Below, piece by piece: positions 1-64,000 of a stretch of DNA of 64,000 nucleotides. The stretch spans positions 128,001-192,000 of the forward strand of contig JBHLJY010000004.1 in NCBI GenBank assembly GCA_048887225.1, given 5' to 3'. Numbering within the stretch: position 1 is the stretch's first letter; each line of letters opens with the position of its first letter. The translations under genes were made by a program, and so were the position numbers. The DNA comes from Candidatus Hodarchaeota archaeon. GTDB lineage: Archaea > Asgardarchaeota > Lokiarchaeia > Sigyniarchaeales > SOKP01. Below the pieces are notes generated by a model. That model searched no databases, was not told the DNA's origin, and worked only from the letters and a program-made list of their open reading frames with translations.

Positions 1-174
1 GTAAAGGCTTACGGAATGTCTTCTTTTGGACCAAGTGTTATTGGTATTACAGAAACAGATGCAGAAGCAGAAAAATTAAAAAGATCTGTAGAAGAGTTCA
101 CAAAAGATATTGGCGGTCATTATTATATCTGTAAGCCCAATAATACTGGAGCAAAAATAGAATATATTGAATGA
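1..174 (+). CDS. beta-ribofuranosylaminobenzene 5'-phosphate (RFAP) synthase, GHMP family, 3' end only
   Basis: Frame 1 reads VKAYGMSSFGPSVIG...KPNNTGAKIEYIE* (TGA 172-174). GxSSxGP and the terminal NxGA match RFAP synthases; directly upstream of mptD. Confidence 0.75.
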   Translation, partial: VKAYGMSSFGPSVIGITETDAEAEKLKRSVEEFTKDIGGHYYICKPNNTGAKIEYIE

Positions 175-180
175 GAATCA

Positions 181-576
181 ATGTCAAATAATAACCTTAA
201 AATCTATTTTTCACCTGATTTAAGTGATAGAGAACGAGCTTGTTTTGAAACGGGCATAAAACTAGGTGCTCTTTATCATATTTTAAGTGGCATTCCTATT
301 TCTTCTAATGATAAAATAATTAAATCTATTGAGGAAGGAATAGAAGCAGCAGTTTCTTGCCAACCTTATGTAAAGTCAATTAATATCAATTTAGATAAAG
401 AGAAAATTATAGGAGATAAGAATACTGAATTTGATTACGACGAAATAACTGGAAAAATAATCCGTGCAGAGCTCGTACTCGAATATGAATCAATAGAAAT
501 TTTAGCTAAAATCGATTGGGTTGAAGATCTACAATATCCATTAATGTTTATTGAAAAAATTCATACGAAAAAGTAG
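181..576 (+). CDS. mptD: archaeal dihydroneopterin aldolase
   Basis: YF..LSDRERACFETGIKLGALYH...G.P N-terminus, QPYV and YPLM motifs of the MptD/DUF381 family; pterin context. Confidence 0.85.
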   Translation: MSNNNLKIYFSPDLSDRERACFETGIKLGALYHILSGIPISSNDKIIKSIEEGIEAAVSCQPYVKSININLDKEKIIGDKNTEFDYDEITGKIIRAELVLEYESIEILAKIDWVEDLQYPLMFIEKIHTKK

Positions 577-613
577 ATATATCAATTTGGATTATGGTAA
601 TGACTTATTGTAA

Positions 614-1306
614 TTATGGAATTAAATAACTGATATATTTGCTTACAAGATCTATAGTTTTAAGCGCACGTTTATTTTTACCAAACCTTTTGATATTTCC
701 CATATGATCTATTATTTCATCGTGAATTACATTAAATAAAGCGAATTCATTTTTTTCTTTAGCAATTTTTAATCTAGTTGCTAACACGATAATTTCTAGT
801 GCTAAATTTTCAGCCCGGTTGAAGAATTTGAAAGAATCTTTTAACTTTTTGAAAGCTATTATATCTATTGTAAATTCACTAACTTCCGTTTCACCAAAAC
901 CATTTTTTTTGGTAGTTTGATCTTCTTTAACAACTTTACCGAATAAGATTAACCAAGCTTTAATAATGTAAGGAATTTTATCGCTAGGGATTTCATGATA
1001 TTCATAGTATTTAATAGGAAATTCTTTTATTCCTATTTGAGAGTTTGGCTCCTTTAAAGCTGCTAACGCGTACAAATACACATCATCAACAAAGTTTACA
1101 ACAATCCAGCCGTTTTTTTTTAAATTTCTTAGAGTTATTGTCTCTGGGTAAGGGCTGATCTTAAGAAGATTATCCTCACTAAATCTAATCCCCATGCATG
1201 CTGTATTAGGTTTGACGTTATCTTTTTTATCAGGTTTTGAAAAAGTTGTGGCTAAAATTTCATATAGATTACCTTTTTCCAGCCCGAAATCTCTGTAATT
1301 AAACAT
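614..1306 (-). CDS. DUF447 family protein (Orf22-like, associated with H4MPT biosynthesis)
   Basis: YEILATT...PNTACMGI, T.RNL, FNRA...LE..V.ATRL motifs. Confidence 0.75.
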   Translation of the reverse strand: MFNYRDFGLEKGNLYEILATTFSKPDKKDNVKPNTACMGIRFSEDNLLKISPYPETITLRNLKKNGWIVVNFVDDVYLYALAALKEPNSQIGIKEFPIKYYEYHEIPSDKIPYIIKAWLILFGKVVKEDQTTKKNGFGETEVSEFTIDIIAFKKLKDSFKFFNRAENLALEIIVLATRLKIAKEKNEFALFNVIHDEIIDHMGNIKRFGKNKRALKTIDLVSKYISYLIP

Positions 1307-1408
1307 TATATTTATAACTATAATTTATCAAATCAAAAAAGATATTCAAATCAAAATAATTATAAATTAAATTTAAAAAATTTTGGTAAAAATAAGAAAA
1401 AATCTTGT

Positions 1409-1879
1409 TTATTTTTTTCTTTGCCTTTTAAGAGTCTCCTCGATTTCAAGCAATATTCCTAAACTTTCCTCAGTATCAAAATATGCATATGCTTGTCTTC
1501 CTATTTGTCCAGACTGAATAACAGGATAATTAAGCTTTTCAAATAGTTCAATATACGATTGCATACCATCTACAAAAATAGCTACATGGTGAAGCCCTTC
1601 TCTTCCTTGATCTAAAAATTCTCTATAAATACACTCACCCTCTACCAATTGAATAAGCTCTATTTGTAAATTGAAATTGCGGCTGAACGCTATTTTATAA
1701 GTTACATCAGAATCTTTTCCCCTATACTTGATCGTACCGCTGATGCTTGGCATAATTGTAAATTTTGGTATATTAAATAAATTTTCCATAATTCTGGCTT
1801 GTTTTTCAACATCTTTATAAACATAACCAAATTGGTCAATTTTAAGATTACTTAAATCGATTTTTAAATTACTTTCCAT
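1409..1879 (-). CDS. VOC superfamily protein (methylmalonyl-CoA epimerase/glyoxalase-like)
   Basis: QFGYVYKDVE, QIELIQ, FL..GREGLHHVA, YAYFDT...LGILLEI. Confidence 0.8.
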   Translation of the reverse strand: MESNLKIDLSNLKIDQFGYVYKDVEKQARIMENLFNIPKFTIMPSISGTIKYRGKDSDVTYKIAFSRNFNLQIELIQLVEGECIYREFLDQGREGLHHVAIFVDGMQSYIELFEKLNYPVIQSGQIGRQAYAYFDTEESLGILLEIEETLKRQRKK

Positions 1880-1939
1880 TTTTTCTCAACAAGAAATTTA
1901 ATTTTATTAAATTATATTTCAAATTTAAAGTATAAAAAA

Positions 1940-2818
1940 CTATAATTCGAATTTTGTAACTTTCTGTCTCTTATCTATTTTAGGATAGATTTTACCAGTT
2001 ATAGGAGGAGAACTGTTATAAATTTCCTCGATTTCAATTAATCCAAACTCTATATCTTCAAGTTTTTGAACACCTGTGAAAGTTCCTTTTACTACCTGGC
2101 TTGCCATATCGAAATTTGCTGCAAAAACAGCAACTTTAGAGTCGATGGGAATCTGTAATAAATCCTCCTTTAAAGCAGTTAGAGGAAAATAGAGTCTATT
2201 GTGATCGACGGCTTGGAGTTGAAGATGTGGGATAATAATCGGATAATCATCCGAAGGATCAATATAAGCAATAGCTCTAACACCAATACCGGCCGTAAGA
2301 AGTTTATATCCAATAACATTTAATCGTTTTTCTTCAAGCCCGGTTTTCGCTGATTTTACAATCTGTTTGGCAATTTTTTTAGCAATACCTCCAAATGGCA
2401 ATTCTCTAATAGGAGTGGTTGCTACAATATAGTTGTAGTAGACTTTATAGATATTAATATATGTGAAATACCTCATAAAGTCTGACTTGTTAAAATATTC
2501 TATATCTTCTCCTTCAGTTTTCGTATGACTGAAATCTGCTTTTACTTGGATGAATTTAAAAGGGGCCTCCGCAGTCATGTAAAAAAGCCCTTGTTTTGGA
2601 TTCTTTTGGACATATTCTTTGCTTAAACCTTTAGCAAATTGCCCCCACACTATTTGATTTTTAGTTATTGCCCTGTTACTTGAAATTAAGGTTAAATGAG
2701 GCCAACCACGCGGATCTACAGTTGATATTAATTTTACCATGATTTCTGGTTGTGTAAAGTTAATAATTTCATCTGAAAGTTCGGAAATCCACTGAGGTAA
2801 TTTATCATCCTTATTCAT
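1940..2818 (-). CDS. pyridoxamine 5'-phosphate oxidase-like FMN-binding split-barrel protein (probably two barrels)
   Basis: KLISTVDPRGWPH, with a second copy AIAYIDPSDDYP. Confidence 0.6.
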   Translation of the reverse strand: MNKDDKLPQWISELSDEIINFTQPEIMVKLISTVDPRGWPHLTLISSNRAITKNQIVWGQFAKGLSKEYVQKNPKQGLFYMTAEAPFKFIQVKADFSHTKTEGEDIEYFNKSDFMRYFTYINIYKVYYNYIVATTPIRELPFGGIAKKIAKQIVKSAKTGLEEKRLNVIGYKLLTAGIGVRAIAYIDPSDDYPIIIPHLQLQAVDHNRLYFPLTALKEDLLQIPIDSKVAVFAANFDMASQVVKGTFTGVQKLEDIEFGLIEIEEIYNSSPPITGKIYPKIDKRQKVTKFEL

Positions 2819-2868
2819 TTTTTAATCATCCAAAATAAATATATTAGACCTTTATATTATTTAATTCT

Positions 2869-3885
2869 TTATTCGCAAGATGGTAATTTAATATCTTTCT
2901 TTTTTTGACCCTTATCATCGCTACGTTCAACTCTTTTAGTCATTCCGGACCATTTCACATTTTTAACGCCTGTGTTCTTAGCAAGTTCGTAAAAATGTTC
3001 CAATTTATCTTTAGTCATTAAAGGTTCTTCCTTTAAAACCCAATCAAGATCTAACCTTTCGTATTTCGCTGTACATAGATTGTTAAAACTTAAAAGATCC
3101 CATCTTTCGGGAATATTATTTAAATTATTCACTATGAACTCTCCTATGGCTCTAATATTATCATCAGTAGCAGTAAAGTGAGGTATAATCGGAGTCCTTA
3201 TCCACATTTTTTTACCATTTCTATCTATGTAATTCGAAATTAAAACTGCATTTTCTAAAATCCGTTCATTTGGAACCCCAGTATATTCTTTATGTTTTTC
3301 AGAATTTATTAGTTTTATGTCTAAAAGAATTAAATCTACATATGGGAGTAATTTTTCGTATATACTATAAGAAGCATATCCGCACGTATCTAGCGCAGTA
3401 GAAATCCCATTTTCCTTACATTTTTTCAAAAATTGTTCTATGAACTCTGGTTGCTGTGTAGGTTCACCTCCCGAAATTGTTATTCCTCCTTTAGATTTAG
3501 TATAATAGACTTTATCTTTTTCAACTTCGCGAAAAAGGTCGTCTATATTCCACCATTTACCTAACATATTTAATGCTGTGCTTGGACATGCTTCTGAACA
3601 TTCTCCACAGCTATTACATTTTTCTCTATCAATATTTAAACCATCTTCATCAAAAGATAAAGCAATTTGTTGGCATGTTTCAATGCAAGTCTTGCAACCG
3701 ATACATTTATGTTTTAACCATTCAAGCTGGGATTTTTTAAGGATTGATTCAGGGTTGTGGCACCATATACATCTTAAAGGACATTGCTTCATAAAAACTG
3801 TTGTTCGAATGCCTGGACCGTCCTCAGTCGACATTTTTTGAATCTGAAAAATTAGTCCATTTTCAGCTTCTACCATTTTTATCAA
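2869..3885 (-). CDS. glycyl-radical enzyme activating enzyme (radical SAM with 2x[4Fe-4S] insert)
   Basis: DGPGIRTTVF, CPLRCIWCHNPES, ferredoxin motifs CIGCKTCIETC and CNSCGECSEACP, GGITISGGEP, DTCG. Confidence 0.95.
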   Translation of the reverse strand: MIKMVEAENGLIFQIQKMSTEDGPGIRTTVFMKQCPLRCIWCHNPESILKKSQLEWLKHKCIGCKTCIETCQQIALSFDEDGLNIDREKCNSCGECSEACPSTALNMLGKWWNIDDLFREVEKDKVYYTKSKGGITISGGEPTQQPEFIEQFLKKCKENGISTALDTCGYASYSIYEKLLPYVDLILLDIKLINSEKHKEYTGVPNERILENAVLISNYIDRNGKKMWIRTPIIPHFTATDDNIRAIGEFIVNNLNNIPERWDLLSFNNLCTAKYERLDLDWVLKEEPLMTKDKLEHFYELAKNTGVKNVKWSGMTKRVERSDDKGQKKKDIKLPSCE

Positions 3886-4041
3886 TATTACTTTAATAAC
3901 AATATTATAGGTTTATATCTAATTTTCTCACTTAATTCATGTATATAATTATATGCCAGATAAAAAATATTGCGCTAATTTTTTGAAACAGTTGCTTTTT
4001 AACTAAAAAAAATAGAAATAGGATTTTTCCAGAAATATGCC

Positions 4042-5451
4042 CTAGAGATCAAGTTCTCTTAACTTCTTAGCATTTGCTTCTATTTGTTCTGAAGTAATAT
4101 TATAAAATTTCCAGAAGAGGAAGATTCCAATGAATACAATTAACAAAGGAAATAGTGCTATTTGAATTCTTAATCCCATAAGTTCAGCAGGACTTGTTGA
4201 TCCTGATTTGTAGCCTGTAAATGTTCTCACTATCCAAAATACTATTGCTGTATAGGCAATTCCTACCCGTGAGAAAAATAGATATGTTCCATTATATAAT
4301 CCCTCCTGACGTTTTCCAGTAGATACTGCTGCTTCATCAATTACACTAGAAAATAATGGCATTGTCATGCTTATTATAGCTCCATCAACACATCCTGCAA
4401 TAATAAAGATAATAATTGCCAATGGAAGACCACTCGGTCCAACTGGAACAAATAGGAGGGGGATACCCATACAACTTAACATGACGGCCCCGATTAATGC
4501 AACCCGTTTGATTCCAATCCTGAAAGATAGTTTATACCAGAGAGGTGCCGCGGCTATAACCGATATTACATAAAACAATAAAATAATTTCACCTATTTTT
4601 GACATTTGTAAAATATCTTCAACAAAAAAAGGCAATGAAGCCATAACAAGTCCCATAGCAGAAGTATAACAGACATATAAAGCCAAATAAGCAATAAAAT
4701 TTTTATCCTTCAAGGTAATTTTCATCCCTGTGAAGAAAGGCACTGCTTCTTCTTCTCCTAGGCGAGCTCGACGCTCTCTTATTTCTGGTCCTTCACGTAC
4801 ACCAGGTATCATTAATAAAAAGATACCAAAACTAACTCCCGCAACTACAAACGCTTGGATTGCCCATCCAGTTTCTCCACCAAGTATCTCGATAATTAAT
4901 ACAGGTATTAATATACCAAGTAAAATTCCAATCGTTTCAAGAACAGTTGTAATTGTACCAGCTATTCTTCGATCCTTACTATCACGAAATTTATCGGGAA
5001 AAAGAGCTACTCTATTGATATCAAAGAGTGAAAACACAGCATCATAAAGACACATGAAAAATAATAGCCAGAAAAACACTCCTAAATGTCCTATTTGGCT
5101 GATTGAGGGAGCCATAAAGAGAAAAATAACAACAAAGCACCAAGGTATCCCGCCCATAATAATAAATGGAAATCGTTTACCCCAACGTTTCGTTAAACGC
5201 TTTGATTTATCGCAGAGATAACCTAAGAGTGGATCATTAAACATGTTAAATACCATATAGATGATCATAGCAATAACATACAAAGTGATATCCAAACCGA
5301 CTACGGTTTGATAGTAATAAGGTAATTGTTGAGTATATAATTGAGACATCATTAATCCGATAAAATTTCCAAGCTGAAATGATGTAATTATCTTCTTTGG
5401 ATATCTATTTATGATGAGCTCATCGTTATCCTTTCGTACTACTTCCGTCAT
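4042..5451 (-). CDS. MFS transporter, GPH/MelB-like family
   Basis: About 12 hydrophobic segments; FNDPLLGYLCD..TKRWGKRFPF; GKRQEGLY. Confidence 0.9.
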   Translation of the reverse strand: MTEVVRKDNDELIINRYPKKIITSFQLGNFIGLMMSQLYTQQLPYYYQTVVGLDITLYVIAMIIYMVFNMFNDPLLGYLCDKSKRLTKRWGKRFPFIIMGGIPWCFVVIFLFMAPSISQIGHLGVFFWLLFFMCLYDAVFSLFDINRVALFPDKFRDSKDRRIAGTITTVLETIGILLGILIPVLIIEILGGETGWAIQAFVVAGVSFGIFLLMIPGVREGPEIRERRARLGEEEAVPFFTGMKITLKDKNFIAYLALYVCYTSAMGLVMASLPFFVEDILQMSKIGEIILLFYVISVIAAAPLWYKLSFRIGIKRVALIGAVMLSCMGIPLLFVPVGPSGLPLAIIIFIIAGCVDGAIISMTMPLFSSVIDEAAVSTGKRQEGLYNGTYLFFSRVGIAYTAIVFWIVRTFTGYKSGSTSPAELMGLRIQIALFPLLIVFIGIFLFWKFYNITSEQIEANAKKLRELDL

Positions 5452-5486
5452 AAATTTCCTCTCTAATTTTGATTGCTCCTAATTTT

Positions 5487-7121
5487 TTATAATCTTTTTC
5501 TTAAAGGCATTCCAGATAATGCTCTTGTAAAAACTCCTTTATTAAGCGCAAGGACACCATTTACAAAAACATACTCAATACCCTCGGAATACAACCTTGG
5601 ATTTTCGTAAGTAGCCTTATCAATTATCGTATTTTTATCAAAAATGGTGATATCTGCCCAATAACCTTCTTTAAGCAGACCTCGATCTCTTAATCCCAAT
5701 TTTTGAGCGGGATATGAGGTCATTCTTCTTATTGCATCGTGTAATGTAAGTAATTTCTCTTCTCGAACATATTTCCCTAATACTTGTGTAAAAGTACCAT
5801 TGGTATATGGATTTGGAAAATACTCAGAATCTTCTGGAAGGATCCTCCCATCTGAAGCGAACATTGTAAGCGGATGGGTAATTGTTATTATATTATCCTC
5901 TTCAGTTATCGAAAGATAAGTCCCTCCTACTGCACCTTCTTGTTCGATTAAAACATCAATTACAACCTGCCTTGGATCTATATTTTGTTCTATTGAATTT
6001 TGATAGACTGTTTTTCCATTGAATATTTTACTTTTTGGAGCATTTATGTATACTTTTTTCCAATCTTCTCTTTCTTCTATTTTCAGAAAACTCTTCACAA
6101 TTAAATCAATTTCTCCGTAAATTTTATTTTTTAGATCGCTGTCAGTTTTAGATTTCTTTAATATTTCAATTGCTCTCGGAATATCTACTTTTTCTTTAGA
6201 AAGGTAAACCCATGGTGGTGTTAATACAAATAAAAAAGTATGATTAGATGCTTGAGGAAAAACGTCAAATGTGATATCTAAATTTTCTTCACGAGCTTTC
6301 TCAACATATTTATAAGCCTTTCTTATATCTCCGCGCCAAAATCCAAATGGTTTAAAATGATTAATTTGAACAGGTATTCCTGATTTAGCGATTTTAATTG
6401 CCTCTTTAGTAGCTTTAACTAATCCAATCGCAAATCCTCGAAAATGAGTGGCATAAATTCCATCATATTTATTTACTACCTTGCAAAGTTCAATAATTTC
6501 GTCGGTTTTAGCAAAAGAACCTGGTGGATAATCTAACCCTGTAGACATACCGAAAGCACCATTTTTCATCTCTCCCTCAAGGATCTCTTTCATCTCCTCT
6601 AATTCTTCGGAAGTTGGTGCTTTATTATTCAAACCTAAAACGTTAGCCCTTATCATTGAATGACCAATTAATGGAATCACATTAATAGGTATTTTTCTTT
6701 GTTTTAACGCCTCTAAATATTCATTCAAATTTTGATAAGCAAATTCTTTTTCAAAATCTTCACTCGCACCAAGAATTGCTCCGAACATTTCAATATCATC
6801 TTTTTCAATTTTATCAGAATTTATTGGTGGTATCATAGAAAAACCACAGTTCCCTATAACGTGAGTTGTAACCCCCTGTGTTAATACATTTTCACCACGG
6901 CTTAATAGAATAGTTTGATCAGAATGAGTATGAATATCAATAAAACCAGGTGAAACTATAAGTCCTGAGGCATCAATCACATCTTCAGCGTCATCTTCTC
7001 TTATCTTCGTTTCGATATTTTGAATTTTACCATTATCAACTAACAAATCTGTTTTAAACCACGGATTACCCGTTCCATCAACAACTCTTCCATTCTTGAT
7101 TAAATAAGATTTTGGCGTAAT
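5487..7121 (-). CDS. N-acyl-D-amino-acid deacylase-like amidohydrolase (start extended to ATT)
   Basis: PGFIDIHTHSD, GNCG, GMSTGLDYPPG, ADITIFD. The open frame continues upstream of the tracked ORF as ITPKSYLIKNGRVVDGTGNPWFKTD, the conserved family N-terminus. No ATG/GTG/TTG occurs before the in-frame TAA; SD-like AAGGGGA precedes ATT. Confidence 0.85.
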   Translation of the reverse strand: MTPKSYLIKNGRVVDGTGNPWFKTDLLVDNGKIQNIETKIREDDAEDVIDASGLIVSPGFIDIHTHSDQTILLSRGENVLTQGVTTHVIGNCGFSMIPPINSDKIEKDDIEMFGAILGASEDFEKEFAYQNLNEYLEALKQRKIPINVIPLIGHSMIRANVLGLNNKAPTSEELEEMKEILEGEMKNGAFGMSTGLDYPPGSFAKTDEIIELCKVVNKYDGIYATHFRGFAIGLVKATKEAIKIAKSGIPVQINHFKPFGFWRGDIRKAYKYVEKAREENLDITFDVFPQASNHTFLFVLTPPWVYLSKEKVDIPRAIEILKKSKTDSDLKNKIYGEIDLIVKSFLKIEEREDWKKVYINAPKSKIFNGKTVYQNSIEQNIDPRQVVIDVLIEQEGAVGGTYLSITEEDNIITITHPLTMFASDGRILPEDSEYFPNPYTNGTFTQVLGKYVREEKLLTLHDAIRRMTSYPAQKLGLRDRGLLKEGYWADITIFDKNTIIDKATYENPRLYSEGIEYVFVNGVLALNKGVFTRALSGMPLRKRL

Positions 7122-7308
7122 TTTAATCCCCTTTATTAATTTTTATTTATAACTTCCTTTTTATCCATATATAAATGTTGTATTTTTAGTAAAACTGATG
7201 AATTTTTAAAATGAGATATCGAATTAAAAAACAATGAATAAAACTAAAATCAAAAAATACAACTCAATCAGAAATTAAAAAAAGAATTTCTTGCTGATTT
7301 AAAATTAT

Positions 7309-9801
7309 TCATATCTTATGAGACTCTCGTGCGATTATCTCGTTTTGCAATTCTCTCCCGATCGCAGTAAAGTAAGCGTTGTACCCTGTAACTCTTACTA
7401 GTAGATTTTTGTAATTCTGTGGATGCTTTTGAGCATCTTTTAACATTTCAGCATCTAACATATTTACTTGTAAGCAAGTACCTCCATTCTCAACATAGCT
7501 CCTTAGATAGGATTTGAATTTTTCCTTATGTTCGGGATCTACAAGAATACTTGGATTAAATGTTATTGTATGGGAAGCACCATTTGGTAAATAATTAATG
7601 TATTCTCCTGTGGCAGTTTTACCACCCAACGCTATTCCAATAGAATTAGCAACAGAAGTGGGACCTTTTGTATCTGCTCCGTTTGTAGGGCAAATCGCGT
7701 TTGATAAGAATGTGCCACTATTCCGACCATTTGGAGTTGCCACTGTAAAATGAGCGTCCGCTCCAGCCCAATAATTCCACGATAACATTCCTGGACGATA
7801 TTGAAAATTAGTTGGTGTTTTATATTTCCAGCATTCGTCTGTCCATGTTTTCATAATCACTCTTGCTAGTTCATCAGCATCATTTTCGTCATTTCCGTAT
7901 TTCGGAGCTTTATTCTTTAAGATTGTTTGCATAACTTCAAATCCTTTGAAATCATTCATTAATGCTTCTTTAATTTGAGATATTGTATATTTTTTATCTT
8001 CATAAACCAGCTTTTTAATTGCTAATAATGAATCAACCGTAGTAGCAAATCCAACTCCCTCAACCGTCACAAAACTTAATTCTGGGCCACCATTTCTAAC
8101 ATCTAATCCCTTTTCTATACAACCTTGAACGAAAGCTGATAAATATGGTGTAGGGAGATATTCTCCGCGAAGTTCTTCACATAAATTGTTCGTATCCACT
8201 GTGTATTTTATGATGAATTTTATTTGTTCTTTCCAAGCGTTCCAAAACTCTTCCCATGTTTTAAAATTTTCAGGTTCACCAGTTTCTGGACCAATTTTTT
8301 CCCCAGGTTTTGTAGCTCTATCGTTTCCTAACATATTTCTTCCGTTCCAAAGCGTTAATTCTATGCTTTTGGCCAAATTAGGATTACAATTAACCGTTCC
8401 TGAACGATCATTTCCTTGCATAGTGTTTTCTAAGCACCCTACACAAGCATAATTCCAAGCTTCTTCTTTGGGTATTCCTTCTTTAACCATACCGGCAATA
8501 CTCCTCTCGTCAAAATTTATTAGAAAAGGAGCTCCTTGAGACCTTGATATCATTTCAATTATTACATCAAGCAATCTATCTGGAGAATTTCTATGTAACC
8601 TTACGTTTGGTTTTGGCTCCAAGATAGGCGACCACTCGTCAATAACCTCTAAAATTATATAAGTTAGGTCATTCGTTAAGTCTTCTCCACTAGAGCCGCA
8701 TCCAGATAAAGTCATTAGCTGACCAAACGCAGACGTAATGCCCTGCTTGCCGGTTCTTATCATGGCATCATACACAGTATTACAATGGAACCAGAAGCTT
8801 CCTAATATATCTTTGGCAAATTCTTTTGTAATGTTTTTCTGGTCTATCACATCTTTTTTATATAAAGACCATAAATGTTGATCTGTTCTACCAAAAGAAA
8901 GTCCAGGTCCGGGATAAGACTCTTCCGCCATTACTAGCATATGTGTAAGCCATATCGCTTGAAGTCCTTGCCAAAAGGTTTCAGCAGGTTCCCATGGGAC
9001 CGTTTCTAAATTTTTTGCCATTTGTTCAAGTTCTTCAACTCTTTCAGGAGTAGAAGCTTCAATTTTTAATCTTCTACATTCCTCTGCATACTTTTTTGCC
9101 AGTTTTCTTGGAATTTCAGAAGCTATTATTATTGCTCTAAGTTCCGCTCCTTTTGGACCACTTTTATCTTCTTCACTTAATTTAAAGTATCTTTCCCTTG
9201 CTTTTTCATAATAAAATTTAAATCCTTTCTTAACAATAGTCTCGTAATCGGGAATAATATGACCTGCGACAGCACCGAGATTTCCAAAGCCTGATTGATG
9301 ATATTTAAAAACTTCGTCTCTATTTCTTATATTTTTTTTCCAATACTCTTTTGCTTCTTTTTGATTAAAACATTTCGATAATTGCGTGTTAAAACGTCCC
9401 CCCGCAATTAAATCATTTTCAGAAATAATTTCTTGAGGAATATAATTAAGCATAACGTCTTCAAAAAACATTATTCTACGTTCTGGCAAGGATAATTCCC
9501 AAAAATCTTCTGGTAATTTAACTGGTAAAGCCATCGATCTAAAAGAAGAAGCAAAAACTCCTTTGTCGTTTTTTCCCAATATTTGAATATAATAAAGCAC
9601 TTCCGGTGATATATAATAATCTCCTTCGAACCATATTATATCCCAATCAGTGCCAGTCGTGAATGGCATAAATTCGTTATTCCATTCCCGTTCTACACCC
9701 TTAAAATAATAATCTCTTAACCATTTTGATCTTGCAGATAAATCGTGAGGTTCAGCAATAGGATATTTTGGTCCTTCTTTTAATTTTTCAGTATCGCTCA
9801 A
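7309..9801 (-). CDS. glycyl radical enzyme (PFL2/dehydratase-like class), substrate unknown
   Basis: 830 aa; Gly loop LLVRVTGYNAYF, Cys loop ACVGCLENT, SFGRTDQHL, PKYGND, ATPNGR. Confidence 0.95.
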   Translation of the reverse strand: MSDTEKLKEGPKYPIAEPHDLSARSKWLRDYYFKGVEREWNNEFMPFTTGTDWDIIWFEGDYYISPEVLYYIQILGKNDKGVFASSFRSMALPVKLPEDFWELSLPERRIMFFEDVMLNYIPQEIISENDLIAGGRFNTQLSKCFNQKEAKEYWKKNIRNRDEVFKYHQSGFGNLGAVAGHIIPDYETIVKKGFKFYYEKARERYFKLSEEDKSGPKGAELRAIIIASEIPRKLAKKYAEECRRLKIEASTPERVEELEQMAKNLETVPWEPAETFWQGLQAIWLTHMLVMAEESYPGPGLSFGRTDQHLWSLYKKDVIDQKNITKEFAKDILGSFWFHCNTVYDAMIRTGKQGITSAFGQLMTLSGCGSSGEDLTNDLTYIILEVIDEWSPILEPKPNVRLHRNSPDRLLDVIIEMISRSQGAPFLINFDERSIAGMVKEGIPKEEAWNYACVGCLENTMQGNDRSGTVNCNPNLAKSIELTLWNGRNMLGNDRATKPGEKIGPETGEPENFKTWEEFWNAWKEQIKFIIKYTVDTNNLCEELRGEYLPTPYLSAFVQGCIEKGLDVRNGGPELSFVTVEGVGFATTVDSLLAIKKLVYEDKKYTISQIKEALMNDFKGFEVMQTILKNKAPKYGNDENDADELARVIMKTWTDECWKYKTPTNFQYRPGMLSWNYWAGADAHFTVATPNGRNSGTFLSNAICPTNGADTKGPTSVANSIGIALGGKTATGEYINYLPNGASHTITFNPSILVDPEHKEKFKSYLRSYVENGGTCLQVNMLDAEMLKDAQKHPQNYKNLLVRVTGYNAYFTAIGRELQNEIIARESHKI

Positions 9802-9936
9802 TTTTTTATCTCCTTAAACTTTTAGTCTGTTATTTAAGATGAAATTATATGATTGATTATTTATAAATTGTTTTTACAGAATATAAGAATCTATTATATT
9901 AGAAAAAAAAAATTAATAAATAAAAAAAAGTAGTGA

Positions 9937-10467
9937 TTATTTTAACCTTTCTTCGGAAAGCTTTAAATGATCTGTCTCTACTTCGACAAATGCTTGAAAT
10001 ATCTCTTTAACACGAGCATTTTCGGCTTCTGCTGCTGCTTGACCGTAAAATTTAATAGCTCTATCTTCACGACTATGAGATTCTTCGAGGTTTGGCTTAT
10101 ATTCTGGTGCACATTTATCGTATTTGGGGAATTCCACTTTATCTAATTTTAGGATTTTTTTCCAAACTGAAGCATGCTCGCCTTCTACTTTAGCAAGAAT
10201 TTTAAATAATTTCTGACCATCTAATTCTGGGGTTTTCTTACTAGCACATTTATAGAAGATATTATTAGAAATTTCGACTTCTAACGCTTTTTCAGAGTTG
10301 GCTTTATCTTTTTCATTTAAGTCAACATCCCATGCTCCTGTATCATCGTATTCCTTTGAGTTTATAAAGTACTTTTCATATGCACCACAGAAAGGGCAAC
10401 GAGAGGGCGCTTCTTCTCCTATATAGGCTTCACCACATATTTTGCATACAAATATTTGAACAGAAAT
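9937..10467 (-). CDS. reverse rubrerythrin-like protein (N-terminal rubredoxin + ferritin-like di-iron domain), ATT start
   Basis: Frame open from ATT at 10467: ISVQIFVCKICGEAYIGEEAPSRCPFCGA...ALEVE...FY...VEGEH...SRE..AIKFY...VETDH (176 aa). SD AGGGTGA lies 6 nt upstream, with an in-frame TGA just before. The track shows only the last 66 aa. Confidence 0.9.
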   Translation of the reverse strand: MSVQIFVCKICGEAYIGEEAPSRCPFCGAYEKYFINSKEYDDTGAWDVDLNEKDKANSEKALEVEISNNIFYKCASKKTPELDGQKLFKILAKVEGEHASVWKKILKLDKVEFPKYDKCAPEYKPNLEESHSREDRAIKFYGQAAAEAENARVKEIFQAFVEVETDHLKLSEERLK

Positions 10468-10691
10468 TTTATTTCACCCTATTTTCTTTTTAAATCTTAA
10501 TTTTAAAAAATTACATTTGTGTATGATTTTTGATATAAGGTTTTAGATCTTAAAAATTTTGAGAATATATATAGTTTTGACTTAAAAATTAAAAGTACAA
10601 TCATTCTTAAAAGCAATTATTAAAAACAAATAAAAATAAAAAGAATTATAAGACCTTTAATTGAGTATTAACAATATTAATTTGATATTTC

Positions 10692-11789
10692 TTGTATAGA
10701 GTTATTGGAATTGACCCAGGCAGCTTAACATGGGATTTTTTTGGATTAGAAGATAATAATATAATATTAGATACTTCAATACCCTCCAAAGAAATAATGA
10801 AAGATCCCCAAAAAGCTATTACTGTCATAAAATCTGTTGAAAATATTGATTTAATGGTCGCACCGAGCGGATTTGGTCTTCCATTAAAAAATGTAAGTGA
10901 TTTGACGGAAAAAGATATTTTTTTCACATTGTTAAAATTTGAACAAAAGGATAAAGAAAAACTAGTAGGACTCGGAGAAATTTTACGGCTAATAAAATCA
11001 GCAAAAATCCCGGGTATTATTGTTCCAGGAGTTAAACATTTACCAACTGTTCCAAGATATCGAAAAATTAATAAAATTGATATGGGAACCGCCGATAAAT
11101 TATGCACTTCTGTTGTCGGAATTAGAGATCAAATCGAAAGATTTGAGGTAAAACCTGAAAATGTTAATTTCATTCTGGTCGAAGTAGGTTATGGATTTAC
11201 CGCTGTACTTGCAATAGAAAATGGTCAAGTAATTGATGGTATTGGAGGTTCAAACATTATGGGATTTAGAGCCTGTGGCAGTTTAGATGGGGAATTAGCA
11301 TATTTAATTAAAGAGATAAAAAAAAACAATATTTATAAAGGCGGTGTTGCGTCGATTGCTGGCTATTTAGATTTAAGTTTAAAAGAAATAACATTATTAG
11401 CTGAAAAAGACATTCAAATAAAAACTGCCCTTAAAGCTTATATTTCAAGCGTTAAAAAAGCTGTCTTTGGAATCTCTTCCTCTTTTTCAAGTAAAGAAAA
11501 AATATCGGAAATATTATTAGCTGGACGAGGTGCTGAGTTAAATTATTTAAGAGATCGATTCATTCGAGGATTAAAAGATGTTGCACCCGTAAGAGTAATG
11601 AAATCTTATAGTCAAATTGCAAAACGTGCCGCACAAGGCGCTGCTTTTATAGCCAAAGGAATTTTAGGCGAAAACGATCTATTTGAATCAATTATTAATA
11701 ATTTAAAAATCAAAGAAGCTTCCGGTACTATTTTAGACGATATTTTTATACCATTTAATAAAGAAAAATTGATAAGTGATTTAGATTAA
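10692..11789 (+). CDS. DUF1464 family ASKHA-fold (butyrate kinase-like) protein
   Basis: VIGIDPGS, APSGFGLP, PGVKHLPTVP.YRKINKIDMGTADK, DGIGG, LDGELAY. Confidence 0.85.
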   Translation: MYRVIGIDPGSLTWDFFGLEDNNIILDTSIPSKEIMKDPQKAITVIKSVENIDLMVAPSGFGLPLKNVSDLTEKDIFFTLLKFEQKDKEKLVGLGEILRLIKSAKIPGIIVPGVKHLPTVPRYRKINKIDMGTADKLCTSVVGIRDQIERFEVKPENVNFILVEVGYGFTAVLAIENGQVIDGIGGSNIMGFRACGSLDGELAYLIKEIKKNNIYKGGVASIAGYLDLSLKEITLLAEKDIQIKTALKAYISSVKKAVFGISSSFSSKEKISEILLAGRGAELNYLRDRFIRGLKDVAPVRVMKSYSQIAKRAAQGAAFIAKGILGENDLFESIINNLKIKEASGTILDDIFIPFNKEKLISDLD

Positions 11790-13359
11790 TATTCTCATCA
11801 TTACTGGATTAAGAAGTTATCCAACAATTAAGAAAGTAATAAAGCATATTAAGGAGCATAAAATTACCGTAGAAAAAGCTCCTGTATCTATATCTGCCTT
11901 TCTCTCAGAGGAATTAACAGAGACCATCTTAAAAAATAAATCGCTTTCTGAATACATTTTAGTTTTACTTCCAGGATTTGTTCAATGGGATACAACTAAC
12001 TTGGAAAAAAAATTTTCACTAGATATTAGAAAAGGACCTGAATTTGCTTCAGATCTCCCTATCATTATTAAAAATCTTGATAAAATTAATTTATCTAATA
12101 AAATCCCGGCAAACAAATTGTTTGAGATTTCTGGAGAAAAAGAATATGAAAGAATTGTTAAAGAACAGATTGAACGAGCTAAAAATAATATTGGACATCA
12201 TACTTTTTATATCAACGAACAAAAGTCAGATCTTATAATTGGTCGTAATCTCCCTCCACCTATTATAGCAGAAATCGTAAATTGTACGGAAAAAAGCGAT
12301 ACAAACATTATTAGAAAAGCGAAACATTATGTCGGTTCTGGAGCGGACATTATTGATATTGGTTGCGTGTCAAATAAACCAAACCCAGAAAGAGTAAAGC
12401 AAATTCTCAACCTTATAAGAAATAATTTTAATGTCTTAATTAGTATAGATTCGATGGAAACTAATGAAATTATGGCCGCCGTTGATGAGGGAATTGATTT
12501 AATTCTGAGCTTAGATTTAGGGAGTTATAAAAATTTTTTGAACCTTCCCAAAGATATTCCTATTGTTATACTCCCTACAAATGTTAATGCTGGCTATTTC
12601 CCTAAAGATCCCGAAACTCGAGTAAAAAACTTATTTAAATTAACTGAAGAACTACAAAAAAGCGATTTTAAGAAGTTAATTGCTGATCCTTTGTTGGAAA
12701 CACCAATTGCTCCGGGAATTTGTAATTCGTTAGAAACTTATTTTCTTTATAGAAAAAAAATTAAGGAGAAAAAGTACCTATCGATGGAATTACCACAATT
12801 TTTTGGAATTTCTAATGTTATTGAGTTAATGGATATTGATTCTGTTGGAATAAATGGTTTATTAGCAAGCATAGCGGTTGAATTAGATATGGGAATATTA
12901 TTTACAGTTGAACATAGCACAAAATTAATGGGGGGTGTTTCTGAATTAAAAGAAAGCGTTAAGCTAAATTATATCTCTAAATATAAGAAAACACCCCCAA
13001 TCAATCAAGGAATATCTGGAGTTTTTAAGGCAAAGGGCAAGACCGCCCAAGAAACACCAAAAATCTACGAAAAAGATGCGATTATAGTAGATCAATTGAA
13101 TCCAGAATATATACCAGACGAAAAAGGATACTTTAAAATTTATATTAATCATTACGTAGGCAATATTTATGTATTGCATTTTTCTAATGATCATAAATTA
13201 CTTCATACTTTAATTGGGACAAATGCGGAAGCATTAAGTAAAAAGGCAATCGAAATGAACATTACTAACAATATTCAGCATTTAAACTATTTAGGTAGAG
13301 AACTCAGTAAAGCGGAATTTTCTCTATTCTTGGGTAAACCTTATATTCAAGATGTATAA
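11785..13359 (+). CDS. dihydropteroate synthase-like protein with N-terminal Orf20-type domain and C-terminal DUF4346 domain; ATT start
   Basis: Open frame from ATT 11785: INILIITG...ISAFL...VLLPG..QWD..LEKK...KGP.FASDLP; pterin barrel GADIIDIG, ISIDS, LIADP, N..ELMDIDSVGINGLL; C-terminal D.KGYFKI...HLNYLGRELSKAE...Y.QD. Confidence 0.85.
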   Translation: MNILIITGLRSYPTIKKVIKHIKEHKITVEKAPVSISAFLSEELTETILKNKSLSEYILVLLPGFVQWDTTNLEKKFSLDIRKGPEFASDLPIIIKNLDKINLSNKIPANKLFEISGEKEYERIVKEQIERAKNNIGHHTFYINEQKSDLIIGRNLPPPIIAEIVNCTEKSDTNIIRKAKHYVGSGADIIDIGCVSNKPNPERVKQILNLIRNNFNVLISIDSMETNEIMAAVDEGIDLILSLDLGSYKNFLNLPKDIPIVILPTNVNAGYFPKDPETRVKNLFKLTEELQKSDFKKLIADPLLETPIAPGICNSLETYFLYRKKIKEKKYLSMELPQFFGISNVIELMDIDSVGINGLLASIAVELDMGILFTVEHSTKLMGGVSELKESVKLNYISKYKKTPPINQGISGVFKAKGKTAQETPKIYEKDAIIVDQLNPEYIPDEKGYFKIYINHYVGNIYVLHFSNDHKLLHTLIGTNAEALSKKAIEMNITNNIQHLNYLGRELSKAEFSLFLGKPYIQDV

Positions 13360-13381
13360 ATATGAAAAAATAAAAAAAAAA

Positions 13382-13672
13382 TTATATTATTTCAAAACAA
13401 GTTTTCATATCCAATCCTGGCTCCAAAAGTGGTGTAAATTTTTCCATCGTTTTTCCTAAATTTGCCATATGTAATTTTAAAGCGGTATCGTCAGCGTACT
13501 TTTCGTAAAAAATTATTGTTCTCTTCTCTTTTACTCCCTTTACGGTATGTGCAACATATTCTAAGGTTCCTTGCTCAGTTTCTTTTACTTTTGGGATAAT
13601 TTCTTTCAAAACCTCAATGGCTTCTTCCATTTTTCCTTCTTTTACTTTTACGGAGGCAATTACAGTCACCAT
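13382..13672 (-). CDS. ABM-fold putative quinol monooxygenase
   Basis: VIASVKVKEGK..EA...E.GTLEY...FYEKYAD..AL..H; SD GGTGA upstream. Confidence 0.85.
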   Translation of the reverse strand: MVTVIASVKVKEGKMEEAIEVLKEIIPKVKETEQGTLEYVAHTVKGVKEKRTIIFYEKYADDTALKLHMANLGKTMEKFTPLLEPGLDMKTCFEII

Positions 13673-13735
13673 TTAATTAATCACCTTTTTTATGATATAA
13701 ATTATTAATTATTATTATTAATTTAAATAATTTTA

Positions 13736-15106
13736 ATGGGTAAGAAAAAAAAATTAATTTCTGTAATTTTCATAATCCTTTTAATTATAGGGATCGGAGT
13801 CCTTCTCAGATATATAACACTTTTCTACGATTCCTTCTGTTTTAAGAATTTTAATTGCGATCCCAACTGGGAAGAACCTGAATATTATAAAGATGGTATA
13901 GCTGATAGCTTGGTTGAGGAATGTGCTCGATACGCGGCTGATTATCTCGTTTTTAATCAATATTGTAATGGTAAATTTAGATATCTTTATGATGCAGAAG
14001 ATGACGAGTACGACGATTCAGAATATAATATTGTGAGACATGCTGGAACGTGTTATGCTCTATTAGATCTATATAAAGAATTAGACGAGGAGCGATATTT
14101 GCAAGCTGGAGTTGCTGGTTTGGATTATTTATGTTCATTTACTCATATGATCTCATGGGATAAATGGGCAATTGATTGGGGTGATAAAATAAAAGTTGGA
14201 ACTACCTCACTTGCTATATTAGGAATGGTCCGTTATTGGGAGGCTACGGGAAATGAAAATTATAATATCTATGTCGAGAATTTCGCGAATTTTATCGTTT
14301 CTCAGCAAAGAGATGATGGAGCGTTTGCTGGAATTTACGGAGAGCGCAAAGAAAACAAATACTATTCGGGAGAAGCATTTTTTGCTCTCGCTATGGCCTA
14401 TGATATGCTTGAGGATAGAAGCTATCGTAGAGCAATGAAAGATGCTCTTAATTATTATTGGTCAGAAGATTATGAATACAACGATGCTGCTTTTATCCCT
14501 TGGGCTTCGTCAGGTTGCGCAAAATGGTATGAATTAACTGATTATCCTAAATTTCGAGATTTCTGCTTTAATATGACTGATACTCAAGTTTCTAGACAAA
14601 ATTTAGTATATGAATTGGATGAGCTTGGAAATGAACTCTATGGTTATATTCTAGGCCCTACAGTAAACACAGGAGTGTATTTAGAAGGTATAGGAGACGC
14701 TTTAAGAATTGCAAAATTAGTAGATGATTATAAACGAATTGCGAAATACACCAATAGCCTAAAATCGGGAATAGAATGGGTGTTATCACTTCAATTTCGA
14801 AAAAAATCGCAATTAGCTTGTCCGAATAGAGGATTTGGTGGATTTCATAATGGTTTTACTATAAAACATGCCAATCACATTCGTATAGATTATAATCAAC
14901 ACGCAATATCTGCCATATTAAGAGTTTTAAGAGAATTTAGCGACGCAGAAATCGAAGCAATTCAAATTCGAGATGGTATTGTTGATTTTGATCCTGAACG
15001 CAGTGATCAACCATTCAATTTGATAGAAATTATACCTCTAATCGTTGTATTGGTAATCATACCACTCTTATTTATATATTGTTATATGAATAAATACTTA
15101 TTTTAA
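13736..15106 (+). CDS. membrane-anchored extracellular alpha/alpha-toroid (six-hairpin glycosidase/prenyltransferase-like) protein
   Basis: N- and C-terminal TM helices; aromatic helical repeats; YNIVRHAGT, SQQRDDGAF, YYSGEA, IRIDYNQH. Confidence 0.55.
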   Translation: MGKKKKLISVIFIILLIIGIGVLLRYITLFYDSFCFKNFNCDPNWEEPEYYKDGIADSLVEECARYAADYLVFNQYCNGKFRYLYDAEDDEYDDSEYNIVRHAGTCYALLDLYKELDEERYLQAGVAGLDYLCSFTHMISWDKWAIDWGDKIKVGTTSLAILGMVRYWEATGNENYNIYVENFANFIVSQQRDDGAFAGIYGERKENKYYSGEAFFALAMAYDMLEDRSYRRAMKDALNYYWSEDYEYNDAAFIPWASSGCAKWYELTDYPKFRDFCFNMTDTQVSRQNLVYELDELGNELYGYILGPTVNTGVYLEGIGDALRIAKLVDDYKRIAKYTNSLKSGIEWVLSLQFRKKSQLACPNRGFGGFHNGFTIKHANHIRIDYNQHAISAILRVLREFSDAEIEAIQIRDGIVDFDPERSDQPFNLIEIIPLIVVLVIIPLLFIYCYMNKYLF

Positions 15107-15148
15107 AAATTATTAAATTAAACTTTTTTAAAGAAAAAAGTGAGTTAT

Positions 15149-16276
15149 TTAATAATATTTTATGATATTATAAACAGTATCTCTTTGAGCAGGACGTTTA
15201 CCAGCGGATTTAATAATATTTATAATTTCATTAGGAGACAAATATTCTCCATATTTCGCACCGGCGCTTTTCGATATATTTTCTTCCATGATAGTGCCTG
15301 AAAAATCGTTAACACCGTAATTTAAAGAAACTTGAGCAAATTTCGGACCTAATTTTACCCATGAAGTTTGGATGTTATCAATATAGTTGTTTAAAAACAA
15401 TCGGGAAACACAGAACAGCTTTAAATCTGCTATTCCATAACTATGCTTAATCGGATACTCTTGTTTTAGTAATACTGAATTTTCTTTGACAAAAGGTAAT
15501 GGAACAAATTCGGTAAAACCTTGAGTTTCTCGTTGGATATTCCTCAATATTTCTAAATGTGCAATTCTATCTTTTAAATCTTCGATATGACCGTACATAA
15601 TAGTTGATGTAGTTGGAATACCTAAATTATGAGCTGTTGTAATAATCTCTTTCCATTGAGATATGGACACTTTATTTGGACAGACAATTTTTCTTATTTT
15701 TTCAACTAATATTTCTGCGGCCGTTCCTGGTATTGAATCTAAACCAGCGTTCTGCAATTCCTTTAATGTATTTTCAATCGTATCACCATACAATTGAGCC
15801 ATATAAAATATTTCTTGAGGCGAAAAAGCGTGGGTATGAATCCTTCTATCAACATTTTTGACGGTTTTCAAAATATCCAAATAGAATTCAAAATCTACTT
15901 CAGGGTTTATCCCCCCTTGAATACATACTTCAGTGCAATTATTATTTTTTGCTTCGATGACTTTATCTTTAATTTCATCAATCGTTAATAAAAATCCTAA
16001 ATTTTTATCGGGAACGCTAAAACAACAAAATTTACAACCTTGAAAACAGATATCTGTAAAATTTATGTTTCGATTTATTACAAAAGTTACTAAGTTTTTC
16101 TTTTTCTTAAAACAAAGTGTATCAGCGATATTTTGTAAGGCAATGAATTCCTTTCCAGTAACTTTAAGTAACTCAAAGCCTTCTTCTGCCGTTAAATCTT
16201 CTTCTGAATTGAGAGCTTTCTTTAGAATTAATTTAATTTTAGGTTTGATATGCTTAAAAAGCTCAGATTTTAGCAT
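15149..16276 (-). CDS. cofH: FO synthase subunit CofH
   Basis: VINRNINFTDICFQGCKFC, EVCIQGG, PGTAAEIL, TIMYGH, FTEFVPLPF, NIQTSWVKLG. Confidence 0.93.
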   Translation of the reverse strand: MLKSELFKHIKPKIKLILKKALNSEEDLTAEEGFELLKVTGKEFIALQNIADTLCFKKKKNLVTFVINRNINFTDICFQGCKFCCFSVPDKNLGFLLTIDEIKDKVIEAKNNNCTEVCIQGGINPEVDFEFYLDILKTVKNVDRRIHTHAFSPQEIFYMAQLYGDTIENTLKELQNAGLDSIPGTAAEILVEKIRKIVCPNKVSISQWKEIITTAHNLGIPTTSTIMYGHIEDLKDRIAHLEILRNIQRETQGFTEFVPLPFVKENSVLLKQEYPIKHSYGIADLKLFCVSRLFLNNYIDNIQTSWVKLGPKFAQVSLNYGVNDFSGTIMEENISKSAGAKYGEYLSPNEIINIIKSAGKRPAQRDTVYNIIKYY

Positions 16277-17377
16277 TTAAACTAGACTCTCAATTCTTTT
16301 TTTAATACTTAAGGCACAAAATTCGCTCTTTTTTATAAATTTATTGTAGATAGGAAGTCTTTCTTTAAGTATATAATCTAATTTTTTACAAATTTGATTT
16401 ATATCATCAATTTGCGGCCAAGGCATATTAGGATTAATATAATCTATAGTGAATGGCGATATTCCTCCAAAATCATCAATGCCCATTTCAATAAAATCCT
16501 TTTCAAACCCAGAGATTAAATTTGGTGGAACTTGAACAGCAATTTCGTTTTCAAAAATTACTTTTGCTATACCAGTTATTTTCAACAAATCTTCAATCGA
16601 AAGTGTATTTTCTGGATGATATTTAATCCCCTTTTTATATACAAAATTTTGAAGTATAACTTCTTGGATATGGCCATAGTTCTCGTGTATTTTTTTAATT
16701 AAATATAGATCATTAACTCTATTTTCAAATGTTTCTCCAATTCCTAGTAATAATCCAGTAGTAAACGGAATTTTTAACTTGCCAGCATCTTCAATATGTC
16801 TTATTCTATTTTGAGGTAGCTTACCAAGAGAAAATTCGTGAACTCCTCCTTTCTTGAAAAGTTCCATACTCGTACTTTCCAACATTAATCCCATACTAGC
16901 GCTACAATTTTTTAAATCTTTTAAATCCTCGTAAGTAAGTAAACCTATATTAACATGTGGTAAAAGATTCAAATTCAATAACTTTTTACATATATCTTTA
17001 ATAAATTCTATATAATCGCTGCAATTTCTTTTATCTAATTCTTTTTTAACTTCTTCAAAACTATCAGGACGTTCTCCAGACATCAAAAGAGCTTCTTTAC
17101 AATTATACCTTAAAGCTTTCTGGATTAATTTTGTCAGTTGATCGTTATTCAATAATATTATATTTTCATTACTGTTTATTTTAGGCACTTTGTAGTTATA
17201 AAAACAATATCCGCAAAAGTTTTGACAATAATTAGAAAGAGAAATAGTAAAGTTCTTAGAGAAGGTGATTATGTTTTTCTCTTCTTTAGGGAGTTGTTCT
17301 TTAATCTCCTTTACTTTTTCTTTTAATTTTTTAATTGATAAACTGTTAAAATCATTTATATCTATTATTTTATTCAC
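16277..17377 (-). CDS. cofG: FO synthase subunit CofG
   Basis: ITFSKN, CQNFCGYC, LLPHVNIG, SMGLMLE, IPFTTGLLLGIGE, QEVILQNF, QVPPNL, DDFGGISP. Confidence 0.93.
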   Translation of the reverse strand: MNKIIDINDFNSLSIKKLKEKVKEIKEQLPKEEKNIITFSKNFTISLSNYCQNFCGYCFYNYKVPKINSNENIILLNNDQLTKLIQKALRYNCKEALLMSGERPDSFEEVKKELDKRNCSDYIEFIKDICKKLLNLNLLPHVNIGLLTYEDLKDLKNCSASMGLMLESTSMELFKKGGVHEFSLGKLPQNRIRHIEDAGKLKIPFTTGLLLGIGETFENRVNDLYLIKKIHENYGHIQEVILQNFVYKKGIKYHPENTLSIEDLLKITGIAKVIFENEIAVQVPPNLISGFEKDFIEMGIDDFGGISPFTIDYINPNMPWPQIDDINQICKKLDYILKERLPIYNKFIKKSEFCALSIKKRIESLV

Positions 17378-18045
17378 TATTCGTATTTTTTATATTTTAA
17401 AATAACATAATTATCCCTATTAATAACACCAATTAAATTAAATCGTGGAGCGTGAACCATTTTATCGAAACCATCACCTTCAGCTAAACTGATAGCATTT
17501 TTTCCTCCTATAATCCAAGGCGCAATAGTTATTCTCATTTCATCTACTAAATTATTCTTAATAAAACTCCAATTTAAATTCCCTCCTCCTTCTAATAAAA
17601 TCGATTTTATACCTAAATCATATAAGAGGGGCATAAGGTTTACTATATCAACTTTGTTTCCTTTTCCTGATTGAATTATTTTTACGTTTTTGCCTTCAAA
17701 TTCTTTAATTTTTTCGGCAGGGGTATTTTCAGTTGTACATATAATTGTTGGATAGATTTCAGGTTGAAAATTAATTACATTTGAATCAATTGGTATAGAT
17801 AAATTGCTATCTATTACAATCCGATAATATCCGCTATGCTCGTAAAATTTAATATGGAGTTTTGGATTATCCTTCAATATAGTTCCCTTTCCAACCATAA
17901 TTGCATCTACATTCGCACGAATTTTATGGACTTCTCGCCAATCTTTTTCATCGGATAGTTCAGGATCACCCGTCTTTGAAGCAATTTTACCATCAATCGT
18001 CATTGCTGCGCTTAAAATTACATAAGGTTTATTAACTTCTTTCAA
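17377..18045 (-). CDS. arfC: 2,5-diamino-6-(ribosylamino)-4(3H)-pyrimidinone 5'-phosphate reductase (stand-alone RibD-C domain)
   Basis: PYVILSAAMTIDGKIA, DAIMVGKGT..DNP.L, LLEGGG, LVDE; no deaminase domain. Confidence 0.9.
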   Translation of the reverse strand: MKEVNKPYVILSAAMTIDGKIASKTGDPELSDEKDWREVHKIRANVDAIMVGKGTILKDNPKLHIKFYEHSGYYRIVIDSNLSIPIDSNVINFQPEIYPTIICTTENTPAEKIKEFEGKNVKIIQSGKGNKVDIVNLMPLLYDLGIKSILLEGGGNLNWSFIKNNLVDEMRITIAPWIIGGKNAISLAEGDGFDKMVHAPRFNLIGVINRDNYVILKYKKYE

Positions 18046-19201
18046 ATACTAATTCTCCCTTTATATATGTTTTTTTTATATTTTCGGATTTTGTTCTTTG
18101 AGTGATTAAGTTAAAGATCTTATCATTATCTAAATTATATGAATAGAGATTAGGGTCATTCAGGTCAATCATAAAAAGATCGGCTGACTTACCTTCTGAG
18201 ATCGAGCCAAATTTATTTTCAATGTTGAAATTTTTTGCAGCGTTAATAGTTACCATTTTTAATAAATCTTTAGAGGTTAATTGGATATTTTTATCATAGC
18301 TACATAAGACTCTCGAAATTCTGTATAAATATCGCAATTCTTCAAATAAATCAGAATTATTAACCATTAAGTTATCTGTTCCTAGTGATATAGGAATTTC
18401 CAATCGCAAAATTTCTGTAATAGGAGGAAACCCCGATCCAAAATATCCATTACATCGGGGACATAGAATTAATGACTTTTTTCTCTTTTTTATTTTTTCT
18501 AAATCTTCTTTTATGAATTTAGTTCCATGGACTATTACATCAACAAGATCATCGCTAACCATACTTTTTATTAAATTAATATTACGATTGTTTTCAGCAC
18601 AATGACAAGCAATTATTTTTTTGAATTTGCGTTTAGAATCTATTATCCATTTTTTATTTGTTTCTGTTATTTGGTGATAACTTGCTAATCCAACTCCATC
18701 TGCTAGATCAAAAATAGATTCTATTTCACTCTCATCCTCGAATCGTCCTAAGATTAAATAATTTATGGGACTTTGCTTTAAAGCATTTTTCAAAACATTT
18801 ACACCATCAATCCCTCCTTCTCTAAAATCAATAAAATAAATGATTCCATTTGAGAGCATTTCTAAAGCAGCATTTTGAATACCTTTAATTTTAATATCTT
18901 CTGGAGTTTGTCTAAGTAGTTTATGCTTAAGACCAAAAGGAGGTGCTACAATCTCATGTAAATCTTTATTAAATCCCATTTCTTTAGCAAAATTGTCAGC
19001 AATATGGATATGAGAATTAATCAAGCCCGGTATCATTAAAAAATTTTTATTTTCAGGTGTAATATCTAATATTTTTCCCGGATTTTCAAAATCTATATTT
19101 AAAATTTTTCCTTCTTTATCGAATTCCAAATATACATTCTCTTTTAAGTCTAAATTTTCTCCTATGAGACCAAATTTGCTAAAAATTTGAGAACTAGGCA
19201 T
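18032..19201 (-). CDS. metal-dependent amidohydrolase (deaminase-like)
   Basis: PGLINSHIHIAD, DFREGG, HCAE, VHGT, CPRCN, LGTDN, TINAA, G.SADL. Confidence 0.85.
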   Translation of the reverse strand: MPSSQIFSKFGLIGENLDLKENVYLEFDKEGKILNIDFENPGKILDITPENKNFLMIPGLINSHIHIADNFAKEMGFNKDLHEIVAPPFGLKHKLLRQTPEDIKIKGIQNAALEMLSNGIIYFIDFREGGIDGVNVLKNALKQSPINYLILGRFEDESEIESIFDLADGVGLASYHQITETNKKWIIDSKRKFKKIIACHCAENNRNINLIKSMVSDDLVDVIVHGTKFIKEDLEKIKKRKKSLILCPRCNGYFGSGFPPITEILRLEIPISLGTDNLMVNNSDLFEELRYLYRISRVLCSYDKNIQLTSKDLLKMVTINAAKNFNIENKFGSISEGKSADLFMIDLNDPNLYSYNLDNDKIFNLITQRTKSENIKKTYIKGELVFERS

Positions 19202-19325
19202 TTATTACTTGAAGTTTTAAAGAGTGTATTAAAAAATAATATAATTTAATATTAAATTATAATTAATTAGAGCAAAAAAAAAATTAACTTATCTATATCG
19301 GTGGCACATTATTCCTGATTTCAAG

Positions 19326-20273
19326 ATGGATTTACAAAGTTCAAAACCTTCATCGATAGATTTACCACTTGATAAAGTTGGTATTGTAGGTCTAGAAAAA
19401 AAAGTTGAAATTGTACAAGAAAATAAAAAATATTCATTTTATCCTAGAATTTCTGCTTTAATTTCTCTTCCAGGGCAACAACGTGGAATCCATATGTCTA
19501 GAACCTCAGAGACTATCGAAGAAGTTATAAATGAAGTTATTTTTGATCCTACTCCTACTATTGAGTTTGTAGCCTATAGAATTGTAAAGAAATTGTTAGA
19601 GTATCATCACTACTCTAAAAAAGCAGAAGTGAAATTAGAAGGAAAAATCATTGTCCAACTCAGGGAAAGCGAAAAAAGAAATATCCAGAAAGCTTACAAT
19701 ATTAGTTCTTATGTAAGAGCAGAAAGAAAAGATTCTGGAGAAATTGACTATAATTATTATATCGGAGCAAGCGCTGTTGGCATAACTGTCTGTCCATGCG
19801 CTAAAGAAATGTCTCAAGAATATTCTGCAGAATTTATTAAAACTAGAAAAGATATCAACATTTCTGACGAAGACATTAAAAAATTGATTAACATTTTACC
19901 TTTTTCCTCACACAATCAGCGTTCTAGGGGAACCATTACTGTCCAAATTAAAGATTTAGAAAGTCATAAGATTGATGTTTTAGACATTATCGATATTATT
20001 GAAGAGAGTATGAGTGGTAAAATACAAAGTGTTTTAAAAAGACCAGAAGAAGCTGAATTAGTTAGAACTGCTCATCTTAAGCCATTGTTTTCTGAAGATG
20101 TTGTAAGAGAAATGGCTAAAAATTTTGTAGCGAAAAATTTTCCGAATTTAGAAGACGATTTTGAAATTGTATTCAAAATAGAATCAGAAGAATCAATCCA
20201 TCCTCATAATGTTTACGCTGAACTAAAAACTACCATAGGAAAGCTAAAAAGAAAAATTAAAAGCATAATTTAG
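19326..20273 (+). CDS. mptA: GTP cyclohydrolase IV (FolE2 family)
   Basis: DLQ, VGIVGL, QRGIHMSR, TVCPCA, SHNQR, LKRPEE, FSEDVVRE, ESIHPHN. Confidence 0.92.
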   Translation: MDLQSSKPSSIDLPLDKVGIVGLEKKVEIVQENKKYSFYPRISALISLPGQQRGIHMSRTSETIEEVINEVIFDPTPTIEFVAYRIVKKLLEYHHYSKKAEVKLEGKIIVQLRESEKRNIQKAYNISSYVRAERKDSGEIDYNYYIGASAVGITVCPCAKEMSQEYSAEFIKTRKDINISDEDIKKLINILPFSSHNQRSRGTITVQIKDLESHKIDVLDIIDIIEESMSGKIQSVLKRPEEAELVRTAHLKPLFSEDVVREMAKNFVAKNFPNLEDDFEIVFKIESEESIHPHNVYAELKTTIGKLKRKIKSII

Positions 20274-20280
20274 AATTCTC

Positions 20281-21321
20281 ATGGATATTCTTAAAGGGAT
20301 TGAAGGGGATTATATTGAAACAAAAGATAATTTATTTTTTGATGTAAAAGGTATTCTTCATCCAAAGGATCGAAAAATTTGCTTTATAAGATTTTATCCT
20401 CATTCAGATGGAGATAGAGTAAAAAATAAAAAAAGATATAAAAAAATCTATGATTTAAAAGAAAGATATGAGTTTTTAAAAAAAGAATATCCTAAATATC
20501 TCTTTTTCTCTCAACAACTTGATTTAGAATTACAAGGAGTGAAAAGTGAAGATATTAAAAAAATCTATGAGCCTAGGGAATATTTTAAGAAAATATCTGG
20601 TAAAACCAATTTATCTGTCATAGAAAAATGTTCAAAAGAGTTATGTGAATTATTTATTTCTAAAGGAGAAGTACCTAATAATTCAATAGGAATAACTGGC
20701 TCACCCATGATTGGTTTAAGTAAAGATAATTCTGATATTGATTTGATTATTTACGGCACGGATGTAAGCTTGAAATTCCAAGACAGATTGAAAGGTATAT
20801 TGAATTTACATGGAAATTGCCGGAAATATAATATGCAAGAATTTTATTCTCATTATAAATGGAGAGTTGGAGGTTCTGATATATCGTTTGACAATTTTAT
20901 ACAATATGAACAAAGAAAACTTCATCAAGGAATTTTTAAAGGTTTTGAATTTTTTATCCGATATATAAAAAGCCCTGAACACTGGCAAGGAAGTTTTTAT
21001 GACTATAAATATAAGAATTGCGGCAGAATTAAACTTAAGGCAAAAATCATAGATGATAGAGATTCGATATTTACTCCATGTTCATATATGATTAAAGTTA
21101 TTAAAATTCTTGAAACCGATTTCCCATTTAGCGAGTTAAAACCAGATGATATTTGCGAAATTAATTCTTTCAGAGGTAGATTCTGCGAACAAGCAAAAAA
21201 AGGAGAACAAGTGTTCGTACAAGGAAAATTAGAGAACGTCAATTTTCAAGATAAAAAGAATTATTTTCGAGTATTATTAAACGATCAAATCCAAGATAAG
21301 ATGCTTCTTTCAGATATATAA
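20281..21321 (+). CDS. archaeal predicted nucleotidyltransferase (COG1665-like)
   Basis: FFDVKG..HP, IGITGS...GL....SDIDLIIYG, C-terminal OB-like F.PC.Y...SFRGRF.EQA..GE.V...G.LE. Confidence 0.75.
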   Translation: MDILKGIEGDYIETKDNLFFDVKGILHPKDRKICFIRFYPHSDGDRVKNKKRYKKIYDLKERYEFLKKEYPKYLFFSQQLDLELQGVKSEDIKKIYEPREYFKKISGKTNLSVIEKCSKELCELFISKGEVPNNSIGITGSPMIGLSKDNSDIDLIIYGTDVSLKFQDRLKGILNLHGNCRKYNMQEFYSHYKWRVGGSDISFDNFIQYEQRKLHQGIFKGFEFFIRYIKSPEHWQGSFYDYKYKNCGRIKLKAKIIDDRDSIFTPCSYMIKVIKILETDFPFSELKPDDICEINSFRGRFCEQAKKGEQVFVQGKLENVNFQDKKNYFRVLLNDQIQDKMLLSDI

Positions 21322-21409
21322 TTTTCTTCCCCTTTTAATTGACACTTTTGATAATTTTATTCAATTATACTTATTTTTTATAATTCTTTTATAATTATTA
21401 GAGCTACTA

Positions 21410-22486
21410 ATGAAGAAGATTGATCGTTATAAAGAACTAGTTGATATCGATCCCGATGATGTTGATGCGTGGATCAATTTGGGTGATAGTTATTACGATG
21501 ATGCTAATTATACCAAAGCTTTAGAATGCTATGAAAAAGTAGTAGAACTTAATCCCTATTCAAGCGAGGCATGGAATAATATAGGACTTTCTCATTCTTA
21601 TAATGGAGATTATAAGAATGCCATTGAATCCTACAAAAAAGCTATAAAGCTTGAACCTGATGATGCGATAGCATATTATAATTTGGGATTCTCTTACGAA
21701 GATTTGGAAGAGTTCGATAAAGCAATTAAATATTACAATAAAGCTTTAGAATTAGATCCGAGTTATACCGATGTTTTGAATAATATTGCCTTGATATACT
21801 GGAATAGAAATATGCACGATGAGGCAATTCAATGTTATAAGAAGGCGCTAAAAATTGATCCTGACAATGTTCTTATTTTAAAGAATTTAGCACAAATTTA
21901 TTACGATAAAAATGATTACGATAATGTTATATTCTACTATAATTTAGCTCTTGAGTTAGACACTGATAATGCTGTGATCTGGAATGATCTTGGTAATGTA
22001 TATTACGAAATAAACGAGTTTAACGAGGCCATTAAATGCTATAAAAAAGCTCTGAAAAGTAATCCATACTATATCGAGGCGTGGAATGGTCTTGGGCTCT
22101 CTTATACTTTTAGTGAAAAATACGAAAAATCAATAGAGTGTTATAAAGAAGCCCTTAAACTTGACTCTAACGACGACGTTCTATATGATAACATTGGTTT
22201 TAGTTATAACAAACTAAAAATGTACGATAAGGCTATAAAATATTATAAAAAGTCTTTAGGACTAAATCCAGATTCTTCTACGGTTTGGAAAAGTTTAGCA
22301 ATCGTATATCATAACAGAGATGATTATGATAACGCGATTAGATGTTATAAAAAAGCTTTAGATTATCTACCTCATGATTACGAAATTTGGAACAAACTTG
22401 GCTATATATATGATTCTAGAAAAGAATTTAAAAAAGCTGAAGAGGCTTATAATGAAGCTTCGAAATGGAAATCCAAAGTTTCTTAA
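21410..22486 (+). CDS. tetratricopeptide repeat protein (~10 TPRs)
   Basis: 34-aa repeats AWxNLG..Y...Y.KAI.CY.KAL.LDP throughout. Confidence 0.92.
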   Translation: MKKIDRYKELVDIDPDDVDAWINLGDSYYDDANYTKALECYEKVVELNPYSSEAWNNIGLSHSYNGDYKNAIESYKKAIKLEPDDAIAYYNLGFSYEDLEEFDKAIKYYNKALELDPSYTDVLNNIALIYWNRNMHDEAIQCYKKALKIDPDNVLILKNLAQIYYDKNDYDNVIFYYNLALELDTDNAVIWNDLGNVYYEINEFNEAIKCYKKALKSNPYYIEAWNGLGLSYTFSEKYEKSIECYKEALKLDSNDDVLYDNIGFSYNKLKMYDKAIKYYKKSLGLNPDSSTVWKSLAIVYHNRDDYDNAIRCYKKALDYLPHDYEIWNKLGYIYDSRKEFKKAEEAYNEASKWKSKVS

Positions 22487-22542
22487 ATTATTAATAAAAT
22501 TTGAATTAAACTTTTTATTATATCAAGATCTTTTACTAACTA

Positions 22543-23841
22543 ATGGACATTTTCAACGCTGATTTACATATTCACTCACCCAAATCAATTGCTGTGTCTA
22601 AGTCGTTAAATTTAGACACTATGTATAAAACCTGCAAAAAGAAAGGATTAAATATTCTAGGTACCGGTGATATATTACAACCACAATGGCTAAAATACAT
22701 GGAAAATAACCTTGAAAAAGATAAATATGGAGCTTTTCATTATAAAGATATTTATTTTATTTTACAGACTGAAATTGAAGATAAAGAAAGCATTCATGAA
22801 GTAGTTTTTTTTCCTGATTTTGATACGGTAAGAGAAATCCAAACAAAATTAAAACCCTATTCAAAAAATATACTAAATAAATGGGGTGGTCGACCAAGAG
22901 TAAATTTATCTCCTGCTGAGTTAGTTAATCTAACAATTGATTCAAATTGTTTAATAGGTCCCGCACATGCTTTCACACCTTTCAAAGCCATATTTAGACA
23001 AAATAAATTTAAAACTCTCAAGGATTGTTATCAGGATGCCGCTAAAAAGGTATCATTTATAGAATTAGGATTATCTGCAAATACTCCTCTTGCCGACCGA
23101 TTAGAATGTTTGAAAAATATTTCATTTTTGAGTAATTCTGACGCACATTCGGAAAATCCCCGTTCTTTAGGAAGAGAATTTAATAAATTTGATATTGATA
23201 ATCCATCACTTGAAGAAATTCGATTAGCACTTCAGAGAAAAAACAATAGAAAAATAACATTAAATGTAGGACTCCATCCTAAACTCGGTAAATATTACAA
23301 CATGTTCTGTAATAAATGCAGAAGAAGAATATTGTTTAATAAAGCGGATACAATTTTCAATCAATATTCTATTACTGAGAATTTTATCCTCTTTTTCACT
23401 AATGATCCTCAAAAAGCTAAAGAGGACTATATTATTCAGGTAGCAAAAGAAAAAATGATGTGTCCTGCTTGTAAAGTAACTTTAAAAAAAAATTCTAAAA
23501 TTAAATTGGGTGTAAGTGAAAGAATTGACATCATCTCATCTTACCAAAAGCCTCGACATCCTAACCATAGACCTCCTTATATTAATGCTATACCCCTTAT
23601 CGATATTATTCGTTCAGTAAAAAGCATTAAAAGTACTAATAGCAAAACAGTTTCAGATCTCTATGATAGAATTATAAAAGAACTTGGTACAGAATTTGAA
23701 ATATTACTTAATGTACCAATAAGTAGGATCGAAAAATTTGACGCAAAGATATCCTCTGTAATAAATGCCCTTAGAATTAAAGAGATTGAATACACTCCAG
23801 GGGGGGGAGGAAAATACGGACGTATAAAATTAGATTTATAA
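22543..23841 (+). CDS. endonuclease Q-like PHP-domain protein
   Basis: ADLHIHS, GTGD, GPAHAFTP, ELGLSA, LSNSDAHS, LGREFN, LGKY, CxxC/CPxC, GVSER, PGGGGKYG. Confidence 0.85.
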   Translation: MDIFNADLHIHSPKSIAVSKSLNLDTMYKTCKKKGLNILGTGDILQPQWLKYMENNLEKDKYGAFHYKDIYFILQTEIEDKESIHEVVFFPDFDTVREIQTKLKPYSKNILNKWGGRPRVNLSPAELVNLTIDSNCLIGPAHAFTPFKAIFRQNKFKTLKDCYQDAAKKVSFIELGLSANTPLADRLECLKNISFLSNSDAHSENPRSLGREFNKFDIDNPSLEEIRLALQRKNNRKITLNVGLHPKLGKYYNMFCNKCRRRILFNKADTIFNQYSITENFILFFTNDPQKAKEDYIIQVAKEKMMCPACKVTLKKNSKIKLGVSERIDIISSYQKPRHPNHRPPYINAIPLIDIIRSVKSIKSTNSKTVSDLYDRIIKELGTEFEILLNVPISRIEKFDAKISSVINALRIKEIEYTPGGGGKYGRIKLDL

Positions 23842-23879
23842 AAATTATACCTAAGAAGAAAATATTTTAGTAGTTACAC

Positions 23880-24122
23880 TTAAATTTCAAAATCTAAATT
23901 TAAATTTAGTAGTTCGCCACACGAACAAACCATCCAATCAAATATCTTTAGCGAAACAATCATTTGCTCAATGTTTTTTTGATAAAATTGATTTTTAAAC
24001 GTTTTCTTATAATTACAATTAGGACAACTAAGGGTAGCTTTCACTTTAATTATGTTTTTTTCAAACTTCGATTTATTCTGAGACTCTTTGGTGTTTCCGG
24101 CTTGATTATAATCAATTTCCAA
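23880..24122 (-). CDS. small zinc-ribbon protein
   Basis: CPNC...CSCG; SD-like AAGGGG upstream of TTG; divergent from ftsZ. Confidence 0.65.
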   Translation of the reverse strand: MEIDYNQAGNTKESQNKSKFEKNIIKVKATLSCPNCNYKKTFKNQFYQKNIEQMIVSLKIFDWMVCSCGELLNLNLDFEI

Positions 24123-24280
24123 AATACCGACCCCTTAGTAGTTAATATAATAGAGAAAACTTTGATTTATAAATCTATCTTCATTAAAGTTATAATTTGT
24201 TTAAGACAAAGACTTTGAATATTTAAAAATTTTCAACTTGGAAATAGAAAAAGTTTTCTGATTTTTCCTTCGCTAAATCG

Positions 24281-24332
24281 ATAATATTTGCATATTACAT
24301 TCAAATATTATTCCAATATGATTTGCGTATTA
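24281..24332. promoter_or_regulatory. inverted and direct repeat array upstream of ftsZ (candidate operator)
   Basis: Perfect 10-bp IR ATAATATTTG (24281-90) / CAAATATTAT (24302-11); direct repeat ATTTGCRTATTA at 24286 and 24321. Confidence 0.4.
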
Positions 24333-24363
24333 TGAGTATAAAATAATATTAGAGATAACAAAA

Positions 24364-25506
24364 TTGAAAGAAATTGATTTAAAAGATATATCAAACTTGT
24401 TCGAATTTTCAAGATCAGAACCAGCAATAAGCTCAAGATTTAAACAACTCCCTTATATAAAAGGGAATGTGATTTCGAATCAAATTTACGATAATGATGA
24501 TTACTTATCGAATTTATTAAAAATCTTAAAGGTTAAAACGCTAGTTGTTGGCGTTGGTGGAGCAGGTAATAATACCATTTCAAGGTTACAAGAAATGGGC
24601 TTAATGGGCACTGAAACTTTAAATATAAATACTGATGCTCACGATTTATATTATTCAAACGCAGAAAAAAAAATATTAATAGGCAAAGAACAATGTAATG
24701 GTCTGGGTTCGGGAAACAATCCTATTATTGGTTCGGAAGCTGCAGAAGAGGATGTTGATAGGCTCAATAAAATATTAAACGCAGATATAGTATTTTTAAC
24801 ATGTGGATTAGGCGGCGGTACAGGAACTGGAGCAGCACCTATTATTGCGAGAGAAGCAAAAAAGAATAATGCTTTGGTGGTGACATTTTGTTCAATGCCT
24901 TTCATGAGCGAAGGATCTCAAAGAAGACTAAGAGCAAAAATAGGTCTTAAAAAACTTGCTGAATATTCCGATTCTATTATTCCTTTACCCAACGATAATC
25001 TTCTTAAATTAATTCCTAATGCTCCTATTTTGACATGCTTCAAAGTAATGGACGAAGTTTTAGTAAGAAGCATAAGAGAGATTGTTAATCTCATTAATAC
25101 TTGCGGAATAATAAATATAGATTTTGCTGACGTAAGAAAAATATTTGAAAAAAGTAATGACTATCCTTCAGGATTAATTGGAATAACGGAAACTCTAGGA
25201 AAAGAAAAAGATATTATTCAAAAGTCAAAATTAGCCATACATAATCCCCTTTTAAAACCAGATACTAACGAGGTCGATCGTTGTTTGATATCAGTTTCAA
25301 GCGATCATAAATTATCATTGTCAAATATAGACAAAATAGTATCTACAATAACCAATGAGGTTCCTGAGGAAGCGAAAATAAAGTTTGGCGCAAATATGGA
25401 TCCTAATTTAGATGCTAAAATTAGAATTATGGTCTTAGGAAAAGGCCCAATCTCTCCCTATGTAAGGGCAGCTGTAAATTTAGAAGAAGATCTTCCATTT
25501 CAATGA
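24364..25506 (+). CDS. ftsZ: cell division GTPase FtsZ
   Basis: VVGVGGAGNN, INTD, GLGSGNNP.IG, GLGGGTGTGAAP, PF..EG..R, T7 loop GIINIDFADV. Confidence 0.95.
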   Translation: MKEIDLKDISNLFEFSRSEPAISSRFKQLPYIKGNVISNQIYDNDDYLSNLLKILKVKTLVVGVGGAGNNTISRLQEMGLMGTETLNINTDAHDLYYSNAEKKILIGKEQCNGLGSGNNPIIGSEAAEEDVDRLNKILNADIVFLTCGLGGGTGTGAAPIIAREAKKNNALVVTFCSMPFMSEGSQRRLRAKIGLKKLAEYSDSIIPLPNDNLLKLIPNAPILTCFKVMDEVLVRSIREIVNLINTCGIINIDFADVRKIFEKSNDYPSGLIGITETLGKEKDIIQKSKLAIHNPLLKPDTNEVDRCLISVSSDHKLSLSNIDKIVSTITNEVPEEAKIKFGANMDPNLDAKIRIMVLGKGPISPYVRAAVNLEEDLPFQ

Positions 25507-25592
25507 AGATAAAGTTTTTAAGATAAACTTTTTTTCATTTACGCATTATTAAGAAATATATTTTAATGAAATAATTTAATGGAAGAAAAGAA

Positions 25593-26051
25593 ATGAATAA
25601 AAACCTAAAGAAAATGCCCGAAGAAGAGTTAAAAAAGGAAATTCGCGATTTTTTAAATAAAAGAAAAGTGTTAGTATTATGTACTTGTGCTAATAATATA
25701 CCACGTGCCACACCGATGGATTTTTATGTTGATAAAAAATCTGATGATTTTATTATTTATGTAGGTCCCGCTCCAGGCAGAAAGGTTCAAAATATCGAGG
25801 AAAATCCAATTGTGAGTATAGGTATTTATACACCATTGGACACTGGAAAGATACAAGGGATGCAAATTACGGCATCTAGTAAAGATAGATTGATTTTTTT
25901 AAGAAAAGGTGATAATGGATTCGATCACGCGCAAAAAATAGTCCGAGGGAAAAGAAAATTGTTATTAAAGATTATTCCAGAGAAAATCGAGTTGCTTGAT
26001 TATGATTTTATTAAAAACGGATACGCACGACTTCAATCTTTAGAATTATAA
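25593..26051 (+). CDS. pyridoxamine 5'-phosphate oxidase family protein
   Basis: LVLCT..NNIPRATPM, RKVQNIEENP.VSI, LLKIIPEKIE. Confidence 0.75.
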   Translation: MNKNLKKMPEEELKKEIRDFLNKRKVLVLCTCANNIPRATPMDFYVDKKSDDFIIYVGPAPGRKVQNIEENPIVSIGIYTPLDTGKIQGMQITASSKDRLIFLRKGDNGFDHAQKIVRGKRKLLLKIIPEKIELLDYDFIKNGYARLQSLEL

Positions 26052-26102
26052 TATCATAAATAAATAAGAAAAATAAATATGGAACTTTTATAGCAAAAAT
26101 AA

Positions 26103-26681
26103 TTACGCAAAGGCTCCGTATATCGAATGTAATTTTTCAGCTAGTGTTGTAAATGCTTCGTTTACGCCTGCTCCTGACAAGGCACTAGTTAAATAATAAC
26201 CAAGAAAATTCCATCCTCTGACCATTTTTTCAATATTGTAGTTTGATTTAGGGTAATCTTTGTTTTGAACTAAATTATCGATATCTTGAATTAAATCGAT
26301 TTTATTTCCAAATAGAATTATAGGCAGAAAGCCGCAATGTTTCTTGATATCTACTAACCATTTAGATATATTTTGAAAACTTAAATTTCCCTGCTCATTT
26401 GCTTCGTGAGAGAAAACTATAATACATGCTCTACTCCCTCTATAGAAACCCGCACGAAGCTGGGCAAAAGATTCTTGACCTGCAATGTCCCAAAAAACTA
26501 ATTCTATGGGAGTTCCTTGAACTACTGTTTCATGTTTGGTGAACTGCGCACCAAGCGTCATAATGTATTCTTCTTTAAACTCGCCTTTGGTATATTTTCT
26601 AATCAGAGATGTTTTTCCTACAGCCCCATCACCTATTACAGTCACTTTAAAAACAAATCCTCTCTTGTCTTCATCATTCAT
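26103..26681 (-). CDS. Rab-like small GTPase (no CAAX)
   Basis: FKVTVIGDGAVGKTS, Y.MTLG, WDIAGQ, FYRG, GNKID, TSA. Confidence 0.93.
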   Translation of the reverse strand: MNDEDKRGFVFKVTVIGDGAVGKTSLIRKYTKGEFKEEYIMTLGAQFTKHETVVQGTPIELVFWDIAGQESFAQLRAGFYRGSRACIIVFSHEANEQGNLSFQNISKWLVDIKKHCGFLPIILFGNKIDLIQDIDNLVQNKDYPKSNYNIEKMVRGWNFLGYYLTSALSGAGVNEAFTTLAEKLHSIYGAFA

Positions 26682-26835
26682 GATAAAATTTCTTATTTTT
26701 TTTTTATATTCTTGCCTAAATAGTAATAAAAAAATATTTTAAATCTTTACAAAAAGATAGATACAATGAGTTGTTAAAAATAAAATACGGAGAATGTTTA
26801 TTTTAATATATATCGTCAAATGATAATTTACTAAC

Positions 26836-29778
26836 TTGATTCAAGTGTTAAGTGATAAGGAACAAAAAAAAATTTTTAAGGAAATTGCTTCAAAAGATCC
26901 AGATAATTATTTTCCTACTAAGGAACTTAGAGAATTAGGCTATATACGAAAACATTGTAGTTGTTGTGAAAATTATTTCTGGACGACTCATGAAGACCGT
27001 GAAGTTTGTGGAGATCCAGCATGCTCAGGTGGATTTCAGGTTGTAATAGATAATCCCTCTCCAGTTAAATTATCTTTTATCGATGTATGGAATAAAATAG
27101 TTGAGATTTTGGAGCCAAGAGGCTATAAACCAATAAATAGGTATCCTTGTGTCTCAAGATGGAATCCCACCTCAGAATTTACAATTGCTTCCATTTCTGC
27201 ATTTCAACCTTATGTTATAACTGGAGAAGTGGAACCTCCAGCTAAAAAACTTCTAATACCCCAATTCTGTTTGCGGTTTAATGACATAGAGAATGTAGGT
27301 TTGACGGGTTCACATTGCTGTGGCTTCGTGATGATAGGTCAGCATACGTTTGTTTCTCAGGAAGAATGGGATCAAGGGCAGCTTTTCATGGATATGCATG
27401 ATTTTATCCATAAAGGGGTAGGTCTTGCAAAAGAAGAGATCACCATTCACGAAGATAGTTGGGCTGGTGGAGGATCATTTGGTTGTTGTCTCGAGTTTTT
27501 TAGTAGAGGTGTCGAGCTCTTTAATCAAGTTTATACTATGTTTGAACAAACACCAGAAGGCCCACGTGAATTACAACTTAAAGTCTTAGATATGGGGCTT
27601 GGTCAAGAGCGTGTTGCGTGGTTTTCTCAAGGGACCCCTAATATGTATGAAGCTATTTTTCCCTATGTATTGTCAAAATTAAGAAAAATAACAAGGATCA
27701 AATTAGACTTAGACCTTTATAATAGATTTTCACAATATTCAGCTTATCTAAATATTGATGAAGTTGAAGATATGGATGCTGCTTGGCAAAAAGTAGCTAA
27801 CGAATTAAAGATAGGCGTAGATGAGTTAAAAGAAAAAATTTTACCTATGACGGGATTGTATTCAATCGCAGAACATGCCCGTAGCTTGCTTTTTGCGATT
27901 AACGATGGAAAGCTTCCTTCAAATGTGGGGGGAGGATATAATTTAAGGGTTATTTTTAGGCGTGCTATTAGTTTTATTGATAGTTTCAATTGGAATATTG
28001 ATATGGCAGATGTGTGTGTTTGGCATGCTGAAGAATTAAAAGGACTTTTTCCAGAAGTTTCGGAACATCTAGATGAAATTAGAGAAATTCTCGATGTCGA
28101 GAAAGAGAAATTTTATGCAACTAAGAAAAAAGCTAGAAAAATTTTAGAGAAGGTTATGAAAAAAGGTAAAATTTCCACAGAAACTTTAATTGAATTGTAT
28201 GATTCAAACGGAATTAGTCCCGATATGGTAAAAGAAGCGGCAAAGAAATACAATGTTATAGTAAAAATACCTGATGACTTCTATTCATTAGTTGTTGAAA
28301 AACACGAAAAAATTGAACAAATTCATGCTACAGAAAGAAGAATGGAATTAGATTTGAAAGGAATTCCTGAGACTGAATCTCTATATTATTATGATTATAC
28401 TAAGATTTCCAATGAAGCAAAAATTCTGAAAATAATTGATAGTATGGTAGTATTAGATAAATCAGTTGCGTATCCAACTTCAGGAGGTCAGCTACACGAT
28501 ATTGGAACAATCAACGGCCAAAAATTCAGTGATGTTTTCAAACAAGGCAACTACATTATTCATGTATTAGATGAAACACCTAATTTTAAGGAAGGCGACA
28601 AAGTTAAAATTGAAGTAGATAAATCTTGGCGTACTCAACTTTCCCAACACCATACAGCAACTCACATTGTTAATGCTGCTGCTCGAGAGGTGTTAGGCAG
28701 CCATATAAATCAAGCAGGTGCTAAAAAAACGCTTAAAAGTTCACATCTGGATATTACCCATTTTGAACAAATTCCGCGTGAAAAGCTCAAAGAAATTGAG
28801 AAAAGAGCAAATGATATCGTAAAACAAGAAATTGACTTATACTTAGATTTTTTACCTAGAACAGAGGCAGAACAAAAATATGGAATGACAATTTATCAGG
28901 GCGGAGCAGTACCTGGTAAGAGGGTTAGGATTGTAGAGGTCCCTGGTATAGATGTAGAGGCGTGTGGTGGAACCCACCTTAACAATACAGCAGAAACTGG
29001 AAATATAAAACTTATAAAATCGCAAAAAATACAAGATGGCGTAGTGCGATTAAAATTTACAGCCGGTAAAGCAACTCACCGAATGCAGAAAAAGGATGAG
29101 CAAATTTTGGATGATTTACAGTCCATAATAAATGTTGATTCTAAACTACTTGTTGGAAGGATTAAAGAACTTTTAGAAAAAAGAAATAAACTCGCATATA
29201 AAGCACCAAAAGCAACAAAAGATGATTTAGAACTAACATCCGAAGAGGTATTTGAAGGAGATATTTTACATGAACTAACAAATTACCTAAATGTGAAAAA
29301 AGACGACTTAATTTCCAAAATTAAAAAAATATTAGATGAATGGGAAAACGCAAAACAAAATTTATCCCAAAAAGCCTATTATTTTAGTAATGAATTTAGG
29401 AGCGATTTAAATAAAAATGCATATTATTATCTTGGTGCTAAAGTTGTTACTTCAAGAATTTGGGGTGTTGATCAAAAATCTGTTCAAGATATAAGTTCCA
29501 ATGTTATGAAATATTCTGATAATACTATCGCAATGTTTTACAATGAAGACAACAAAGGTACTTATGTTACTGGGATGGTTAGTGCTGATCTCGCCAAAAA
29601 AGCACATATAAATATGGGCAACATTGTCAAGCAAGTGACCAGTACTTATCATGGGAGGGGTGGTGGGAGTAGAGATTATGGATCTGGTTTTGTACCTAAA
29701 ACTTATGCAACTACTGATCAACTTATGAAATATACACAGAAGCATTTCTTTAGTGAGGAAATGGAAGATGATGAATGA
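26836..29778 (+). CDS. alaS: alanine--tRNA ligase, archaeal type
   Basis: N-terminal Zn motif CSCC..FW...CGDPAC, FTIASI..FQP, CLRFNDIENVG.TG.H, DMGLGQER, editing HHTATH and ACGGTH, C-Ala GRGGG. Confidence 0.96.
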   Translation: MIQVLSDKEQKKIFKEIASKDPDNYFPTKELRELGYIRKHCSCCENYFWTTHEDREVCGDPACSGGFQVVIDNPSPVKLSFIDVWNKIVEILEPRGYKPINRYPCVSRWNPTSEFTIASISAFQPYVITGEVEPPAKKLLIPQFCLRFNDIENVGLTGSHCCGFVMIGQHTFVSQEEWDQGQLFMDMHDFIHKGVGLAKEEITIHEDSWAGGGSFGCCLEFFSRGVELFNQVYTMFEQTPEGPRELQLKVLDMGLGQERVAWFSQGTPNMYEAIFPYVLSKLRKITRIKLDLDLYNRFSQYSAYLNIDEVEDMDAAWQKVANELKIGVDELKEKILPMTGLYSIAEHARSLLFAINDGKLPSNVGGGYNLRVIFRRAISFIDSFNWNIDMADVCVWHAEELKGLFPEVSEHLDEIREILDVEKEKFYATKKKARKILEKVMKKGKISTETLIELYDSNGISPDMVKEAAKKYNVIVKIPDDFYSLVVEKHEKIEQIHATERRMELDLKGIPETESLYYYDYTKISNEAKILKIIDSMVVLDKSVAYPTSGGQLHDIGTINGQKFSDVFKQGNYIIHVLDETPNFKEGDKVKIEVDKSWRTQLSQHHTATHIVNAAAREVLGSHINQAGAKKTLKSSHLDITHFEQIPREKLKEIEKRANDIVKQEIDLYLDFLPRTEAEQKYGMTIYQGGAVPGKRVRIVEVPGIDVEACGGTHLNNTAETGNIKLIKSQKIQDGVVRLKFTAGKATHRMQKKDEQILDDLQSIINVDSKLLVGRIKELLEKRNKLAYKAPKATKDDLELTSEEVFEGDILHELTNYLNVKKDDLISKIKKILDEWENAKQNLSQKAYYFSNEFRSDLNKNAYYYLGAKVVTSRIWGVDQKSVQDISSNVMKYSDNTIAMFYNEDNKGTYVTGMVSADLAKKAHINMGNIVKQVTSTYHGRGGGSRDYGSGFVPKTYATTDQLMKYTQKHFFSEEMEDDE

Positions 29779-29791
29779 TTATATTTCCAAT

Positions 29792-31117
29792 TTAGCTTTC
29801 ATAAAAAAATGAATCACAATATTCTAAACGATTTGGAATCCATTGTAAAAGATCGTCAAGTGACTCATTAAAATCATTCTCCCATCTTTCTTTGATTTCT
29901 TTAGGATTCCACATCTCAGTATCAGCTTTTATGGCATTTTCGAGTTCATCAAAATCCTCAAGTAACATATTTAAAATAAATTCTTCTGTCCAAAGATTTT
30001 CTCTCAAATAGAACCATCGATTCTTACATTCTTTCATAAAGAGATCGTTATTAACTAGACGGTTAAATAATTCATTATTTCTTTCAATAAACTCTATATA
30101 ATTTTCTTGAGAACTGTGTCTGTTATGCATAACTTGACCGAAACTATCATCGTAATCCCAAGGGATTAAAAAAAATTTGCTTGGATAAGTATTTCTAACA
30201 ACATAAAAATTATTCCTCCAAAAATCTTTATGTAAAATGAAATAATTATATACAAAAAAATCAATTAGATTCAATTTATCAAAAATAGTATAAATCCCAT
30301 CTGATTCACTAAAAAAAACCTCATCAGACGTATTATTAATAAAGGAAATTAAATCTGGGATAATTAATTCCTTTATATAACATCCCTCATATTCGTTTGG
30401 CCAATCCTGTTCCCATCTATCTAAAGCATTGTATCTTAACTCTGTATTTCCCATTGATTGAAAAATTAGACTTGAACCATTGTTATTCTGAGCATCATCA
30501 AGCCCATATAACTTTCTATCTGATCTTTCAGCTAATAAATATAAACCACGAAATTCACCATTTAAATAAAGAATTACATATTTAGAATTTGGTGTGATTG
30601 CTGTAGGATTTGTTTCCTTGAGACTTCCCCATAGATCAAAACCTAATTTAATTCTTAATCTAGTATAATCCATATATAAAGCATATAAATCCCAATCATC
30701 ATCACGTCTCATCCCAAGAAGAGCTTTAGCTTTAGAAAGCTCAATGCGATAATTCTTTTTAGGCCAACGTCTTGATCCTCTTTCTTCTTCAGATCCTTTA
30801 ATTTTTATCCTACAATCCATTTTTTCAACACATTTACGCTCCTCTTTATCATCTAATTGGAATGTCCCATAAATAAACTCTTCATGATTAATTTCATCAT
30901 CAAAAGTAATATTTATTACAGTCTCATCTGTTAAATGGAAAGGCTCTTTAATATAATAATAAAATAGAATTATTGACCCTAAAATGATGCTGATTACGAC
31001 TATGGTATAGAATTCGTGTTTTCTTTTTTTTTTTCTAAATTTATTGGGAGGAACTTTATGAATTGTATTACCTAATTCATTCTTCGAATTGTTATTTTTA
31101 GATCGGATTTTGATCAT
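29792..31117 (-). CDS. CotH-family kinase, membrane anchored
   Basis: TM near N-terminus; KKNYRIEL, LYLNGEFRGLYLL.E, NNFYV, LIPWDYD.SFG. Confidence 0.85.
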   Translation of the reverse strand: MIKIRSKNNNSKNELGNTIHKVPPNKFRKKKRKHEFYTIVVISIILGSIILFYYYIKEPFHLTDETVINITFDDEINHEEFIYGTFQLDDKEERKCVEKMDCRIKIKGSEEERGSRRWPKKNYRIELSKAKALLGMRRDDDWDLYALYMDYTRLRIKLGFDLWGSLKETNPTAITPNSKYVILYLNGEFRGLYLLAERSDRKLYGLDDAQNNNGSSLIFQSMGNTELRYNALDRWEQDWPNEYEGCYIKELIIPDLISFINNTSDEVFFSESDGIYTIFDKLNLIDFFVYNYFILHKDFWRNNFYVVRNTYPSKFFLIPWDYDDSFGQVMHNRHSSQENYIEFIERNNELFNRLVNNDLFMKECKNRWFYLRENLWTEEFILNMLLEDFDELENAIKADTEMWNPKEIKERWENDFNESLDDLLQWIPNRLEYCDSFFYES

Positions 31118-31148
31118 TAGAAAATTTACAATAGATTATTTAATAGTA

Positions 31149-31185
31149 TGATATTTGATATCTAAATTTTAGATAATCAATATCA
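31149..31185. promoter_or_regulatory. imperfect palindrome in divergent CotH/NUDIX intergenic region
   Basis: TGATATTTGATATCTAAA-T-TTTAGATAATCAATATCA. Confidence 0.35.
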
Positions 31186-31299
31186 ATCATAAAATTTAGT
31201 AATATTTGACTTTAGAAAATATTTTTCATTTAATATTAATCTCTGATTTTTCTTAAAAAAAACCTAAAAGATTTATTCAGGGAACTCTATTAGTAGCTT

Positions 31300-31731
31300 A
31301 TGCCTAAGCTTGTTACCCCATTATTAACTGTCGATGCTGTCATTCTTTTTGATAAAGATAAATTAATTCTTATTCGACGAAAAAATCCACCCTTTCAAGG
31401 TCAATATGCGTTGCCAGGCGGATTTGTAGATGTGGGAGAAACTATAGAGAATGCTTGCATTAGAGAAACTTTAGAAGAAACGAATGTTAATGTAAAAATT
31501 GAAAGGCTCATTGGAATTTATTCTGATCCTAAACGTGACCCAAGAGGGCACGTCGTTACCATAGCTTATTTATGCGAAACGCTTACTGATAATGAAAAAC
31601 CAAGAGCTCAAGACGATGCATCTGTTTTAGAAATAGTTCCAATATCAAAAATTCCATCCCTCAAGTTAGCTTTTGATCATATGGAGATTATAAAAGATTC
31701 AGGAATTTTAAGTAAAACAGATAAAATCTAA
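31300..31731 (+). CDS. NUDIX hydrolase (ADP-ribose pyrophosphatase-like)
   Basis: LPGGFVDVGETIENACIRETLEET Nudix box; RDPRGH; LAFDH. Confidence 0.92.
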   Translation: MPKLVTPLLTVDAVILFDKDKLILIRRKNPPFQGQYALPGGFVDVGETIENACIRETLEETNVNVKIERLIGIYSDPKRDPRGHVVTIAYLCETLTDNEKPRAQDDASVLEIVPISKIPSLKLAFDHMEIIKDSGILSKTDKI

Positions 31732-31735
31732 AGAT

Positions 31736-32530
31736 TCACTTAAAGTATTTTGAAAAACAAGTACAACAAGGAATTCCTACATTAATTTTATTATAATAAA
31801 TATCATCAAAATCTTTTGATTCATCAACTAATTCTGACAATCTTTCTCTTAATTTTATTATATCGGGTTCTCGACTGAAATAAAAATTTTTTAAACTCTC
31901 AAAATGATTATTTCTTTTACAAATAGGGCAAGTCGAGAATTGTTTAGCAAATTCTTTGAATGATTCGTCCTCTCTCGGAATAAAAATGGAGCATTCATGA
32001 ACATGGCAAAATGGTTCTATTTTTTCTATTAAACATTTAAAAATTGCACCTCTTTTTTCTTTGCTGTCAATATCATAAATAGAAGTATAAAATACTCCAT
32101 CTATATCATATTTTTTAATCAATTTATTAATCTCATCATCAGAAACTTCCCGATGATGTAAATCCATTTTTGTTCCTATTAAAATAATAGGTATTTTTAC
32201 TTCAATACCTTTTTTATTATGTCTGAAAACATTAATCCAGAATGGTATCTCGAAAAGGGAATCTCGATCATTCACATCAAAACAGATAAATGCACCTGCC
32301 GCACCCCTACAAAAGATAGGATATAAAAAGTTGAATCTTTCTTTCACCTTTAAATCCCAAACTATAAATTTATAAGAGTCTCCTTCATTTATTACGCATT
32401 CTATTGGTTTAAAAGAGACGCCTAAATGATTAAATTCGGGATCTGCTTGAGCCTTCCCAAGCAAAAATGAAGTTTTCCCAGACCTAGACGAACCTCCGAC
32501 CACGATTTTTAATTTGTACGATCTGGGCAT
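31736..32530 (-). CDS. degenerate Rab-like GTPase with C-terminal Cys/Zn domain
   Basis: KIVVGGSSRSGKTS, WDLKVKERF, CRGAAGAFICFDV..RDS, IGTKMD; tail CPIC...CCTC. Confidence 0.8.
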   Translation of the reverse strand: MPRSYKLKIVVGGSSRSGKTSFLLGKAQADPEFNHLGVSFKPIECVINEGDSYKFIVWDLKVKERFNFLYPIFCRGAAGAFICFDVNDRDSLFEIPFWINVFRHNKKGIEVKIPIILIGTKMDLHHREVSDDEINKLIKKYDIDGVFYTSIYDIDSKEKRGAIFKCLIEKIEPFCHVHECSIFIPREDESFKEFAKQFSTCPICKRNNHFESLKNFYFSREPDIIKLRERLSELVDESKDFDDIYYNKINVGIPCCTCFSKYFK

Positions 32531-32713
32531 TTTTTTGGAGTGCCTCCTATCCCTAAAAATATAAGATTTATATCAAATTTTGCAAGAAAATACTAGTTAA
32601 AAAATTTATCTTATCCTTTTTGTGTCAAATATATAATTGAATCGATTCAATTTAAAAATATTTTATTTACATTTTTTTACATTTATCGCAAAGATATAAA
32701 TTATTTATACTTT

Positions 32714-33094
32714 CTATTTGACTTCATATAAGTTTCCAAACGAATCTTTAACAAATAAATAATATCCCTCGCTTTCTTTTCGGGGGACCTTTATCGTTGT
32801 ATATCCCATTGATGATGATATCTTCACGAATTCATCGCGATTATCGACTGTTAAGCATGAGTGAGTAAAATTATCAATAGATTTACTATTATCGTTTGTT
32901 ATAATCACCTCTACTCCTATATTATCGTTTTGGTATCTTAAAAAAACAAACTCTTTATTTATACTAAAGAATTTTTCCATTAATTCTGCTGATACTGAGA
33001 AAGTTTTAATCTTTTTTAATCCTAATAACTCAGTAAAAAATCTATCGCTATCTTCAATCGAATTTGAAGCGACTGCTATATGTTCAATTTTCAT
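32714..33094 (-). CDS. VOC/glyoxalase family protein
   Basis: IEHIAV, FF..LLGL, H.CL.V, FVKD.FGNLYE. Confidence 0.85.
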   Translation of the reverse strand: MKIEHIAVASNSIEDSDRFFTELLGLKKIKTFSVSAELMEKFFSINKEFVFLRYQNDNIGVEVIITNDNSKSIDNFTHSCLTVDNRDEFVKISSSMGYTTIKVPRKESEGYYLFVKDSFGNLYEVK

Positions 33095-33281
33095 TTTTTC
33101 CTAAAACACCTATTAGTTTTCTAAATTAAGTTAATAAATATGATTGAAAATATGAATTTTTTAATTATGATAATAGATCAACGATTTCCAAAAAGAAATT
33201 GATTTATTACAATTATAAAAATTTTTAATCTTTCAACAATTTAGAAAAAAAACCCTCCTTATATTGTAAGGTGATTAAATT

Positions 33282-34391
33282 ATTAGTCTAAACAAAGAAA
33301 TTGAAAAAATGTTAATTGAGCGTGGAGCAATAAGAGTTGGATTTGCAACGCTTGAAACCATGGCTGGAGGACCGCCTGGAGCCGATATTACTTATTTACT
33401 TCCAGAAGCTCAATCCGCAATTGGGTTTGCAATTCCCATGGATAAGGATTTAATTCGTCCTCATTTAGGAAAAGAACTTCCAAATGGTCGTGCCGATCAC
33501 GAGGAGGACAACATCGCTACTAATATTAGAGCATGGCATCTAGCTAAAGATATTAGAGATTTTTTAATTAAAAAGGATTATAAAGCAATAAGTGTTATTC
33601 CTAATAACCATTATAGAGAAGATTATCCTGGATGGCAAGCATCATTGCCTCCCGAACTTTCATTAAGATATCTCGCTGTCCGTTCTGGAATTGCTTCTTT
33701 TGGTTGGTCGGGTAATGTTGGAATAAAAGGTTATGGTACACCTATAATTTTAGGGGGAATAGTTACTGACGCCAAATTACAGCCAACTGATCCACTTCCT
33801 CCCGAAGAATCGTTTTGTAACAAATGTAAACTCTGTACTAAAGTGTGTGGCTTTCAAATGTTTTCTGACAATGAAGAAACCTCCATTACTCTCGGTGGAT
33901 ATACTTTTAAATACGCAAAAAGGATTAATAAACTAAGATGTGTACTTGTATGTGGGGGGTGTACTGGGTTACACAAATCAGGAAAATTTTCGACCTGGAG
34001 TCCTGGTCGATATGATTATCCAGAAGATAAGTTTGAAGTATCCCGTCTTATGACTCTTGCCATGACAGCTCAGAAAAAAAGGCCAATAATTAAAGATCAT
34101 TCGAAGGGATATGTTCCAGCATCTTATGGCGGGAAGGGAGTAGTACAGCTCACCTGCGGAAATTGCCAGCTAATTTGTTGGGGTGATCCTAAGGAAACTG
34201 CAAAGAATTATAAGATACTGGTTAACTCTGGATGCGTAATCCAGAAAGAGGATGGAGAGCTCATCGTCCTCCCTCCTGAAAAAGCTAAAATTGAATTTGA
34301 AAAAATGGCTCCAAAACGCAAGCGTTTGTATTATAAGGATTACAAGAAAAGTGTAAGGAGAAAAGCAGAAATTGTGCAATTGATGCCTTAA
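33282..34391 (+). CDS. cobalamin/2x[4Fe-4S] QueG/reductive dehalogenase-like protein (probable ATT start 9 codons before the tracked ATG)
   Basis: GAIRVGFA, LLPEAQSAI, LSLRYLAVRSGIASFG, YGTPIILGGIVTDA.L.P, CNKCKLCTKVC, CGNCQLIC; SD AAGGTGA precedes ATT ATT AGT CTA AAC. Confidence 0.8.
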   Translation: MSLNKEIEKMLIERGAIRVGFATLETMAGGPPGADITYLLPEAQSAIGFAIPMDKDLIRPHLGKELPNGRADHEEDNIATNIRAWHLAKDIRDFLIKKDYKAISVIPNNHYREDYPGWQASLPPELSLRYLAVRSGIASFGWSGNVGIKGYGTPIILGGIVTDAKLQPTDPLPPEESFCNKCKLCTKVCGFQMFSDNEETSITLGGYTFKYAKRINKLRCVLVCGGCTGLHKSGKFSTWSPGRYDYPEDKFEVSRLMTLAMTAQKKRPIIKDHSKGYVPASYGGKGVVQLTCGNCQLICWGDPKETAKNYKILVNSGCVIQKEDGELIVLPPEKAKIEFEKMAPKRKRLYYKDYKKSVRRKAEIVQLMP

Positions 34392-34432
34392 AATAATAAA
34401 AAATTTCAAGCATTAGAAAATCGATTTCCTTG

Positions 34433-35551
34433 TTAGATACTTCGATTTTCTCTAAAAATTTTACTCATTAGTTCTAATGGATTTTCACAAATTAGTGATC
34501 GCTCGGTTCTATGTAGTTTTATAGCTTCAGTAGGACATGCTACAGCACAAATACCGCAACCATAGCATTTATTTTGGTCTACAAAAGATTTTTCATTATG
34601 AATTTTAATGGCATTAAAAGGACATCTCTTCATACAAAGTCCGCATCCTTTGCATAAATCTTGGTTGACTTGAGATATGTAGTTGGATTTGGCTGTGCAA
34701 AATTCGTTTTTTTCCTCAAAGCGAGTCATACCTCTTAATATAGCGCAACAACAATCACAACAACAACAAACAACTACATGATTGGGATTTTTAATATTTT
34801 CTGTTGTAAAAACTAAACCTAATTTTGCATATTTGTCTACTAATTTGTGTGCTTCTTCACGCGATATTTCCTTTCCTTCACCTCTCCTGAGAAAATATTT
34901 TCCGAATAATCCTAACTGAAAGCAAGATTCATGTATGGGATATTTATCTTTACATTCTCTAATTCCTAAAATTTCCAACCGATTTCTACAAGGGCAATCA
35001 GTAATCACAATTGGAAGCATGCAATCTTCAATTATTCCATGAATTTCCTCCACATTTGAAATTTCAGACTGATGATCAACTGATTTATCTATTGGAATTA
35101 TTCTCGTTAGCGGAGTCCCAGCATCTGAAGATTCATATCGTTTGTAATATTTTTCTTTAATGAAAAATTGTTGATATAATTCTGCTCCTTTTTTTCCAAG
35201 TCTCTCTAATGCCTTTGAATATTTAAATCCAATATTAAAAAGATGTGCTACAGCTATAAAATATGAATAACCGCCAATATCTTGAATAGCTCCATTTTCA
35301 GTCATATCTTCTAGGATTTTTTTGGTTTCCCTTCTATCTTTGCCAATACGCTTGGCAATTTGACCTACTGACAGAGGTCTAACCTCTAAATGTTGAGCTA
35401 CTTTTGCTTCTTCTGGAGTGAATAAAAGTTTTATATATTCTCTAAAGGCGTCTGAAATTTTTCCTTCCGTTATCGGAATATCGTTTGGATATTCCCTCAT
35501 TTTTTCTAATATTACTTCATATGGATCTCTAGCTTCCGTTGAGTTCATCAA
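34433..35551 (-). CDS. wHTH + Cys-rich + 4Fe-4S dicluster protein
   Basis: LFTPEEA...helix-turn-helix, CPCR, CFQ, CCCCDCCC, CKGCGLCMKRCP, CYGCGICAVACP. Confidence 0.85.
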   Translation of the reverse strand: MMNSTEARDPYEVILEKMREYPNDIPITEGKISDAFREYIKLLFTPEEAKVAQHLEVRPLSVGQIAKRIGKDRRETKKILEDMTENGAIQDIGGYSYFIAVAHLFNIGFKYSKALERLGKKGAELYQQFFIKEKYYKRYESSDAGTPLTRIIPIDKSVDHQSEISNVEEIHGIIEDCMLPIVITDCPCRNRLEILGIRECKDKYPIHESCFQLGLFGKYFLRRGEGKEISREEAHKLVDKYAKLGLVFTTENIKNPNHVVVCCCCDCCCAILRGMTRFEEKNEFCTAKSNYISQVNQDLCKGCGLCMKRCPFNAIKIHNEKSFVDQNKCYGCGICAVACPTEAIKLHRTERSLICENPLELMSKIFRENRSI

Positions 35552-35600
35552 TTATCATTTTTTAATATTTTTTCATTTTTAATAATTTTTTTATTATAAT

Positions 35601-36407
35601 TTATATTGGTGGTTTATCTTCCTCTTGTTTAATTAGCCCTAATAAGTAAGGAATTGCTAAGAAAGGCATATAAATGAGAGCAATCTCAACTAAAGCATTA
35701 TAAAAGATTACCATAAACTCTATAATTGGAGGTGCTCTTCGCAAATTAGAATAGGTTCCGTCGGGATTTTTTGTACCAATTTCGACCCATCTTTGACCTG
35801 ATAACCAATATAGAAGATACCATATGCACCCTAAAACAAACATTACTAAAAACATATATAATCCTCTTTTTCTAGATTCTTTATCTGTTTTCATTATCCA
35901 GTATATGGCAGGAGAAACAAGTGGAATTATTAGCAATTCCCAGATAGGAAAAACTTCTCTTCGAGATGGTACATCCCCTCCAACATTAGGAATATAAATT
36001 CCATGACTAAACATTACTAAAGTTATCGCAACTACAACAATCGCTAATGTAATTAAGCTATAAATTCTTGTTTCTTTAACTATATACAAATCAGTTATAA
36101 ACAAGCCGATAATACCAACAGTTACCCCTTCAGATAAACCTTGTAAGGGAATTGAAAGCCACAAAGGAATTTTCATTCCAAAAAGATATCGATTCGGCAT
36201 ATCTCGAATTCCCGTAAGTTGTAGTGCTAATTCAACTGAGCTCCAAAAAATAAAACCTGTTAAAAAAACCCAAAAATAATCTTTCCTCTCTTTCCATTTC
36301 CAATCTGTAATACAAATGCATACTGCGGCAATCGCAAATAATAATTTGAAATCCCATTCTTCACCCCAAAAACCGCCCCTTGTGATAAATATACTTTCAA
36401 ATAGCAT
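35601..36407 (-). CDS. multi-pass membrane protein, unknown function
   Basis: About 7 hydrophobic segments; 49 nt upstream of the Fe-S gene on the same strand. Confidence 0.75.
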   Translation of the reverse strand: MLFESIFITRGGFWGEEWDFKLLFAIAAVCICITDWKWKERKDYFWVFLTGFIFWSSVELALQLTGIRDMPNRYLFGMKIPLWLSIPLQGLSEGVTVGIIGLFITDLYIVKETRIYSLITLAIVVVAITLVMFSHGIYIPNVGGDVPSRREVFPIWELLIIPLVSPAIYWIMKTDKESRKRGLYMFLVMFVLGCIWYLLYWLSGQRWVEIGTKNPDGTYSNLRRAPPIIEFMVIFYNALVEIALIYMPFLAIPYLLGLIKQEEDKPPI

Positions 36408-36479
36408 TTTTATTATTATTTTATAGTTAATTTATAAAAACATTGGATATTTATATAGTAATTAATAAAAATTTATTGG

Positions 36480-37403
36480 ATGAAGATAATGACGAAGAAT
36501 CAGAATTTAACAAGGGATGTTAAGGAATTTTTGCTTGAAAAAGGAGCGGATCGTGTGGGAATTGCCTCAATTTCCCGATTTGCTGAATGTCCTGAGGAAA
36601 CACATCCTCAACACTATATACCTGATGCTACTTGTGTTATCTCCTATGGAATTAAAATTATTGATGAAATATGCGATATTTGGGGGGAACATAATCAATC
36701 TCATAAAAGTGCAGCTCCATATCTATATTATGGGTATGGATTAGTAAATTGGGAACTTTCTCGGATAGGACACCTTACAGCAAAACGGATTTTAGAATTT
36801 CATGGTTATAAAGCTCTTATGTTTCCTCCAACCTTCGTTTTAGGGCAATATAGATTTCTTCATAGAATTGTGGAAGAAGATCCTATTTTTTTAGCAGATT
36901 TTTCCCATCGTCACGCAGCGGTGGCAGCTGGTCTTGGTGAATTTGGATTGAGTGGATTAGTTTTAGTACCAAAGTATGGTTCTCGAATACGTTTTAATTC
37001 AATTATAACCAATGCACCATTGGTGGCAGATCCGATGTATAACGGACCAAAATTGTGCCAACCTGAAAAATGCAATCATAAATGTGTATGTGATTGTCCA
37101 ACGGAAGCGTTGACTCTCGATGAGACCTTCACAGTGAAAATTGGTGAAAATTTATATAAATATTGTAAAGCAGAAAAAATGCGATGTAATATGGCTGTTT
37201 TTGGCTTAGTGGGAGGCACAGGTGCTAGAACGAGGAGAAAATTACCCAAACGAGCAAAAAAGAAAATCACGATTGATGATTTCTTTAAAGCACGCCAAAG
37301 GCAGAATGCATTTGATAAATTTTTCATAAATGAACGTCCTCTCGTAATGGGGGATTTTTGTGGAAAATGCCTTCATGGCTGTATTTCCCACAAATTATTA
37401 TGA
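36480..37403 (+). CDS. cobalamin/[4Fe-4S] QueG/reductive dehalogenase-like protein, second paralog
   Basis: GADRVGIA, FSHRHAAVAAGLGEFG..GLVL.PKYG.RIRF.SIIT.APL.ADP, C....C...C...CP, CGKCLHGC. Confidence 0.85.
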   Translation: MKIMTKNQNLTRDVKEFLLEKGADRVGIASISRFAECPEETHPQHYIPDATCVISYGIKIIDEICDIWGEHNQSHKSAAPYLYYGYGLVNWELSRIGHLTAKRILEFHGYKALMFPPTFVLGQYRFLHRIVEEDPIFLADFSHRHAAVAAGLGEFGLSGLVLVPKYGSRIRFNSIITNAPLVADPMYNGPKLCQPEKCNHKCVCDCPTEALTLDETFTVKIGENLYKYCKAEKMRCNMAVFGLVGGTGARTRRKLPKRAKKKITIDDFFKARQRQNAFDKFFINERPLVMGDFCGKCLHGCISHKLL

Positions 37404-37458
37404 TTAAACTTAATTAAATCTGAAAATTAGAGAAAAATTTCCCAAAAATTATTATTGT

Positions 37459-37478
37459 ATTGAACAATATAGTTCAAT
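37459..37478. promoter_or_regulatory. palindromic candidate operator upstream of the aminotransferase
   Basis: ATTGAAC-N6-GTTCAAT, about 10 nt before TATA-like TTTATAAA (37489-96). Confidence 0.4.
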
Positions 37479-37516
37479 TATAATTTTATTTATAAATTAT
37501 TTAATTAAAGAAATAC

Positions 37517-38707
37517 ATGTCAGATTACTATTCCAAATTAGTTGAATTAGAGAAGTACCATCATACTAAGTTATTTCCAAAACGAGATTACGTCATAACA
37601 AAAGGAAAAGGTGCCCTTCTTTATGACGAGAAGGGAAACGAATATATTGACTGTATTGGGGGGCATGGTGTATTGAATATAGGTCATAGCCATCCAAAAT
37701 ATATTGAGGCTATGAAACAACAACTTGAAAAGATAGCAATGATACCCCCAGGATTTCCAGTAGAAGAGAGAGCTAAGTTACTCCAAAAATTAGCAGATAT
37801 CACTCCAAAAAATCTAACGCAAACTTTTCTCTCAAATAGCGGTACTGAATCAGTTGAAGCAGCTATTAAATTAGTATTAGCTAATAATAGAGAAAAAAAA
37901 ACCCCAGAGGTTATAGCCTTTAAAAGAGGTTTTCATGGTCGAACGTTAGGTTCTTTATCAATGACGCATAATATGAAGTACAGAAAAGCTTTCTTATCTT
38001 GGTTATCCCCTTACATTAAATACGCATCATATGGCAATATTGATTCTGTAAAAGAATCAGTTAACGAAAATACTGTGGCAATATTCTGTGAATTAATTCA
38101 AGGTGAAGGAGGAGTACATCCCGCTCCAGAAGATTTTCCTAAGGAATTGAGAGAGTTATGTTATGAAAAAGATTTAATTTTAGTTGATGACGAGGTGCAG
38201 ACTGGATTTGGAAGAACCGGGAAAATGTTTGCTTTTGAACATTATAGTATTATTCCAGATGTTATATGTATGGCTAAAGCTCTTGCGGGGGGATTACCAA
38301 TTGGAGCAACCATAGCTTCCGAAGACTTATATAATAAATTTGATATCGGAGAACATAATACGACTTTTGGTGGAAATCCTTTAGTATGTGCAGCTGCAAA
38401 TGCAACATTAAATATAATAAGAGAAGAAAATCTTATAGATAACGCAGCCAAACAAGGAAAGAAAATAATATCTGATATTAGTGAATTTTCAAAAGAGTGT
38501 GAGATTATTAGAGATGTAAGGGGCAAAGGATTAATAATTGGAGTTGAGTATAGGAAAAAAGTTAAAGATTTAATTAAAGATGCTGAAAATAAGCGGGTAT
38601 TGTTTTTGAATGCAGGTCTGACAGTAATTCGACTTCTTCCACCACTTGTTATTACCGATAGCCAAGTAGAAAAAGTAATAGAAGTTATTCATAAAATTTC
38701 AGAGTAA
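37517..38707 (+). CDS. class-III aminotransferase, ArgD/LysJ type
   Basis: YIDC.GG.GV...GHSHP, NSGTESVEAAIK, FHGRTLG, E.IQGEGG, DEVQTGFGRTG, AKALAGGLPIG, H.TTFGGNP, RLLPPL. Confidence 0.92.
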   Translation: MSDYYSKLVELEKYHHTKLFPKRDYVITKGKGALLYDEKGNEYIDCIGGHGVLNIGHSHPKYIEAMKQQLEKIAMIPPGFPVEERAKLLQKLADITPKNLTQTFLSNSGTESVEAAIKLVLANNREKKTPEVIAFKRGFHGRTLGSLSMTHNMKYRKAFLSWLSPYIKYASYGNIDSVKESVNENTVAIFCELIQGEGGVHPAPEDFPKELRELCYEKDLILVDDEVQTGFGRTGKMFAFEHYSIIPDVICMAKALAGGLPIGATIASEDLYNKFDIGEHNTTFGGNPLVCAAANATLNIIREENLIDNAAKQGKKIISDISEFSKECEIIRDVRGKGLIIGVEYRKKVKDLIKDAENKRVLFLNAGLTVIRLLPPLVITDSQVEKVIEVIHKISE

Positions 38708-38754
38708 TCTGTAGGATATATTAATTTTAGAGTTAATACTAAGGTGTTTTAAAA

Positions 38755-39624
38755 ATTACCTCAGTAAGCGAAAAAGAATTTTTAAATAAACTCTTAGAAG
38801 TAGTCGCCAAACTCTCAAGTATAGCAAGAGCCCAAGGATCTCGTTTTGAAAAATTATGGGACGATTATTTAAAACCTATTAACGAAAATCCTCACAAAAT
38901 CCGTAATATACCTCTAGACAAAAAGAAATTTATTGAAGACATCAATTATAGAATTGGTATTCTGAAAATCGTAGAACAGTCTATGGTTGACGGATTTTAT
39001 TGCATTAAATCTCTATTAGAAACATTATACAATTCATATTTGAATGATTCAGAATTATTTAATAAGGATTTTAAAAAAGAAGATCAATTAATCCTCAAAT
39101 ATATGATAGCTAGAGAAATTTTAGGAAATCTAGTTCAGTATAATAGAATGGAACATGAAACTGTTCCAATAAAATACAATATTATGGCACGAAATTACTT
39201 ATTATTAAAACTTCAAGGACAAAAAGATACTGAAATTCTTGAAAACATGAAAAAATTAAACATCGATATTGATTTGGCAAATATACAAAATATCATGAAT
39301 GAGATTGAAGTAGAGGGTCTAATAAGTAAATCACTAGAAGGTGAAAATTATTATTATAGTTTAAGGAAAGAATTAGAATTAAGCGAAGATGGTACAGAGC
39401 AATATGATCTTCACTTATATCCTTTAATTGCTTGGCCCACGCAATTTTGGAGAAGTTATTATAATATCAGGGAATTAAACGTTACTATAGACGAAAATAT
39501 TAAGTATCGTGATTTCCTTCATAAAGTTTTGTCCAAATCAGCTACTCAAGGATTCGGTTCTGCTAATTTTGTGTTTAAAAATTTAGTGAAGTATTACGAA
39601 AAGATTAAGGAAGAGGGGACTTAG
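38755..39624 (+). CDS. hypothetical helical protein with possible winged-helix segment; ATT start
   Basis: Frame open for 76 codons upstream of the tracked ATG (ITSVSEKEFLNKLLEVV...). SD AAGGTG precedes ATT 38755, with an in-frame TAA at 38740. Segment IQNIMNEIEVEGLISK...YYYSL is wHTH-like. Confidence 0.7.
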   Translation: MTSVSEKEFLNKLLEVVAKLSSIARAQGSRFEKLWDDYLKPINENPHKIRNIPLDKKKFIEDINYRIGILKIVEQSMVDGFYCIKSLLETLYNSYLNDSELFNKDFKKEDQLILKYMIAREILGNLVQYNRMEHETVPIKYNIMARNYLLLKLQGQKDTEILENMKKLNIDIDLANIQNIMNEIEVEGLISKSLEGENYYYSLRKELELSEDGTEQYDLHLYPLIAWPTQFWRSYYNIRELNVTIDENIKYRDFLHKVLSKSATQGFGSANFVFKNLVKYYEKIKEEGT

Positions 39625-40526
39625 AACTCCTTTGTCTTTTTTAATGGAATGTCGAATTCTTCTAATAAAGGAATAAGATGCTGTTTATCAGCAGAGTTAG
39701 TGCCTTTCCAGTCGATAATAAAGCAATCAATGGATTCTAAATTATTAGATATCATCATCTGAATCATTTCTTTATTTAACTCTTGAATATAATACTTAGG
39801 GCAGATAAATGATACTGCTACGTTTTTAAGAGTTATGAGTTTTCTGAATTGAGGGGCATAATGAGTACCGCCAAAACCAATACCAATCTCGGGGAACTTT
39901 CTCTTTTGTGCCTCGGTATATTCTAAGCATGTTTGAAGAATCGCATGAGCTACCACTTGACCTGCTTTTTCAATCTCCCATTCTGCCTCATGACTCCCTA
40001 ACTCCATAAATATTAATGGTTTTTCTAAAGTTGTTGGACCATGATGAGTTACTTCGATATCTAAGGAAAAATCTGTCATTTCTTTAACGTAAATCTGCTC
40101 TTGTAAGGATATATAAGAAGCTTTTAGTAAAATAGCACTTGTTTTACATAATTCGTAAGGATTTCCTCCAAAATCTGCATTGGCTCCCCAGTTTCCCGTT
40201 GTATGAGTCAAAAAAGCGGGTCTGGCAGCTTCAGACCGATGACGACTGGCAAAAATTAGTAAATCAGGGTTAATTATTGTGTCTTCTAACTTTAAATCAT
40301 TGAATTGGATTAAAGGATCATCAGTTAAGCCAATAAATATTTGATTTTCAGAGAAAAAAGGATTCCAATCCCTTTTGGAGATAACTATTTCTAATTCCAA
40401 TAATGGATGTTCATGCCATTTTGTACCGACTTCCTTGAACTTAAAAAGATTATCTCCTATAAAATTTTCTCGAATATTCATAGAGGCCTTGTCTTCAGTA
40501 GAAGTTATTATTAAAAATTGTGTCAA
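39621..40526 (-). CDS. dtdA: archaeal D-aminoacyl-tRNA deacylase (DTD2)
   Basis: S..D.ASMNI, FASRHRS, LT.H.TGN, FGG, EVTHHGPT, FMELGS...EW, GFGGTHYAP.F, DWKG. Confidence 0.93.
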   Translation of the reverse strand: MTQFLIITSTEDKASMNIRENFIGDNLFKFKEVGTKWHEHPLLELEIVISKRDWNPFFSENQIFIGLTDDPLIQFNDLKLEDTIINPDLLIFASRHRSEAARPAFLTHTTGNWGANADFGGNPYELCKTSAILLKASYISLQEQIYVKEMTDFSLDIEVTHHGPTTLEKPLIFMELGSHEAEWEIEKAGQVVAHAILQTCLEYTEAQKRKFPEIGIGFGGTHYAPQFRKLITLKNVAVSFICPKYYIQELNKEMIQMMISNNLESIDCFIIDWKGTNSADKQHLIPLLEEFDIPLKKTKEF

Positions 40527-40760
40527 ATATACGTCACCGAAAACTTGTATTTCTTTAATTAAATAATTTCTCTTCTAATACACAAAAAAGATATATACCT
40601 TACAATTATTATCCTCATTTTAAAAATTTTTACAAGTTTAATATAAATTTAAAAAACAATATTTTTATATAATATTAAAAAATAAAGCCCTAATTTTTTT
40701 TAAAAGTATTCTATAAAAAGATTCTTTTAAACAGAATTAAATAGATTAAAGGAGAAATAA

Positions 40761-41153
40761 TTGGCCAAAATTATTCAAGACCTCTGGATTTTAACACAAA
40801 CTGGTACCGTTGTGTTTAAACGAGTTTTTAATGCAAAAGTTGACGCTCAATTATTTGGAGGGCTTATGAGTGCGTTAACAATTTTTGCAAACGAACTTAC
40901 GAGTGGTGGTCTTAGTAATTTTGAATTAAGTTCTATAAAATTTACTATTTTTAAAAGCAAGGATTTCTTATTTGTCATTAATACGACAAAAAAATATAAA
41001 GAAAAACAACTTCAAAAAGAATTGGATAAATTAGCTGAGAAATTTTTTGATAAATATCCTTTAAATTGGTTCAACTCTAGATGGGATGGCGATATTACTA
41101 TATTCGATGATTTTGAAAAAGATATCGAAGACGTATTGCAACCAATCAAATAA
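40761..41153 (+). CDS. longin/roadblock-like small protein
   Basis: IQDLWILTQTG..VF, QLFGGLMSAL..FA.EL, L..L...F...Y, WDGD...F..F pattern typical of Asgard longin-like proteins. Confidence 0.65.
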   Translation: MAKIIQDLWILTQTGTVVFKRVFNAKVDAQLFGGLMSALTIFANELTSGGLSNFELSSIKFTIFKSKDFLFVINTTKKYKEKQLQKELDKLAEKFFDKYPLNWFNSRWDGDITIFDDFEKDIEDVLQPIK

Positions 41154-41315
41154 AGAAAAACATTAATAGATCTTTTTCTTAATTCTTAAATTCCGACTTT
41201 TTACATTTAGTTATTTTAAAAAAACAAATTTTTAATTTATCTAATATAATCCTTAACATACTTATTTAAAATGTTCAAAAGAAAAAAATAAGAAAAATAA
41301 ATTGGAGAATTCAAA

Positions 41316-42761
41316 ATGGCTAGGCCCAGTCCACTAGACATATATGCCTTACTCGATAAGAGTAATTGCAAAGATTGCGGTTATGATACTTGTATGGCCT
41401 TTGCGACCGATTTATTAGAAAGAAAAATCACTTTAGACGATTGTAGTCATCTCAAAAAAGATCCTAAGCAAGCAAAAAAGCTCGAAAAATTAAGGGAAAT
41501 AACAACTCCTCCACAAAAGTCTGTTATAATTGGAGTTGGTGAGCGTGCTACTATTGTAGGTGGAGAAGAAGTATTAATGCGTCATCAGCTTACATACTAT
41601 AACGAAACTGCACTTTTTATTGAAATTGCTGACGACGATCCCGACTTAGAAGAAATTGCTAAATATTTAACTGATTTAAAAATTGAAAGAATTGGCGATG
41701 TTCTTAGAATTAATGGTATCGCTCTAAGATGTGTATCAGGGGATATTGATCAATTTAAATTAGCCACGAAAAAAATTGCAGAGGTTTCGGATCTTCCCCT
41801 TATGTTATGCTGCTTTAATCCAGAAATATTATTAGCAGCCGCCACAGAAATAAAAAATAAAAGGCCTTTATTATACGCGGCAACTAAAGATTCTTGGGAA
41901 CAAGTTGGAACTTTTGCCATACAAAACAATTTACCTATTGCCGCGGTATCGAGTGATTTAAATGAATTAGTTTCTTTAAGTGCCACCTTAAAAAAATTAG
42001 GCGCAAAGGAGATCATATTAGATCCGGGAACTTTCTTTGGGCCCGGAAAGTTAACATTTACATACGATAATATAATGCAATTAAGAAATGCTGCCATTGA
42101 TAAAGAGGATCCTAACGCTGGTTGGCCAATAATGGGTGTTCCAGCTGCCTATTGGGCTCAAATAGATACCAGTCAAGGGGATTTATGGACTCATCAATAC
42201 CAAGAAGTAATTATGGGAGCTATCTTAGAGTCAATTGATATTTCTTTGATAGTACTGCACACTGGTCAAAAGAAAGACGAGATCTGGGCATTATTGGCCT
42301 TAATGACCCTACGGCAAAGTGTGTTTTCTGATCCAAGAATCTACCCAGCAGTTGACCCTGGACTGTATCAAATTGGAGAGCCTGGGGATATGGCACCAAT
42401 ATTTGTAACCTCAAATTATAGATTAACAAAGATTCCAGTAGAAATAGACATTAAAGGTGCTAACCTTGATTGTTGGCTCCTAGTTGTAGATAGTGAAGGA
42501 ATTGGAATTGAATCTGCCGTAGCTGGAGGACAGTTTAATGCAACTGCCATTGCTGAAGCTGTAAAAGAATATAATGCATTTGACAAAGTAAAACACAGAA
42601 TTTTAATAATTCCTGGTATGGCAGCCAGATTAAGCGGAGCATTAGAAGATGAAGCTGATGCTTTTGTCGTAGTTGGTCCGCGAGACAGCTCTGGCATCAA
42701 AAAATTCTACGATACTCAATGGGATCCAGAAGGGTTCATGAAGGAATACGCAGAACGCTGA
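41316..42761 (+). CDS. cdhE: acetyl-CoA decarbonylase/synthase gamma subunit (corrinoid Fe-S protein large subunit)
   Basis: NCKDCG..TCMAFA...C, GGEEVL.RH, RPLLYAAT, FSDP, VTSNY.LT, AVAGG, IIPGMAA, VGPRDSSGI. Confidence 0.95.
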   Translation: MARPSPLDIYALLDKSNCKDCGYDTCMAFATDLLERKITLDDCSHLKKDPKQAKKLEKLREITTPPQKSVIIGVGERATIVGGEEVLMRHQLTYYNETALFIEIADDDPDLEEIAKYLTDLKIERIGDVLRINGIALRCVSGDIDQFKLATKKIAEVSDLPLMLCCFNPEILLAAATEIKNKRPLLYAATKDSWEQVGTFAIQNNLPIAAVSSDLNELVSLSATLKKLGAKEIILDPGTFFGPGKLTFTYDNIMQLRNAAIDKEDPNAGWPIMGVPAAYWAQIDTSQGDLWTHQYQEVIMGAILESIDISLIVLHTGQKKDEIWALLALMTLRQSVFSDPRIYPAVDPGLYQIGEPGDMAPIFVTSNYRLTKIPVEIDIKGANLDCWLLVVDSEGIGIESAVAGGQFNATAIAEAVKEYNAFDKVKHRILIIPGMAARLSGALEDEADAFVVVGPRDSSGIKKFYDTQWDPEGFMKEYAER

Positions 42762-42797
42762 GTTTAAACATATTTATTACTTTTTTTATATTTTCAT

Positions 42798-43454
42798 TTA
42801 AAATAAGGAATATATTTTTTCTGTTGTTATTTCTTTAATACTCTTCAAAATTATAGTTTTAGAAGTCCCTGAATGTTTTAATTGTTCGGCTGTATGATTT
42901 CCAGATAATAAACCTATAAAAGGACAACCTAACATTTCAGCAAACTCTTTGTCGTTAGGGTGATCTCCAATAACAACAAATTTATAATCTGGATATTTAT
43001 TAAAAAGAATTTCCTTCAATCTATAATCAATTTTACTCTTTCGTTCGTTAGTTTCTCCTAAAATAAAATCGAAGTATTTATCAATTTCCAGATATCTTAA
43101 CAATTTCAATGCCATTTCTTGTTTTTTTGATGTAACCACCCCTAAAATAAATCCTCGTGTTTTAAATTCCTCCAATTTTTTTATTACATCAGGGAATAGA
43201 TTCACTTGATAAATTCCCTTAGAACCATAATAATCCCTAAACATAGATGTAAGTAATGACGTCTCGAAATCTGTAACTCTAGCAAACATAATATCCAACG
43301 GAATTCCAATCAGTTCTTCTATTTTGAGATTATTTAAAGGTGGGATATTATATCTTTCTAGAGCATAGTTAAATGAGTTTACAATGCCTTTCTTATTATC
43401 AATAAGAGTAAAATCTAAATCGAAACTTAGAATAATTTTATTTTTAGGTTTCAT
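42798..43454 (-). CDS. HAD hydrolase (phosphoglycolate phosphatase-like)
   Basis: FDLDFTLID, GVVTSK, IGD..ND. Confidence 0.88.
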   Translation of the reverse strand: MKPKNKIILSFDLDFTLIDNKKGIVNSFNYALERYNIPPLNNLKIEELIGIPLDIMFARVTDFETSLLTSMFRDYYGSKGIYQVNLFPDVIKKLEEFKTRGFILGVVTSKKQEMALKLLRYLEIDKYFDFILGETNERKSKIDYRLKEILFNKYPDYKFVVIGDHPNDKEFAEMLGCPFIGLLSGNHTAEQLKHSGTSKTIILKSIKEITTEKIYSLF

Positions 43455-43536
43455 CAGTTAAATTAATTGAAGGTATTTTTTACAATAAAAATAATCGCTT
43501 TAAATTTAAAAATAAATAGAAAAAGAATTTTAAGAT

Positions 43537-44925
43537 TTATTTACTTTTTGTAATAAACGCTTTTCTCTTAATTATTAGAATCAATGAAATTAGGGGAATG
43601 ATTATAAATATTACATAGTAATTTCCAAATGATATTACTGCTCTCTCATCGTCATCATCGTCATCATCATCACCAGTAGGGATACCTCCAGGTGGACTTG
43701 TTACCGTTAATAGGGGATCTCCAAGTATAGTCATTCCGTGCCAAATTCTTTGAGTTAATTTAGTGGGTGTCCATACATCATTATTATTAAACCAACTAAC
43801 GAATGAATCGCCAATTGATTTACCATTTTTTAAAGGATCATAAAAATATTTATATAAATCCATTCCTCCTGATTTTGAACTACATAATACAGTCAAAGTG
43901 TTATTGGAAAAAAGGTATTGTGTACCCAAGCTATCTTTATGTGTATAATTACCATTGTAACATGCATAGAGATTATAGAATAGAGGTTGGGTATTTAGAG
44001 CATTTAATGTTACGGTATCAAACGTGCCTTCAACAGGATTTGGTTGTACTCCAGTTATCATACCAAATAGATGATCAGATTCATTAGAATGACATAAGAG
44101 ATGAACCCATTCATAGTCTAAGGTCAAATTATTCTTATAATTTGTTGGGTTTGTAGTTGCATTGGTACTATGAACAATTCGCTCAGCTCCAGTATAAGTA
44201 CTGAAGCTACTTGTCCATCCTGGAATCCAACTTGGTCTCGCCCATTCATCATCTATATATAGCATACCTTTATGTGGTCTTGAAAGTTTTCCAGTTCTAT
44301 ACTCATGGTTTCGTTTAAAATATTCTCGAAGTGCCTTAGACTGGTTAATACCACTTAAAGGGAGTGGATTAATACGTGCAACCCATATTTCAGGTTGTAC
44401 ATCACTCCCAGGTAGCGCGGGTGGGTTAGTATTATGATCATCATAGATACCATCTGGTATAGTATCACACCAAAAAGCATCTAAATCCATAAGATATAAG
44501 TCACATGGATATATTCCCCACGGATCTGGAAAATTCAAATCATTATACCATACATATGGAAATTCTCCAATAAGTATCGCACCTTTTAGACCTAAAGCAT
44601 ATTCAGCAGTTAGATTAATTTTCAGTAATTGTGCGGTAGGAAACATAGTATTATTGATAATTTTGACGGTATAACTATTATTATTTATTATATCTTGCTT
44701 ATATTGATCTACTTCGTTAGTAATGTTAGCATAGATTGTAGAATTAACATAAATTATAACACGCCCTTTAGCACTCGTTATTGGCACAAAAGCACTATCA
44801 TTGCCATCATCTTCTTTACTAAGCCCTTCAGATTGTAAAACATCAGAAAACCATATATTTGAAACCCCCGCTAAAACTAAGGTAAATGCAATTAATATGA
44901 TTACTGTTATATTCGAGTTTCGCAT
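43537..44925 (-). CDS. secreted/anchored peptidase C25 (gingipain-like) with C-terminal poly-Asp + TM + basic tail
   Basis: Signal-like N-terminus; GAILIG..P, CDLY.MDLD, PEIWVARI, putative His (LCHS) and Cys (YACYNG), LGDP.L; tail DDDDDDD-ERAVISFGNYY-TM-KRK. Confidence 0.75.
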   Translation of the reverse strand: MRNSNITVIILIAFTLVLAGVSNIWFSDVLQSEGLSKEDDGNDSAFVPITSAKGRVIIYVNSTIYANITNEVDQYKQDIINNNSYTVKIINNTMFPTAQLLKINLTAEYALGLKGAILIGEFPYVWYNDLNFPDPWGIYPCDLYLMDLDAFWCDTIPDGIYDDHNTNPPALPGSDVQPEIWVARINPLPLSGINQSKALREYFKRNHEYRTGKLSRPHKGMLYIDDEWARPSWIPGWTSSFSTYTGAERIVHSTNATTNPTNYKNNLTLDYEWVHLLCHSNESDHLFGMITGVQPNPVEGTFDTVTLNALNTQPLFYNLYACYNGNYTHKDSLGTQYLFSNNTLTVLCSSKSGGMDLYKYFYDPLKNGKSIGDSFVSWFNNNDVWTPTKLTQRIWHGMTILGDPLLTVTSPPGGIPTGDDDDDDDDERAVISFGNYYVIFIIIPLISLILIIKRKAFITKSK

Positions 44926-45053
44926 AATTTAATCATTTTGGTTTTTTTATATTATTGAAAATAGTATTATAGTAAGAATATTAAGGAATAATATGATGTC
45001 TTTAATATTTAAAATTATTTCGCAATTATGGAAATTTTTGTCCAAACTTATAA

Positions 45054-46736
45054 TTAAGAAAGCAAATTAGTGGGCGGTTGAAGACCTTTAAACAAGGAAA
45101 GGGTATACATAATTTCTTCTGAGCCCTCAATTAACCTCCTTAAGTTATAAGGAAAGTTTTGAAACTCAACCTTTCTGCCCTCGTAGACCCAATCTATGAT
45201 CATTTTTATCATTTCTTTATATTTTTTGATCGTATTACCTTCTGAATCTATTTCCGATATGATTTTCCACGCTTTTTTTAATTTCCCATTAAGAATAAGG
45301 GATAAAGAGGCTAATACGTAAGAATGGACTATATGTGAATAGCCGATTTTTTTCAAATTTGCTGCTCGATAATAATATCTATAAACAGACCTTACAGCTT
45401 GCCTTAAAAAATAATCTTGTGCAATATCTAATTGCTCATAAAATTTTATGCTTTCTAGAAGGAGTGTAGCTGCTGTGTAAAATTGCTTATTTTTTATACC
45501 TTCTTTGGCGATTTTCTTTAATCCACTGATAATTTGGTTAAATATTCCATATCGGTTAAATTCTAAGTTTCCTTCAACTGCTATATCATAAGCATTTAAA
45601 TACCATTCGGTAGATTGATAAAAATCCCCAATTTTCCAAAAATTATCTCCTGCTTTGATGCAATGCTTATAAGACATTTCAAAATTGTTTAAATCCTGAA
45701 ATATATCCGCCGCATCAAGAAAATTTATTGCTGCTTGAGAATAATCTTCATCCTTTTCAATATAATTTCCAGCTAAAATAAAGCAAGAAGCAGATTCAAT
45801 TAGGTTATCAGTACTTTCTTTATAACACAAACCAGCAGCACGGTAATATCTAGCTATTTTCTGAAAATTTTCTGCATTTTTTTCTAAACTCTCTGCTAAA
45901 TTAATATATGCCCCTGCCTCCTTTCTTGAATAATTAAGATATTGTTCCTCATCGTCTAAGGTCTTATAGAGATTTTTTAATATTTGACATATTTGAGCTA
46001 ATTCTAAGTTTTCGTTCTTTTCTTCAAATTCATGAAATAAATTTGAGAAAAAATCTATTCCATCTAAAACAATATTTTTAGATGTATTATAATCGTCTAA
46101 TTCTTCGAAGCAAAGAGCAATTTGTTGATAAGAAAACGATAAAATATCATAATACTTATAAATTTTTGCGATCTCGATTACATCCTGGTAAGATTTAGTA
46201 GCTTTTTTAAAATTAGACGCCTTTACGTATAATTCGGCTATATTTTGATAATTTTGAGTTAGTTTTCTCGTTTCAACGTTACTCCCATTGTTAAAGCCCT
46301 TCAAAAGTTTGTTTTCTTGCTCCAAATATTTAATACTTTTTAAAATATTATCTTTTTTTGATTTATCGTCTTGAAATTTTTCACCATAGATCTCAGCGAT
46401 TTTTAAATAAATTTCAGCAATTTCGTGTAATTTAGCTTGAATAGTAAAATTCTCAATTAATTTTTCCCATAACTTTATGTTATGCTTATATAATTCAAGG
46501 GCATATGAAAAATCAAGATCCTCTAAAATTTCAGCTGCAGAATAAATAAATTCTCCTGCTTCCCAAATTTCTCCTGATTCGGCAAGCTCGTTTGAAAACC
46601 TAATTGATATTTTAACAATTAGTTGAATTGAATTTTTCTTTTTATTTTTATCGATGATTTTTTGTACATATCCTACAGAATCTCTTAGTCTCTCTAAAAA
46701 ATCTGTGTAATCACTGTAATCCTCTTCTTCAAGAAT
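45054..46736 (-). CDS. alpha-SNAP-like/TPR helical repeat protein; ATT start
   Basis: Frame open for 137 more codons upstream of the tracked TTG (ILEEEDYSDYTDFLERL...) back to an in-frame TGA; repeats of the A..Y..AA.CY type (ARYYRAAGLCY, AAINFLDAADIF). Confidence 0.7.
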   Translation of the reverse strand: MLEEEDYSDYTDFLERLRDSVGYVQKIIDKNKKKNSIQLIVKISIRFSNELAESGEIWEAGEFIYSAAEILEDLDFSYALELYKHNIKLWEKLIENFTIQAKLHEIAEIYLKIAEIYGEKFQDDKSKKDNILKSIKYLEQENKLLKGFNNGSNVETRKLTQNYQNIAELYVKASNFKKATKSYQDVIEIAKIYKYYDILSFSYQQIALCFEELDDYNTSKNIVLDGIDFFSNLFHEFEEKNENLELAQICQILKNLYKTLDDEEQYLNYSRKEAGAYINLAESLEKNAENFQKIARYYRAAGLCYKESTDNLIESASCFILAGNYIEKDEDYSQAAINFLDAADIFQDLNNFEMSYKHCIKAGDNFWKIGDFYQSTEWYLNAYDIAVEGNLEFNRYGIFNQIISGLKKIAKEGIKNKQFYTAATLLLESIKFYEQLDIAQDYFLRQAVRSVYRYYYRAANLKKIGYSHIVHSYVLASLSLILNGKLKKAWKIISEIDSEGNTIKKYKEMIKMIIDWVYEGRKVEFQNFPYNLRRLIEGSEEIMYTLSLFKGLQPPTNLLS

Positions 46737-47012
46737 CTTACGATCAACTCATTAAAACTAAGTAAAGATCACTTATTGAAATTAATTGAAAAATAAAAAG
46801 AAATGGTTTTTCAGAATCAGCTGTAGACTTTTAAAAACAACAATCCATAATTCTAAGAAAATTAATCGATTTTACAATAAAGTAAATACCTCAAACTTAT
46901 AAATCTAAACAATAACTATAAAATATGAGTAATGTAAATAATTATTTAAATGAAAATTATCTTAATATAATTATAAAATATAAATTAAATTATCAAGGAT
47001 GGTAAAAAAAGA

Positions 47013-47222
47013 ATGAAACAAGTTTCAGAACTGTTAGAAACCGGGATATATGAGACATTTACTCCAGACAGATCGATGACAGTCAGAGATTTGCTCAAAG
47101 AGCTGAATCTCGAAGGAAAATACTTCGGAATCCTTATAAATGGAAAGAAAGCAACCGAAGATATGACTATAAAAGAAACCGACGAAATAGTGATCCTACC
47201 ACACATAGCTGGTGGATTGTAA
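47013..47222 (+). CDS. ThiS/MoaD/SAMP ubiquitin-like protein
   Basis: MTVRDLL.EL.L.....ILING......I...DEIVILPHIAGG-L. Confidence 0.88.
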   Translation: MKQVSELLETGIYETFTPDRSMTVRDLLKELNLEGKYFGILINGKKATEDMTIKETDEIVILPHIAGGL

Positions 47223-47371
47223 AGAATTAAATAACTTTTTTTTATCTCACTTTTTTTAAAGGATTTAATGCAAAGATAATACAATTAATTTTAAAATTTT
47301 ATACGATTCTTTAAAATTAATAACTTAAATTTTGCTAGAATTTCTAAAAAATTCTTAAGGATTAGCTAATA

Positions 47372-48232
47372 ATGGAAATTTTTAATGAAATGGAAGAGAG
47401 ATATGTAGAAACTAATGGAATAACACTTCACACTGTTATAATTGGTTCTGGAGAACCTTTAATGTTATTGCATGGTTTTCCAGATTTTTGGTATGGATGG
47501 AGAGATATTATTTTAGGTCTAAAGGATACATATCAGTTAATCGTTCCTGATATGCGAGGGTATAACACTTCTGACAAGCCAGAGGGAGTAGAAAATTATA
47601 CGTTAGAGATTTTGGTTGAAGATATCAGAGGATTAAGCGAAAAATTAAATTTGGGTAGATTTTCACTAGCAGGACATGATTGGGGCGGACCTGTAGCGTG
47701 GGGATTTGCGGAGAAATATCCAGAATCATTGAAAAAATTGATACTTTGCAATGGACCTCACCCAATAGTAATGAGAGAATCCCTTGGTAAATCTAAAGCT
47801 CAACAGAAAGCAAGTTCCTACATATTAAAATTTATAAAGCCTAATAGTGCGGGTGAATTAATGGCTAATGATTTTCAATTTTTAAAGCTTGTAGTATTTG
47901 GAATGCCAAAAAAAAAGAATGCTTTAAGTGAGTTTGATAAGGAAAAATATATAGAAGCTTGGTCCCAACCAGGAGCTATAAATGCAGGATTAAATTATTA
48001 TCGTGCGGCAGTTAAATCAATGTTCGGAGGAGGAGATTGGACTGGAATAATAAATGTTCCAACTTTGGTTATTCACGGTATGAAAGATATTGCTTTAACA
48101 CCTAAAATATTAGAAGGTTTATCAGATTACGTAAAAGATTTAAAAATCGTGCGAATTGAGAATGCCTCTCATTGGGTAATGGTAGACGAGCCAGAAGTGG
48201 TTATTTCAAGCATAAAAAAGTTTATAAATTAA
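47372..48232 (+). CDS. alpha/beta hydrolase, epoxide hydrolase-like
   Basis: LLHGFP, PDMRGY..SDKP, GHDWGG, NYYRA, HG..D..L, SHW. Confidence 0.92.
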   Translation: MEIFNEMEERYVETNGITLHTVIIGSGEPLMLLHGFPDFWYGWRDIILGLKDTYQLIVPDMRGYNTSDKPEGVENYTLEILVEDIRGLSEKLNLGRFSLAGHDWGGPVAWGFAEKYPESLKKLILCNGPHPIVMRESLGKSKAQQKASSYILKFIKPNSAGELMANDFQFLKLVVFGMPKKKNALSEFDKEKYIEAWSQPGAINAGLNYYRAAVKSMFGGGDWTGIINVPTLVIHGMKDIALTPKILEGLSDYVKDLKIVRIENASHWVMVDEPEVVISSIKKFIN

Positions 48233-48278
48233 AAGCTTATATTTCAAATTTTTTTTGTATTTCCATTGAAGGCTTCTG

Positions 48279-49259
48279 TTATTTTAGAGTTATTCTTAAC
48301 AAGTCTTTAGCTAAAATAGTGTTTGGAAATATTTTTTTTGCCTCTTCAAGTAATTTTAATGCTTCTTCTTGATATCTCGAAGAAATATGAGTTAGTATCA
48401 ATTGTTTGGCGTTCATATTTTTAGCGTCATTTGCGGCATCCACGGAAGTTGAATGTTTTCTTTCATCTGCTATATCCTTTAATTTAGAGCTAAAGGTTGC
48501 TTCGTGTATTACAATGTCAGAATTTTTTCCTAAATCGATTAATGCTTGGCATGGGCTTGTGTCTGCTGAATATATTATTTTTCGTCCAATTCTTTGAGGT
48601 CCTACGACTCTTTCTTTTACGGGATCAATGATTTTATCATTAAAATTAATAGATTCCCCTTTTTGGAGTTTTTTCCACAATCTACTTTCAGGGATTCCTA
48701 ATTCCCTGGCCCTATCAGGATTAAACTTTCCATAGCGCGGCTTTTCATTAAAAGAATAAGCGAATGTTATTACAGAATGATCAACGAGCGCATATTTTAT
48801 AAGGTATCTATTAGTTTCGTAAACAACATCTTTAATTATTTGGGTAGAATTAGTAGAATTTTCAGTATCTAATCCATTAAACTCAATTAAAGCATTATTC
48901 ACGTGATCAATTTCGATAATTTTTATAGAGTAATTTGCTTTAAGTCCGAGAATTTTTCTATGAAGAAATAAGTAAAGAAAAAGATTTTTTGGTCCAATTA
49001 TCGTGAGTGGAGCAGTTCTATCGATTAAACCAAATCTAAACAATAAACCAGGAAGTCCGATTATGTGATCTCCATGAAAATGGGATATTAAAATAATCAA
49101 TGGTTTATTGAATTTTAATCCAGCACCGTTAAAATTGCGTTGAATGTCTTCTCCACAATCGAATAAAATAATGTGGTTTCGAAATTTTAAAGCGGTTGCT
49201 GGTAAATTTCGATTCTTAACAGGAATAGCGGCAGATGAGCCAAGGATAATAAGTTCCAT
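48279..49259 (-). CDS. rnz: ribonuclease Z
   Basis: LGSSAAIP..RN, FDCGE, SHFHGDHIIGLPG, exosite GKF...A.ELGIP, YSADT, HEATF, HST, LTHISSRY. Confidence 0.96.
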   Translation of the reverse strand: MELIILGSSAAIPVKNRNLPATALKFRNHIILFDCGEDIQRNFNGAGLKFNKPLIILISHFHGDHIIGLPGLLFRFGLIDRTAPLTIIGPKNLFLYLFLHRKILGLKANYSIKIIEIDHVNNALIEFNGLDTENSTNSTQIIKDVVYETNRYLIKYALVDHSVITFAYSFNEKPRYGKFNPDRARELGIPESRLWKKLQKGESINFNDKIIDPVKERVVGPQRIGRKIIYSADTSPCQALIDLGKNSDIVIHEATFSSKLKDIADERKHSTSVDAANDAKNMNAKQLILTHISSRYQEEALKLLEEAKKIFPNTILAKDLLRITLK

Positions 49260-49268
49260 TGATTTTCA

Positions 49269-50354
49269 TTAAGCTATTTTTTTTCTTAACTGAGAGATCT
49301 CTAATCTCTGTTGTTCGTTTTGTTTTTCTAAATCTTCTACTAAATTTTTAAGTTCTCTCACTCTCAAAGCTAAGTTAATGTCATCTTCGGCAACTATTTG
49401 AACTTGACTGATACCACTCTCTATTTCTCCTTTCACTTGTGCCTTCTCGGTGTTATATTCTTTAAGCTGTTCTTGAAGATTTTGAATTTGTTTTTTTGCA
49501 GTGTTCAATTTACGCTGTAATTCCTCTGATAATGCCTTAAAAGTATCTTCAGAAGATTTAATCTCTTCTCTTGGGGGTATTCTTTCTTTAGTAGCTTCTA
49601 AAATAGAAGTAGATTTTTTTAAATCTTGAATTTCGAGATTCTTATTGTTTAATTCTACTCTCAAATCGTCAATCTTTTTCTGTAAGTGGGCGGTCGAACG
49701 TTCACCTTTTTTCTTACCTTCCTTGGTTTGGTACTTATCACCTATACTTTTTAACTTTTTTACTTTCTTCTCACTCGTGGAGCTTTTTAATTTTTTTTGA
49801 AGTCTTTTTATCTCTTTTGACAAATCTTCGTTTTTAATTCTTGCATTTGACTTAGTATGTTCTAATTCTTTTCTTAAATCAGCGATTTTTGAATTTAACT
49901 CATTAATTTCTTCCTTTTTGCTTTCTTCTTTTAGCTTATCTATTAAATTTTGTTGTTTGTTAATTTTTAACGTTAATTCCTTTACTAAAGCCTCTAGTGG
50001 TTCTTTTTTCTCCTCAATTCTTATTACTGTACTTTCATTATTTTTTTTCGTATGTTTTTCAAGTTCTTGTTGAAATTGTATCTTTTCTTTTCTTAAAAAA
50101 CCCATTTTATCCTTTAAATCTCTAATCTGTTTTTCTTTTTCTTCGAGTTCAATAGCTAATTTAGAATCCCCTTTTACTTTTTTCCCTTTCTTTTTTGAGT
50201 CTTTTATACCACTATCTGGTATTAAGGCCTCCAATTTCATAATAGTATCTTCTAATTGCTCGATTTTTTGGAGATATCCTATAATTTCTCTGTCTTTGGA
50301 TTCCAATTGATGTTCTAATTCGCTTAATTTATCTATTAAAGCATCTTCAGTCAT
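49269..50354 (-). CDS. long coiled-coil protein
   Basis: Heptad K/E/L/I-rich along the whole length with Lys-rich linkers. Confidence 0.75.
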   Translation of the reverse strand: MTEDALIDKLSELEHQLESKDREIIGYLQKIEQLEDTIMKLEALIPDSGIKDSKKKGKKVKGDSKLAIELEEKEKQIRDLKDKMGFLRKEKIQFQQELEKHTKKNNESTVIRIEEKKEPLEALVKELTLKINKQQNLIDKLKEESKKEEINELNSKIADLRKELEHTKSNARIKNEDLSKEIKRLQKKLKSSTSEKKVKKLKSIGDKYQTKEGKKKGERSTAHLQKKIDDLRVELNNKNLEIQDLKKSTSILEATKERIPPREEIKSSEDTFKALSEELQRKLNTAKKQIQNLQEQLKEYNTEKAQVKGEIESGISQVQIVAEDDINLALRVRELKNLVEDLEKQNEQQRLEISQLRKKIA

Positions 50355-50480
50355 CTTTGAATCTCATTTTTTAATTGAATTTTTTTTTTATATTTTGCAT
50401 TTAAAACATTTTCATAATTAAATATTAAGTCTTTAATTATAAATTATCAGATCCTCCTTCTTAGTAATAGTTTTATTCTA

Positions 50481-52427
50481 TTAATATATATCGAAATCTT
50501 TGATGGAAAATTTTTCAATCTTCTTCATAATAGGGATTAAACTTAGATAATTTAAAAGAACCATTGCACTAAAAAGAATAGAAATTCCAACAAAAGGAAC
50601 ATATAACGGGGGTAAGTACGCACGATCAATTAAAAATATTGAGTTTATAATCATTCCTAATCCTAAACTTAGTAAAAGAGACGGGATAATAACAAATAAA
50701 GCTTCTAAAAATAAGACTCTCTTCAAAGATTTTTTCTTAGCACCGACAGCCCTCATTATTAAGAAGTCTTTTGCTTTTTCTAATAACCCTGCTTTTTGAT
50801 AATTATATAGTGTAAGTATGGAAATTACTCCCATAACAATTATTAAAATTATAGGGTATAATGTCAAATTTGAAAGATAAGTTAGATTTTCTTCAAAAAT
50901 AGGATCCAACAATAGACATGTAAAATCATTTCCTAATTTTCCTTCTATAATTTCTTCAAGTTCTTCTTCTATATCTTCATAGGAACCACTCTCGAGTTTC
51001 ATTAAAACGATATTAATCTCATTATTAGTAAAATTCAATTCTTCTCGAAATATATCTAAGCCTATATATCCAACATTTCCACTGTAAAAACTATCTATTA
51101 TGACGCCTGAAATGTGAAATCTATGTCCTAAATCTTTGATTCTCAAACTCTGATCAAGAGCATAATCGAAAAAATTATAGGCTAATCCATCTCCAATGGT
51201 CATATTATCATATGAGTCGTCATCATCGAAAAATCTCCCTTCAATTTCAAAATCTTGGATCTTATCGTCTGGATTTACTCCAATAATAGGATAATTTCCT
51301 TTTCTTCCTTGACCCACAGTTTGATATCCCCCTCTACCCTCCTCTTCTCCATAATAATAATGATATCCATCTAACTCTTCGACATCGCAGAATTTTATCA
51401 AGCGCGGGTCTACTTCTTCGATTTCGTCTATTGAATTAATTTCTACAATATCGCTAAGGTTAAATAAATATTTTGGTTCCATAAAATCTATATCGTCTTC
51501 ATCGACAGAAACTGAAGGATCTGAAAACATTTTATACATATCCGCGTAAGAATCAACAGCTTCTTCGTGGCCTATTACGACAATATTGTCCTCTTGAGAT
51601 TTTTTTATCCACTCTTGTGAAGAAGTATTTAACACAATAGTTCCCAATCCCAATGTAAAAATAATAAGGAAGATAAAGGAAAAGATAAATAGAAATCTAA
51701 AAAATTCACCTTTTCTTCTGATTGTATTTATAATCGCAATTTTTAAATTAAAACCTAAATTCGAAAGCCATCTTGGAATCAATATTAATTTTTTTGAAGC
51801 GTCATAATTGTAGGGGATCTCTTTTGAAAATGTTTTTGTAATTTTCTGGTTTCCTATTTTTCTTAGGGCAAAACCAGATATAAAAAAAATGCCAAGTAAA
51901 CATGAAAAAAACAAAATTAATGTATAAAACAAATCAATATAAAACAGAATTTTTAATCCTACCAAGAGCATAACAAGAGCAAATATACCGTACGCAACCA
52001 AACCAAGAATTAATCCTAGTACAAATCCCAACAAGTAAATGATATACGCTTCGAGAAGATAAAAACTATATAATCTATTAGGCAGCGTTCCTAATGCTTT
52101 CATTATAGCAATATCTCTTTTTTTACTAATAATTAAAGAAGTAGTGATTGCTACGACAACTATGAAAGCAAGAAAAAGAACTAATACTAGAATTAATGTA
52201 TTAAACTGAGAATAGATTGAATTAATAGCTCCCGAAAAATAAAGATCATTACTATTTAAATCGTCTTCGATTGTAGTAAAACTTTGGATAATCAGGTTTA
52301 AGCCTAATGAAGATGAAAAATAAATCATAAATATTGCCAAAGAAATTACCAAAGCTATTGTTAAAACATATGGATATGTTTGAGATTTCTTTCTCATAAA
52401 ATCCTTTATTGCGAAATCTAAAGACAT
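50481..52427 (-). CDS. FtsX/MacB-like ABC permease (two permease repeats)
   Basis: KKRDIAIMKALG and KDFLIMRAVGA...LFLEA repeats; large extracytoplasmic loop. Confidence 0.88.
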   Translation of the reverse strand: MSLDFAIKDFMRKKSQTYPYVLTIALVISLAIFMIYFSSSLGLNLIIQSFTTIEDDLNSNDLYFSGAINSIYSQFNTLILVLVLFLAFIVVVAITTSLIISKKRDIAIMKALGTLPNRLYSFYLLEAYIIYLLGFVLGLILGLVAYGIFALVMLLVGLKILFYIDLFYTLILFFSCLLGIFFISGFALRKIGNQKITKTFSKEIPYNYDASKKLILIPRWLSNLGFNLKIAIINTIRRKGEFFRFLFIFSFIFLIIFTLGLGTIVLNTSSQEWIKKSQEDNIVVIGHEEAVDSYADMYKMFSDPSVSVDEDDIDFMEPKYLFNLSDIVEINSIDEIEEVDPRLIKFCDVEELDGYHYYYGEEEGRGGYQTVGQGRKGNYPIIGVNPDDKIQDFEIEGRFFDDDDSYDNMTIGDGLAYNFFDYALDQSLRIKDLGHRFHISGVIIDSFYSGNVGYIGLDIFREELNFTNNEINIVLMKLESGSYEDIEEELEEIIEGKLGNDFTCLLLDPIFEENLTYLSNLTLYPIILIIVMGVISILTLYNYQKAGLLEKAKDFLIMRAVGAKKKSLKRVLFLEALFVIIPSLLLSLGLGMIINSIFLIDRAYLPPLYVPFVGISILFSAMVLLNYLSLIPIMKKIEKFSIKDFDIY

Positions 52428-52448
52428 ATCTATTTTACCTCACACAAT

Positions 52449-53234
52449 TTACCTATTAATTGTAGAATTCACTTCTTTTATTATCCTTCCATCATCAAAA
52501 GTAATAACCCGATCTGCTAAATCAATTAATTTATCATCATGAGTAGCCAGAATTATTGTTTTTCTGAGATCTTTAAGATCTTTAAATAAATCTCTTATGA
52601 ATTCGCTCGTTTTTTTATCTAAATTTGCTGTGATTTCATCTCCAAATATTACAGGTGGATCATTAGCTAATGCCCGTGCAATTGCTACACGTTGTTGTTC
52701 TCCAGCTGAAAGTTGAAAGGGTAAATGTTCTCTTCGCTCATCTAAACTAACTTTCTTTAATAAATTTACGGCTCGTTTTCTTGCCTCTTTAAATGGTACT
52801 CCTGCAGTCCTTAAAATAAAAAGTATGTTTTCTTCTGCCGTCAAAGTCGAGATGAGATTATAATTTTGAAAAATAAATCCTGAATTGATTAATCTAAAAG
52901 TTGCTAGTGCTTCTTCTTCCAAATTACTAATTTTGATCCCATGAGCATATATAATTCCTTTGTTTGGAGAATCTAATCCACTAAGTAAATTTAATAGCGT
53001 GGTTTTTCCGGCTCCAGAAGGTCCTTTTATTACAACAAATTCTCCTTCCTCAATCTTTAAAGATACACCATCAACAGCTCTAACAATAAAATCTCCTATC
53101 TCGTAATCTTTAACCAAGTTTTCAGCAAAAATTATTACATTATCTTTTAATATCTCTATGATTTTATCTGCTTCAATATCTTCTTCTATTGATTCGTCAT
53201 CTTCAGTCTTCTTCAGCGAATCTTTCTTAGACAC
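52449..53234 (-). CDS. LolD/MacB-like ABC ATPase
   Basis: GPSGAGKTT, GFIFQNYNLI, LSAGEQQRVAIARAL, DEITANLD, ATHD. Confidence 0.93.
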   Translation of the reverse strand: MSKKDSLKKTEDDESIEEDIEADKIIEILKDNVIIFAENLVKDYEIGDFIVRAVDGVSLKIEEGEFVVIKGPSGAGKTTLLNLLSGLDSPNKGIIYAHGIKISNLEEEALATFRLINSGFIFQNYNLISTLTAEENILFILRTAGVPFKEARKRAVNLLKKVSLDERREHLPFQLSAGEQQRVAIARALANDPPVIFGDEITANLDKKTSEFIRDLFKDLKDLRKTIILATHDDKLIDLADRVITFDDGRIIKEVNSTINR

Positions 53235-53368
53235 AATTTATACAATTTTTTTAAGATTTTATCTCTTATGCATTTTTTAAGAGGTTTTAAATTCGGTTTT
53301 TTAAGGTTAGAATTATTGCTTTATGTAATAATTGCTTTATTAAAGAAAGATAAAATTTCAACGTTCGA

Positions 53369-53385
53369 GAAAATAGATTTAAATA
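53369..53385 (+). promoter_or_regulatory. BRE/TATA promoter of the candidate ncRNA
   Basis: GAAAATAGA-TTTAAATA ends 24 nt before the first base of the closing stem (53410). Confidence 0.5.
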
Positions 53386-53409
53386 TCATCTTGTTTTAAT
53401 AATTTATTA

Positions 53410-53538
53410 GAGGGAATTCGTGAGACGAGCAAAATATAATATCCCCTAATTTCCTAATATTTTAAATGGTAACTAAATTTTATCCCAAATCTAAAGCCAC
53501 AATTGTTAGTTTTAGATTAAGCTTCTCCCGGATCCCTC
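53410..53538 (+). ncRNA. candidate structured small RNA (closing stem + three hairpins)
   Basis: GAGGGAATTCGTGAGACGAGC (53410-30) pairs with GCTTCTCCCGGATCCCTC (53521-38). Internal hairpins: AAAATAT/ATATTTT, TGG..TAA/TTA..CCA, AATCTAAAGC/GTTTTAGATT. G-U pairs are valid only on the + strand. GC-rich ends in an AT-rich spacer. Confidence 0.55.
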
Positions 53539-53544
53539 AATCTC

Positions 53545-53551
53545 TTTTTTT
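53545..53551 (+). terminator. oligo-T tract after the candidate ncRNA
   Basis: T7 run 6 nt after the closing stem. Confidence 0.4.
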
Positions 53552-53709
53552 CAAAAGCTACAAAATAAAAAATATATCAAGTTACACTTAGAGGCACTAT
53601 ATTTTACGTGATTTATAAATTATAAAAGTCTTTTTAAGCTTGTTTTATAGTAATTTTCCAATTAGCGATTATTTTCACTAAATTATAAGAATAACATTTT
53701 TCTTTTAGA

Positions 53710-53723
53710 GAAAAGATTTATAT
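53710..53723 (+). promoter_or_regulatory. BRE/TATA promoter of the tusA-dsrE-iscS-iscU cluster
   Basis: GAAAAGATTTATAT, canonical archaeal arrangement. Confidence 0.55.
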
Positions 53724-53800
53724 CACAATATTAAATTTAATAAAAGATATCCTTTCTAATTAACGAAATCATTAAGATTTCTTATTAATAGAAAAAGAGG

Positions 53801-54064
53801 TTGAAAAAATTGAGTGAAAAGGAAAATAACGAATTTGAAATTGATAAGGAATTAGATACAACCGGATTATATTGTCCAGAACCCTTGTTTGAAGTACGAA
53901 ATCTATCTGAAACTCTTGAAATTGGCCAGTGTTTTAAAATAATTGCTGATGATCCGGCCGCTGAAGAAGATTTATCGAGGTGGGCTAAAAGAACTGGCAC
54001 AGAAATTCTCGATTTTAGAAAGGAGGATAATATTTTAACATTTATTTTTAAGAAAAACAAATGA
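53801..54064 (+). CDS. tusA: TusA/SirA sulfur carrier
   Basis: LDTTGLYCPEP, ADDPAA.EDL.RWA. Confidence 0.9.
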   Translation: MKKLSEKENNEFEIDKELDTTGLYCPEPLFEVRNLSETLEIGQCFKIIADDPAAEEDLSRWAKRTGTEILDFRKEDNILTFIFKKNK

Positions 54065-54081
54065 AAAAAGGGTGATGTGAA

Positions 54082-54438
54082 ATGGGAAAAAGTATATTAT
54101 ATGTACAAACAAGTGATAATCCTGAACGCCAGTATTCCCCCTTAGTGTTAGCGCAAACAGCGAAAGCTATGGATATTGATGCAACAGTTTATTATTTGGG
54201 GGCAGGCTTAAGAATATTAAAACCAGGCGAAGCTGAAAGAATAAAGCTAGGCGATTTTCCATCTGTTAAAGAAATGATTGATAAGACCTTAGAAGCGGGG
54301 GTTGAAATTTTAGTTTGTGAAGCTTCAAAAAGAATGTTAGGATGGGAGAAAGTTGAACTAATTCCAGGTGTAAAAATTGTAGGAGCAGCTACTCTAAACG
54401 ATTTAGTATTGGAGCATGATGCAACCCAATGGTTTTAA
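54082..54438 (+). CDS. DsrE/DsrF-like sulfur relay protein
   Basis: LA.TA.AMD...VYYLG.G, GV.ILVC..S, ELIPGV.IVGAA; SD GGGTGA. Confidence 0.85.
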   Translation: MGKSILYVQTSDNPERQYSPLVLAQTAKAMDIDATVYYLGAGLRILKPGEAERIKLGDFPSVKEMIDKTLEAGVEILVCEASKRMLGWEKVELIPGVKIVGAATLNDLVLEHDATQWF

Positions 54439-54498
54439 CAAAATTTTTTTTATTTATTTATATTAAAATAATTGATTTAATGAAAGAAGGATGAAACA

Positions 54499-55689
54499 AT
54501 GAGCATCTATTTAGATTATCAGGCTGCGAAACCCATAGATGATAGAGTTTTATCAGAGATGTTACCGTATTTTAAACAAAAATTCGCAAATCCTTCTTCT
54601 TTACACAATGATGGTGATATTGCAACCGATATTTTAGATATATCACGTAAAAAGGTTGCTAAATTTATTAATGCACCGAACGCATCTGATATCATTTTTA
54701 CTGCGAGTGCCACAGAATCAAATAATCTAGCTCTTATCGGTGCTTCAATGAATCGGAAAAACAAAGGAAATCATATCATTATTTCTGAAACTGAGCATAT
54801 TTCAATATTGAACTTAGCAAAATATTTAGAAAGACAAGGATTTGAAATTAGTAGAGTTCCTGTGGATCAATATGGAATCATAAGACTTGATAAATTAGAA
54901 CGCTTAATTAAAGATAAAACCATTTTAATATCAATCGCTTCGGCTAGCAACGAAGTAGGTTCTCTTCAACCATTAAAAGAAATAAGTGAAATCGCTTCTG
55001 ATAAAAAAATTTTATTTCATACTGACGCCGTAGCTAGCGAATCTACTATTCCGATTGATGTTCAGAGGATTCCAATTGATTTAATTACATTATCTTCAAA
55101 TGACATTTACGGCCCTAGAGGTGTAGGTGCCCTATACTTGAAAAAAGGAGTTCGAGTAAATCCAGTAATAATAGGTGGAGGTCAAGAAAGGGGTATTAGA
55201 TCAGGTTCTGAAAATATACCAGGAATAGTAGGTTTTGCTAAAGCAGCTGAGATTATGATGGAGGAAATGGAGATTGAGGCAGAACGCCTTAAAAAATTGA
55301 GAGACAAAATTATAAAAGAAATATTAGAAACGATTCCAAAATCTTATTTAAATGGACATCCCGAAAAAAGACTTCCAAATAACGTACATTTTAGATTTGA
55401 TTATATTGAGGGAGAGTCCTTAATACTCGGTTTAAAAGACGAAAATATTGCGGCTGCGACAGGTTCTGCGTGTACTTCAAAAACATTAGAACCTTCTCAC
55501 ACATTAATAGCAATGGGTTTGTTGCATAAAGAAGCTCACGGAAGTTTATTACTTTCATTGGGACGATTCACAAAAAACTCAGATGTCAATAAAGTCATAG
55601 AAGTTTTACCTGGAGTTGTCAAAAGATTAAGGATTATATCACCACTAACACCTCCTGATTTATTAGAACAATATAATGAGGTGAAATAA
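54499..55689 (+). CDS. iscS: cysteine desulfurase, class I
   Basis: IYLDYQA, FANPSS.H, TASATESNN, EH.S, HTDAV, GGGQERG.RSGSEN, ATGSACTS. The usual SxHK PLP-lysine motif reads SSNDIYGPRG. Confidence 0.9.
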   Translation: MSIYLDYQAAKPIDDRVLSEMLPYFKQKFANPSSLHNDGDIATDILDISRKKVAKFINAPNASDIIFTASATESNNLALIGASMNRKNKGNHIIISETEHISILNLAKYLERQGFEISRVPVDQYGIIRLDKLERLIKDKTILISIASASNEVGSLQPLKEISEIASDKKILFHTDAVASESTIPIDVQRIPIDLITLSSNDIYGPRGVGALYLKKGVRVNPVIIGGGQERGIRSGSENIPGIVGFAKAAEIMMEEMEIEAERLKKLRDKIIKEILETIPKSYLNGHPEKRLPNNVHFRFDYIEGESLILGLKDENIAAATGSACTSKTLEPSHTLIAMGLLHKEAHGSLLLSLGRFTKNSDVNKVIEVLPGVVKRLRIISPLTPPDLLEQYNEVK

Positions 55690-55694
55690 TATCA

Positions 55695-56498
55695 ATGAAA
55701 TCTACAAATTATAGTGAAAAAGTTCTGGATCATTTTAGAAATCCTAGAAATATGGGTGAAATTGAAAATCCAGATGGTTTCGGTCGCGTTGGAAATCCTG
55801 TTTGCGGTGATCTAATGTTTATGTATATAAAAGTAGGAAAAAATGAGAATGATGAAGAAATTATTGATGAGATCAAATTTAAAACATTTGGATGTGGTTC
55901 AGCAGTGGCAACATCATCAATGATTACTGAGATGGCAAAAGGTAAAACACTTGATGAGGCTTTTAAAATAACAAGACAGGATGTGGCAGATGAACTAGAA
56001 GGCCTGCCACCTATCAAAATGCATTGTTCCAATTTAGCTGCTGATGCATTACAGGCTGCCATCCGAAATTATCGTGAAGGGACAGAACCAGAGGTTAGTG
56101 TAGCAACATCATGTCAAATAGAGATAGAAGTTATTCTCGGATTTGATAAATTTTTAGGAAAAGGAGTTTATAAACAAAAACCTGATAATTTGGAAGAATT
56201 AAGAGATAAAAGAATATTAATCATAGATTCTGGTGATGATTCTTTAGAACTTGCTATGAACTTAAGTAAATATACAGGAAGAGTTATCCTGGTTACTTCT
56301 TCTAAAGAGGTTCCTGGAAGAGATCAGTTGGCGAAAGATATAAAAAAGTCCGATGTAAAAATATTGTTTCAATCTGAGCTGATTGAAATTAAAGGAGAGT
56401 TAGATGAGGTCGAAAAAGTAGTAATTCATGATTTTGATGAGGATGAGAATTATGAATTATTCGTGGATGTTGTAATCCATTTAGATTATAGAGGTTAG
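55695..56498 (+). CDS. iscU: IscU/NifU-N scaffold fused to a degenerate TrxB-type NAD(P)-binding domain
   Basis: YSEKVLDHF.NPRN.G, GNPVCGD, FGCGSA, LPPIKMHCS; C-terminal FLGKGV...LRDKRILIIDSGDDSLELA..LSK...V.LV...EIKG...VEKV......VD.V. Confidence 0.9.
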   Translation: MKSTNYSEKVLDHFRNPRNMGEIENPDGFGRVGNPVCGDLMFMYIKVGKNENDEEIIDEIKFKTFGCGSAVATSSMITEMAKGKTLDEAFKITRQDVADELEGLPPIKMHCSNLAADALQAAIRNYREGTEPEVSVATSCQIEIEVILGFDKFLGKGVYKQKPDNLEELRDKRILIIDSGDDSLELAMNLSKYTGRVILVTSSKEVPGRDQLAKDIKKSDVKILFQSELIEIKGELDEVEKVVIHDFDEDENYELFVDVVIHLDYRG

Positions 56499-56634
56499 GC
56501 GTCCAAATTTTCTTTTTTTATATTTCAATTAGACCTATAACTTTTTTTATTAAAAGTCTATATTTAACCTTTAATTTACAAATAATTAATCACTCTATTT
56601 TATATAATTAATAATTATTCATTAGGATGAAATT

Positions 56635-59010
56635 ATGAGTAAAGTACTAATTGTAGGTGGAGTAGCCGGGGGGGCATCTGCTGCAGCCCGCCTTCGAAGA
56701 ATGAAGGAGGATTTCGAGATAATTGTATTGGATAAGGGACCTTATGTTTCTTTCGCCAATTGTGGTTTACCTTATTATGTTGGAGATGTAATAAAGGAAC
56801 GGAAATCTTTAGAATTAGTTTCACCTCGTCTTTTTAAATTATGGTTTAAAATTGATGTAAGGGTAAATAATGAAGTATTATCAATCGAACGAGAGAAAAA
56901 GAGAGTAAAAGTAAGAGATTTAATAAAGTCAGAGGATTACACATTAGAATATGACTATCTTTTATTAGCTACAGGATCAACTCCAAATATTCCTCCTTTT
57001 CAGGGGCTTGATTCTGTTCCATATCATTCAATTTGGACAATCCCCGATGCAGTAAAAATAAGAGATTTTATTGATAAATATAAAATAAATAAAGCAGTGA
57101 TTGTTGGAGGAGGATTCATAGGATTAGAAATGGCAGAAAATTTAGCTAAGAAAGGGATAAAAGTAAAAATAGTGGAAATGTTTGACCAAGTAATGCCTCC
57201 AATTGACAAGGAAATGGCTCAATTTATTCATCAAGAATTAATTTTAAATGGTGTGTGCTTAGTTTTAGAAGATCCAGTTGATTCCTTTGGACGATCGGAT
57301 AATGATAAACCGTTTGTAAAAACAAAAGGCGGTCGTATAATTGAAACAGATCTGATTATTTTATCTATTGGGATAAGGCCTCAAAGCAAATTGGCTAAAT
57401 TAGCAGGACTCGAATTGAGTCAGGGAGGATATATTATTGTCAATGATGAGATGCGGACATCTGATCCTAATATTTATGCTGTTGGAGATGTCGTTCAAGT
57501 TCTCCATTATCAAACCAAGGAACCAATTTCGATAGCTTTAGCTGGACCTGCAAATAAACAAGGAAGAATTGCAGCAGATAATATTTCAGGAAGAAAAATG
57601 CAATATAAGGGGATTTTAGGCGCTTCAGTAGTAAAAGTTTTTGATTTAACTATAGCTTCTGTAGGACTTACAGAGAAACAACTTAAAAACATTGACATTA
57701 AGTATGAAAAAGTATATGTCCATCCAAATAATCATGCTGGTTATTATCCGGGAGCCACACCACTCGCTATTAAATTAATTTTCGAGGTGCCATCTGGAAA
57801 AGTTCTTGGGGCTCAAATTGTAGGCGGAATGGGAACCGATAAAAGAACTGATGTTATTTCAACGATTATAAAAATGAATGGTAGTGTTTTTGATTTAGAG
57901 GAACTCGAACTTACTTATGCTCCTCCTTATAGTTCTGCTAAAGATCCAGTCAATATGGCGGGTTTTGTAGCATCTAATTTTTTAAGAGGAGATATTTCAA
58001 TTAAACAATGGCATGACATTGATAAGTTTAAAGAAAATGAGGGATTCATTTTAGATGTTAGAACAACTGCTGAATATGAGGCGAGTAGGATTGAAGGCTC
58101 AACTAACATCCCCTTGCATGAGTTAAGAACAAGATTAAATGATTTACCAAGTAAAAAACCTATAATAGTATACTGTGAAGTCGGCTATAGAAGCTATTTA
58201 GCAACTCGAATACTATTACAGTCTGGTTTTAAAGAAGTTTATGAACTAACTGGAGGTTTTAATTTATATGAGATGGCTAATGCTAAAACAGAGGATATTA
58301 TTGCTGCATGTGGTGGTTCTGCACCTATTATGGAGGAATATATTAAACAGAAATCTACTGAGAGTGATAAATACATAATAGTTGATTGTAGCGGTTTAGC
58401 ATGCCCAGGACCTTTAAATGCAATGATAAAATCTCTTGAAACCTTGCCTCAGAATAAGAAGTTAAAGGTCTATGCAACAGATCCAGGATATAAATCAAGT
58501 GTCGAGGCCTATGCGAAATTGAATGAAGCAGTTCAATTAATATATTTAGGAAAAGAAGAAGGTAAATTAGTTGCTACACTAGAAAAAGGAACAACACCAT
58601 TCATTGAAGTTGAAGTACCAACTAAGGTAAGAAAAAAGTCTAGAAAAGAAATACGGGGTCCAAATGCACCTGCTTTATCGGATATCTCACCAGAGGAACT
58701 ATACGAAAGAGTTGATTCAGATGATCCACCTGCGATCCTTATCGACGTACGCACACCTGAAGAATATTATGGCCCTCATGGACGTATAAAAAGTGCTAAA
58801 TTAATCCCTTTAGGTGAATTAATGAATAATATAGATCAATTAGGGGATTTTAAAGAAGAAGAAATAGTGACAATTTGTCATAGTGGCGCACGCTCGATGA
58901 TGGCAGCACAATTTTTAGCGCAAGCAGGATTCAAGGATATTAGAAACCTTACGGGAGGAATGATGATGTGGCATAGAAAAAATTTTCCAGTTGCGAGAGG
59001 GAAACATTAA
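56635..59010 (+). CDS. CoA-disulfide/persulfide reductase + rhodanese + TusA + rhodanese fusion
   Basis: GGVAGGASAA, SFANCGLPY, GGGFIGLE, HAGYYPGA, YAPPYS; rhodanese YCEVGYRS; TusA DCSGLACPGP; rhodanese ICHSGARS. Confidence 0.92.
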   Translation: MSKVLIVGGVAGGASAAARLRRMKEDFEIIVLDKGPYVSFANCGLPYYVGDVIKERKSLELVSPRLFKLWFKIDVRVNNEVLSIEREKKRVKVRDLIKSEDYTLEYDYLLLATGSTPNIPPFQGLDSVPYHSIWTIPDAVKIRDFIDKYKINKAVIVGGGFIGLEMAENLAKKGIKVKIVEMFDQVMPPIDKEMAQFIHQELILNGVCLVLEDPVDSFGRSDNDKPFVKTKGGRIIETDLIILSIGIRPQSKLAKLAGLELSQGGYIIVNDEMRTSDPNIYAVGDVVQVLHYQTKEPISIALAGPANKQGRIAADNISGRKMQYKGILGASVVKVFDLTIASVGLTEKQLKNIDIKYEKVYVHPNNHAGYYPGATPLAIKLIFEVPSGKVLGAQIVGGMGTDKRTDVISTIIKMNGSVFDLEELELTYAPPYSSAKDPVNMAGFVASNFLRGDISIKQWHDIDKFKENEGFILDVRTTAEYEASRIEGSTNIPLHELRTRLNDLPSKKPIIVYCEVGYRSYLATRILLQSGFKEVYELTGGFNLYEMANAKTEDIIAACGGSAPIMEEYIKQKSTESDKYIIVDCSGLACPGPLNAMIKSLETLPQNKKLKVYATDPGYKSSVEAYAKLNEAVQLIYLGKEEGKLVATLEKGTTPFIEVEVPTKVRKKSRKEIRGPNAPALSDISPEELYERVDSDDPPAILIDVRTPEEYYGPHGRIKSAKLIPLGELMNNIDQLGDFKEEEIVTICHSGARSMMAAQFLAQAGFKDIRNLTGGMMMWHRKNFPVARGKH

Positions 59011-59206
59011 TAAATCAGCAACATCGTATTGAAATCGAGATTAAAGAATTTTAAAAGATTGCATCATTTTTATAGCATTCATCAGATATATTTCATATTT
59101 AGCTATTTCTGCAGTATATATTCTTATTTATATGGATTGTTTTTTACTAAATATAATGATATCTATTAATTTATTTTTTTAAAAAAAAAAGAAAAGTGAT
59201 AAATTT

Positions 59207-60484
59207 ATGGAATTGAAAGAAGTATGGCTAATTGACTATGCTCGTACTGCTTTTTCTCGTTCTAGACCAAAACAACCTGAAAGAGATGTTTTTGGTGAAA
59301 TAAGGGGCGATGAATTACTCGCAGAATTATTAATAAAATTTTTTGATCAGAAATTGGCAGATAAAGGATTAGAAAGAAGTGATATTGATGAAGTTTCTGT
59401 AGGTGTTGCTGCGGGTGTGCTTGAAAATTGGACTTATGGAGGTAGAATTCCTATCTTTTTGGCAGGTTTTCCAGTAGACGTTCCAGCTTTCTCAATAGAT
59501 CGACAATGTGGTTCGGCAGGATCTGGTATGCATGTAGGGATCATGGAGATTATGACAGGTAATAGTAAATGTATATTAGCAACGGGTTTTGAGCATATGA
59601 CGCGTGTTCGAGGCAGGGGTGCAACTCCCAACTTAAAATTAATGGATAAGAAAAGCAAATATTATCGTCCTGCATTAGATATGCCTACATCATTTAATAT
59701 GCTTCAAACAGCTCAAAAATTATATGAAGAAGAAGTACCAAAATTTATTAAAGAAGATTTAGATAAGTTTGGTGTGCGAAGTCACAATTTAACAATCAAA
59801 AATCATGAGGCAGGATGGTTTAAAGGCGAAATACTTCCTATTGAAGGGCATATGGAAGGAAATATTGAAGTCCCAATGATGGTTGATAGAGACATGAACG
59901 CTAGAAAATCAAATTTAGAAACAGTTTCGAAACTTCCCAGATTATCTAAACCGTTCTATCTAAAGAAAAATGGAGGTAAAAAAGGTTATATTGAAAGGGA
60001 AGGTACTGCAGAAGGAGTTATAACTGTTGGGAACTCATCCCCTTTAAATGCTGGCGCTACGGCCGCTATTCTTATGGAGGCTGAAGAAGCAAAAAAAAGA
60101 GGAATTGAACCGATGGCTAGAATTCTATCAATTGGATGGGCAGGTGTTCATCCAGCTACGATGGGTCGTGGACCTGTTCCCGCAACTCGTAAGGCTTTAG
60201 AATACGCAAATTTAATTGCTGAAGATATTGAATTTTGGGAAATTAATGAAGCATTTTGTATCGTTGCATTGAATTGCATGGATAAGTTTGGTATTCCCGA
60301 AAAAAAAATTAATGTTATGGGGGGTTCGACTGCGATCGGTCATCCGTTAGGATCAACTATGATTCGGCTTACAGGAACTTTAGCGAGAATTCTCAAGAAT
60401 AAAAAAGCTAAATATGGTGTTGCTAATGCTTGTGTCGGTGGTGGTCAAGGAGTTGCTACAATAATAGAAAATCTTGATGCATAA
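59207..60484 (+). CDS. acetyl-CoA C-acyltransferase (thiolase)
   Basis: DRQCGS, GNSSPLNAGA, EINEAF, GHPLG, CVGGGQG. Confidence 0.95.
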   Translation: MELKEVWLIDYARTAFSRSRPKQPERDVFGEIRGDELLAELLIKFFDQKLADKGLERSDIDEVSVGVAAGVLENWTYGGRIPIFLAGFPVDVPAFSIDRQCGSAGSGMHVGIMEIMTGNSKCILATGFEHMTRVRGRGATPNLKLMDKKSKYYRPALDMPTSFNMLQTAQKLYEEEVPKFIKEDLDKFGVRSHNLTIKNHEAGWFKGEILPIEGHMEGNIEVPMMVDRDMNARKSNLETVSKLPRLSKPFYLKKNGGKKGYIEREGTAEGVITVGNSSPLNAGATAAILMEAEEAKKRGIEPMARILSIGWAGVHPATMGRGPVPATRKALEYANLIAEDIEFWEINEAFCIVALNCMDKFGIPEKKINVMGGSTAIGHPLGSTMIRLTGTLARILKNKKAKYGVANACVGGGQGVATIIENLDA

Positions 60485-60580
60485 CTCAATGTTATGAAAA
60501 AATAAGCAATTATTTTATAAATTAATCACAAATTTAATGAGTTCATAAAAAATAAAAGATTTCAATTTTTTTCTTAACTA

Positions 60581-62032
60581 ATGGAGAAGATTGAGTTAGA
60601 AGAATTCAAAAAATTTGATACGCTTTTTAATCCAAAACATATTGCTTTTATTGGCGCTTCTGAGAGCTCAACTTTTGGTGCTATGCTCTATCTTAGGGCG
60701 TTTAAAAGATCAAAATGGTCTGAAACATTTTATCCTATTAATCCAAAACGAGAAGAAATTATGGGATGGAAATGTTATCCTTCAGTTCTGGAGGTTCCAT
60801 ATCCCATTGATACTGCTTATGTTTCTTTAAAGACACAATTCATTCCTCAAGTAATAAAAGAATGTGTAGAAAAGAAAATTCGTTGGGTAATTATATTTGC
60901 TTCAGGATTTTCTGAAACAGGAGATCCAGAAGGAAAAAAAATGGAACAAGAGCTCATAGAAATAATCAAAGATTCAGAAACAAGAATTATTGGACCAAAC
61001 TGTTTAGGTCCTTATTCTCCTGGAAATGGGATGATGTTCTCCTCATCTTTTGCCCGACCTGGGAGTTTAGGCTCCGTTTCTTTTATGTCGCAAAGCGGTG
61101 GGCATCTGACTCAACTTTTAGACGTTGGTTTTAAAAGAGATATTAGATTCAGATATGGCGTCTCATTTGGGAACCAGATTGATTTAAGTTGTTTAGATTT
61201 TTTAAGACATTTTCACAAAGATTCAAAGACTAAAGTGATTGCGGCTTATTTAGAATCCTTTGGGTCCGCCCACGGCTATGATTTCTTTTTAGAACTTAAA
61301 AAAACAACTCGGATTAAACCAGTAATTATTTGGAAAGGTGGTTACACCGATGATGGTACTCGTGCAGCGTTTTCACATACAGGTGCTATGGCTTCAAACT
61401 TAAGCTTATGGAAAACAATGGCAAAACAAACTGGAACGATATTAGTTAAAGATAACGAGGAATGGTGGAATACAACGAAAACTTTTGAATTGCTTTTTCC
61501 TAAATATTTGCCTAAAGGAAGAAATGTGGCAATTATTACTCCTGGTGGAGGTAATAGTGTTAACGTAACTGATTTATTTGCAGCACATAATTTAAAAATC
61601 CCTGATTTAACAATTAACTCTCAAGAAAAGGTCTCTAAAATTTTACCAAATGTAAATGTCAATATCAAAAATCCAATAGATTTAGGTGCCTCTGGATTTG
61701 TAATAGATCTTTTTGTCGAATGTATAGAGATCTGCTTGAACGATCCTAATATTGACATTGTGATTGTTCCATTTTGGCCCCATCATTTGTTTAACTGGGT
61801 ATTTAAAAGAATGCTTAAAATCCAGCAGAGGACTGAGAAACCAATAATCTTTTGTATACCCAGTGTTGCTGATTCTATAGACATAGCGAAAAAATTCAAT
61901 CGTGTGCAAAAAATTCTCAACAAGAAAAGGGCGCTTTATTTCTTATCGTTTAGAGACGCTGCGAATAGCATCTCATTGTTTTGCGATTATGCCGATTATC
62001 TAAGATCTCGTAAAATTGAAATTAAGAGATAA
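60581..62032 (+). CDS. ADP-forming acyl-CoA synthetase alpha subunit (CoA-binding)
   Basis: FNPK.IA.IGAS, GFSE.G, IIGPNCLG, SQSGG, S.GNQ.D, YLE, AFSHTG phospho-His, NP.D. Confidence 0.92.
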   Translation: MEKIELEEFKKFDTLFNPKHIAFIGASESSTFGAMLYLRAFKRSKWSETFYPINPKREEIMGWKCYPSVLEVPYPIDTAYVSLKTQFIPQVIKECVEKKIRWVIIFASGFSETGDPEGKKMEQELIEIIKDSETRIIGPNCLGPYSPGNGMMFSSSFARPGSLGSVSFMSQSGGHLTQLLDVGFKRDIRFRYGVSFGNQIDLSCLDFLRHFHKDSKTKVIAAYLESFGSAHGYDFFLELKKTTRIKPVIIWKGGYTDDGTRAAFSHTGAMASNLSLWKTMAKQTGTILVKDNEEWWNTTKTFELLFPKYLPKGRNVAIITPGGGNSVNVTDLFAAHNLKIPDLTINSQEKVSKILPNVNVNIKNPIDLGASGFVIDLFVECIEICLNDPNIDIVIVPFWPHHLFNWVFKRMLKIQQRTEKPIIFCIPSVADSIDIAKKFNRVQKILNKKRALYFLSFRDAANSISLFCDYADYLRSRKIEIKR

Positions 62033-62066
62033 TTATAAAAATTTATTTTTAAAGTTGAATTGTAAA

Positions 62067-62753
62067 ATGAAAAAAGAAGGAATTTTGAAAGGTGGAGATC
62101 GTAAAGAACATAATTGGAATAAAACAAAATTAGGAGAACCGTTCAAAAAGGCTTTAGACAGATTTCGTGAAGAAGTGCTTGAGCGAGAAGATTTCGATCC
62201 AACCTCGCTATTACAATTTGGATTATTTATGGCAAAGGCAGTTATTAATATATTAAAAGAAGCTGAAGCCGAATTTGGAGTAGAAGGCCAGAAAATGGTT
62301 AATAACGCTTTGATTAAAACTGGGTACGATATGGGTAAACAAATATTAAAGGATATTGAAATACCACCAGAAATCTCAGACATAGAATTAATTAGTTTTT
62401 TAGCAACAATTATTAATACTCAGGCTTGGACATCGATTGAAGACCCTCGGATTGATAACGATGAACAATGCTCGTTCGATATTATTTGGTGTCCGCTTCA
62501 AGATGTTTACTCTGCCTTTGACTGTCGAGTTCAACGTTATTTAGTACAAGGAATTATTGATGCTTTTAGAGATTCTAATATTTTAGATTCTGAATTTCAA
62601 ATAGAATTCAAGAAAACTATCCCTGCTGGAGCAAATACATGCTTATTTGTCCTTAATAAAAAGAAACTAGGAGAACCAGATAAATGGGAAGCATACTCTA
62701 GGTTATTAGAAAAGAAAGCTCTGAATAGAATGAAAGAACGAAAAAAGAAATAA
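62067..62753 (+). CDS. V4R/ATC-hydrolase-like protein (start uncertain)
   Basis: FG.E......A....G, F.I.WCP, C......G, F.KTIP.G..TC.F pattern. Confidence 0.55.
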   Translation: MKKEGILKGGDRKEHNWNKTKLGEPFKKALDRFREEVLEREDFDPTSLLQFGLFMAKAVINILKEAEAEFGVEGQKMVNNALIKTGYDMGKQILKDIEIPPEISDIELISFLATIINTQAWTSIEDPRIDNDEQCSFDIIWCPLQDVYSAFDCRVQRYLVQGIIDAFRDSNILDSEFQIEFKKTIPAGANTCLFVLNKKKLGEPDKWEAYSRLLEKKALNRMKERKKK

Positions 62754-62795
62754 TTATTTTTTTTTAACTTAAGTTATCATTTCATAAAAATGAAA

Positions 62796-62809
62796 GAAAA
62801 GCTTTATAT
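62796..62809 (+). promoter_or_regulatory. BRE/TATA promoter
   Basis: GAAAAGCTTTATAT, about 48 nt before the MFS start. Confidence 0.55.
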
Positions 62810-62856
62810 TAGGAATCAGAAAATATTAAATTAAAACTTCTGAAAAAGGTTATATA

Positions 62857-64000
62857 ATGGTTGAAAATCATATTATTCCGAAATTTTCTACTTCTGATAA
62901 GTTTATATGGGGATTAGCTAGTTTTGGCACTTCTCTAATTGCTGGAGTATATGCTGCAATGTTAGTAATGTTCTTTCACGTATATCTCGAGTTGGATCCC
63001 GTTCTTATTGCCATTGCCGCAGTTTTATACGCCATATGGAACGCTGTAAACGATCCTCTTTTCGGATTTCTTTCTGATAAAACAAAAGGAAAGAGAGGAC
63101 GCCGCATTCCTTATATGCAATTTACTGCTCCTTTTTTGGCTTTGTTTTTTACCGTGATTTGGTTCGTTCCACCAAAATGGGACGATTTTGGTATTTTTTG
63201 GTGGATGCTAATTACGATGTTATTATACGATACTGCTTATACGATTATAGGTTTAGTCTACTCAGCTTTACTTCCTGAGATTACCGAAGATGATAGTGAA
63301 CGAGGAGAACTTCAAAAATATAATTCTTTATTCTATTTGTTTGGGGCGATGTTTGGATTTCTTATACCTGATTTACTCCGGCCAAAGGCAGGTGAAACTA
63401 ATTTATTTCCACTCTACATAGGAATGATTGTAGTAGGTATTGCCTCCGCTATATGTGTTGTAGTTACCTCCTTAAGATTTAAGGAGCGTCCCGAATTTAC
63501 ACAAATAGACGAACCACTTGGTCTTGTCGATTCGGTTAAATATACCTTTAAAAGTAAAGCTTTTTTAATATTAACCGCTGCCAATTTTATGTCGATTCTT
63601 TTTCAGCAAATCCTTTTGTCTTACTTGTTTTATTTAGCGGATTACGTCATGCGGGTATCGACAGTTATTTTAATTTTGTCAATATTTCTAGGTTTAATCA
63701 TTGGTGTGTTTTTTGCAAATGTATTTGCTAATAAATTTGGTGTTGTTAAAGCAAATCAAATTCTTTTAATAATTGGAGCTATACCATTGATAATGCTGCC
63801 ATTTATCCCTCTAATACTTATATATTTATGTTTATTTCTTGGTGGATTTGGCTTATCTGGACCGTTAGTTTTAACAAACGTACTTTATGCTCAAGTGGCT
63901 GATGAGGACGAGACAAAATCAGGTGTTAGGAGGGAAGCATCGTTTTTTGGAACAAACGCAATGATTACCAAACCTGCTCAATCTATTGCTATTGCAATAG
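62857..64000 (+). CDS. MFS transporter, GPH/MelB-like, runs off the window
   Basis: ATG 62857: MVENHIIPKFSTSDKFIWGLASFG...WNAVNDPLFGFLSD...GRRIPY...DEDETKSGVRREASFFG; not in the ORF track. Confidence 0.9.
   Translation, partial: MVENHIIPKFSTSDKFIWGLASFGTSLIAGVYAAMLVMFFHVYLELDPVLIAIAAVLYAIWNAVNDPLFGFLSDKTKGKRGRRIPYMQFTAPFLALFFTVIWFVPPKWDDFGIFWWMLITMLLYDTAYTIIGLVYSALLPEITEDDSERGELQKYNSLFYLFGAMFGFLIPDLLRPKAGETNLFPLYIGMIVVGIASAICVVVTSLRFKERPEFTQIDEPLGLVDSVKYTFKSKAFLILTAANFMSILFQQILLSYLFYLADYVMRVSTVILILSIFLGLIIGVFFANVFANKFGVVKANQILLIIGAIPLIMLPFIPLILIYLCLFLGGFGLSGPLVLTNVLYAQVADEDETKSGVRREASFFGTNAMITKPAQSIAIAI

Follow-up and report, generated by a model that had tools for sequence, protein, structure and literature searches.

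Glycyl radical enzymes (GREs) of the pyruvate formate-lyase (PFL)-like type whose function is known are all bacterial, and their archaeal clades are without experimental validation (2026 review, PMC13450708). The described systems closest to the one studied here are the C-O-cleaving eliminases, such as glycerol dehydratase (GD), propanediol dehydratase, HypD, HpyG, HpzG and HpfG, and two CXE-type GRE isomerases, E. coli YbiW and PflD (PDB 8id7 and 8id0), which are 1,5-anhydrohexitol-6-phosphate C-O lyases that act on sugar-derived polyols and lie beside sugar uptake genes. In the multi-subunit GREs, by comparison, the catalytic subunit is encoded together with dedicated non-activase proteins (HPAD gamma; BSS beta and gamma; MASS beta, gamma and delta). 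Among Asgard archaea, PFL-like GREs have been counted either as formate-producing PFL (bioRxiv 10.1101/2025.03.11.642519) or as hydrocarbon-activating alkyl- or benzylsuccinate synthases (Ass/Bss; PMC8163825). Here we describe a GRE locus from a Candidatus Hodarchaeota archaeon, lying in a 64,000-nucleotide stretch of DNA that we refer to as the window.

Results

Reading of the open reading frames gives six co-oriented genes on the minus strand of the window, which encode a GRE (7309-9801), an amidohydrolase (5487-7046), a transporter (4042-5451), a GRE-activating radical SAM enzyme (2869-3885), a tandem split-barrel protein (1940-2818) and a VOC/glyoxalase-fold protein (1409-1879). The six-gene cassette named in the preliminary description stands, since all six genes are real and carry the domains given to them. 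The gaps between them are 172 bp or less, leaving no room for genes of small Fe-S subunits, and the annotated genes include no BMC, P5C reductase, TRAP or small-subunit partner, just as that description had it. It had missed a co-oriented rubrerythrin-like gene on the same strand (about 9937-10467), which immediately precedes the GRE gene. A DUF447 gene (614-1306, identified by Pfam), co-oriented as well, comes downstream of the VOC gene.

The 830-aa GRE matches the Pfam profiles PFL-like (PF02901, 435 bits) and Gly_radical (PF01228, 79 bits), and its translation contains VGCLE and, near the C-terminus, RVTGY, in agreement with the RVxG[FWY] loop required of the superfamily. Pairwise sequence alignment served to map the active site, and the roles of the aligned residues were taken from the 2026 review (PMC13450708), by which the catalytic residues are assigned as Cys456, Glu458 and His181 and the glycyl loop as RVTGY. 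All of 79 homologues, and subfamilies 2 and 3 as well, share an invariant GC456-L-E458, the sequence criterion for eliminases and isomerases in the same review. Among these 79 homologues, archaeal and bacterial alike, three loops are also invariant: VGCLENTMxGNDRSGTV, YPGPGxSFGR and RPGMLSWNYW. None of the curated GRE family cut-offs is reached, and all scores fall far below them: HypD 396 bits (cut-off 1100), HpsG 392 (1000), HpfG 373 (1000), CutC 352 (1050), IAD 268 (1100), HPAD 199 (1150) and PFL, TIGR01255, 82 (994). In the PDB comparison every solved eliminase and isomerase comes out at about 225-331 bits, the best match being glycerol dehydratase DhaB1/DhaB2 of C. butyricum (1r8w, 331 bits). 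Isethionate/DHPS sulfite-lyases (IslA, IseG, HpsG) bind the sulfonate through an Arg, a Gln and an Arg; IslA Arg189 and Gln193 would fall at Ala177 and His181 here if the alignment is extended without gaps, a placement that is extrapolated because the aligned block begins after these positions. As judged from its sequence, the GRE is roughly equidistant from all solved GREs and fits no characterised class, and a tree places its clade, which we call 'GCLENT', as monophyletic against the five other GRE paralogues of the genome. The earlier view of this protein as an uncharacterised CXE-type GRE is thus upheld; clustering with a characterised class, which would have counted against it, was looked for and the enzyme matches none.

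The comparison set consisted of 81 related loci of Asgard and anaerobic bacterial origin. The activase gene lies beside the GRE gene in 63 of them and the split-barrel gene in 61, and all three genes are together in 61. Eleven of the 13 bacterial loci, on contigs of Anaerolineae, Desulfobacterota, Spirochaetes and Clostridia, have the trio within unrelated flanks. The trio is also present in two deeper Asgard subfamilies, whose GREs are only 44-47% identical. The second subfamily keeps the same gene order in all eight of its loci, with the partner about 20% identical, and the third keeps the order but has a single 161-aa barrel as the partner. Among 151 sampled Asgard genomes, about 54, or roughly a third, carry the GRE family (counted at 1000 bits or more, or as a partial match), 50 carry the partner and 48 carry both. 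One host of the trio, Promethearchaeum syntrophicum MK-D1 (locus L057), is in culture. The three genes are passed on as a set in Asgard archaea and anaerobic bacteria alike, and we are highly confident that the functional unit of this locus is this conserved, uncharacterised trio of a CXE-type GRE, a radical SAM activase and a dedicated split-barrel protein. To speak of a new GRE pathway in one Asgard archaeon was too narrow, as the trio is also bacterial and is widespread in Asgard archaea.

The activase encoded with the GRE matches TIGR02494 (328 bits, cut-off 174) and has a two-cluster ferredoxin insert, with Fer4 matches at residues 59-107 and the motifs CX3CX2C and two CX2CX2CX3C. The 292-aa partner has no Pfam match with its own sequence, and 24 of its 28 relatives match PNPOx_N weakly. 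Its AF2 model (pLDDT 86) contains two split beta-barrels of the PNPOx/FMN-binding-protein fold. At TM 0.6-0.74 on the target, Foldseek relates the model to 3in6, HupZ, 2htd and the FMN-binding protein of D. vulgaris, and HupZ and 2htd are also found by PDB profile matching. A G-x-S-K motif, invariant among the aligned relatives, suggests a phosphate-type binding site in the N-terminal barrel, and the protein is probably FMN-binding. The double PNPOx-like protein of the preliminary description is a real and conserved partner of the GRE.

The amidohydrolase belongs to Amidohydro_3/1 and matches the D-aminoacylase 1m7j at 215 bits. Its canonical TTG start is at 7046; the true start is almost certainly some 90 nt upstream, at about 7136, with a non-canonical ATA or ATT codon, because the N-terminus conserved among orthologues continues in frame upstream, so that the predicted gene spans 5487-7136. 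HTH, GNCG, ATH, NHFK and ASDG align with 1m7j, and the Cys/His/His metal site and the catalytic Asp are kept. The Tyr, Ser and Arg that anchor the alpha-carboxylate are strictly conserved in the D-aminoacylase and OngB groups (PMC12017989). These anchors are missing from the window protein and its five orthologues, in all six of which HPR...FPR has become NPY...FTQ and the Tyr and Ser counterparts are Phe and His. With the anchors lost, the substrate is likely to be an N-acyl compound that lacks an alpha-carboxylate, and the enzyme probably removes an N-acyl group, for example from an N-acetyl amino sugar or an amino alcohol. The neighbouring protein is a secondary transporter of the GPH type (MFS_2 206 bits; GPH model TIGR00792 151 bits, under its cut-off of 231). 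It has a close orthologue in one other locus only (L001), and weaker relatives lie near the GRE in four more (L019, L049, L054 and L056).

The VOC gene (Glyoxalase_4, 53 bits) has no tblastn match in the other 80 loci, nor in a genome of the same genus (G138), and is a strain-specific add-on outside the conserved unit. The rubrerythrin-like gene, whose family was assigned through an orthologue in L013, starts with ATT as read from the DNA, is preceded by GGGTGA and encodes a protein 95% identical over 177 aa to its orthologue in L001. Its cluster is present in 25 loci; in Asgard subfamily 1 its position upstream of the GRE is conserved, and the protein probably guards against peroxide. In 27 Asgard loci, and in no bacterial one, DUF447 comes after the trio, and the gene goes with the pterin-cofactor genes on either side (DHNA, 181-576; pterin-binding, 12001-13359).

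Carbohydrate-type genes recur beside the trio, including those for GH4, GH38, GH127 and GH3 glycosidases, a PfkB kinase and a GalK-like kinase. A sulfatase gene is near the trio in 18 loci plus L056, and the window's own genome has only about five sulfatase genes. GPH and other MFS transporters are also found repeatedly, as is a de-N-acetylase-like hydrolase. Because these neighbours are so often carbohydrate enzymes, we tentatively favour a small sugar-derived hydroxylated compound as the GRE substrate, an assignment that we put at somewhat below even odds, the neighbours differing from lineage to lineage. The neighbours in the bacterial loci are instead dehydrogenases, HAD hydrolases, regulators of the GntR/FadR type and an MFS transporter of the lactate type, which would suit a small organic acid no less than a sugar. 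In subfamily 2 there are GNAT acetyltransferases near the trio; taken with the deacylase in our locus, they could point to an amine instead.

Discussion

Our main reading is that the conserved trio would carry out an elimination or isomerisation on a sugar-derived compound, supplied in this genome by an acquired feeder pair, and we give this account as a whole a probability of about 0.6. The activase would install a radical on the Gly of RVTGY, and Cys456, as a thiyl radical, would take a hydrogen from a hydroxyl-bearing carbon whose hydroxyl is deprotonated by Glu458. The substituent on the neighbouring carbon, most likely OH, would then leave, with His181 supplying the proton as its counterpart in glycerol dehydratase does, and a carbonyl product would result from this 1,2-elimination or isomerisation. 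The flavoprotein might reduce or otherwise process this reactive product, or it might serve the radical or redox state of the GRE. The feeder pair would consist of the GPH importer and the D-aminoacylase-fold deacylase. For the chemistry considered by itself, the active-site motifs moderately favour elimination or isomerisation on a hydroxylated substrate. A bolder and rather doubtful extension is that the 'GCLENT' clade forms a new functional class of GRE that needs a flavin-type split-barrel partner and performs an anaerobic step not yet described, in which a sugar-derived compound might, for instance, be deoxygenated by radical chemistry and then reduced with the help of flavin. If true, Asgard archaea and sediment bacteria would share a widespread route of carbon processing, and the companion would be of a kind not known for the superfamily.

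The alternative that survives best concerns the split-barrel protein, which may be an accessory or redox partner and not a downstream enzyme, that is, a bound subunit that controls radical installation, a protector of the radical or an electron donor to the activase. The partner still adjoins the GRE in four loci where the activase lies elsewhere (L053, L055, L056 and L066). It also diverges much faster, with 20-39% identity versus 44-58% for the GRE and the activase, not the usual pattern for an enzyme that works on the same product. The model gives low confidence to its conserved C-terminal tail, which is common in docking segments; in other multi-subunit GREs, the termini of accessory subunits touch the glycyl radical domain (PMC13450708). 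A succinate-synthase operon likewise contains a PNPOx-like protein whose role is unknown (PMC12583861), and the frequent rubrerythrin neighbour is in keeping with an accessory role. However, the subunits known from GREs are small Fe-S proteins that resemble HiPIP or rubredoxin and are confined to decarboxylases and succinate synthases (PMC13450708), no fused form of the partner was found, and the partner gene is single-copy in a genome whose other five GREs have no such companion. We regard an accessory role as possible, though clearly the less favoured explanation.

The preliminary description had placed all six genes in one linear pathway, in which a single compound is imported by the GPH transporter, hydrolysed at an amide, subjected to radical elimination and finally processed by the flavin and VOC proteins. 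The co-orientation and short gaps of the genes are in its favour, as are the six closely related genomes in which the amidohydrolase and transporter genes lie between those of the GRE and the activase, a lineage-specific insertion that makes a feeder role plausible in this lineage. However, the amidohydrolase is absent from the other 75 of the 81 loci, unrelated genes (SIR2-like, nucleoside-hydrolase-like, GH127 and GH4) fill the same slot in relatives, and the VOC protein has no counterpart even within the genus. A single linear pathway is thus unlikely. Of the neighbours proposed as its members, the activase and split-barrel genes are conserved in other genomes, whereas the amidohydrolase, transporter and VOC genes are not. 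Amide hydrolysis before elimination may hold as a feeder step here, but it cannot define the general substrate of the GRE.

That the GRE is an alkyl- or benzylsuccinate synthase, the assignment put forward for GREs of Hermodarchaeota and other Asgard archaea, is very improbable. Single-Cys Asgard GREs with 33-38% identity to A. fulgidus PflD have been so assigned (ISME J 2021, PMC8163825), and these may belong to the 'GCLENT' clade or to its paralogues. However, TutD and MasD score 173 and 216 bits against our GRE, compared with 272-331 bits for the eliminases, and the trio's neighbours are glycosidases, kinases and sulfatases in place of beta-oxidation genes. The cassette has neither room nor an ORF for small subunits, and cluster analysis of ORFs of at least 70 aa gives no conserved small neighbour. 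We have therefore rejected X-succinate synthases (Bss/Ass/Mas), finding neither the small Fe-S subunits nor a closest similarity to the XSS alpha subunit. PFL itself is least credible of all and was also rejected, despite database names such as 'pyruvate formate lyase family protein' and 'formate C-acetyltransferase' and a reconstruction that counts PFL in nearly all Promethearchaeota MAGs (bioRxiv 10.1101/2025.03.11.642519), for the protein has a single Cys followed by x-Glu and not the adjacent Cys-Cys pair, falls far short of TIGR01255 and matches the E. coli PFL structure 1h16 with just 49 bits at the C-terminus only. Since both the PFL and the Ass/Bss labels look wrong for the 'GCLENT' clade, Asgard metabolic reconstructions are to be read differently, and because the cultured MK-D1 carries the trio, the question is directly testable.

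Comparison with known systems sets the locus apart at several points. With the C-O-cleaving eliminases the GRE shares the PFL-like barrel, the glycyl radical domain and the CXE loop, and His181 aligns with GD His164 and HypD His160 in pairwise sequence alignment; the ferredoxin-insert activase is also common to both. In contrast, the positions of GD His281/Ser282, Asp447 and Tyr640 and of HypD Asp278, Ser334 and Tyr450 hold other residues here (Pro/Gly, Val, Leu and Asn, by pairwise alignment), only this clade has the extended Cys loop GCLENT...GNDRSGTV, and those eliminases have no split-barrel partner. The sugar-uptake context of YbiW and PflD resembles the carbohydrate-type neighbours of the trio, but these enzymes score just 249-272 bits against the GRE and have no flavoprotein partner, and PTS genes are absent from our locus. 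The inserted amidohydrolase shares the subtype V fold with the D-aminoacylase of A. faecalis (1m7j) and the GlcNAc1A deacetylase OngB (9kb1) and keeps their HxH, Cys, His, His and Asp metal and catalytic residues, while the alpha-carboxylate anchors present in both groups are replaced. As in the multi-subunit GREs, a dedicated non-activase protein is encoded with the catalytic subunit; whereas their partners are small HiPIP- or rubredoxin-like Fe-S proteins (PMC13450708), the putative partner described here is a tandem split barrel of flavin type, 290 aa long and encoded next to an eliminase-like GRE. Were a flavoprotein obligatory for a GRE, this would extend the known range of GRE systems.

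Results

The glycyl radical enzyme (GRE), its activase and a tandem split-barrel protein form a real, conserved and uncharacterised module that belongs with the CXE eliminase/isomerase kind of GREs, and its split-barrel partner is unprecedented. The six co-oriented ORFs claimed in the preliminary description all lie on the minus strand, exactly where that description places them, and the domains claimed for them agree with the Pfam/NCBIfam and translation results. These are a GRE (7309-9801) with PFL-like and glycyl radical domains and VGCLE and RVTGY in its translation, an Amidohydro_3 hydrolase (5487-7046), an MFS_2/GPH-type transporter (4042-5451), a GRE activase (2869-3885) with CX3CX2C and a ferredoxin insert for two clusters, a 292-aa protein without a Pfam match (1940-2818) and a Glyoxalase_4 VOC protein (1409-1879). 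A rubrerythrin gene (9937-10467, minus strand) is absent from the ORF listing because it starts with ATT, which follows GGGTGA; its product is 95% identical to the rubrerythrin of the related locus L001. The amidohydrolase frame is open and conserved for 30 codons 5' of its TTG, reaching an ATA/ATT (about 7134-7136, minus strand; ~90 nt before the first TTG) at the alignment position where the closest orthologue has its ATG. These two window genes appear to have non-canonical start codons, and both starts are backed by in-frame conservation with orthologues starting at GTG or ATG.

Relatives of the GRE were sought in one genome per species, which gave 80 loci, and their gene content was compared by tblastn and all-against-all clustering of locus ORFs. 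GRE identity to the window is 64-92% for Asgard MAGs; the cultured Promethearchaeum syntrophicum MK-D1 has a relative at 69%, and contigs of Anaerolineae, Desulfobacterota, Spirochaetes and Clostridiales have relatives at 53-58%. Counting the window, 63 of 81 loci carry the activase and 61 of 81 the split-barrel gene; among bacterial loci 11 of 13 have both, and nothing in their flanks recurs at archaeal loci. Six loci have the amidohydrolase, always between GRE and activase, the GPH transporter has a close orthologue in L001 only, and tblastn found no match to the VOC gene in any of the 80 loci, its position in the same-genus genome being occupied by a zinc-finger gene. The proposal of a six-gene catabolic cassette does not stand as one unit; the GRE module within it does, and the remaining genes are lineage- or strain-specific additions.

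The partner profile matches in 50 of 151 sampled Asgard genomes; about 54 carry the GRE family, defined by full-length matches of at least 1065 bits (paralogues reach at most 670 bits), and 48 carry GRE and partner together. In the same-genus genome (L105, G138:C132:1-14000) a contig begins with activase and partner, with a GH4 glycosidase before them. The family GRE was not found anywhere in this assembly, where the best match (503 bits) is a paralogue; either the assembly is incomplete here or the gene was lost recently.

In Asgard genomes the trio is embedded within a syntenic block of DUF447, DHNA, a pterin-binding protein and DUF1464, and DUF447 lies downstream of it in 27 Asgard loci and in 0 bacterial loci. 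This pterin-cofactor-type block, with archaeal DHNA and a pterin-binding protein carrying DUF4346, occupies 181-576 (plus), 614-1306 (minus) and 10692-13359 (plus) of the window and is common to 25-34 Asgard loci. A tie between the GRE and these flanking genes was considered but not kept, since the trio occurs without them in bacteria and in several Asgard lineages.

Against curated models the GRE scores far below every cut-off (bits, score/cut-off: HypD 396/1100, HpsG 392/1000, HpfG 373/1000, CutC 352/1050, PFL 82/994). It is about equally distant from all solved eliminases and isomerases (glycerol dehydratase (GD) 331 bits, A. fulgidus PFL2 308, IseG 308, CutC 306, HypD 304, HpsG 285, PD 272, YbiW 272, HpyG 268, HplG 252, PflD 249, HpzG 238), and more distant from the succinate synthases (173-216 bits) and PFL (49 bits). 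A 2026 review (PMC13450708) names exactly these eliminases and isomerases as the characterised ones. These HMM cut-offs and PDB bit scores bear out the claim of an uncharacterised GRE and are the basis for its position outside the known classes, the FastTree phylogeny covering the clade and the own-genome paralogues. In that tree the whole clade sits on a long branch, separate from the five other GRE paralogues of its own genome, and the bacterial members are sister to Asgard subfamily 1. The genome holds six full-length PFL-like GREs (contigs C11, C32, C40, C17, C49 and C4; loci L081-L086), none of which reaches any curated equivalog cut-off. Only two activases score above the cut-off, one on C17 and that of the window; given six GREs, one activase may serve several of them, or some activases may have diverged beyond detection.

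A second Asgard subfamily, reached through weaker partner matches, has GRE identity of 44-47% and partner identity of about 20%, and all 8 of its loci keep the same order of genes. Its trio carries extra same-strand genes (L098 5481-7906, minus strand, with equivalents in L097, L099, L103 and L104), namely a GNAT acetyltransferase, an MFS transporter and a 169-aa protein without known family (faint ACT match). In a third subfamily, one Asgard family within the same GRE clade that was likewise reached through weaker partner matches, the partner is a single PNPOx barrel of 161 aa (L106, G038:C1:301000-313000, 4424-4909, minus strand), which suggests that the tandem partner is in origin a fused homodimer. 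Upstream of the GRE in L106 lies an OYE-type flavin oxidoreductase fusion. GCLENT...DRS.TV, Y.G.G.S.GR, LSWNY and RVTGY are kept in all three subfamilies.

The partner had been labelled a double PNPOx-like protein, and the label holds: its AF2 model (pLDDT 86, pTM 0.84) has two split beta-barrels, with matches to PNPOx-like structures, HupZ and the Desulfovibrio FMN-binding protein, and 24 of 28 relatives match PNPOx_N weakly. The partner was also aligned with 27 relatives. The first barrel has an invariant G-x-S-K motif, and the C-terminal tail is conserved in the alignment and of low confidence in the model. A search for fused or longer forms gave one partial match (22% of the query), and partner-like clusters in the ESM Atlas are all unnamed or weakly PNPOx-labelled.

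Discussion

The CXE motif is a common feature of eliminases and isomerases, in which its Glu hydrogen-bonds the substrate hydroxyl, and His164 is the acid in GD (PMC13450708). Pairwise alignment finds Cys456-Leu-Glu458 in the window GRE and His181 aligned to GD His164 and HypD His160, whereas GD His281/Ser282, Asp447 and Tyr640 and HypD Asp278, Ser334 and Tyr450 are replaced by other residues. From these motifs we infer that the enzyme would catalyse a 1,2-elimination or isomerisation of a hydroxylated substrate, the leaving group being most likely OH. Across 79 archaeal and bacterial homologues the GRE loops do not vary, which argues for one substrate and reaction common to the clade members.

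Carbohydrate-related genes recur among the variable neighbours of the trio. GH4 immediately precedes the activase in the same-genus genome, GH127 sits between amidohydrolase and activase in L041, GH38 is ahead of the GRE in L039 (with a PfkB sugar kinase and an MFS transporter), GH3 occurs at two Chloroflexota loci, and a galactokinase-like GHMP kinase lies immediately 3' of the GRE in a complete genome. A sulfatase is immediately upstream in 18 loci, and also in L056 despite a different arrangement, the own genome having only about five sulfatase genes. Other variable neighbours are a carboxylesterase, GPH or other MFS transporters and flavin ene-reductase-like genes (NMO-like in 16 loci, the OYE-type fusion in L106); bacterial loci have GntR/FadR regulators, HAD hydrolases, dehydrogenases and a lactate-type MFS transporter. 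Since no neighbour is universal and the pattern is one of raw occurrences at these loci, a sugar-derived hydroxylated substrate is our best guess rather than a result. Ethanolamine-, choline-, carnitine- or hydroxy-amino-acid-type substrates are further candidates, since a deacylase, GNATs, sulfatases and an esterase are also encoded near the trio.

Matches to the amidohydrolase are D-aminoacylase (215 bits) and OngB, a carbohydrate deacetylase, whose metal and catalytic residues it keeps. However, the alpha-carboxylate anchors, strictly conserved in the D-aminoacylase and OngB groups (PMC12017989), are replaced in all six orthologues, which fits a putative deacylase whose amide substrate lacks an alpha-carboxylate. 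This suggests that deacylase and GPH importer are a feeder step in this lineage, in which an N-acylated form of the substrate would be imported and deacylated before reaching the GRE module.

Asgard GREs of a similar general kind have been labelled Ass/Bss (PMC8163825) or PFL (bioRxiv 10.1101/2025.03.11.642519). Neither label fits the features of this clade; the published Hermodarchaeota proteins may be either members of this clade or its paralogues. As for the partner, it is present in one copy in its own genome, it adjoins the GRE in L053, L055, L056 and L066 although the activase is elsewhere, and it has diverged faster than GRE or activase; complex prediction with trimmed GRE (101-830) and trimmed partner (23-292) scored 0.10, which speaks neither for nor against a complex. 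The partner may be an enzyme working on the GRE product, or else an accessory or redox protein of the radical machinery. The GRE accessory subunits on record belong to decarboxylases and succinate synthases and are small Fe-S proteins (PMC13450708), and the sole PNPOx-type companion of a GRE that we found in the literature is LssP, of unassigned role, in the limonenylsuccinate synthase operon (PMC12583861). Under either role, the tandem split-barrel partner is a new kind of GRE companion.

Follow-up and report, generated by a model that had tools for sequence, protein, structure and literature searches.

In Escherichia coli, infC, which encodes IF3, and pcnB carry AUU start codons, and infC is autoregulated. 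NCBI lists ATT, ATC and ATA as alternative initiators in its translation tables 11 and 4; AUA and AUU starts are found in mitochondria and mollicutes. In eukaryotes, eIF1 is autoregulated via the poor context of its own start, and near-cognate initiation occurs on CUG, ACG and AUU codons. Both eIF1 autoregulation and near-cognate initiation have been reviewed (PMC5666671, PMC4705826). Experimental evidence supports an ATT start upstream of the annotated ATG in the ebpA gene of Enterococcus faecalis (PMC4447247). Among Asgard archaea, a 'rare ATT start codon' has been proposed for the tubulin AtubA (Sci Adv 2026, PMC13394414), the single case returned by literature searches for systematic ATT-type starts in this group.

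The DNA analyzed here (the window) is a stretch of 64,000 nt, positions 128,001 to 192,000 of the forward strand of contig JBHLJY010000004.1, from Candidatus Hodarchaeota archaeon (GCA_048887225.1; GTDB lineage Asgardarchaeota; Lokiarchaeia; Sigyniarchaeales; SOKP01). The genome, that of a Promethearchaeota/Loki-type Asgard, is metagenome-assembled and AT-rich (30% G+C). Hereafter, canonical starts are ATG, GTG and TTG, ATH stands for ATT, ATA or ATC, and SD for a Shine-Dalgarno motif. Judged from the sequence, translation almost certainly begins at an ATH codon behind a ribosome-binding site in six genes of the window and in dozens more genome-wide, and starts of this type would lead standard gene finders to truncate or overlook the genes concerned.

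Anatomy of six ATT sites in the window

The six genes and their putative starts are the following.

5487..7121, minus strand: amidohydrolase (D-aminoacylase-like, the deacylase gene); putative start ATT 7121-7119; SD AAGGGGA 7133-7127, spacing 5 nt
9937..10467, minus strand: rubrerythrin; putative start ATT 10467-10465; SD AGGGTGA 10480-10474, spacing 6 nt
11785..13359, plus strand: dihydropteroate-synthase-like protein (DHPS-like; DUF6513, Pterin_bind, DUF4346); putative start ATT 11785-11787; SD AAGTGA 11774-11779, spacing 5 nt
33279..34391, plus strand: gene of unknown family (the sixth gene); putative start ATT 33279 or 33282; SD AAGGTGA 33268-33274
38755..39624, plus strand: hypothetical protein (the 38755 gene); putative start ATT 38755-38757; SD AAGGTG 38741-38746
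45054..46736, minus strand: TPR/SNAP-like protein; putative start ATT 46736-46734; SD-like GAGTTGATC 46750-46742, spacing 7 nt

The anatomy of these sites is as described in the initial annotation, which had placed an ATT start behind an SD in five of the genes and probably in the sixth. At all six, an in-frame stop lies 0-8 codons upstream, no canonical start occurs between that stop and the ATT, and an SD motif precedes the ATT by 4-7 nt. In five genes the nearest canonical start lies far into the frame, 25 codons downstream for the deacylase (TTG), 110 for rubrerythrin (GTG), 72 for the DHPS-like gene (TTG), 76 for the 38755 gene (ATG) and 137 for the SNAP-like gene (TTG), and none precedes the conserved N-terminal part; the case is weaker for the sixth gene, which has an ATG 10 codons downstream. 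Three other ORFs of the window (19263, 24322 and 26738), with extensions of 14-21 codons, were considered and set aside, as their domains begin after canonical starts and a non-canonical start is not needed.

Individual sites have their peculiarities. The 5' sequence of the deacylase gene reads TAA (7145-7143), then AAA TTA ATA AAG GGG ATT AAA ATT(7121); because an in-frame ATA (7136) and an in-frame ATT (7127) stand just upstream, the exact start codon is less certain for this gene. The SD of the rubrerythrin gene contains a TGA that is itself in frame, and in the DHPS-like gene an in-frame TAG immediately precedes the ATT. For the SNAP-like gene, the ATT start at 46736 proposed initially was retained, with an in-frame TGA 4 codons before it, while for the SD, originally read as GAGTTGA, GAGTTGATC, identical to GAGGTGATC in 8 of 9 positions, is the better reading. 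In the sixth gene, AAGGTGA is followed by an in-frame TAA, then by ATT ATT, the in-frame ATG lying at 33309. An SD duplex energy of -10.8 kcal/mol was computed upstream of ATT 33282 versus -0.9 upstream of this ATG, and the ATG is replaced by ATA in one orthologue. In paralogues of the sixth gene, an ATG precedes the ATT column by two codons, which makes their N-termini about equal in length to that of the ATT-extended protein. The ATG 10 codons downstream could nevertheless serve as an alternative or additional start.

Coding character of the 5' extensions

One objection is that each gene starts at the first downstream ATG, GTG or TTG, the open 5' stretch being an untranslated leader that is open by chance. 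This is what the public gene call assumes for the 38755 gene, which it shortens to 213 residues by beginning at the downstream ATG, and the proximity of the ATG in the sixth gene also speaks for it. Yet the extensions run for 25-137 codons without a stop and contain complete conserved domains. Rubrerythrin, a protein of 176 residues with no Met at all, has its rubredoxin-like Pfam domain (RUBY_RBDX) at residues 6-34, inside the part devoid of canonical starts, and would retain just 66 of the 176 residues if translated from the GTG. In the DHPS-like protein, positions 2-86 of the DUF6513 profile align to residues 2-86. In the deacylase, Pfam Amidohydro_3 covers residues 47-523.

The region 3' of the ATT codons is under purifying selection, as seen from these domains and from dN/dS values of 0.05-0.3 in the extensions (one nearly identical pair excepted), which resemble those of the remainder of each gene. 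The values are 0.16-0.30 for the 24-codon extension of the deacylase, 0.06-0.26 for the 75 codons of the 38755 gene, and 0.12-0.15 for the 136 codons of the SNAP-like gene, equal to the rest of that gene.

Orthologues provide a third line of evidence, for the column occupied by ATT holds ATG, TTG or GTG in related genomes, or else a conserved ATT or ATC. The deacylase column is TTG in a 95%-identical sibling, and other relatives have an ATG within 1-2 codons of it. For rubrerythrin, the orthologous column is ATG in five relatives, TTG in one and ATT in three; for the 38755 gene it is ATG in six, TTG in one, GTG in one and ATT in three. The DHPS-like column is ATG in a genome from another family, while in 10 family genomes the ATT adjoins an in-frame stop or stands within two codons of one. 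In the SNAP-like gene, ATT or ATC is kept in all 12 other family genomes. In 10 of these, the stretch from the upstream stop to this column is free of in-frame canonical codons; the other two contain one, a TTG immediately 5' of the ATT in one genome and an ATG five codons upstream in the other. Internal domains, low dN/dS and canonical starts at the ATT column thus together support translation of the extensions, as the initial annotation had maintained, and make initiation at the downstream codons very improbable. The prediction that annotation truncates such proteins is likewise borne out by the 213-residue call for the 38755 gene.

Translated extensions might still owe their ATT to assembly or sequencing errors, or belong to decaying pseudogenes; a canonical start would then have disappeared or been moved out of frame by an indel. 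The source is a metagenome assembly, and an out-of-frame GTG, TTG or ATG adjoins three of the sites; a one-base difference brings it in frame in relatives G002 and G010 (rubrerythrin) and G012 (SNAP-like). The initial annotation had itself named such indels as the finding that would overturn it. When the relatives were inspected, however, the out-of-frame codons turned out to belong to the SD: the in-frame GTG of the relatives is the SD core, which a spacing of 5 instead of 6 nt is enough to bring into frame. Only some relatives, with an SD spacing that is one base different, have these SD-borne codons in frame; they are shut out by an in-frame stop in the present genome and several others. 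Furthermore, up to 12 other family genomes share a conserved ATT or ATC shortly after an in-frame stop, the related loci coming from MAGs of several accession series. An independent assembly of run SRR30758827 with a second assembler gave the same bases at two of the six sites, that of the 38755 gene among them. As for decay, the full-length frames are open and selection on the extensions is intact. Error or decay is therefore hardly credible as an explanation, and initiation at the ATT codons is retained as the preferred reading.

Probable near-cognate starts across the genome

Among codons located upstream of the first canonical start, an SD of at least 5 nt at a distance of 5-7 nt was found for 78 of 3121 ATH codons (2.5%) versus 164 of 17697 other codons (0.93%; Fisher p = 1.1e-11), an excess of about 49 genes over the other-codon rate. 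This places the association of ATH codons with SD motifs beyond chance. The spacing between SD and ATH codons peaks at 6-7 nt, just where the peaks of ATG and TTG lie; decoy codons similar in composition give a flat profile. With SDs of at least 6 nt, the counts were 73 for ATG, 21 for TTG, 7 for GTG, 33 for ATT and 28 for ATA, the interior expectation being 14 for ATT and 11 for ATA. Register-aware spacing and decoy codons were required for the genome-wide test: the triplet profile after every GGTGA, AGGTG or GGAGG pentamer and a broad 3-10 nt spacing test gave no usable signal, because most pentamers are intragenic and the SDs of nearby canonical starts contaminate neighboring codons.

ATH-started genes number about 45-70 genome-wide (2-3%) and account for about a quarter of clearly SD-led starts. 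Two features of the original proposal have to be revised in consequence. The proportion of about one gene in 10 holds for the window (6 of 54 ORFs of at least 100 codons), which is higher than the genome average of about 2-3%, and the starts, although recurrently ATT, are not ATT alone, since ATA is as frequent genome-wide and some ATC occurs too. The excess and the ATG-like spacing peak do uphold the view that this lineage uses ATT-type codons recurrently behind SDs. By contrast, the suggestion of a shared translational control found no backing, since the affected genes have no function in common, which leaves a shared regulon unsupported.

Outside the window, a Pfam domain requires the ATH start in 9 of 20 candidates and contradicts it in none of the 20. 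The nine encode uS10, uL14, a TFB zinc ribbon, V-ATPase D, a Ras-like GTPase, a ParA-like ATPase, an NAD_binding_8 protein, an SRPBCC protein and a phosphodiesterase. An 800 kb portion of a congener contains orthologues of seven candidates, the start column being ATT in three, GTG in two, ATG in one and TTG in one. In 800 kb of a sister-family genome, an underpowered sample, the ATH excess is 6.5 (p 0.04). Among 89 ORFs with long coding extensions, about 60% lack a strong SD before an ATH codon, so that SD-led ATH initiation explains only part of them.

A more restricted account is that ATT is used only via translational coupling, the ribosome restarting after the upstream gene with a lax codon check, which would make a general relaxation unnecessary. 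The DHPS-like gene fits this description, as its ATT overlaps the TAA of the upstream gene in the form ATTAA, an arrangement that is conserved in the family. However, of the six genes in the window, five lack an abutting same-strand gene upstream, and a position between -20 and +5 nt relative to the end of an upstream ORF is found genome-wide for just 11% of SD-led ATH starts, versus 27% for ATG starts led by an SD. The latter comparison led me to reject coupling as the general explanation, and I regard this account as unlikely relative to SD-led initiation at ATH codons in general.

Initiation machinery, proposed mechanism and known systems

Both aIF1 and the initiator tRNA had been put forward initially as possible seats of a substitution that would explain the trait. 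None was found, and it is aIF1 itself that starts at ATT or ATC. In its gene (C26:21104-21418, minus strand), the sequence ahead of the zinc knuckle contains no canonical start, and the conserved start column is ATT or ATC in each of the 20 family genomes that gave a match; the gene of the fidelity factor thus begins with a weak non-AUG codon. In the sister family, the aIF1 start is TTG, GTG, ATG or ATA, mostly canonical, and in 16 genomes of other Asgard families it is ATA in 3 and ATG in 13. Loop 1 of aIF1 has no family-specific change by comparison with the sister family. Its RKWG motif (RRFG or ARYG in reference archaea) was considered as the cause and rejected: it is common to the sister family, whose aIF1 starts are mostly canonical, and cannot alone explain the trait.

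The initiator tRNA (contig C34) looks normal, with anticodon CAU, A1:U72 and three G:C pairs in the anticodon stem. Aragorn found 18 tRNAs without an intron search and 31 with introns, the initiator included, and among these 31 genes, an incomplete set, no initiator-like tRNA had an anticodon other than CAU. An altered genetic code or a dedicated AUU/AUA initiator was discarded, the sole initiator-type tRNA being CAU and standard translation yielding full-length Pfam matches. The assembly lacks a 16S gene, and the anti-SD was taken from a genome that belongs to the same order but to a different family.

Very probably, then, ATT, ATA and ATC are genuine near-cognate start codons in this genome, placed by the SD and read by the ordinary initiator tRNA. 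Pairing between SD and anti-SD would position the 30S subunit so that the codon 6-7 nt past the GGTGA core enters the P site. There, the ordinary CAU initiator, presumably Met-tRNAi, would be accepted on AUU, AUA or AUC despite a mismatch at the third codon position, and the protein would begin at the near-cognate codon, presumably with Met. Tolerance would have to be high enough for ATG, ATT, ATA, TTG and GTG to interchange at one position among close relatives, and a strong A+T mutation bias would favor changes of ATG to ATA or ATT.

Since the proofreading factor itself appears to be made from ATT or ATC in 20 of 20 family genomes, overall stringency may be set low by a feedback loop. That stringency is permanently low through aIF1 feedback, with AUU and AUA as regular starts for about a quarter of SD-led genes, ribosomal proteins included, is possible but doubtful. 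Weak aIF1 starts (UUG, GUG, AUA) recur in other Asgard families, and if this hypothesis were true, eIF1-type autoregulation of initiation fidelity would predate the origin of eukaryotes. Routine AUU/AUA initiation with eukaryote-type factors, together with a near-cognate aIF1 start, would make the evolution of aIF1/eIF1 proofreading directly testable.

There is a practical side as well. Searches of Asgard genomes for eukaryote-like proteins almost always rely on gene calls restricted to ATG, GTG and TTG. Should 2-3% of genes have ATT, ATA or ATC as their start codon, the proteins concerned are deposited truncated or are missing, and fold predictions, phylogenies and presence/absence tables carry the error onward. 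The annotation loss would amount in the window to 137 residues of the SNAP-like protein and the entire rubredoxin domain of rubrerythrin, and would touch uS10, uL14, TFB and aIF1 elsewhere in the genome.

How does this compare with the systems already described? As in E. coli infC and pcnB, AUU stands behind an SD, and E. coli reads it with the normal initiator tRNA; as with infC, the weak codon is found on the gene of the proofreading factor itself (IF3 in E. coli; aIF1, with ATT or ATC in 20 of 20 genomes, here). Nevertheless, the E. coli examples are isolated, poorly translated genes, whereas dozens of genes are concerned here, including those for uS10, uL14 and TFB, and ATA equals ATT in frequency. 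The factor, moreover, is the archaeal/eukaryotic aIF1, unrelated to IF3, and its autoregulation is conjectural. ebpA differs in being one bacterial gene whose ATT attenuates expression (PMC4447247). With the systems covered by tables 11 and 4, mitochondria and mollicutes, the present genome shares the three third-position variants of AUG, favored in A+T-rich genomes; those bacterial and organellar systems, however, use fMet-tRNA and IF3 or no such factor, unlike an archaeon with aIF1, aIF1A and aIF2. The parallel with eIF1 lies in homology, as a weak start on the gene of its homologue aIF1 would feed back negatively on stringency in the same way; but eukaryotes rely on cap scanning and Kozak context, while here the SD positions the ribosome and the weak element would be the codon itself. 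AtubA is likewise an Asgard gene: its ATT is plausibly spaced from a ribosome-binding site, and the protein as deposited lacks part of the N-terminus (PMC13394414). It is, though, a single gene whose codon was called rare, in contrast to the recurrent starts documented here by genome-wide counts and orthologue columns.

ATT starts in the window and in relatives

The genes listed below were initially annotated as starting at ATT behind a Shine-Dalgarno (SD) site (the sixth as probably doing so), and this description of the sequence anatomy holds for all six.

SD-led ATT starts of the window (SD and its spacing; in-frame stop; first canonical start, i.e. ATG, GTG or TTG, in codons downstream of the ATT)
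ATT 7121 (-), deacylase: SD AAGGGGA, 5 nt; stop 8 codons upstream; TTG, +25
ATT 10467 (-), rubrerythrin: SD AGGGTGA, 6 nt; stop is the TGA of the SD; GTG, +110
ATT 11785 (+), DHPS-like: SD AAGTGA, 5 nt; TAG directly before; TTG, +72
ATT 33279/33282 (+), sixth gene, unknown family: SD AAGGTGA, 4 or 7 nt; TAA directly before; ATG, +10
ATT 38755 (+), hypothetical: SD AAGGTG, 7 nt; stop 4 codons upstream; ATG, +76
ATT 46736 (-), SNAP-like: SD GAGTTGATC (8/9), 7 nt; stop 4 codons upstream; TTG, +137

The whole rubrerythrin protein contains no methionine. The DHPS-like ATT overlaps the TAA of the upstream gene (10692-11789) as ATTAA (11785-11789), a five-base overlap that is possible only with a T-ending start codon and that recurs in most family genomes examined. 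Elsewhere in the window, at 55689-55697, one strong SD (7 nt) precedes both an ATA (55689) and an ATG two codons on (55695), leaving the start ambiguous. The 830-residue ORF adjoining the deacylase (7309-9813, -) has a TTG start with a good SD and ends in an RVTGYNAYF motif, as is typical of pyruvate formate-lyase-type glycyl-radical enzymes.

Orthologue N-termini were aligned with relatives deposited, where matched by a window protein, as Promethearchaeota or other Asgard genomes; the ATT columns hold canonical starts or a retained ATT or ATC. The rubrerythrin column is ATG in five genomes, TTG in one and ATT in three, and that of the 38755 gene ATG in six, TTG in one, GTG in one and ATT in three. 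For the deacylase, a 95%-identical sibling has TTG and four other relatives have ATG within 1-2 codons. The DHPS-like gene of ten genomes, spread over four genera, shows an in-frame stop followed directly, or within two codons, by ATT, and one genome of another family carries ATG at exactly this column. The SNAP-like column is ATT or ATC in all 12 other family genomes, and in 10 of these no canonical codon stands in frame between the upstream stop and the column; the exceptions have an in-frame TTG directly before the ATT and an in-frame ATG five codons upstream, respectively. One orthologue of the sixth gene has ATA in place of the downstream ATG, and in its paralogues an ATG stands two codons ahead of the ATT column, giving an N-terminus as long as that of the ATT-extended form.

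Single-base indels bringing a nearby GTG or ATG into frame had been named as the alternative. The comparison with relatives does not bear this out: here, as in several other genomes, such codons are ruled out by an in-frame stop. With the SD at 5 instead of 6 nt, two relatives have the GTG of the rubrerythrin SD in frame, and one distant relative has an in-frame ATG ahead of the SNAP-like gene. At window 10474-10480 and in relatives L002, L003, L005, L007 and L008, a 5-nt spacing puts the GTG of GGTGA in frame and a 6-nt spacing its TGA; in some relatives, gene callers may therefore take the GTG of the SD for the start.

Translation of the extensions

Pfam placement, dN/dS and comparison of annotations and assemblies indicate that the open stretches 5' of the first canonical starts are translated. 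In rubrerythrin and the DHPS-like protein, whose conserved N-termini had been recognized initially, Pfam places domains there: the rubredoxin-like domain occupies residues 6-34, inside the canonical-start-free part, and DUF6513 residues 2-86, aligned to profile positions 2-86. In pairwise comparisons with orthologues, dN/dS was 0.05-0.30 in the canonical-start-free parts, the range found in the rest of each gene, including 0.12-0.15 for the SNAP-like gene and 0.06-0.26 for the 38755 gene, whose extensions have no Pfam support; the sole higher value, 0.55, came from one nearly identical pair. As had been predicted, standard annotation shortens such proteins: the public automatic annotation begins the 38755 gene at the downstream ATG (213 versus 289 residues). 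At 38755 and 33279, an independent assembly of the same sequencing run agrees base for base.

ATT, ATA and ATC starts across the genome

The genome is a 3.27-Mb metagenome assembly (49 contigs, 30% G+C, 98% complete), of which the window is C4:128001-192000. The 16S gene is absent from it, and the anti-SD was taken from a genome of another family of the same order, where the 16S tail is the usual GGATCACCTCCT. Among 2,703 stop-bounded ORFs of at least 100 codons that passed a codon-usage filter, 133 have at least 25 codons ahead of the first ATG, GTG or TTG, and in these the layout SD, 6 nt, ATT or ATA is common. Upstream of the first canonical start, an SD of at least 5 nt lies at 5-7 nt from 78 of 3121 ATT, ATA or ATC (ATH) codons, versus 164 of 17697 other codons (p 1.1e-11), an excess of about 49 genes (68 with a 4-nt SD). 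With an SD of at least 6 nt in the first 40 codons, counts (gene-interior expectation in brackets) were ATG 73 (8.6), TTG 21 (2.1), GTG 7 (1.8), ATT 33 (13.9), ATA 28 (10.7) and ATC 7 (5.9), decoy codons of similar composition lying below expectation. The clearest genome-wide result is the spacing profile, which peaks at 6 and 7 nt for ATH (37 and 18), ATG (64 and 52) and TTG (20 and 12); decoy codons show no such rise (10 and 6), their peaks lying one codon to either side.

Twenty candidates outside the window were compared with Pfam domain boundaries. In nine, the domain's first profile positions fall inside the canonical-start-free part: the four below, a Ras-like GTPase, a ParA/MinD-like ATPase, NAD_binding_8, SRPBCC and a phosphodiesterase. 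The remaining 11 are uninformative and none contradicts an ATH start.

Core housekeeping genes among the candidates, with the start needed according to the Pfam domain boundary
C43:7605-7907, uS10: ATA
C4:28507-28929, uL14: ATC; GTG in a congener
C4:216785-217753, TFB (zinc ribbon): ATT; retained in a congener
C3:118797-119444, V-ATPase subunit D: ATA

Seven candidates have an orthologue in the 800 kb of a congener searched, the column being ATT in three, GTG in two, ATG in one and TTG in one. The ATH excess itself reaches significance in 800 kb of a congener (p 0.0035) and is weak over an equal length of sister-family sequence (p 0.04); the trait is clear within the genus, and family-wide at the six genes and aIF1.

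The recurrence of SD-led ATT starts is confirmed, and its interpretation as relaxed start selection is supported with three corrections. ATA is as important as ATT (candidate starts: ATT 47, ATA 45, ATC 10). The proposed rate of about one gene in ten fits the window (6 in 54), which is above average, but not the genome, where about 2-3% of genes, and roughly one in four clearly SD-led starts, use an ATH codon. Shared translational control, in the sense of a common regulon, is not supported.

SD dependence of the ATH starts is plausible: an SD duplex of -6 kcal/mol or better precedes 37% of the best ATH codons heading long coding extensions, versus 18% of decoys, and about 60% of ORFs with such extensions have no strong SD before any ATH codon. 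Since the same threshold is reached at only about 18% of ATG starts, versus 10% of random interior sites, most genes are probably leaderless or without an SD.

Initiator tRNA, aIF1 and known ATT starts

Aragorn, intron search included, detected 31 tRNAs, a number so low that splitting or unusual introns probably affect many tRNA genes. The sole initiator-type tRNA among them (C34:11007-11133, intron-bearing) is canonical: its anticodon is CAU, it has A1:U72, and the anticodon stem contains three G:C pairs, which makes an initiator tRNA dedicated to AUU unlikely. Coupling to the upstream gene was rejected as a general cause, 11% of SD-led ATH starts abutting an upstream ORF end versus 27% of SD-led ATG starts.

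Inspection of aIF1 (SUI1), the start-codon proofreader, for substitutions had also been suggested. Loop 1, whose role has been shown (PMC6237735), reads RKWG in the family and sister family and RRFG or ARYG in reference archaea; comparison of the two families revealed no family-specific loop 1 substitution accounting for the trait. The aIF1 gene is itself ATT/ATC-started, however: its ORF (C26:21104-21418, -) has no ATG, GTG or TTG before the zinc knuckle, and in the loci surveyed across groups (L112-L141, L248-L263) the start column is ATC or ATT behind AAGGTTGTGA in 20 of 20 family genomes, TTG, GTG, ATG or ATA in the sister family, and ATG (13) or ATA (3, at SD spacing 6) in 16 genomes of other Asgard families. 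A weak start on this gene throughout the family makes it attractive to infer that an infC- or eIF1-like feedback loop may act through it.

AUU starts are textbook rarities, exemplified by E. coli infC and pcnB, and ATT, ATC and ATA are among the initiators of translation tables 11 and 4. The literature searched yielded no systematic account of ATH starts in Asgard archaea; added here are the six genes, the spacing profile, the selection and coupling tests and the wider aIF1 survey. AtubA, whose recent re-annotation invokes a 'rare ATT start codon' (PMC13394414), is a single Asgard gene, whereas in the present genome ATH starts recur genome-wide.

Follow-up and report, generated by a model that had tools for sequence, protein, structure and literature searches.

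Y RNAs combine a stem that closes the ends of the molecule with a pyrimidine-rich central loop and a 3' U-tail, and are part of the Ro60 RNP. In the protein-sponge RNAs CsrB, RsmY and RsmZ, short GGA words can come and go, and the helices that separate them vary. RNAs of the RsaE/RoxS type in Firmicutes are encoded by independent genes, are about 100-150 nt long and carry several clade-conserved unpaired UCCC-type words (PMC8334554), of which two UCCCC motifs in RsaE act on ribosome-binding sites (PMC8334554). Archaeal sRNAs likewise mask ribosome-binding sites, and sRNA41 and sRNA154 of Methanosarcina mazei are intergenic RNAs with shown targets, whose pyrimidine-rich motifs are exposed in hairpin loops (PMC5867862). 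The Lokiarchaeial element analyzed here shares with RsaE/RoxS the size range, the independent gene and the conserved unpaired words; with sRNA41 and sRNA154 the archaeal intergenic position and the exposed pyrimidine-rich segments; with Y RNAs the closing stem, pyrimidine-rich centre and 3' U-tail; with the CsrB group short gainable and losable words separated by variable helices; and with 5S rRNA its approximate size and paired ends. Nevertheless, it differs from each of them. It shows no sequence or covariance-model similarity to RsaE/RoxS, has its ends paired in a long helix and leaves the usual GAGGUG site of the host unmatched, and the search for a conserved ribosome-binding-site target found none. 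No homology to the Methanosarcina RNAs was found, and its motifs lie in an open multiloop. Unlike in Y RNAs, the stem is not conserved in sequence, no Rfam match was obtained and no TROVE/Ro60 gene was found in the host, while the words, only two to four modules, are C/U-rich rather than GGA. It also lacks the helices and loop C/E of 5S rRNA, which the host encodes as a separate, permuted gene.

The element lies in a 566-nt intergenic gap (53235-53800 of the window, i.e. of the whole 64,000-nt stretch analyzed) flanked by tusA and by a LolD/MacB-like ABC ATPase gene that is transcribed divergently. A prior sequence-only reading had drawn attention to this gap, to a TATA box ending 24 nt before the first pair, to a T7 tract and to a second TATA before the tusA cluster; all are present, the last at about 53717. 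The features are as follows:

52449-53234, - strand: LolD/MacB-like ABC ATPase gene, the usual divergent neighbour (56/66 loci); context, outside the RNA
53371-53385, + strand: BRE-like purine run and TATA box (TTTAAATA, TATA at 53378-53385), from TATA position across homologues
53408-53551, + strand: predicted ncRNA of about 140 nt, from z-scores of the strands and the covariance-model family; ends inferred rather than mapped
53410-53430, + strand: 5' arm of closing helix P1, from two-sided changes and the cognate-arm duplex test
53438-53449, + strand: module A, core AUAUCC, usually AUAUCCCCUAA, unpaired, from conservation and unpaired probability
53449-53458, + strand: module B, AUUUCCUAAU; UUCCUR in 76/78 homologues
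53464-53473, + strand: module C, AAAUGGUAAC, containing AUG; AUGGUA in 71/78 homologues
53474-53487, + strand: module D, variable and U-rich, repeating UAUCCC in some lineages; exact host form in 20/78 homologues
53488-53518, + strand: optional 3' hairpin with a 10-bp stem of variable sequence; a hairpin here in 60/71 homologues
53521-53538, + strand: 3' arm of P1, from the fold, two-sided changes and the duplex test
53541-53551, + strand: pyrimidine/U-tract, probable terminator, from the T-run at the 3' end of homologues

The host TATA box ends 24 nt 5' of the first paired base, and its placement is fixed across the family: of 78 homologues, 73 have it beginning 28-31 nt, and 74 within 24-34 nt, 5' of the RNA start, versus 29 of 296 control windows (10%) with a TATA at the compared position. 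At the other end, the T7 tract (53545-53551) lies 6 nt past the last pair in the host, and a run of at least four T is seen at the 3' end of 84 of 90 homologues, which is consistent with the U-tract termination reported with Lokiarchaeal aCPSF1 (PMC8716108). We infer a transcript that begins at about 53408 and runs as far as the U-tract.

The host element folds on the + strand with -29.5 kcal/mol (z = -2.9), none of 200 shuffles being as good, against z = +0.06 for the - strand; likewise, 27 of 33 homologues fold better on the + strand (mean z -4.3 versus -2.4). The closing helix P1 comprises 13-26 predicted base pairs across homologues while its sequence changes, tolerates G-U pairs, and keeps or improves its pairing in strain variants seen at 53528, 53531 and 53532. 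Its outer pairs show two-sided changes in 6/6 cases, exceeding every shuffle and every slid register, in an alignment that was fitted to the model and is biased towards structure. An independent test, in which cognate P1 arms from one member of each of 11 genera were compared with permuted pairs (-21.1 versus -13.3 kcal/mol; 0/20000 permutations as good), agrees with this. The four-way junction proposed in the earlier reading fared less well. Its paired blocks and 10-bp hairpin are present in the host, but the junction is not conserved: hairpin 1 can be formed in only 2 of 71 homologues and hairpin 2 in 32 of 71, the latter read by eye and without compensatory change. Even in the host the junction is the minimum-energy fold only, with an ensemble frequency of 1%, and the centroid already lacks hairpin 2. 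The predicted conserved design is instead a covarying end-closing helix that displays unpaired modules, with optional hairpins inserted between them.

Invariance is confined to these short modules, all helices being variable. Module A (AUAUCCC) is conserved at 98-100% per position in 90 distinct homologues, a figure partly set by the search pattern; it is predicted to be unpaired in most of them, with probabilities mostly of 0.7-1.0. The conserved word of module B, AUUUCCUAAUU, occurs almost everywhere and is absent from one subclade (G005/G006/G009). The search patterns included both A and B, so that their percentages are partly built in; both are also kept in homologues found by synteny or model (G013, G018, G024 and G058). 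Module C (usually AUGGUAA) and module D have been lost in genera g4, g5, g9 and g10, and modules have also been duplicated, with an extra A in G018, an extra D in G008 and an extra C-like word in G022. Of 29 distinct inserts, 10-45 nt long and placed between modules, 27 fold into hairpins (19/20 in the A-B interval, 8/9 in the B-C interval), which suggests selection on RNA rather than on DNA, and a spacing of modules that is free in sequence while the modules themselves stay close. A small ORF beginning at the AUG of module C was rejected, as the frames are 2-55 codons long and the reading frame is not kept. Certain resemblances are noted here, though not as evidence: A and B are reminiscent of the 5' splice site and branch site of the U12 type, A-B-C of a reversed origin-recognition box (the combined pattern is absent from the genome), and the CCCUAA within module A of telomerase templates, a reading we rejected since inserts and substitutions break a template.

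Across the host's Lokiarchaeia family, covariance models recover the RNA in 11 of 13 genera and in about 117 of the 131 genomes, essentially as a single copy, including the MAGs Loki_b31, Loki_b32, bin108, bin132 and AMARA_5S; the host genome (98% complete) has one copy, and BLAST of relatives gave clear homologues. A first model matched 113 of the 131 genomes, one match (G156) looking like chance, and a second, trained on distant members, added five (G012, G013, G015, G017 and G068). When all GTDB species were scanned for the exact motif, 61 loci were obtained, each labelled as Asgard or as an uncultured archaeon and the majority as Promethearchaeota. The core pattern is matched by 62 metagenome stretches, of which three are chance matches and most show the same neighbouring genes, and none of the viral contigs carries the RNA. 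The RNA was found in none of the five genomes of genus g8, three of which are 94-100% complete, suggesting that it was lost there, and it was not found in one g13 genome (78% complete). The sister families, two closed genomes included, and the rest of the phylum sample yielded no convincing homologue. Weak model matches outside the family were judged to be chance, either lying within reading frames (G030, G037 and G040) or lacking modules or closing helix by eye (G034, G185, G172, G283 and G288).

A few other loci deserve mention. In one g8 genome (G016) the ABC ATPase gene directly adjoins the corrinoid-protein gene, and the RNA is missing between the two. An intergenic sister-family stretch (G039:C546:1549-1677) has A- and B-like words and no good closing helix, and could be a distant homologue, a chance match or part of a mis-binned contig. 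In a long gap of G017 (C10:88830-88918), paired purine/pyrimidine ends, AUAUCC and a U-tract point to a possible second, shorter RNA.

The usual position of the RNA is between an ABC ATPase gene and a corrinoid-protein gene; in 50 of 66 loci the latter follows the RNA in the same orientation, at a distance of about 110-200 nt. This arrangement is not fixed: at least five genomes and one metagenome contig carry the RNA in the opposite orientation with respect to its flanks, G015 has it relocated to another locus, and in the host genus it precedes tusA/dsrE or other, unrelated genes. The inversions, the relocation and the differing neighbours indicate that the RNA is an independent unit, and exclude a leader or riboswitch of a neighbour as its general function. 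In G018 (L202:1021-1353) two diverged tandem copies, one with module A duplicated, lie between the ABC ATPase and corrinoid genes. The gene neighbourhood has further peculiarities. Beside the RNA gene, 48279-53234 (-) of the window encodes a conserved run of the ABC ATPase, an FtsX-like permease, a 361-aa coiled-coil protein without a Pfam match and RNase Z, and both G127 and G136 have an RNase Z-like gene immediately before the RNA, in the same orientation. On the other side, 54499-55689 (+) encodes an IscS-like protein with SSNDIYGPRG, which has Asp where the pyridoxal-phosphate lysine is expected.

Even with E values of up to 10 allowed, searches with Rfam 15 in the window and 14 homologous loci left the core without an overlapping match, and the literature searched held no description of the RNA, nor of any lineage-specific structured small RNA of Lokiarchaeia; the RNA is thus a new family, without an Rfam entry or a description in that literature. 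A 5S rRNA scoring over the Rfam cut-off was found in 0 of 24 family genomes versus 9 of 11 in the sister family, and the RNA was therefore tested as a diverged 5S rRNA (RF00001). This identity was rejected: there is no match here, the 5S helices and loop C/E motifs are missing, and the host 5S lies elsewhere as a circularly permuted gene (contig C5:13255-13430). Permuted 5S genes occur in the host and its family, including g8, the usual 3' and 5' ends being joined by a short loop with a break point that varies by lineage. A link of the RNA to this permutation was rejected as well, because g8 has permuted 5S without the RNA. The SRP RNA (RF01857) and RNase P RNA (RF00373) are encoded elsewhere, on C14 and C25. 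ARAGORN detected no tRNA or tmRNA in the window, and a relaxed tRNA scan gave only noise; no C/D or H/ACA boxes were seen among the conserved columns, nor any significant rRNA complement of the kind expected of a guide. A Y RNA was dismissed, as no Ro60/TROVE partner gene (PF05731) was found in the 98% complete host genome, and a MITE is contradicted by the one host copy, the syntenic single copies across genera and the termini, which vary most.

The TATA at a fixed distance, the U-tract and the covarying structure together argue that this is a real gene for a stand-alone archaeal ncRNA. The sequence-only reading had proposed just such an unannotated Asgard RNA with its own promoter and terminator, and TATA spacing, closing-helix covariation and neighbour-independent orientation support this. 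On the points it had named for checking, the analysis gave a + strand z of -2.9 with 0/200 shuffles as good, homologues across 11 genera of one Lokiarchaeia family, covarying outer closing-helix pairs (6/6 two-sided) and no overlapping match to a known Rfam family.

Invariance of the modules implies either that the partner is invariant too or that partners are numerous. An invariant partner is what would be called for if the RNA, in the manner of U3 snoRNA, used several contacts of 6-8 bp to guide a stable RNA such as pre-rRNA or a 5S precursor, or to chaperone its folding; short matches in the 16S 5' domain (GGGAUA near 196 and 510, UAGGAA near 590) and the unusual permuted 5S of the family point the same way. 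We nevertheless consider this explanation, the third in order, quite unlikely, given that the search of 16S, 23S, 5S, SRP RNA, RNase P RNA and tRNA brought up no partner with conserved base pairing. The best duplexes with the family 16S, 23S, 5S precursor and RNase P RNA were no better than those of shuffled motifs (for 16S, 23S and 5S, 7-64% of shuffles were as good), and the single nominal match, to SRP RNA (2%), lacks conservation in four other genera. A guide for the 23S peptidyl-transferase region was rejected because the necessary GUUACC and GGGAUA are absent from the family 23S examined, as was a mimic or partner of 16S helix 9, with which the RNA has AAAUGGU and a U-run in common, no covariation with module D being seen by eye. 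The permuted 5S of g8, which occurs without the RNA, also speaks against such a role. In passing, the 16S rRNA gene of one Lokiarchaeia bin (G011:C106) is of bacterial type, suggesting contamination. The two readings that place the function at the locus itself are highly improbable. A cis-acting leader, attenuator or riboswitch of the downstream corrinoid-protein gene would account for its same-strand position in 50/66 loci, but is largely refuted by the inverted copies, as well as by the unrelated genes in the host genus, the relocation in G015 and the lack of a cobalamin-riboswitch match. A DNA-level element without RNA function, be it a protein-binding site or a domesticated MITE, would explain the complementary ends, but has an equally slight probability in view of the single host copy, the preference for the + strand (27/33), the tolerated G-U pairs, the fixed TATA distance and the hairpin-forming inserts.

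A possible though somewhat unlikely reading is a trans-acting sRNA comparable to M. mazei sRNA41 or RsaE/RoxS. Its unpaired UCCC/UCCU words would seed on the G-rich ribosome-binding sites of several mRNAs and block their translation, the targets being lineage-specific. Up to three predicted unpaired C-rich words (A, B and D) would be available for this purpose, and RsaE and the archaeal sRNAs furnish precedents at ribosome-binding sites (PMC8334554, PMC5867862). Strong duplexes of A+B with start regions number 31 versus a shuffle mean of about 15, with one of 12 shuffles higher, so that the count is within range; GGGAU stands before a deacylase-like gene in 4 of 5 orthologues and before the corrinoid gene in 12 of 90 start regions. 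On the other hand, modules A and B poorly match GAGGUG, the usual ribosome-binding site of the host genome, and start codons show no enrichment of exact complements of the loop motifs (AGGGGAU occurs in 4 start regions, shuffled words in 4.1). Two top mRNA predictions are not conserved (purQ 2/30, pfkB 3/22), 24 neighbouring gene groups revealed no conserved complementary site, the corrinoid gene and iscS were rejected as targets for the same reason, and genomes without the RNA contain as many complementary words as those with it. The antisense site that had been suggested at the deacylase-like gene does exist as AGGGGAU (7132, - strand), where it precedes a non-canonical AUU in the host, but a target role is not upheld, as only 4 of the 36 family genomes searched were found to have the gene, whereas the RNA is near-universal; an antisense role in general is possible. 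Since the mRNA target screen covered one whole genome and a few orthologue sets, we place the RsaE/RoxS-like blocker a close second to the scaffold. Two further observations concern these genes. In one g2 subclade the corrinoid ribosome-binding region is UUAGGGAUA, nearly complementary to module A, a form absent in other genera, and the amidohydrolase/deacylase-like gene (5487-7142, - strand of the window) has AUU where its closest relative has a UUG start, which may be a non-canonical start or a start mutation.

The reading that we tentatively place first is that of a stable, stand-alone small RNA acting as a protein-binding scaffold or decoy, which best accounts for the closed ends, the free helices and the gain, loss or duplication of modules. 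The closing helix would protect the ends of the RNA and hold the modules open, an RNA-binding protein would read these as single strands, and the RNA would then either titrate the bound protein or organize a small RNP. We presume that a KH-domain protein or an Sm-like ring would suit such C/U-rich words. The loss and duplication of modules may be likened to repeated binding words. The case is built on the architecture and on the negative target searches, and against it stand the failure to find Ro60/TROVE in the host and the fact that g8 seems to live without the RNA; multi-target sRNAs such as RsaE, moreover, also keep invariant C-rich words (PMC8334554). A more specific proposal, which we hold to be unlikely, is that the RNA, as a scaffold with closed ends, forms the core of a housekeeping RNP of Lokiarchaeia, its invariant single-stranded modules being loaded with a dedicated protein, for instance an Sm-like ring or a KH protein. 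If true, Asgard archaea would possess a type of stable small RNP that has yet to be described in them.

As a single-copy RNA with invariant motifs in 11 genera, it offers a bait for Asgard RNA-binding partners or regulatory targets, and g8, seemingly without the RNA, provides a natural comparison for a partner lost along with it. The family thereby bears on the origin of eukaryotic small RNPs and of post-transcriptional control.

Follow-up and report, generated by a model that had tools for sequence, protein, structure and literature searches.

Where does an IscS/IscU pair obtain its sulfur when the "desulfurase" site of its IscS appears to have been dismantled? This question is raised by five open reading frames, all on the + strand, at 53801-59010 of the window, that is, of the whole 64,000-nucleotide stretch of Lokiarchaeial DNA analyzed here. 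An earlier note had described co-oriented tusA, dsrE-like, variant iscS, iscU fusion and four-domain CoADR genes with a Cys kept in every carrier domain; the domains are borne out by Pfam and NCBIfam, and the Cys residues by the window and homologue alignments alike. Comparative evidence nevertheless divides the locus in two: a four-gene core (unit 1, 53801-56498, +), apparently an ancient and widely conserved cassette, and the CoADR gene (unit 2, 56635-59010, +), which looks to be a lineage-specific neighbor outside that core. We favor, at somewhat better than even odds, a reading in which relayed sulfane sulfur would pass through a desulfurase-dead IscS adaptor to IscU without cysteine, the CoADR gene being a separate unit. 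The cassette would thereby suggest where such IscS/IscU systems obtain sulfur.

Two carriers, a lysine-less IscS and a fused IscU

The core genes run in the order tusA, dsrE3-like, lysine-less iscS and iscU::TrxR-like fusion, with gaps of 17, 60 and 5 nt, the iscU start lying 5 nt past the iscS stop. The first (53801..54064, +) encodes a TusA sulfur-carrier protein of 87 aa if read from TTG 53801 (PF01206 full-length, E 6.5e-19), but TTG 53810 is the likelier start; a Shine-Dalgarno GAGGT stands at 53797-53801, 8 nt before it. The active Cys25, within L-Y-C-P-E-P and matching the C-P-x-P motif of the family, is invariant in 69 homologues. The dsrE3-like gene (54082..54438, +) encodes a carrier of 118 aa (PF02635 residues 3-114, E 1.4e-14; also PF13686), 62-97% identical across phyla. 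The gene was detected in 135/301 genomes at the level of the phylum and in 60/68 at that of the family. Its single Cys79, kept in 100% of homologues, agrees with the DsrE fold and active-site Cys near position 78 that mark the DsrE/TusD superfamily. The best solved relative is 3MC3 (S. solfataricus SSO1125, DsrE3A-type; E 1.1e-11), and the subfamily label (DsrE3A or another) is a provisional one taken solely from this best PDB match.

The variant iscS (54499..55689, +; PF00266 E 5.5e-75) is real: SSNDIYGP stands where S-G-H-K would be expected. A class I cysteine desulfurase carries the PLP-lysine K206 together with H205, Q183 and R354, and here one reads H205N, K206D (the PLP-lysine replaced by Asp), Q183A and R354L; of the class hallmarks compared, the mobile-loop Cys (E. 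coli C328) is kept, in GSACTS. Every match to the NCBIfam IscS/NifS models falls under its cut-off. Asp at the Lys position, a loop Cys and an iscU gene immediately downstream are together the mark of the A. fulgidus-type lysine-less IscS (IscS2 type, MisS-like), to which the protein belongs. All four positions are replaced throughout 122 unique lysine-less sequences, while T76, H104, D180 and the loop Cys are retained in 122/122; 93 canonical IscS sequences retain every one of these residues. The lysine-less proteins, that of the window included, form one clade (support 1.0).

The IscU fusion (55695-56498, +; NifU_N at residues 6-128, Pyr_redox at 173-245) begins with a scaffold domain (residues 1-131, 55695..56087, +) recognized by NifU_N (E 3.4e-46), TIGR03419 (192 bits, above the 187.9 cut-off) and 7C8M (E 5e-54; Foldseek 7c8m_A rmsd 1.5 A). 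C37, D39, C67, H110 and C111 are intact and, together with LPPIK, invariant in 38 sequences, as befits an IscU/NifU_N scaffold; the three ligand Cys occur in 100% of homologues. A disordered linker (residues 132-144), which holds Cys140, leads to the C-terminal domain (residues 145-267 plus stop, 56127..56498, +), an isolated thioredoxin-reductase/FNR-type NAD(P)H subdomain (AF2 pLDDT 85; Foldseek 3f8d_C rmsd 1.7 A over 120 columns, 27% identity). This tail is without the FAD domain, CxxC, Gly-rich loop and HRR site of low-Mr thioredoxin reductases, and scores 42.9 bits against a TIGR01292 cut-off of 343. The replacements are family-wide (CxxC to G-K-G-V-Y, the Gly loop to D-S-G-D-D-S, HRR to T-S-S), and tail-type C-domains were found in 331 protein clusters. 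Stripped in this manner, the TrxR-like tail should not be able to bind NAD(P)H by the normal route, and it most likely serves as a docking module for a partner, either a carrier or a reductant. The two "anomalies" of the earlier note are class-wide features, the lysine-less one being already known.

Conservation and boundaries of the cassette

The core order is kept in 80/80 fetched loci, drawn from Asgard archaea, Halobacteriota, Syntrophia/Desulfobacterota, WOR-3, Zixibacteria, Aminicenantes and Actinomycetota. Independently of these loci, a motif-based scan of species genomes placed tusA directly upstream (same strand, within 1.2 kb) of 61/68 lysine-less iscS genes, 34 of them also with dsrE, versus 0/86 canonical ones, a contrast that overstates the number of independent events because related genomes are not independent. 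Seven of the 68 have no upstream tusA. The tusA-linked loci include Archaeoglobus (by ORF-level check), Bathyarchaeia, Hadarchaeum and Methanocellales, where IscU is unfused. Since about 25 Lokiarchaeial loci have no dsrE in the cassette, DsrE is not obligatory in cis.

It is important to remember that the same genome carries, on another contig, a canonical Lys-bearing IscS and two plain IscU genes. The cassette is therefore accessory; the cell may be able to do without it or may need it only under certain conditions. A cysteine-independent, relay-fed variant of the minimal IscS/IscU system is an idea that fits the four-gene core very well, but not as the "minimal system" of this organism. In the portions of the literature available to us, the cassette appears only as a drawing in one supplementary figure, where it is given no interpretation (PMC7585200).

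The earlier note had also placed all five genes behind one clear promoter, a point that the sequence does not confirm. The archaeal TATA consensus TTTAWATA is at chance frequency (48 found versus 46 expected in the 30%-GC window), and oligo-T runs and TATA-like stretches lie in both the DsrE-IscS (60 nt) and IscU-CoADR (136 nt) gaps. The sole promoter-like element with comparative support is a candidate cassette promoter at the motif level, the palindromic TATA-like box TTTATAAATTATAAAA (53612..53627, +), ~175-190 nt 5' of the TusA start. It is conserved in five relatives (invariant in the window, L031 and L033, near-invariant in L042 and L032) and is followed by a leader with conserved blocks. 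The oligo-T run TTTTCTTTTTTT (56508..56519, +), 10 nt past the iscU stop, is a possible archaeal terminator, albeit a weak one, with similar runs in the DsrE-IscS gap. Likewise, TTTATATA (56599..56606, +), 29 nt 5' of the CoADR ATG, could be a separate promoter with a short leader, but its motif is about as common in the window as chance predicts, and we base the independence of the CoADR gene on comparative data instead.

That gene (56635..59010, +) encodes 791 aa (PF07992, PF02852, PF00581 twice, PF01206) arranged as a CoADR domain (residues 1-446, 56635-57972, Cys43), Rhd1 (~57997-58287, Cys514), a TusA domain (residues 582-651, 58378-58587, Cys590) and Rhd2 (~58666-58998, Cys748), all on the + strand. 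These Cys residues are kept in 32-33/33 sequences. S-F-A-N-C43-G, GGVAGG, GGGFIG and the C-terminal rhodanese Cys place the protein among the CoADR-RHD enzymes at the sequence level; the TIGR03385 score of 484.7 (E 2.4e-145) is below the trusted cut-off of 578.8, and we therefore assign no substrate. Structure searches found similar multidomain clusters in Bacillota, Bacteroidota and Thermotogota (~820-aa CoADR-Rhd-TusA-(Rhd/DsrE), TM 0.72-0.83).

Sulfur flow and competing readings

Because the cassette IscS cannot make persulfide, sulfur flow must begin elsewhere and most likely heads for IscS/IscU. In E. coli, TusA is a binding partner of IscS, and persulfide is exchanged between the two (PMC2854127); proteins of the DsrE3 type also trade sulfur with TusA (PMC11094781). 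In our favored reading, the DsrE3-like trimer and TusA would carry sulfane sulfur in persulfide (or thiosulfonate) form and pass it to the mobile loop Cys of a PLP-independent IscS acting as adaptor, a direction that we infer to be the reverse of the E. coli IscS to TusA transfer. From the loop the sulfur would go on to IscU and its three-Cys site, the loop Cys doubling as fourth cluster ligand as in the A. fulgidus (IscS-IscU)2 structure and the IscU tail most likely docking a partner. Fe-S clusters would in this way be built from inorganic or relayed sulfur. Unit 2 would be a Lokiarchaeial NAD(P)H-dependent CoA-persulfide/polysulfide reductase-sulfurtransferase that may load or unload the carriers, although the cassette would not require it, and that would probably belong with the stress genes that follow it in most Lokiarchaeial relatives.

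Could the CoADR enzyme instead be the dedicated entry point, with all five genes forming one operon and one pathway in which it uses NAD(P)H to bring polysulfide or CoA-persulfide, and so both sulfur and reducing power, via TusA/DsrE to IscS and IscU? We regard this as quite unlikely. The gene does adjoin the cassette on the same strand in the window, and 40 of ~52 Lokiarchaeia-type loci keep it on that strand within 8 kb downstream despite local rearrangements; the protein has its own TusA and two rhodanese domains with conserved Cys, the known minimal system has no known electron donor (PMC13066941), and in two related Deltaproteobacteria a CoADR-like gene lies ~2 kb upstream of tusA. Yet these 40 are the only linked loci among the 80. 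The gene is missing from the nearest relative, L031, whose cassette proteins are 94-97% identical to those of the window, and from all non-Lokiarchaeial cassettes examined (bacterial, Halobacteriota, Archaeoglobi). By the yardstick of co-conservation that the earlier note proposed, the four core genes pass, and an integral fifth member is not supported. The distance varies from 0.5 to 3.6 kb, an opposite-strand CCG/Fer4 gene intervenes in 15 loci, and the 136-nt gap contains the oligo-T run and TATA box. In most Lokiarchaeial loci rubrerythrin and desulfoferrodoxin directly follow the CoADR gene, which suggests a stress operon to which it would probably belong. Moreover, characterized CoADR-RHD enzymes reduce persulfide to H2S (PMC9405070) and would consume, not supply, sulfane sulfur. 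The gene is probably a separate stress or sulfane-sulfur unit. A candidate for loading TusA/DsrE and for supplying the two electrons (S0 to sulfide) was recognized only in Lokiarchaeia, which counts against our favored reading.

We also think it unlikely that IscS and IscU use free sulfide directly, IscS being merely a structural partner and Cys ligand, while TusA and DsrE either work for other thiolation routes (tRNA s2U, molybdopterin, thiamine) or take sulfur from the complex, their co-location reflecting co-regulation only. Sulfide is a proven Fe-S sulfur source in methanogens, and sulfide and iron can be used to reconstitute M. acetivorans IscU2 chemically (PMC7585200; PMC13066941). The tRNA thiolation relay of E. 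coli is made up of TusA and TusD/DsrE homologues (PMC2854127), and with these queries no further TusA or DsrE copy turned up in the genome, so the cassette carriers may have general duties. However, only the lysine-less class shows the carrier linkage, which would be puzzling if the carriers had nothing to do with the lost desulfurase chemistry; gene order and tight spacing persist across phyla (17, 60 and 5 nt in the window; 17 nt between tusA and iscS in Archaeoglobus); and an IscS without desulfurase activity could not itself furnish TusA with sulfur. More plausible, if still tentative, is a role of the cassette under stress, as an Fe-S repair or assembly system of anaerobes that would be functionally analogous to E. 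coli SUF and switched on by O2 or reactive sulfur species, conditions that oxidize sulfide to sulfane sulfur and damage clusters. This reading bears on the timing of use and can be held together with our favored reading. In Lokiarchaeia, Syntrophaceae, WOR-3 and others, genes for desulfoferrodoxin, rubrerythrin, FprA-type flavodiiron proteins and HMA P-type ATPases are repeated neighbors of the cassette, and the canonical set elsewhere in the genome is of housekeeping type; against this, the window's own genome has Dfx and FprA on another contig, and the neighborhood in related genomes is partly inherited synteny.

Relation to known systems

The closest counterpart is the A. fulgidus IscS2-IscU pair (PDB 4EB5, 4EB7, 4HVK; IscS E 1.2e-139 to 4EB5_A, IscU E 5e-47), which likewise has SSNDIYGP and the loop Cys, although structure 4R5F has Lys at the Asp position. 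The accessible text reports that IscS2 is without desulfurase activity (PMC7585200, citing Yamanaka 2013 and Pagnier 2015) and that the IscS Cys is the fourth ligand of the IscU [2Fe-2S] cluster (PMC7585200, PMC13066941). Archaeoglobus loci have tusA directly upstream, as in the window, but IscU is unfused (153-154 aa) and the operons of the two loci seen hold no dsrE; the publications on the pair, in the parts available, do not connect it to TusA. M. acetivorans isc1 (MA0806-MA0811; PMC7585200, Fig. S1) has the same order as the window: SirA-like (TusA) MA0810, DrsE-superfamily MA0809, lysine-less IscS1 MA0808 and an enlarged IscU1 MA0807 (24.2 kDa). Only IscS2/IscU2 were consistently detected in its proteome, which counts against our favored reading, and IscS1 expressed in E. 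coli went to inclusion bodies (PMC7585200).

The window CoADR protein has in common with the persulfide reductases Shewanella Npsr and Enterococcus faecalis CoAPR (PMC9405070) the Cys43 core, FAD and NAD(P)H motifs and C-terminal rhodanese Cys; unlike theirs, its gene adjoins an Fe-S assembly cassette, and no CstR-type regulator was seen here. With E. coli IscS-TusA-TusBCD (PDB 3LVJ; PMC2854127) the cassette has three protein families in common (IscS, TusA, DsrE/TusD) and, in our reading, persulfide transfer via conserved Cys, but there sulfur comes from cysteine through PLP-Lys206 and runs from IscS to TusA to TusD for tRNA thiolation. MIS (MisS/MisU; Garcia et al. 2022, reviewed in PMC13066941) is a two-component IscS/IscU-like pair of anaerobic archaea without chaperones, ferredoxin or A-type carrier, and our locus has its IscS-IscU pair without hscBA, fdx or iscA. 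The review, as far as its available text goes, notes that sulfide is used and that the electron donor is not known; it makes no mention of DsrE, and TusA figures in it solely as a protein that accepts sulfur from IscS for tRNA thiolation and Moco. As described there, MIS is a desulfurase plus a scaffold; the cassette instead joins an apparently dismantled desulfurase site to two sulfur carriers as constant partners.

Layout of the locus and its genomic setting

The stretch at 53801-59010 is filled by five plus-strand ORFs, with intergenic gaps of 17, 60, 5, and 136 nt and domain identities taken from Pfam and NCBIfam. Four of them make up the core cassette: TusA (53801-54064, +, 87 aa), a DsrE-family protein (54082-54438, +, 118 aa), an IscS-like aminotransferase-V protein (54499-55689, +, 396 aa), and an IscU fusion (55695-56498, +, 267 aa) with NifU_N at residues 6-128 followed by a weak Pyr_redox match. 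The fifth gene (56635-59010, +) encodes a 791-aa protein in which a CoA-disulfide-reductase core is followed by rhodanese, TusA, and rhodanese domains (CoADR-Rhd-TusA-Rhd). An ABC transporter lies upstream of the cassette on the opposite strand; a thiolase, a CoA-ligase-like gene, and an ATC-hydrolase-like gene lie downstream of the five genes. The ORFs of the latter two (60581-62032 and 62016-62753) overlap by 17 nt, and this pair is kept in the nearest relative (locus L031), after the cassette and without the CoADR and thiolase genes.

The window (contig C4:128001-192000) has a GC content of ~30% and belongs to a genome of 3.27 Mb, whose relatives are labelled Promethearchaeota/Lokiarchaeia. 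Searched with the cassette proteins as queries, this genome yields the cassette TusA and DsrE as sole copies. Because a canonical second IscS (SAHKLYGPKG) and two plain IscU genes exist on contig C10 of the same genome, the cassette is an accessory second IscS/IscU set. SufB/D (PF01458) gave no match in this 98%-complete genome and was present in 14/14 control genomes; the organism appears to be without SUF/SMS and to depend on IscS/IscU-type systems alone. The canonical locus (G000:C10:35344-45900; L013 7345-17883) carries, within ~10 kb after IscS, the two IscU genes in tandem, a cation-diffusion-type transporter, and a 1014-aa HMA/YHS P-type ATPase. In loci of WOR-3 and Deltaproteobacteria (L057, L059, L067, L068, L080, and L094), the lysine-less cassette has a similar ATPase gene directly 3' of it.

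The earlier note had set all five genes behind one clear promoter. TTTAWATA occurs at chance frequency in the window, so the TATA boxes at 53717-53724 and 56599-56606 carry no weight. The latter (TTTATATA) stands 29 nt before the ATG of the CoADR gene, in the 136-nt gap, together with an oligo-T run; similar oligo-T/TATA-like motifs are also present in the gap between DsrE and IscS. As the gap motifs are at chance level and recur in this way, reading the five genes as two units rests on comparative data. The leader upstream of tusA (53612-53800) contains the blocks TTTATAAATTATAAAA, ATTATAAGAATAA, and ATCCTTTCTAA, which are conserved in five relatives; they may represent promoter and operator elements, or else a 5' UTR with secondary structure. 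Rfam returned no family at gathering score in 50000-64000 of the window.

A lysine-less IscS class linked to tusA

The IscS of the window reads SSNDIYGP at the site where class I desulfurases carry S-G-H-K-I-Y-G-P. Its closest solved structure is Archaeoglobus fulgidus IscS2 (4EB5/4HVK, E 1.2e-139), which has the identical motif; entry 4R5F shows Lys at the position where 4EB5/4HVK have Asp. Methanosarcina acetivorans IscS1 has lost the Lys in common with both proteins. The replacement that the earlier note singled out as an anomaly is therefore real, and it belongs to a class that was already known. A. fulgidus IscS2 is reported to have no desulfurase activity and to provide its loop Cys as the fourth ligand of the [2Fe-2S] cluster on IscU (PMC13066941; PMC7585200, with reference to Marinoni 2012, Yamanaka 2013, and Pagnier 2015).

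Could such a protein simply be a decaying pseudogene? Full-length conservation, the invariant loop Cys, and monophyly rule this out. Across the 80 cassette loci, the Lys position of every complete IscS is occupied by Asp (72) or Glu (2), and the loop Cys is retained in 80/80. We compared 122 unique lysine-less sequences with 93 canonical ones. In the former (E. coli IscS numbering), Q183 is changed to A/P/S/V and R354 to L/E/V/Q, with H205 and K206 also replaced; Q183 and R354 are invariant in the canonical set and played no part in choosing either set. T76, H104, D180, and the loop Cys are retained throughout both sets. The lysine-less proteins form a single clade (support 1.0) with no canonical sequences inside. 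The active site is remodelled rather than decayed.

For co-conservation we sampled 80 loci that align over both domains of the IscU fusion and mapped the proteins of the window onto them. The order tusA-(dsrE)-iscS-iscU::tail is found among archaea in Lokiarchaeia, Thor-, Hel-, Hermod-, and Odinarchaeota, and Halobacteriota, and among bacteria in Syntrophaceae and other Desulfobacterota, WOR-3, Zixibacteria, Aminicenantes, Actinomycetota, and Coriobacteriia. DsrE identity across the cassette-bearing phyla is 62-97%. Some individual departures should be recorded. About 25 of the Lokiarchaeia-type loci L015-L056 have no dsrE in the cassette (dsrE is retained in 60/68 genomes of the family), and most of L015-L056 have a gene with a B12-binding domain (PF02310 plus PF02607) directly upstream of tusA, which is absent in the window. 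An insert of ~2.3-3 kb separates the otherwise tight iscS-iscU pair in L083 (a Thorarchaeota MAG) and L143 (an uncultured archaeon).

The association was also examined in reverse. A collection of species genomes was scanned for back-translated N-D-I-Y-G-P-[KR]-G-V, with H-K-I-Y-G-P-[KR]-G-V as the control, and HMMs for TusA and DsrE of the cassette were run against the flanks. Loci were counted if the gene was complete and had at least 1.2 kb upstream; tusA was scored within 1.2 kb upstream on the same strand. Lysine-less IscS genes had tusA upstream at 61 of 68 loci (34 also with dsrE), versus 0 of 86 for canonical IscS (dsrE likewise 0); related genomes are not independent and separate events are overcounted, but the wide range of lineages and the complete lack of hits in the control remain clear. 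The lysine-less sample includes lineages with an unfused IscU (Archaeoglobus, Archaeoglobi, Geoglobus, Bathyarchaeia, Hadarchaeum, Methanocellales, Methanophagales, and Methanomassiliicoccales), and at the ORF level an Archaeoglobus locus is a compact tusA-iscS(SSNDIYGP)-iscU operon. Given these counts and this range of lineages, linkage to TusA characterises the lysine-less class as such; linkage to DsrE is frequent within it, and only a subset carries the TrxR-like tail.

In several phyla the cassette repeatedly has genes for desulfoferrodoxin, rubrerythrin, FprA-like proteins, and heavy-metal P-type ATPases beside it; in the genome of the window these genes are located elsewhere. Their recurrence hints that the cassette is used under oxidative or sulfur stress.

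The IscU tail and the reductase neighbour

An AlphaFold model of the IscU fusion, built from a 38-sequence alignment (pLDDT 85), has two domains joined by a disordered linker at residues 132-144. In Foldseek, residues 1-130 match IscU 7C8M (rmsd 1.5 A), and the tail matches the NADPH subdomain of low-Mr thioredoxin reductases/FNRs (3F8D, rmsd 1.7 A over 120 columns, 27% identity). An active NAD(P)H-binding reductase module was considered for the tail and is ruled out: throughout the 38-sequence alignment other residues stand in place of the CxxC, the Gly-rich dinucleotide loop, and the HRR site, and the FAD domain is absent. The firm figures for the fusion are the 80/80 fetched loci aligned over both domains and the 331 protein clusters that the tail matches by itself; a count of 545 relatives includes plain IscU genes and is not a number of fusions. 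One fusion, in an Actinomycetes MAG (L071:8001-8798), has a single in-frame stop codon; the gene could be a pseudogene, the codon could be recoded, or the sequence could contain an error.

The statement that every carrier domain keeps its Cys stands: TusA Cys25, DsrE Cys79, and the IscU Cys are invariant in cassette homologues, and 32-33 of 33 full-length sequences of the 791-aa protein retain C43, C514, C590, and C748. Two more cysteines of this protein, C208 (NAD(P)H domain) and C559 (linker that follows the first rhodanese), are invariant in these 33. Since its cysteines are conserved and proteins with a similar domain make-up are common (in Bacillota, Bacteroidota, and Thermotogota), the architecture is a known one and the protein is probably active.

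Membership of the cassette is a separate matter. The CoADR gene lies downstream solely in Lokiarchaeia-type loci (40/80), at distances of 0.5-3.6 kb, and L031 is without it although its TusA, DsrE, and IscS are 94-97% identical to those of the window. In 15 loci the IscU fusion is separated from the CoADR gene by an opposite-strand CCG/4Fe-4S gene; the intervening gene encodes a CCG domain and a 4Fe-4S dicluster (HdrD-like) in L017, L018, L021, L022, L028, L034, L036-L038, L040, L049, L052, and L054. In most Lokiarchaeial loci rubrerythrin and desulfoferrodoxin genes come immediately after the CoADR gene and share its strand. Deltaproteobacteria (L059/L156, L105) have a CoADR-like gene upstream of tusA; this was considered as an independent reductase link and set aside as too thin, since the two genomes are related and an IS200 transposase interrupts one of them. 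The earlier note had drawn all five genes into one candidate cysteine-independent, relay-fed module; this holds for the four-gene core and fails for the fifth gene, whose integral membership the comparative data do not support.

A candidate sulfur relay and its known counterparts

The observation is real; the locus represents, in ordinary form, an IscS/IscU variant that is widespread but under-studied. What we observe directly are the parts, their residue states, the fold of the tail, and the specific synteny. IscS and TusA are known to form a complex and exchange persulfide (PMC2854127), and DsrE3-type proteins exchange sulfur with TusA (PMC11094781). A DsrE3-like carrier might load TusA with sulfane sulfur, which would pass from DsrE/TusA to the loop Cys of the lysine-less IscS and on to IscU. 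IscS would act as adaptor and fourth cluster ligand, and the IscU tail may dock a partner. In Lokiarchaeia, the NAD(P)H-driven CoADR-Rhd-TusA-Rhd protein could handle CoA-persulfide or polysulfide nearby, loading or relieving the carriers and supplying sulfur and/or electrons. One clade across Archaea and Bacteria, widespread in anaerobes, would make such a route ancient. Taken as a whole, that lysine-less IscS is a PLP-independent persulfide adaptor in an ancient, widespread cysteine-independent Fe-S pathway, with the Lokiarchaeial CoADR enzyme as supplier of sulfur and/or electrons, is a tentative proposal to which we give somewhat less than even chances.

If true, sulfur would enter Fe-S biogenesis independently of cysteine in anaerobes, Asgard archaea included, and the textbook direction from IscS to TusA would be reversed. 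For the window itself the news is modest: one ordinary copy of the cassette and a lineage-specific reductase neighbour. tusA, often accompanied by dsrE, is linked strictly and specifically to lysine-less IscS, which points to these carriers as candidate sulfur donors. The linkage bears on the role of a desulfurase-dead IscS and on the source of sulfur and electrons for the minimal iron-sulfur system (MIS; the two-component MisS/MisU pair), questions raised in PMC13066941 and PMC7585200. The former, a 2026 review, calls the MIS electron donor unclear and leaves DsrE unmentioned. Our full-text literature search, which covered the MIS-defining work of Garcia et al. 2022 and the primary A. fulgidus studies through PMC7585200 and PMC13066941, found no work tying TusA/DsrE to lysine-less IscS or MIS. 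The linkage makes the question testable, either with the A. fulgidus proteins, which already crystallise, or in a genetic host (M. acetivorans isc1). For the latter, PMC7585200 refers to the isc neighbours in its main text as "genes of unknown function"; its Fig. S1 labels MA0810 as SirA-like, MA0809 as DrsE superfamily, MA0808 as IscS1, and MA0807 as IscU1, and so draws, uninterpreted, the same arrangement as the cassette.
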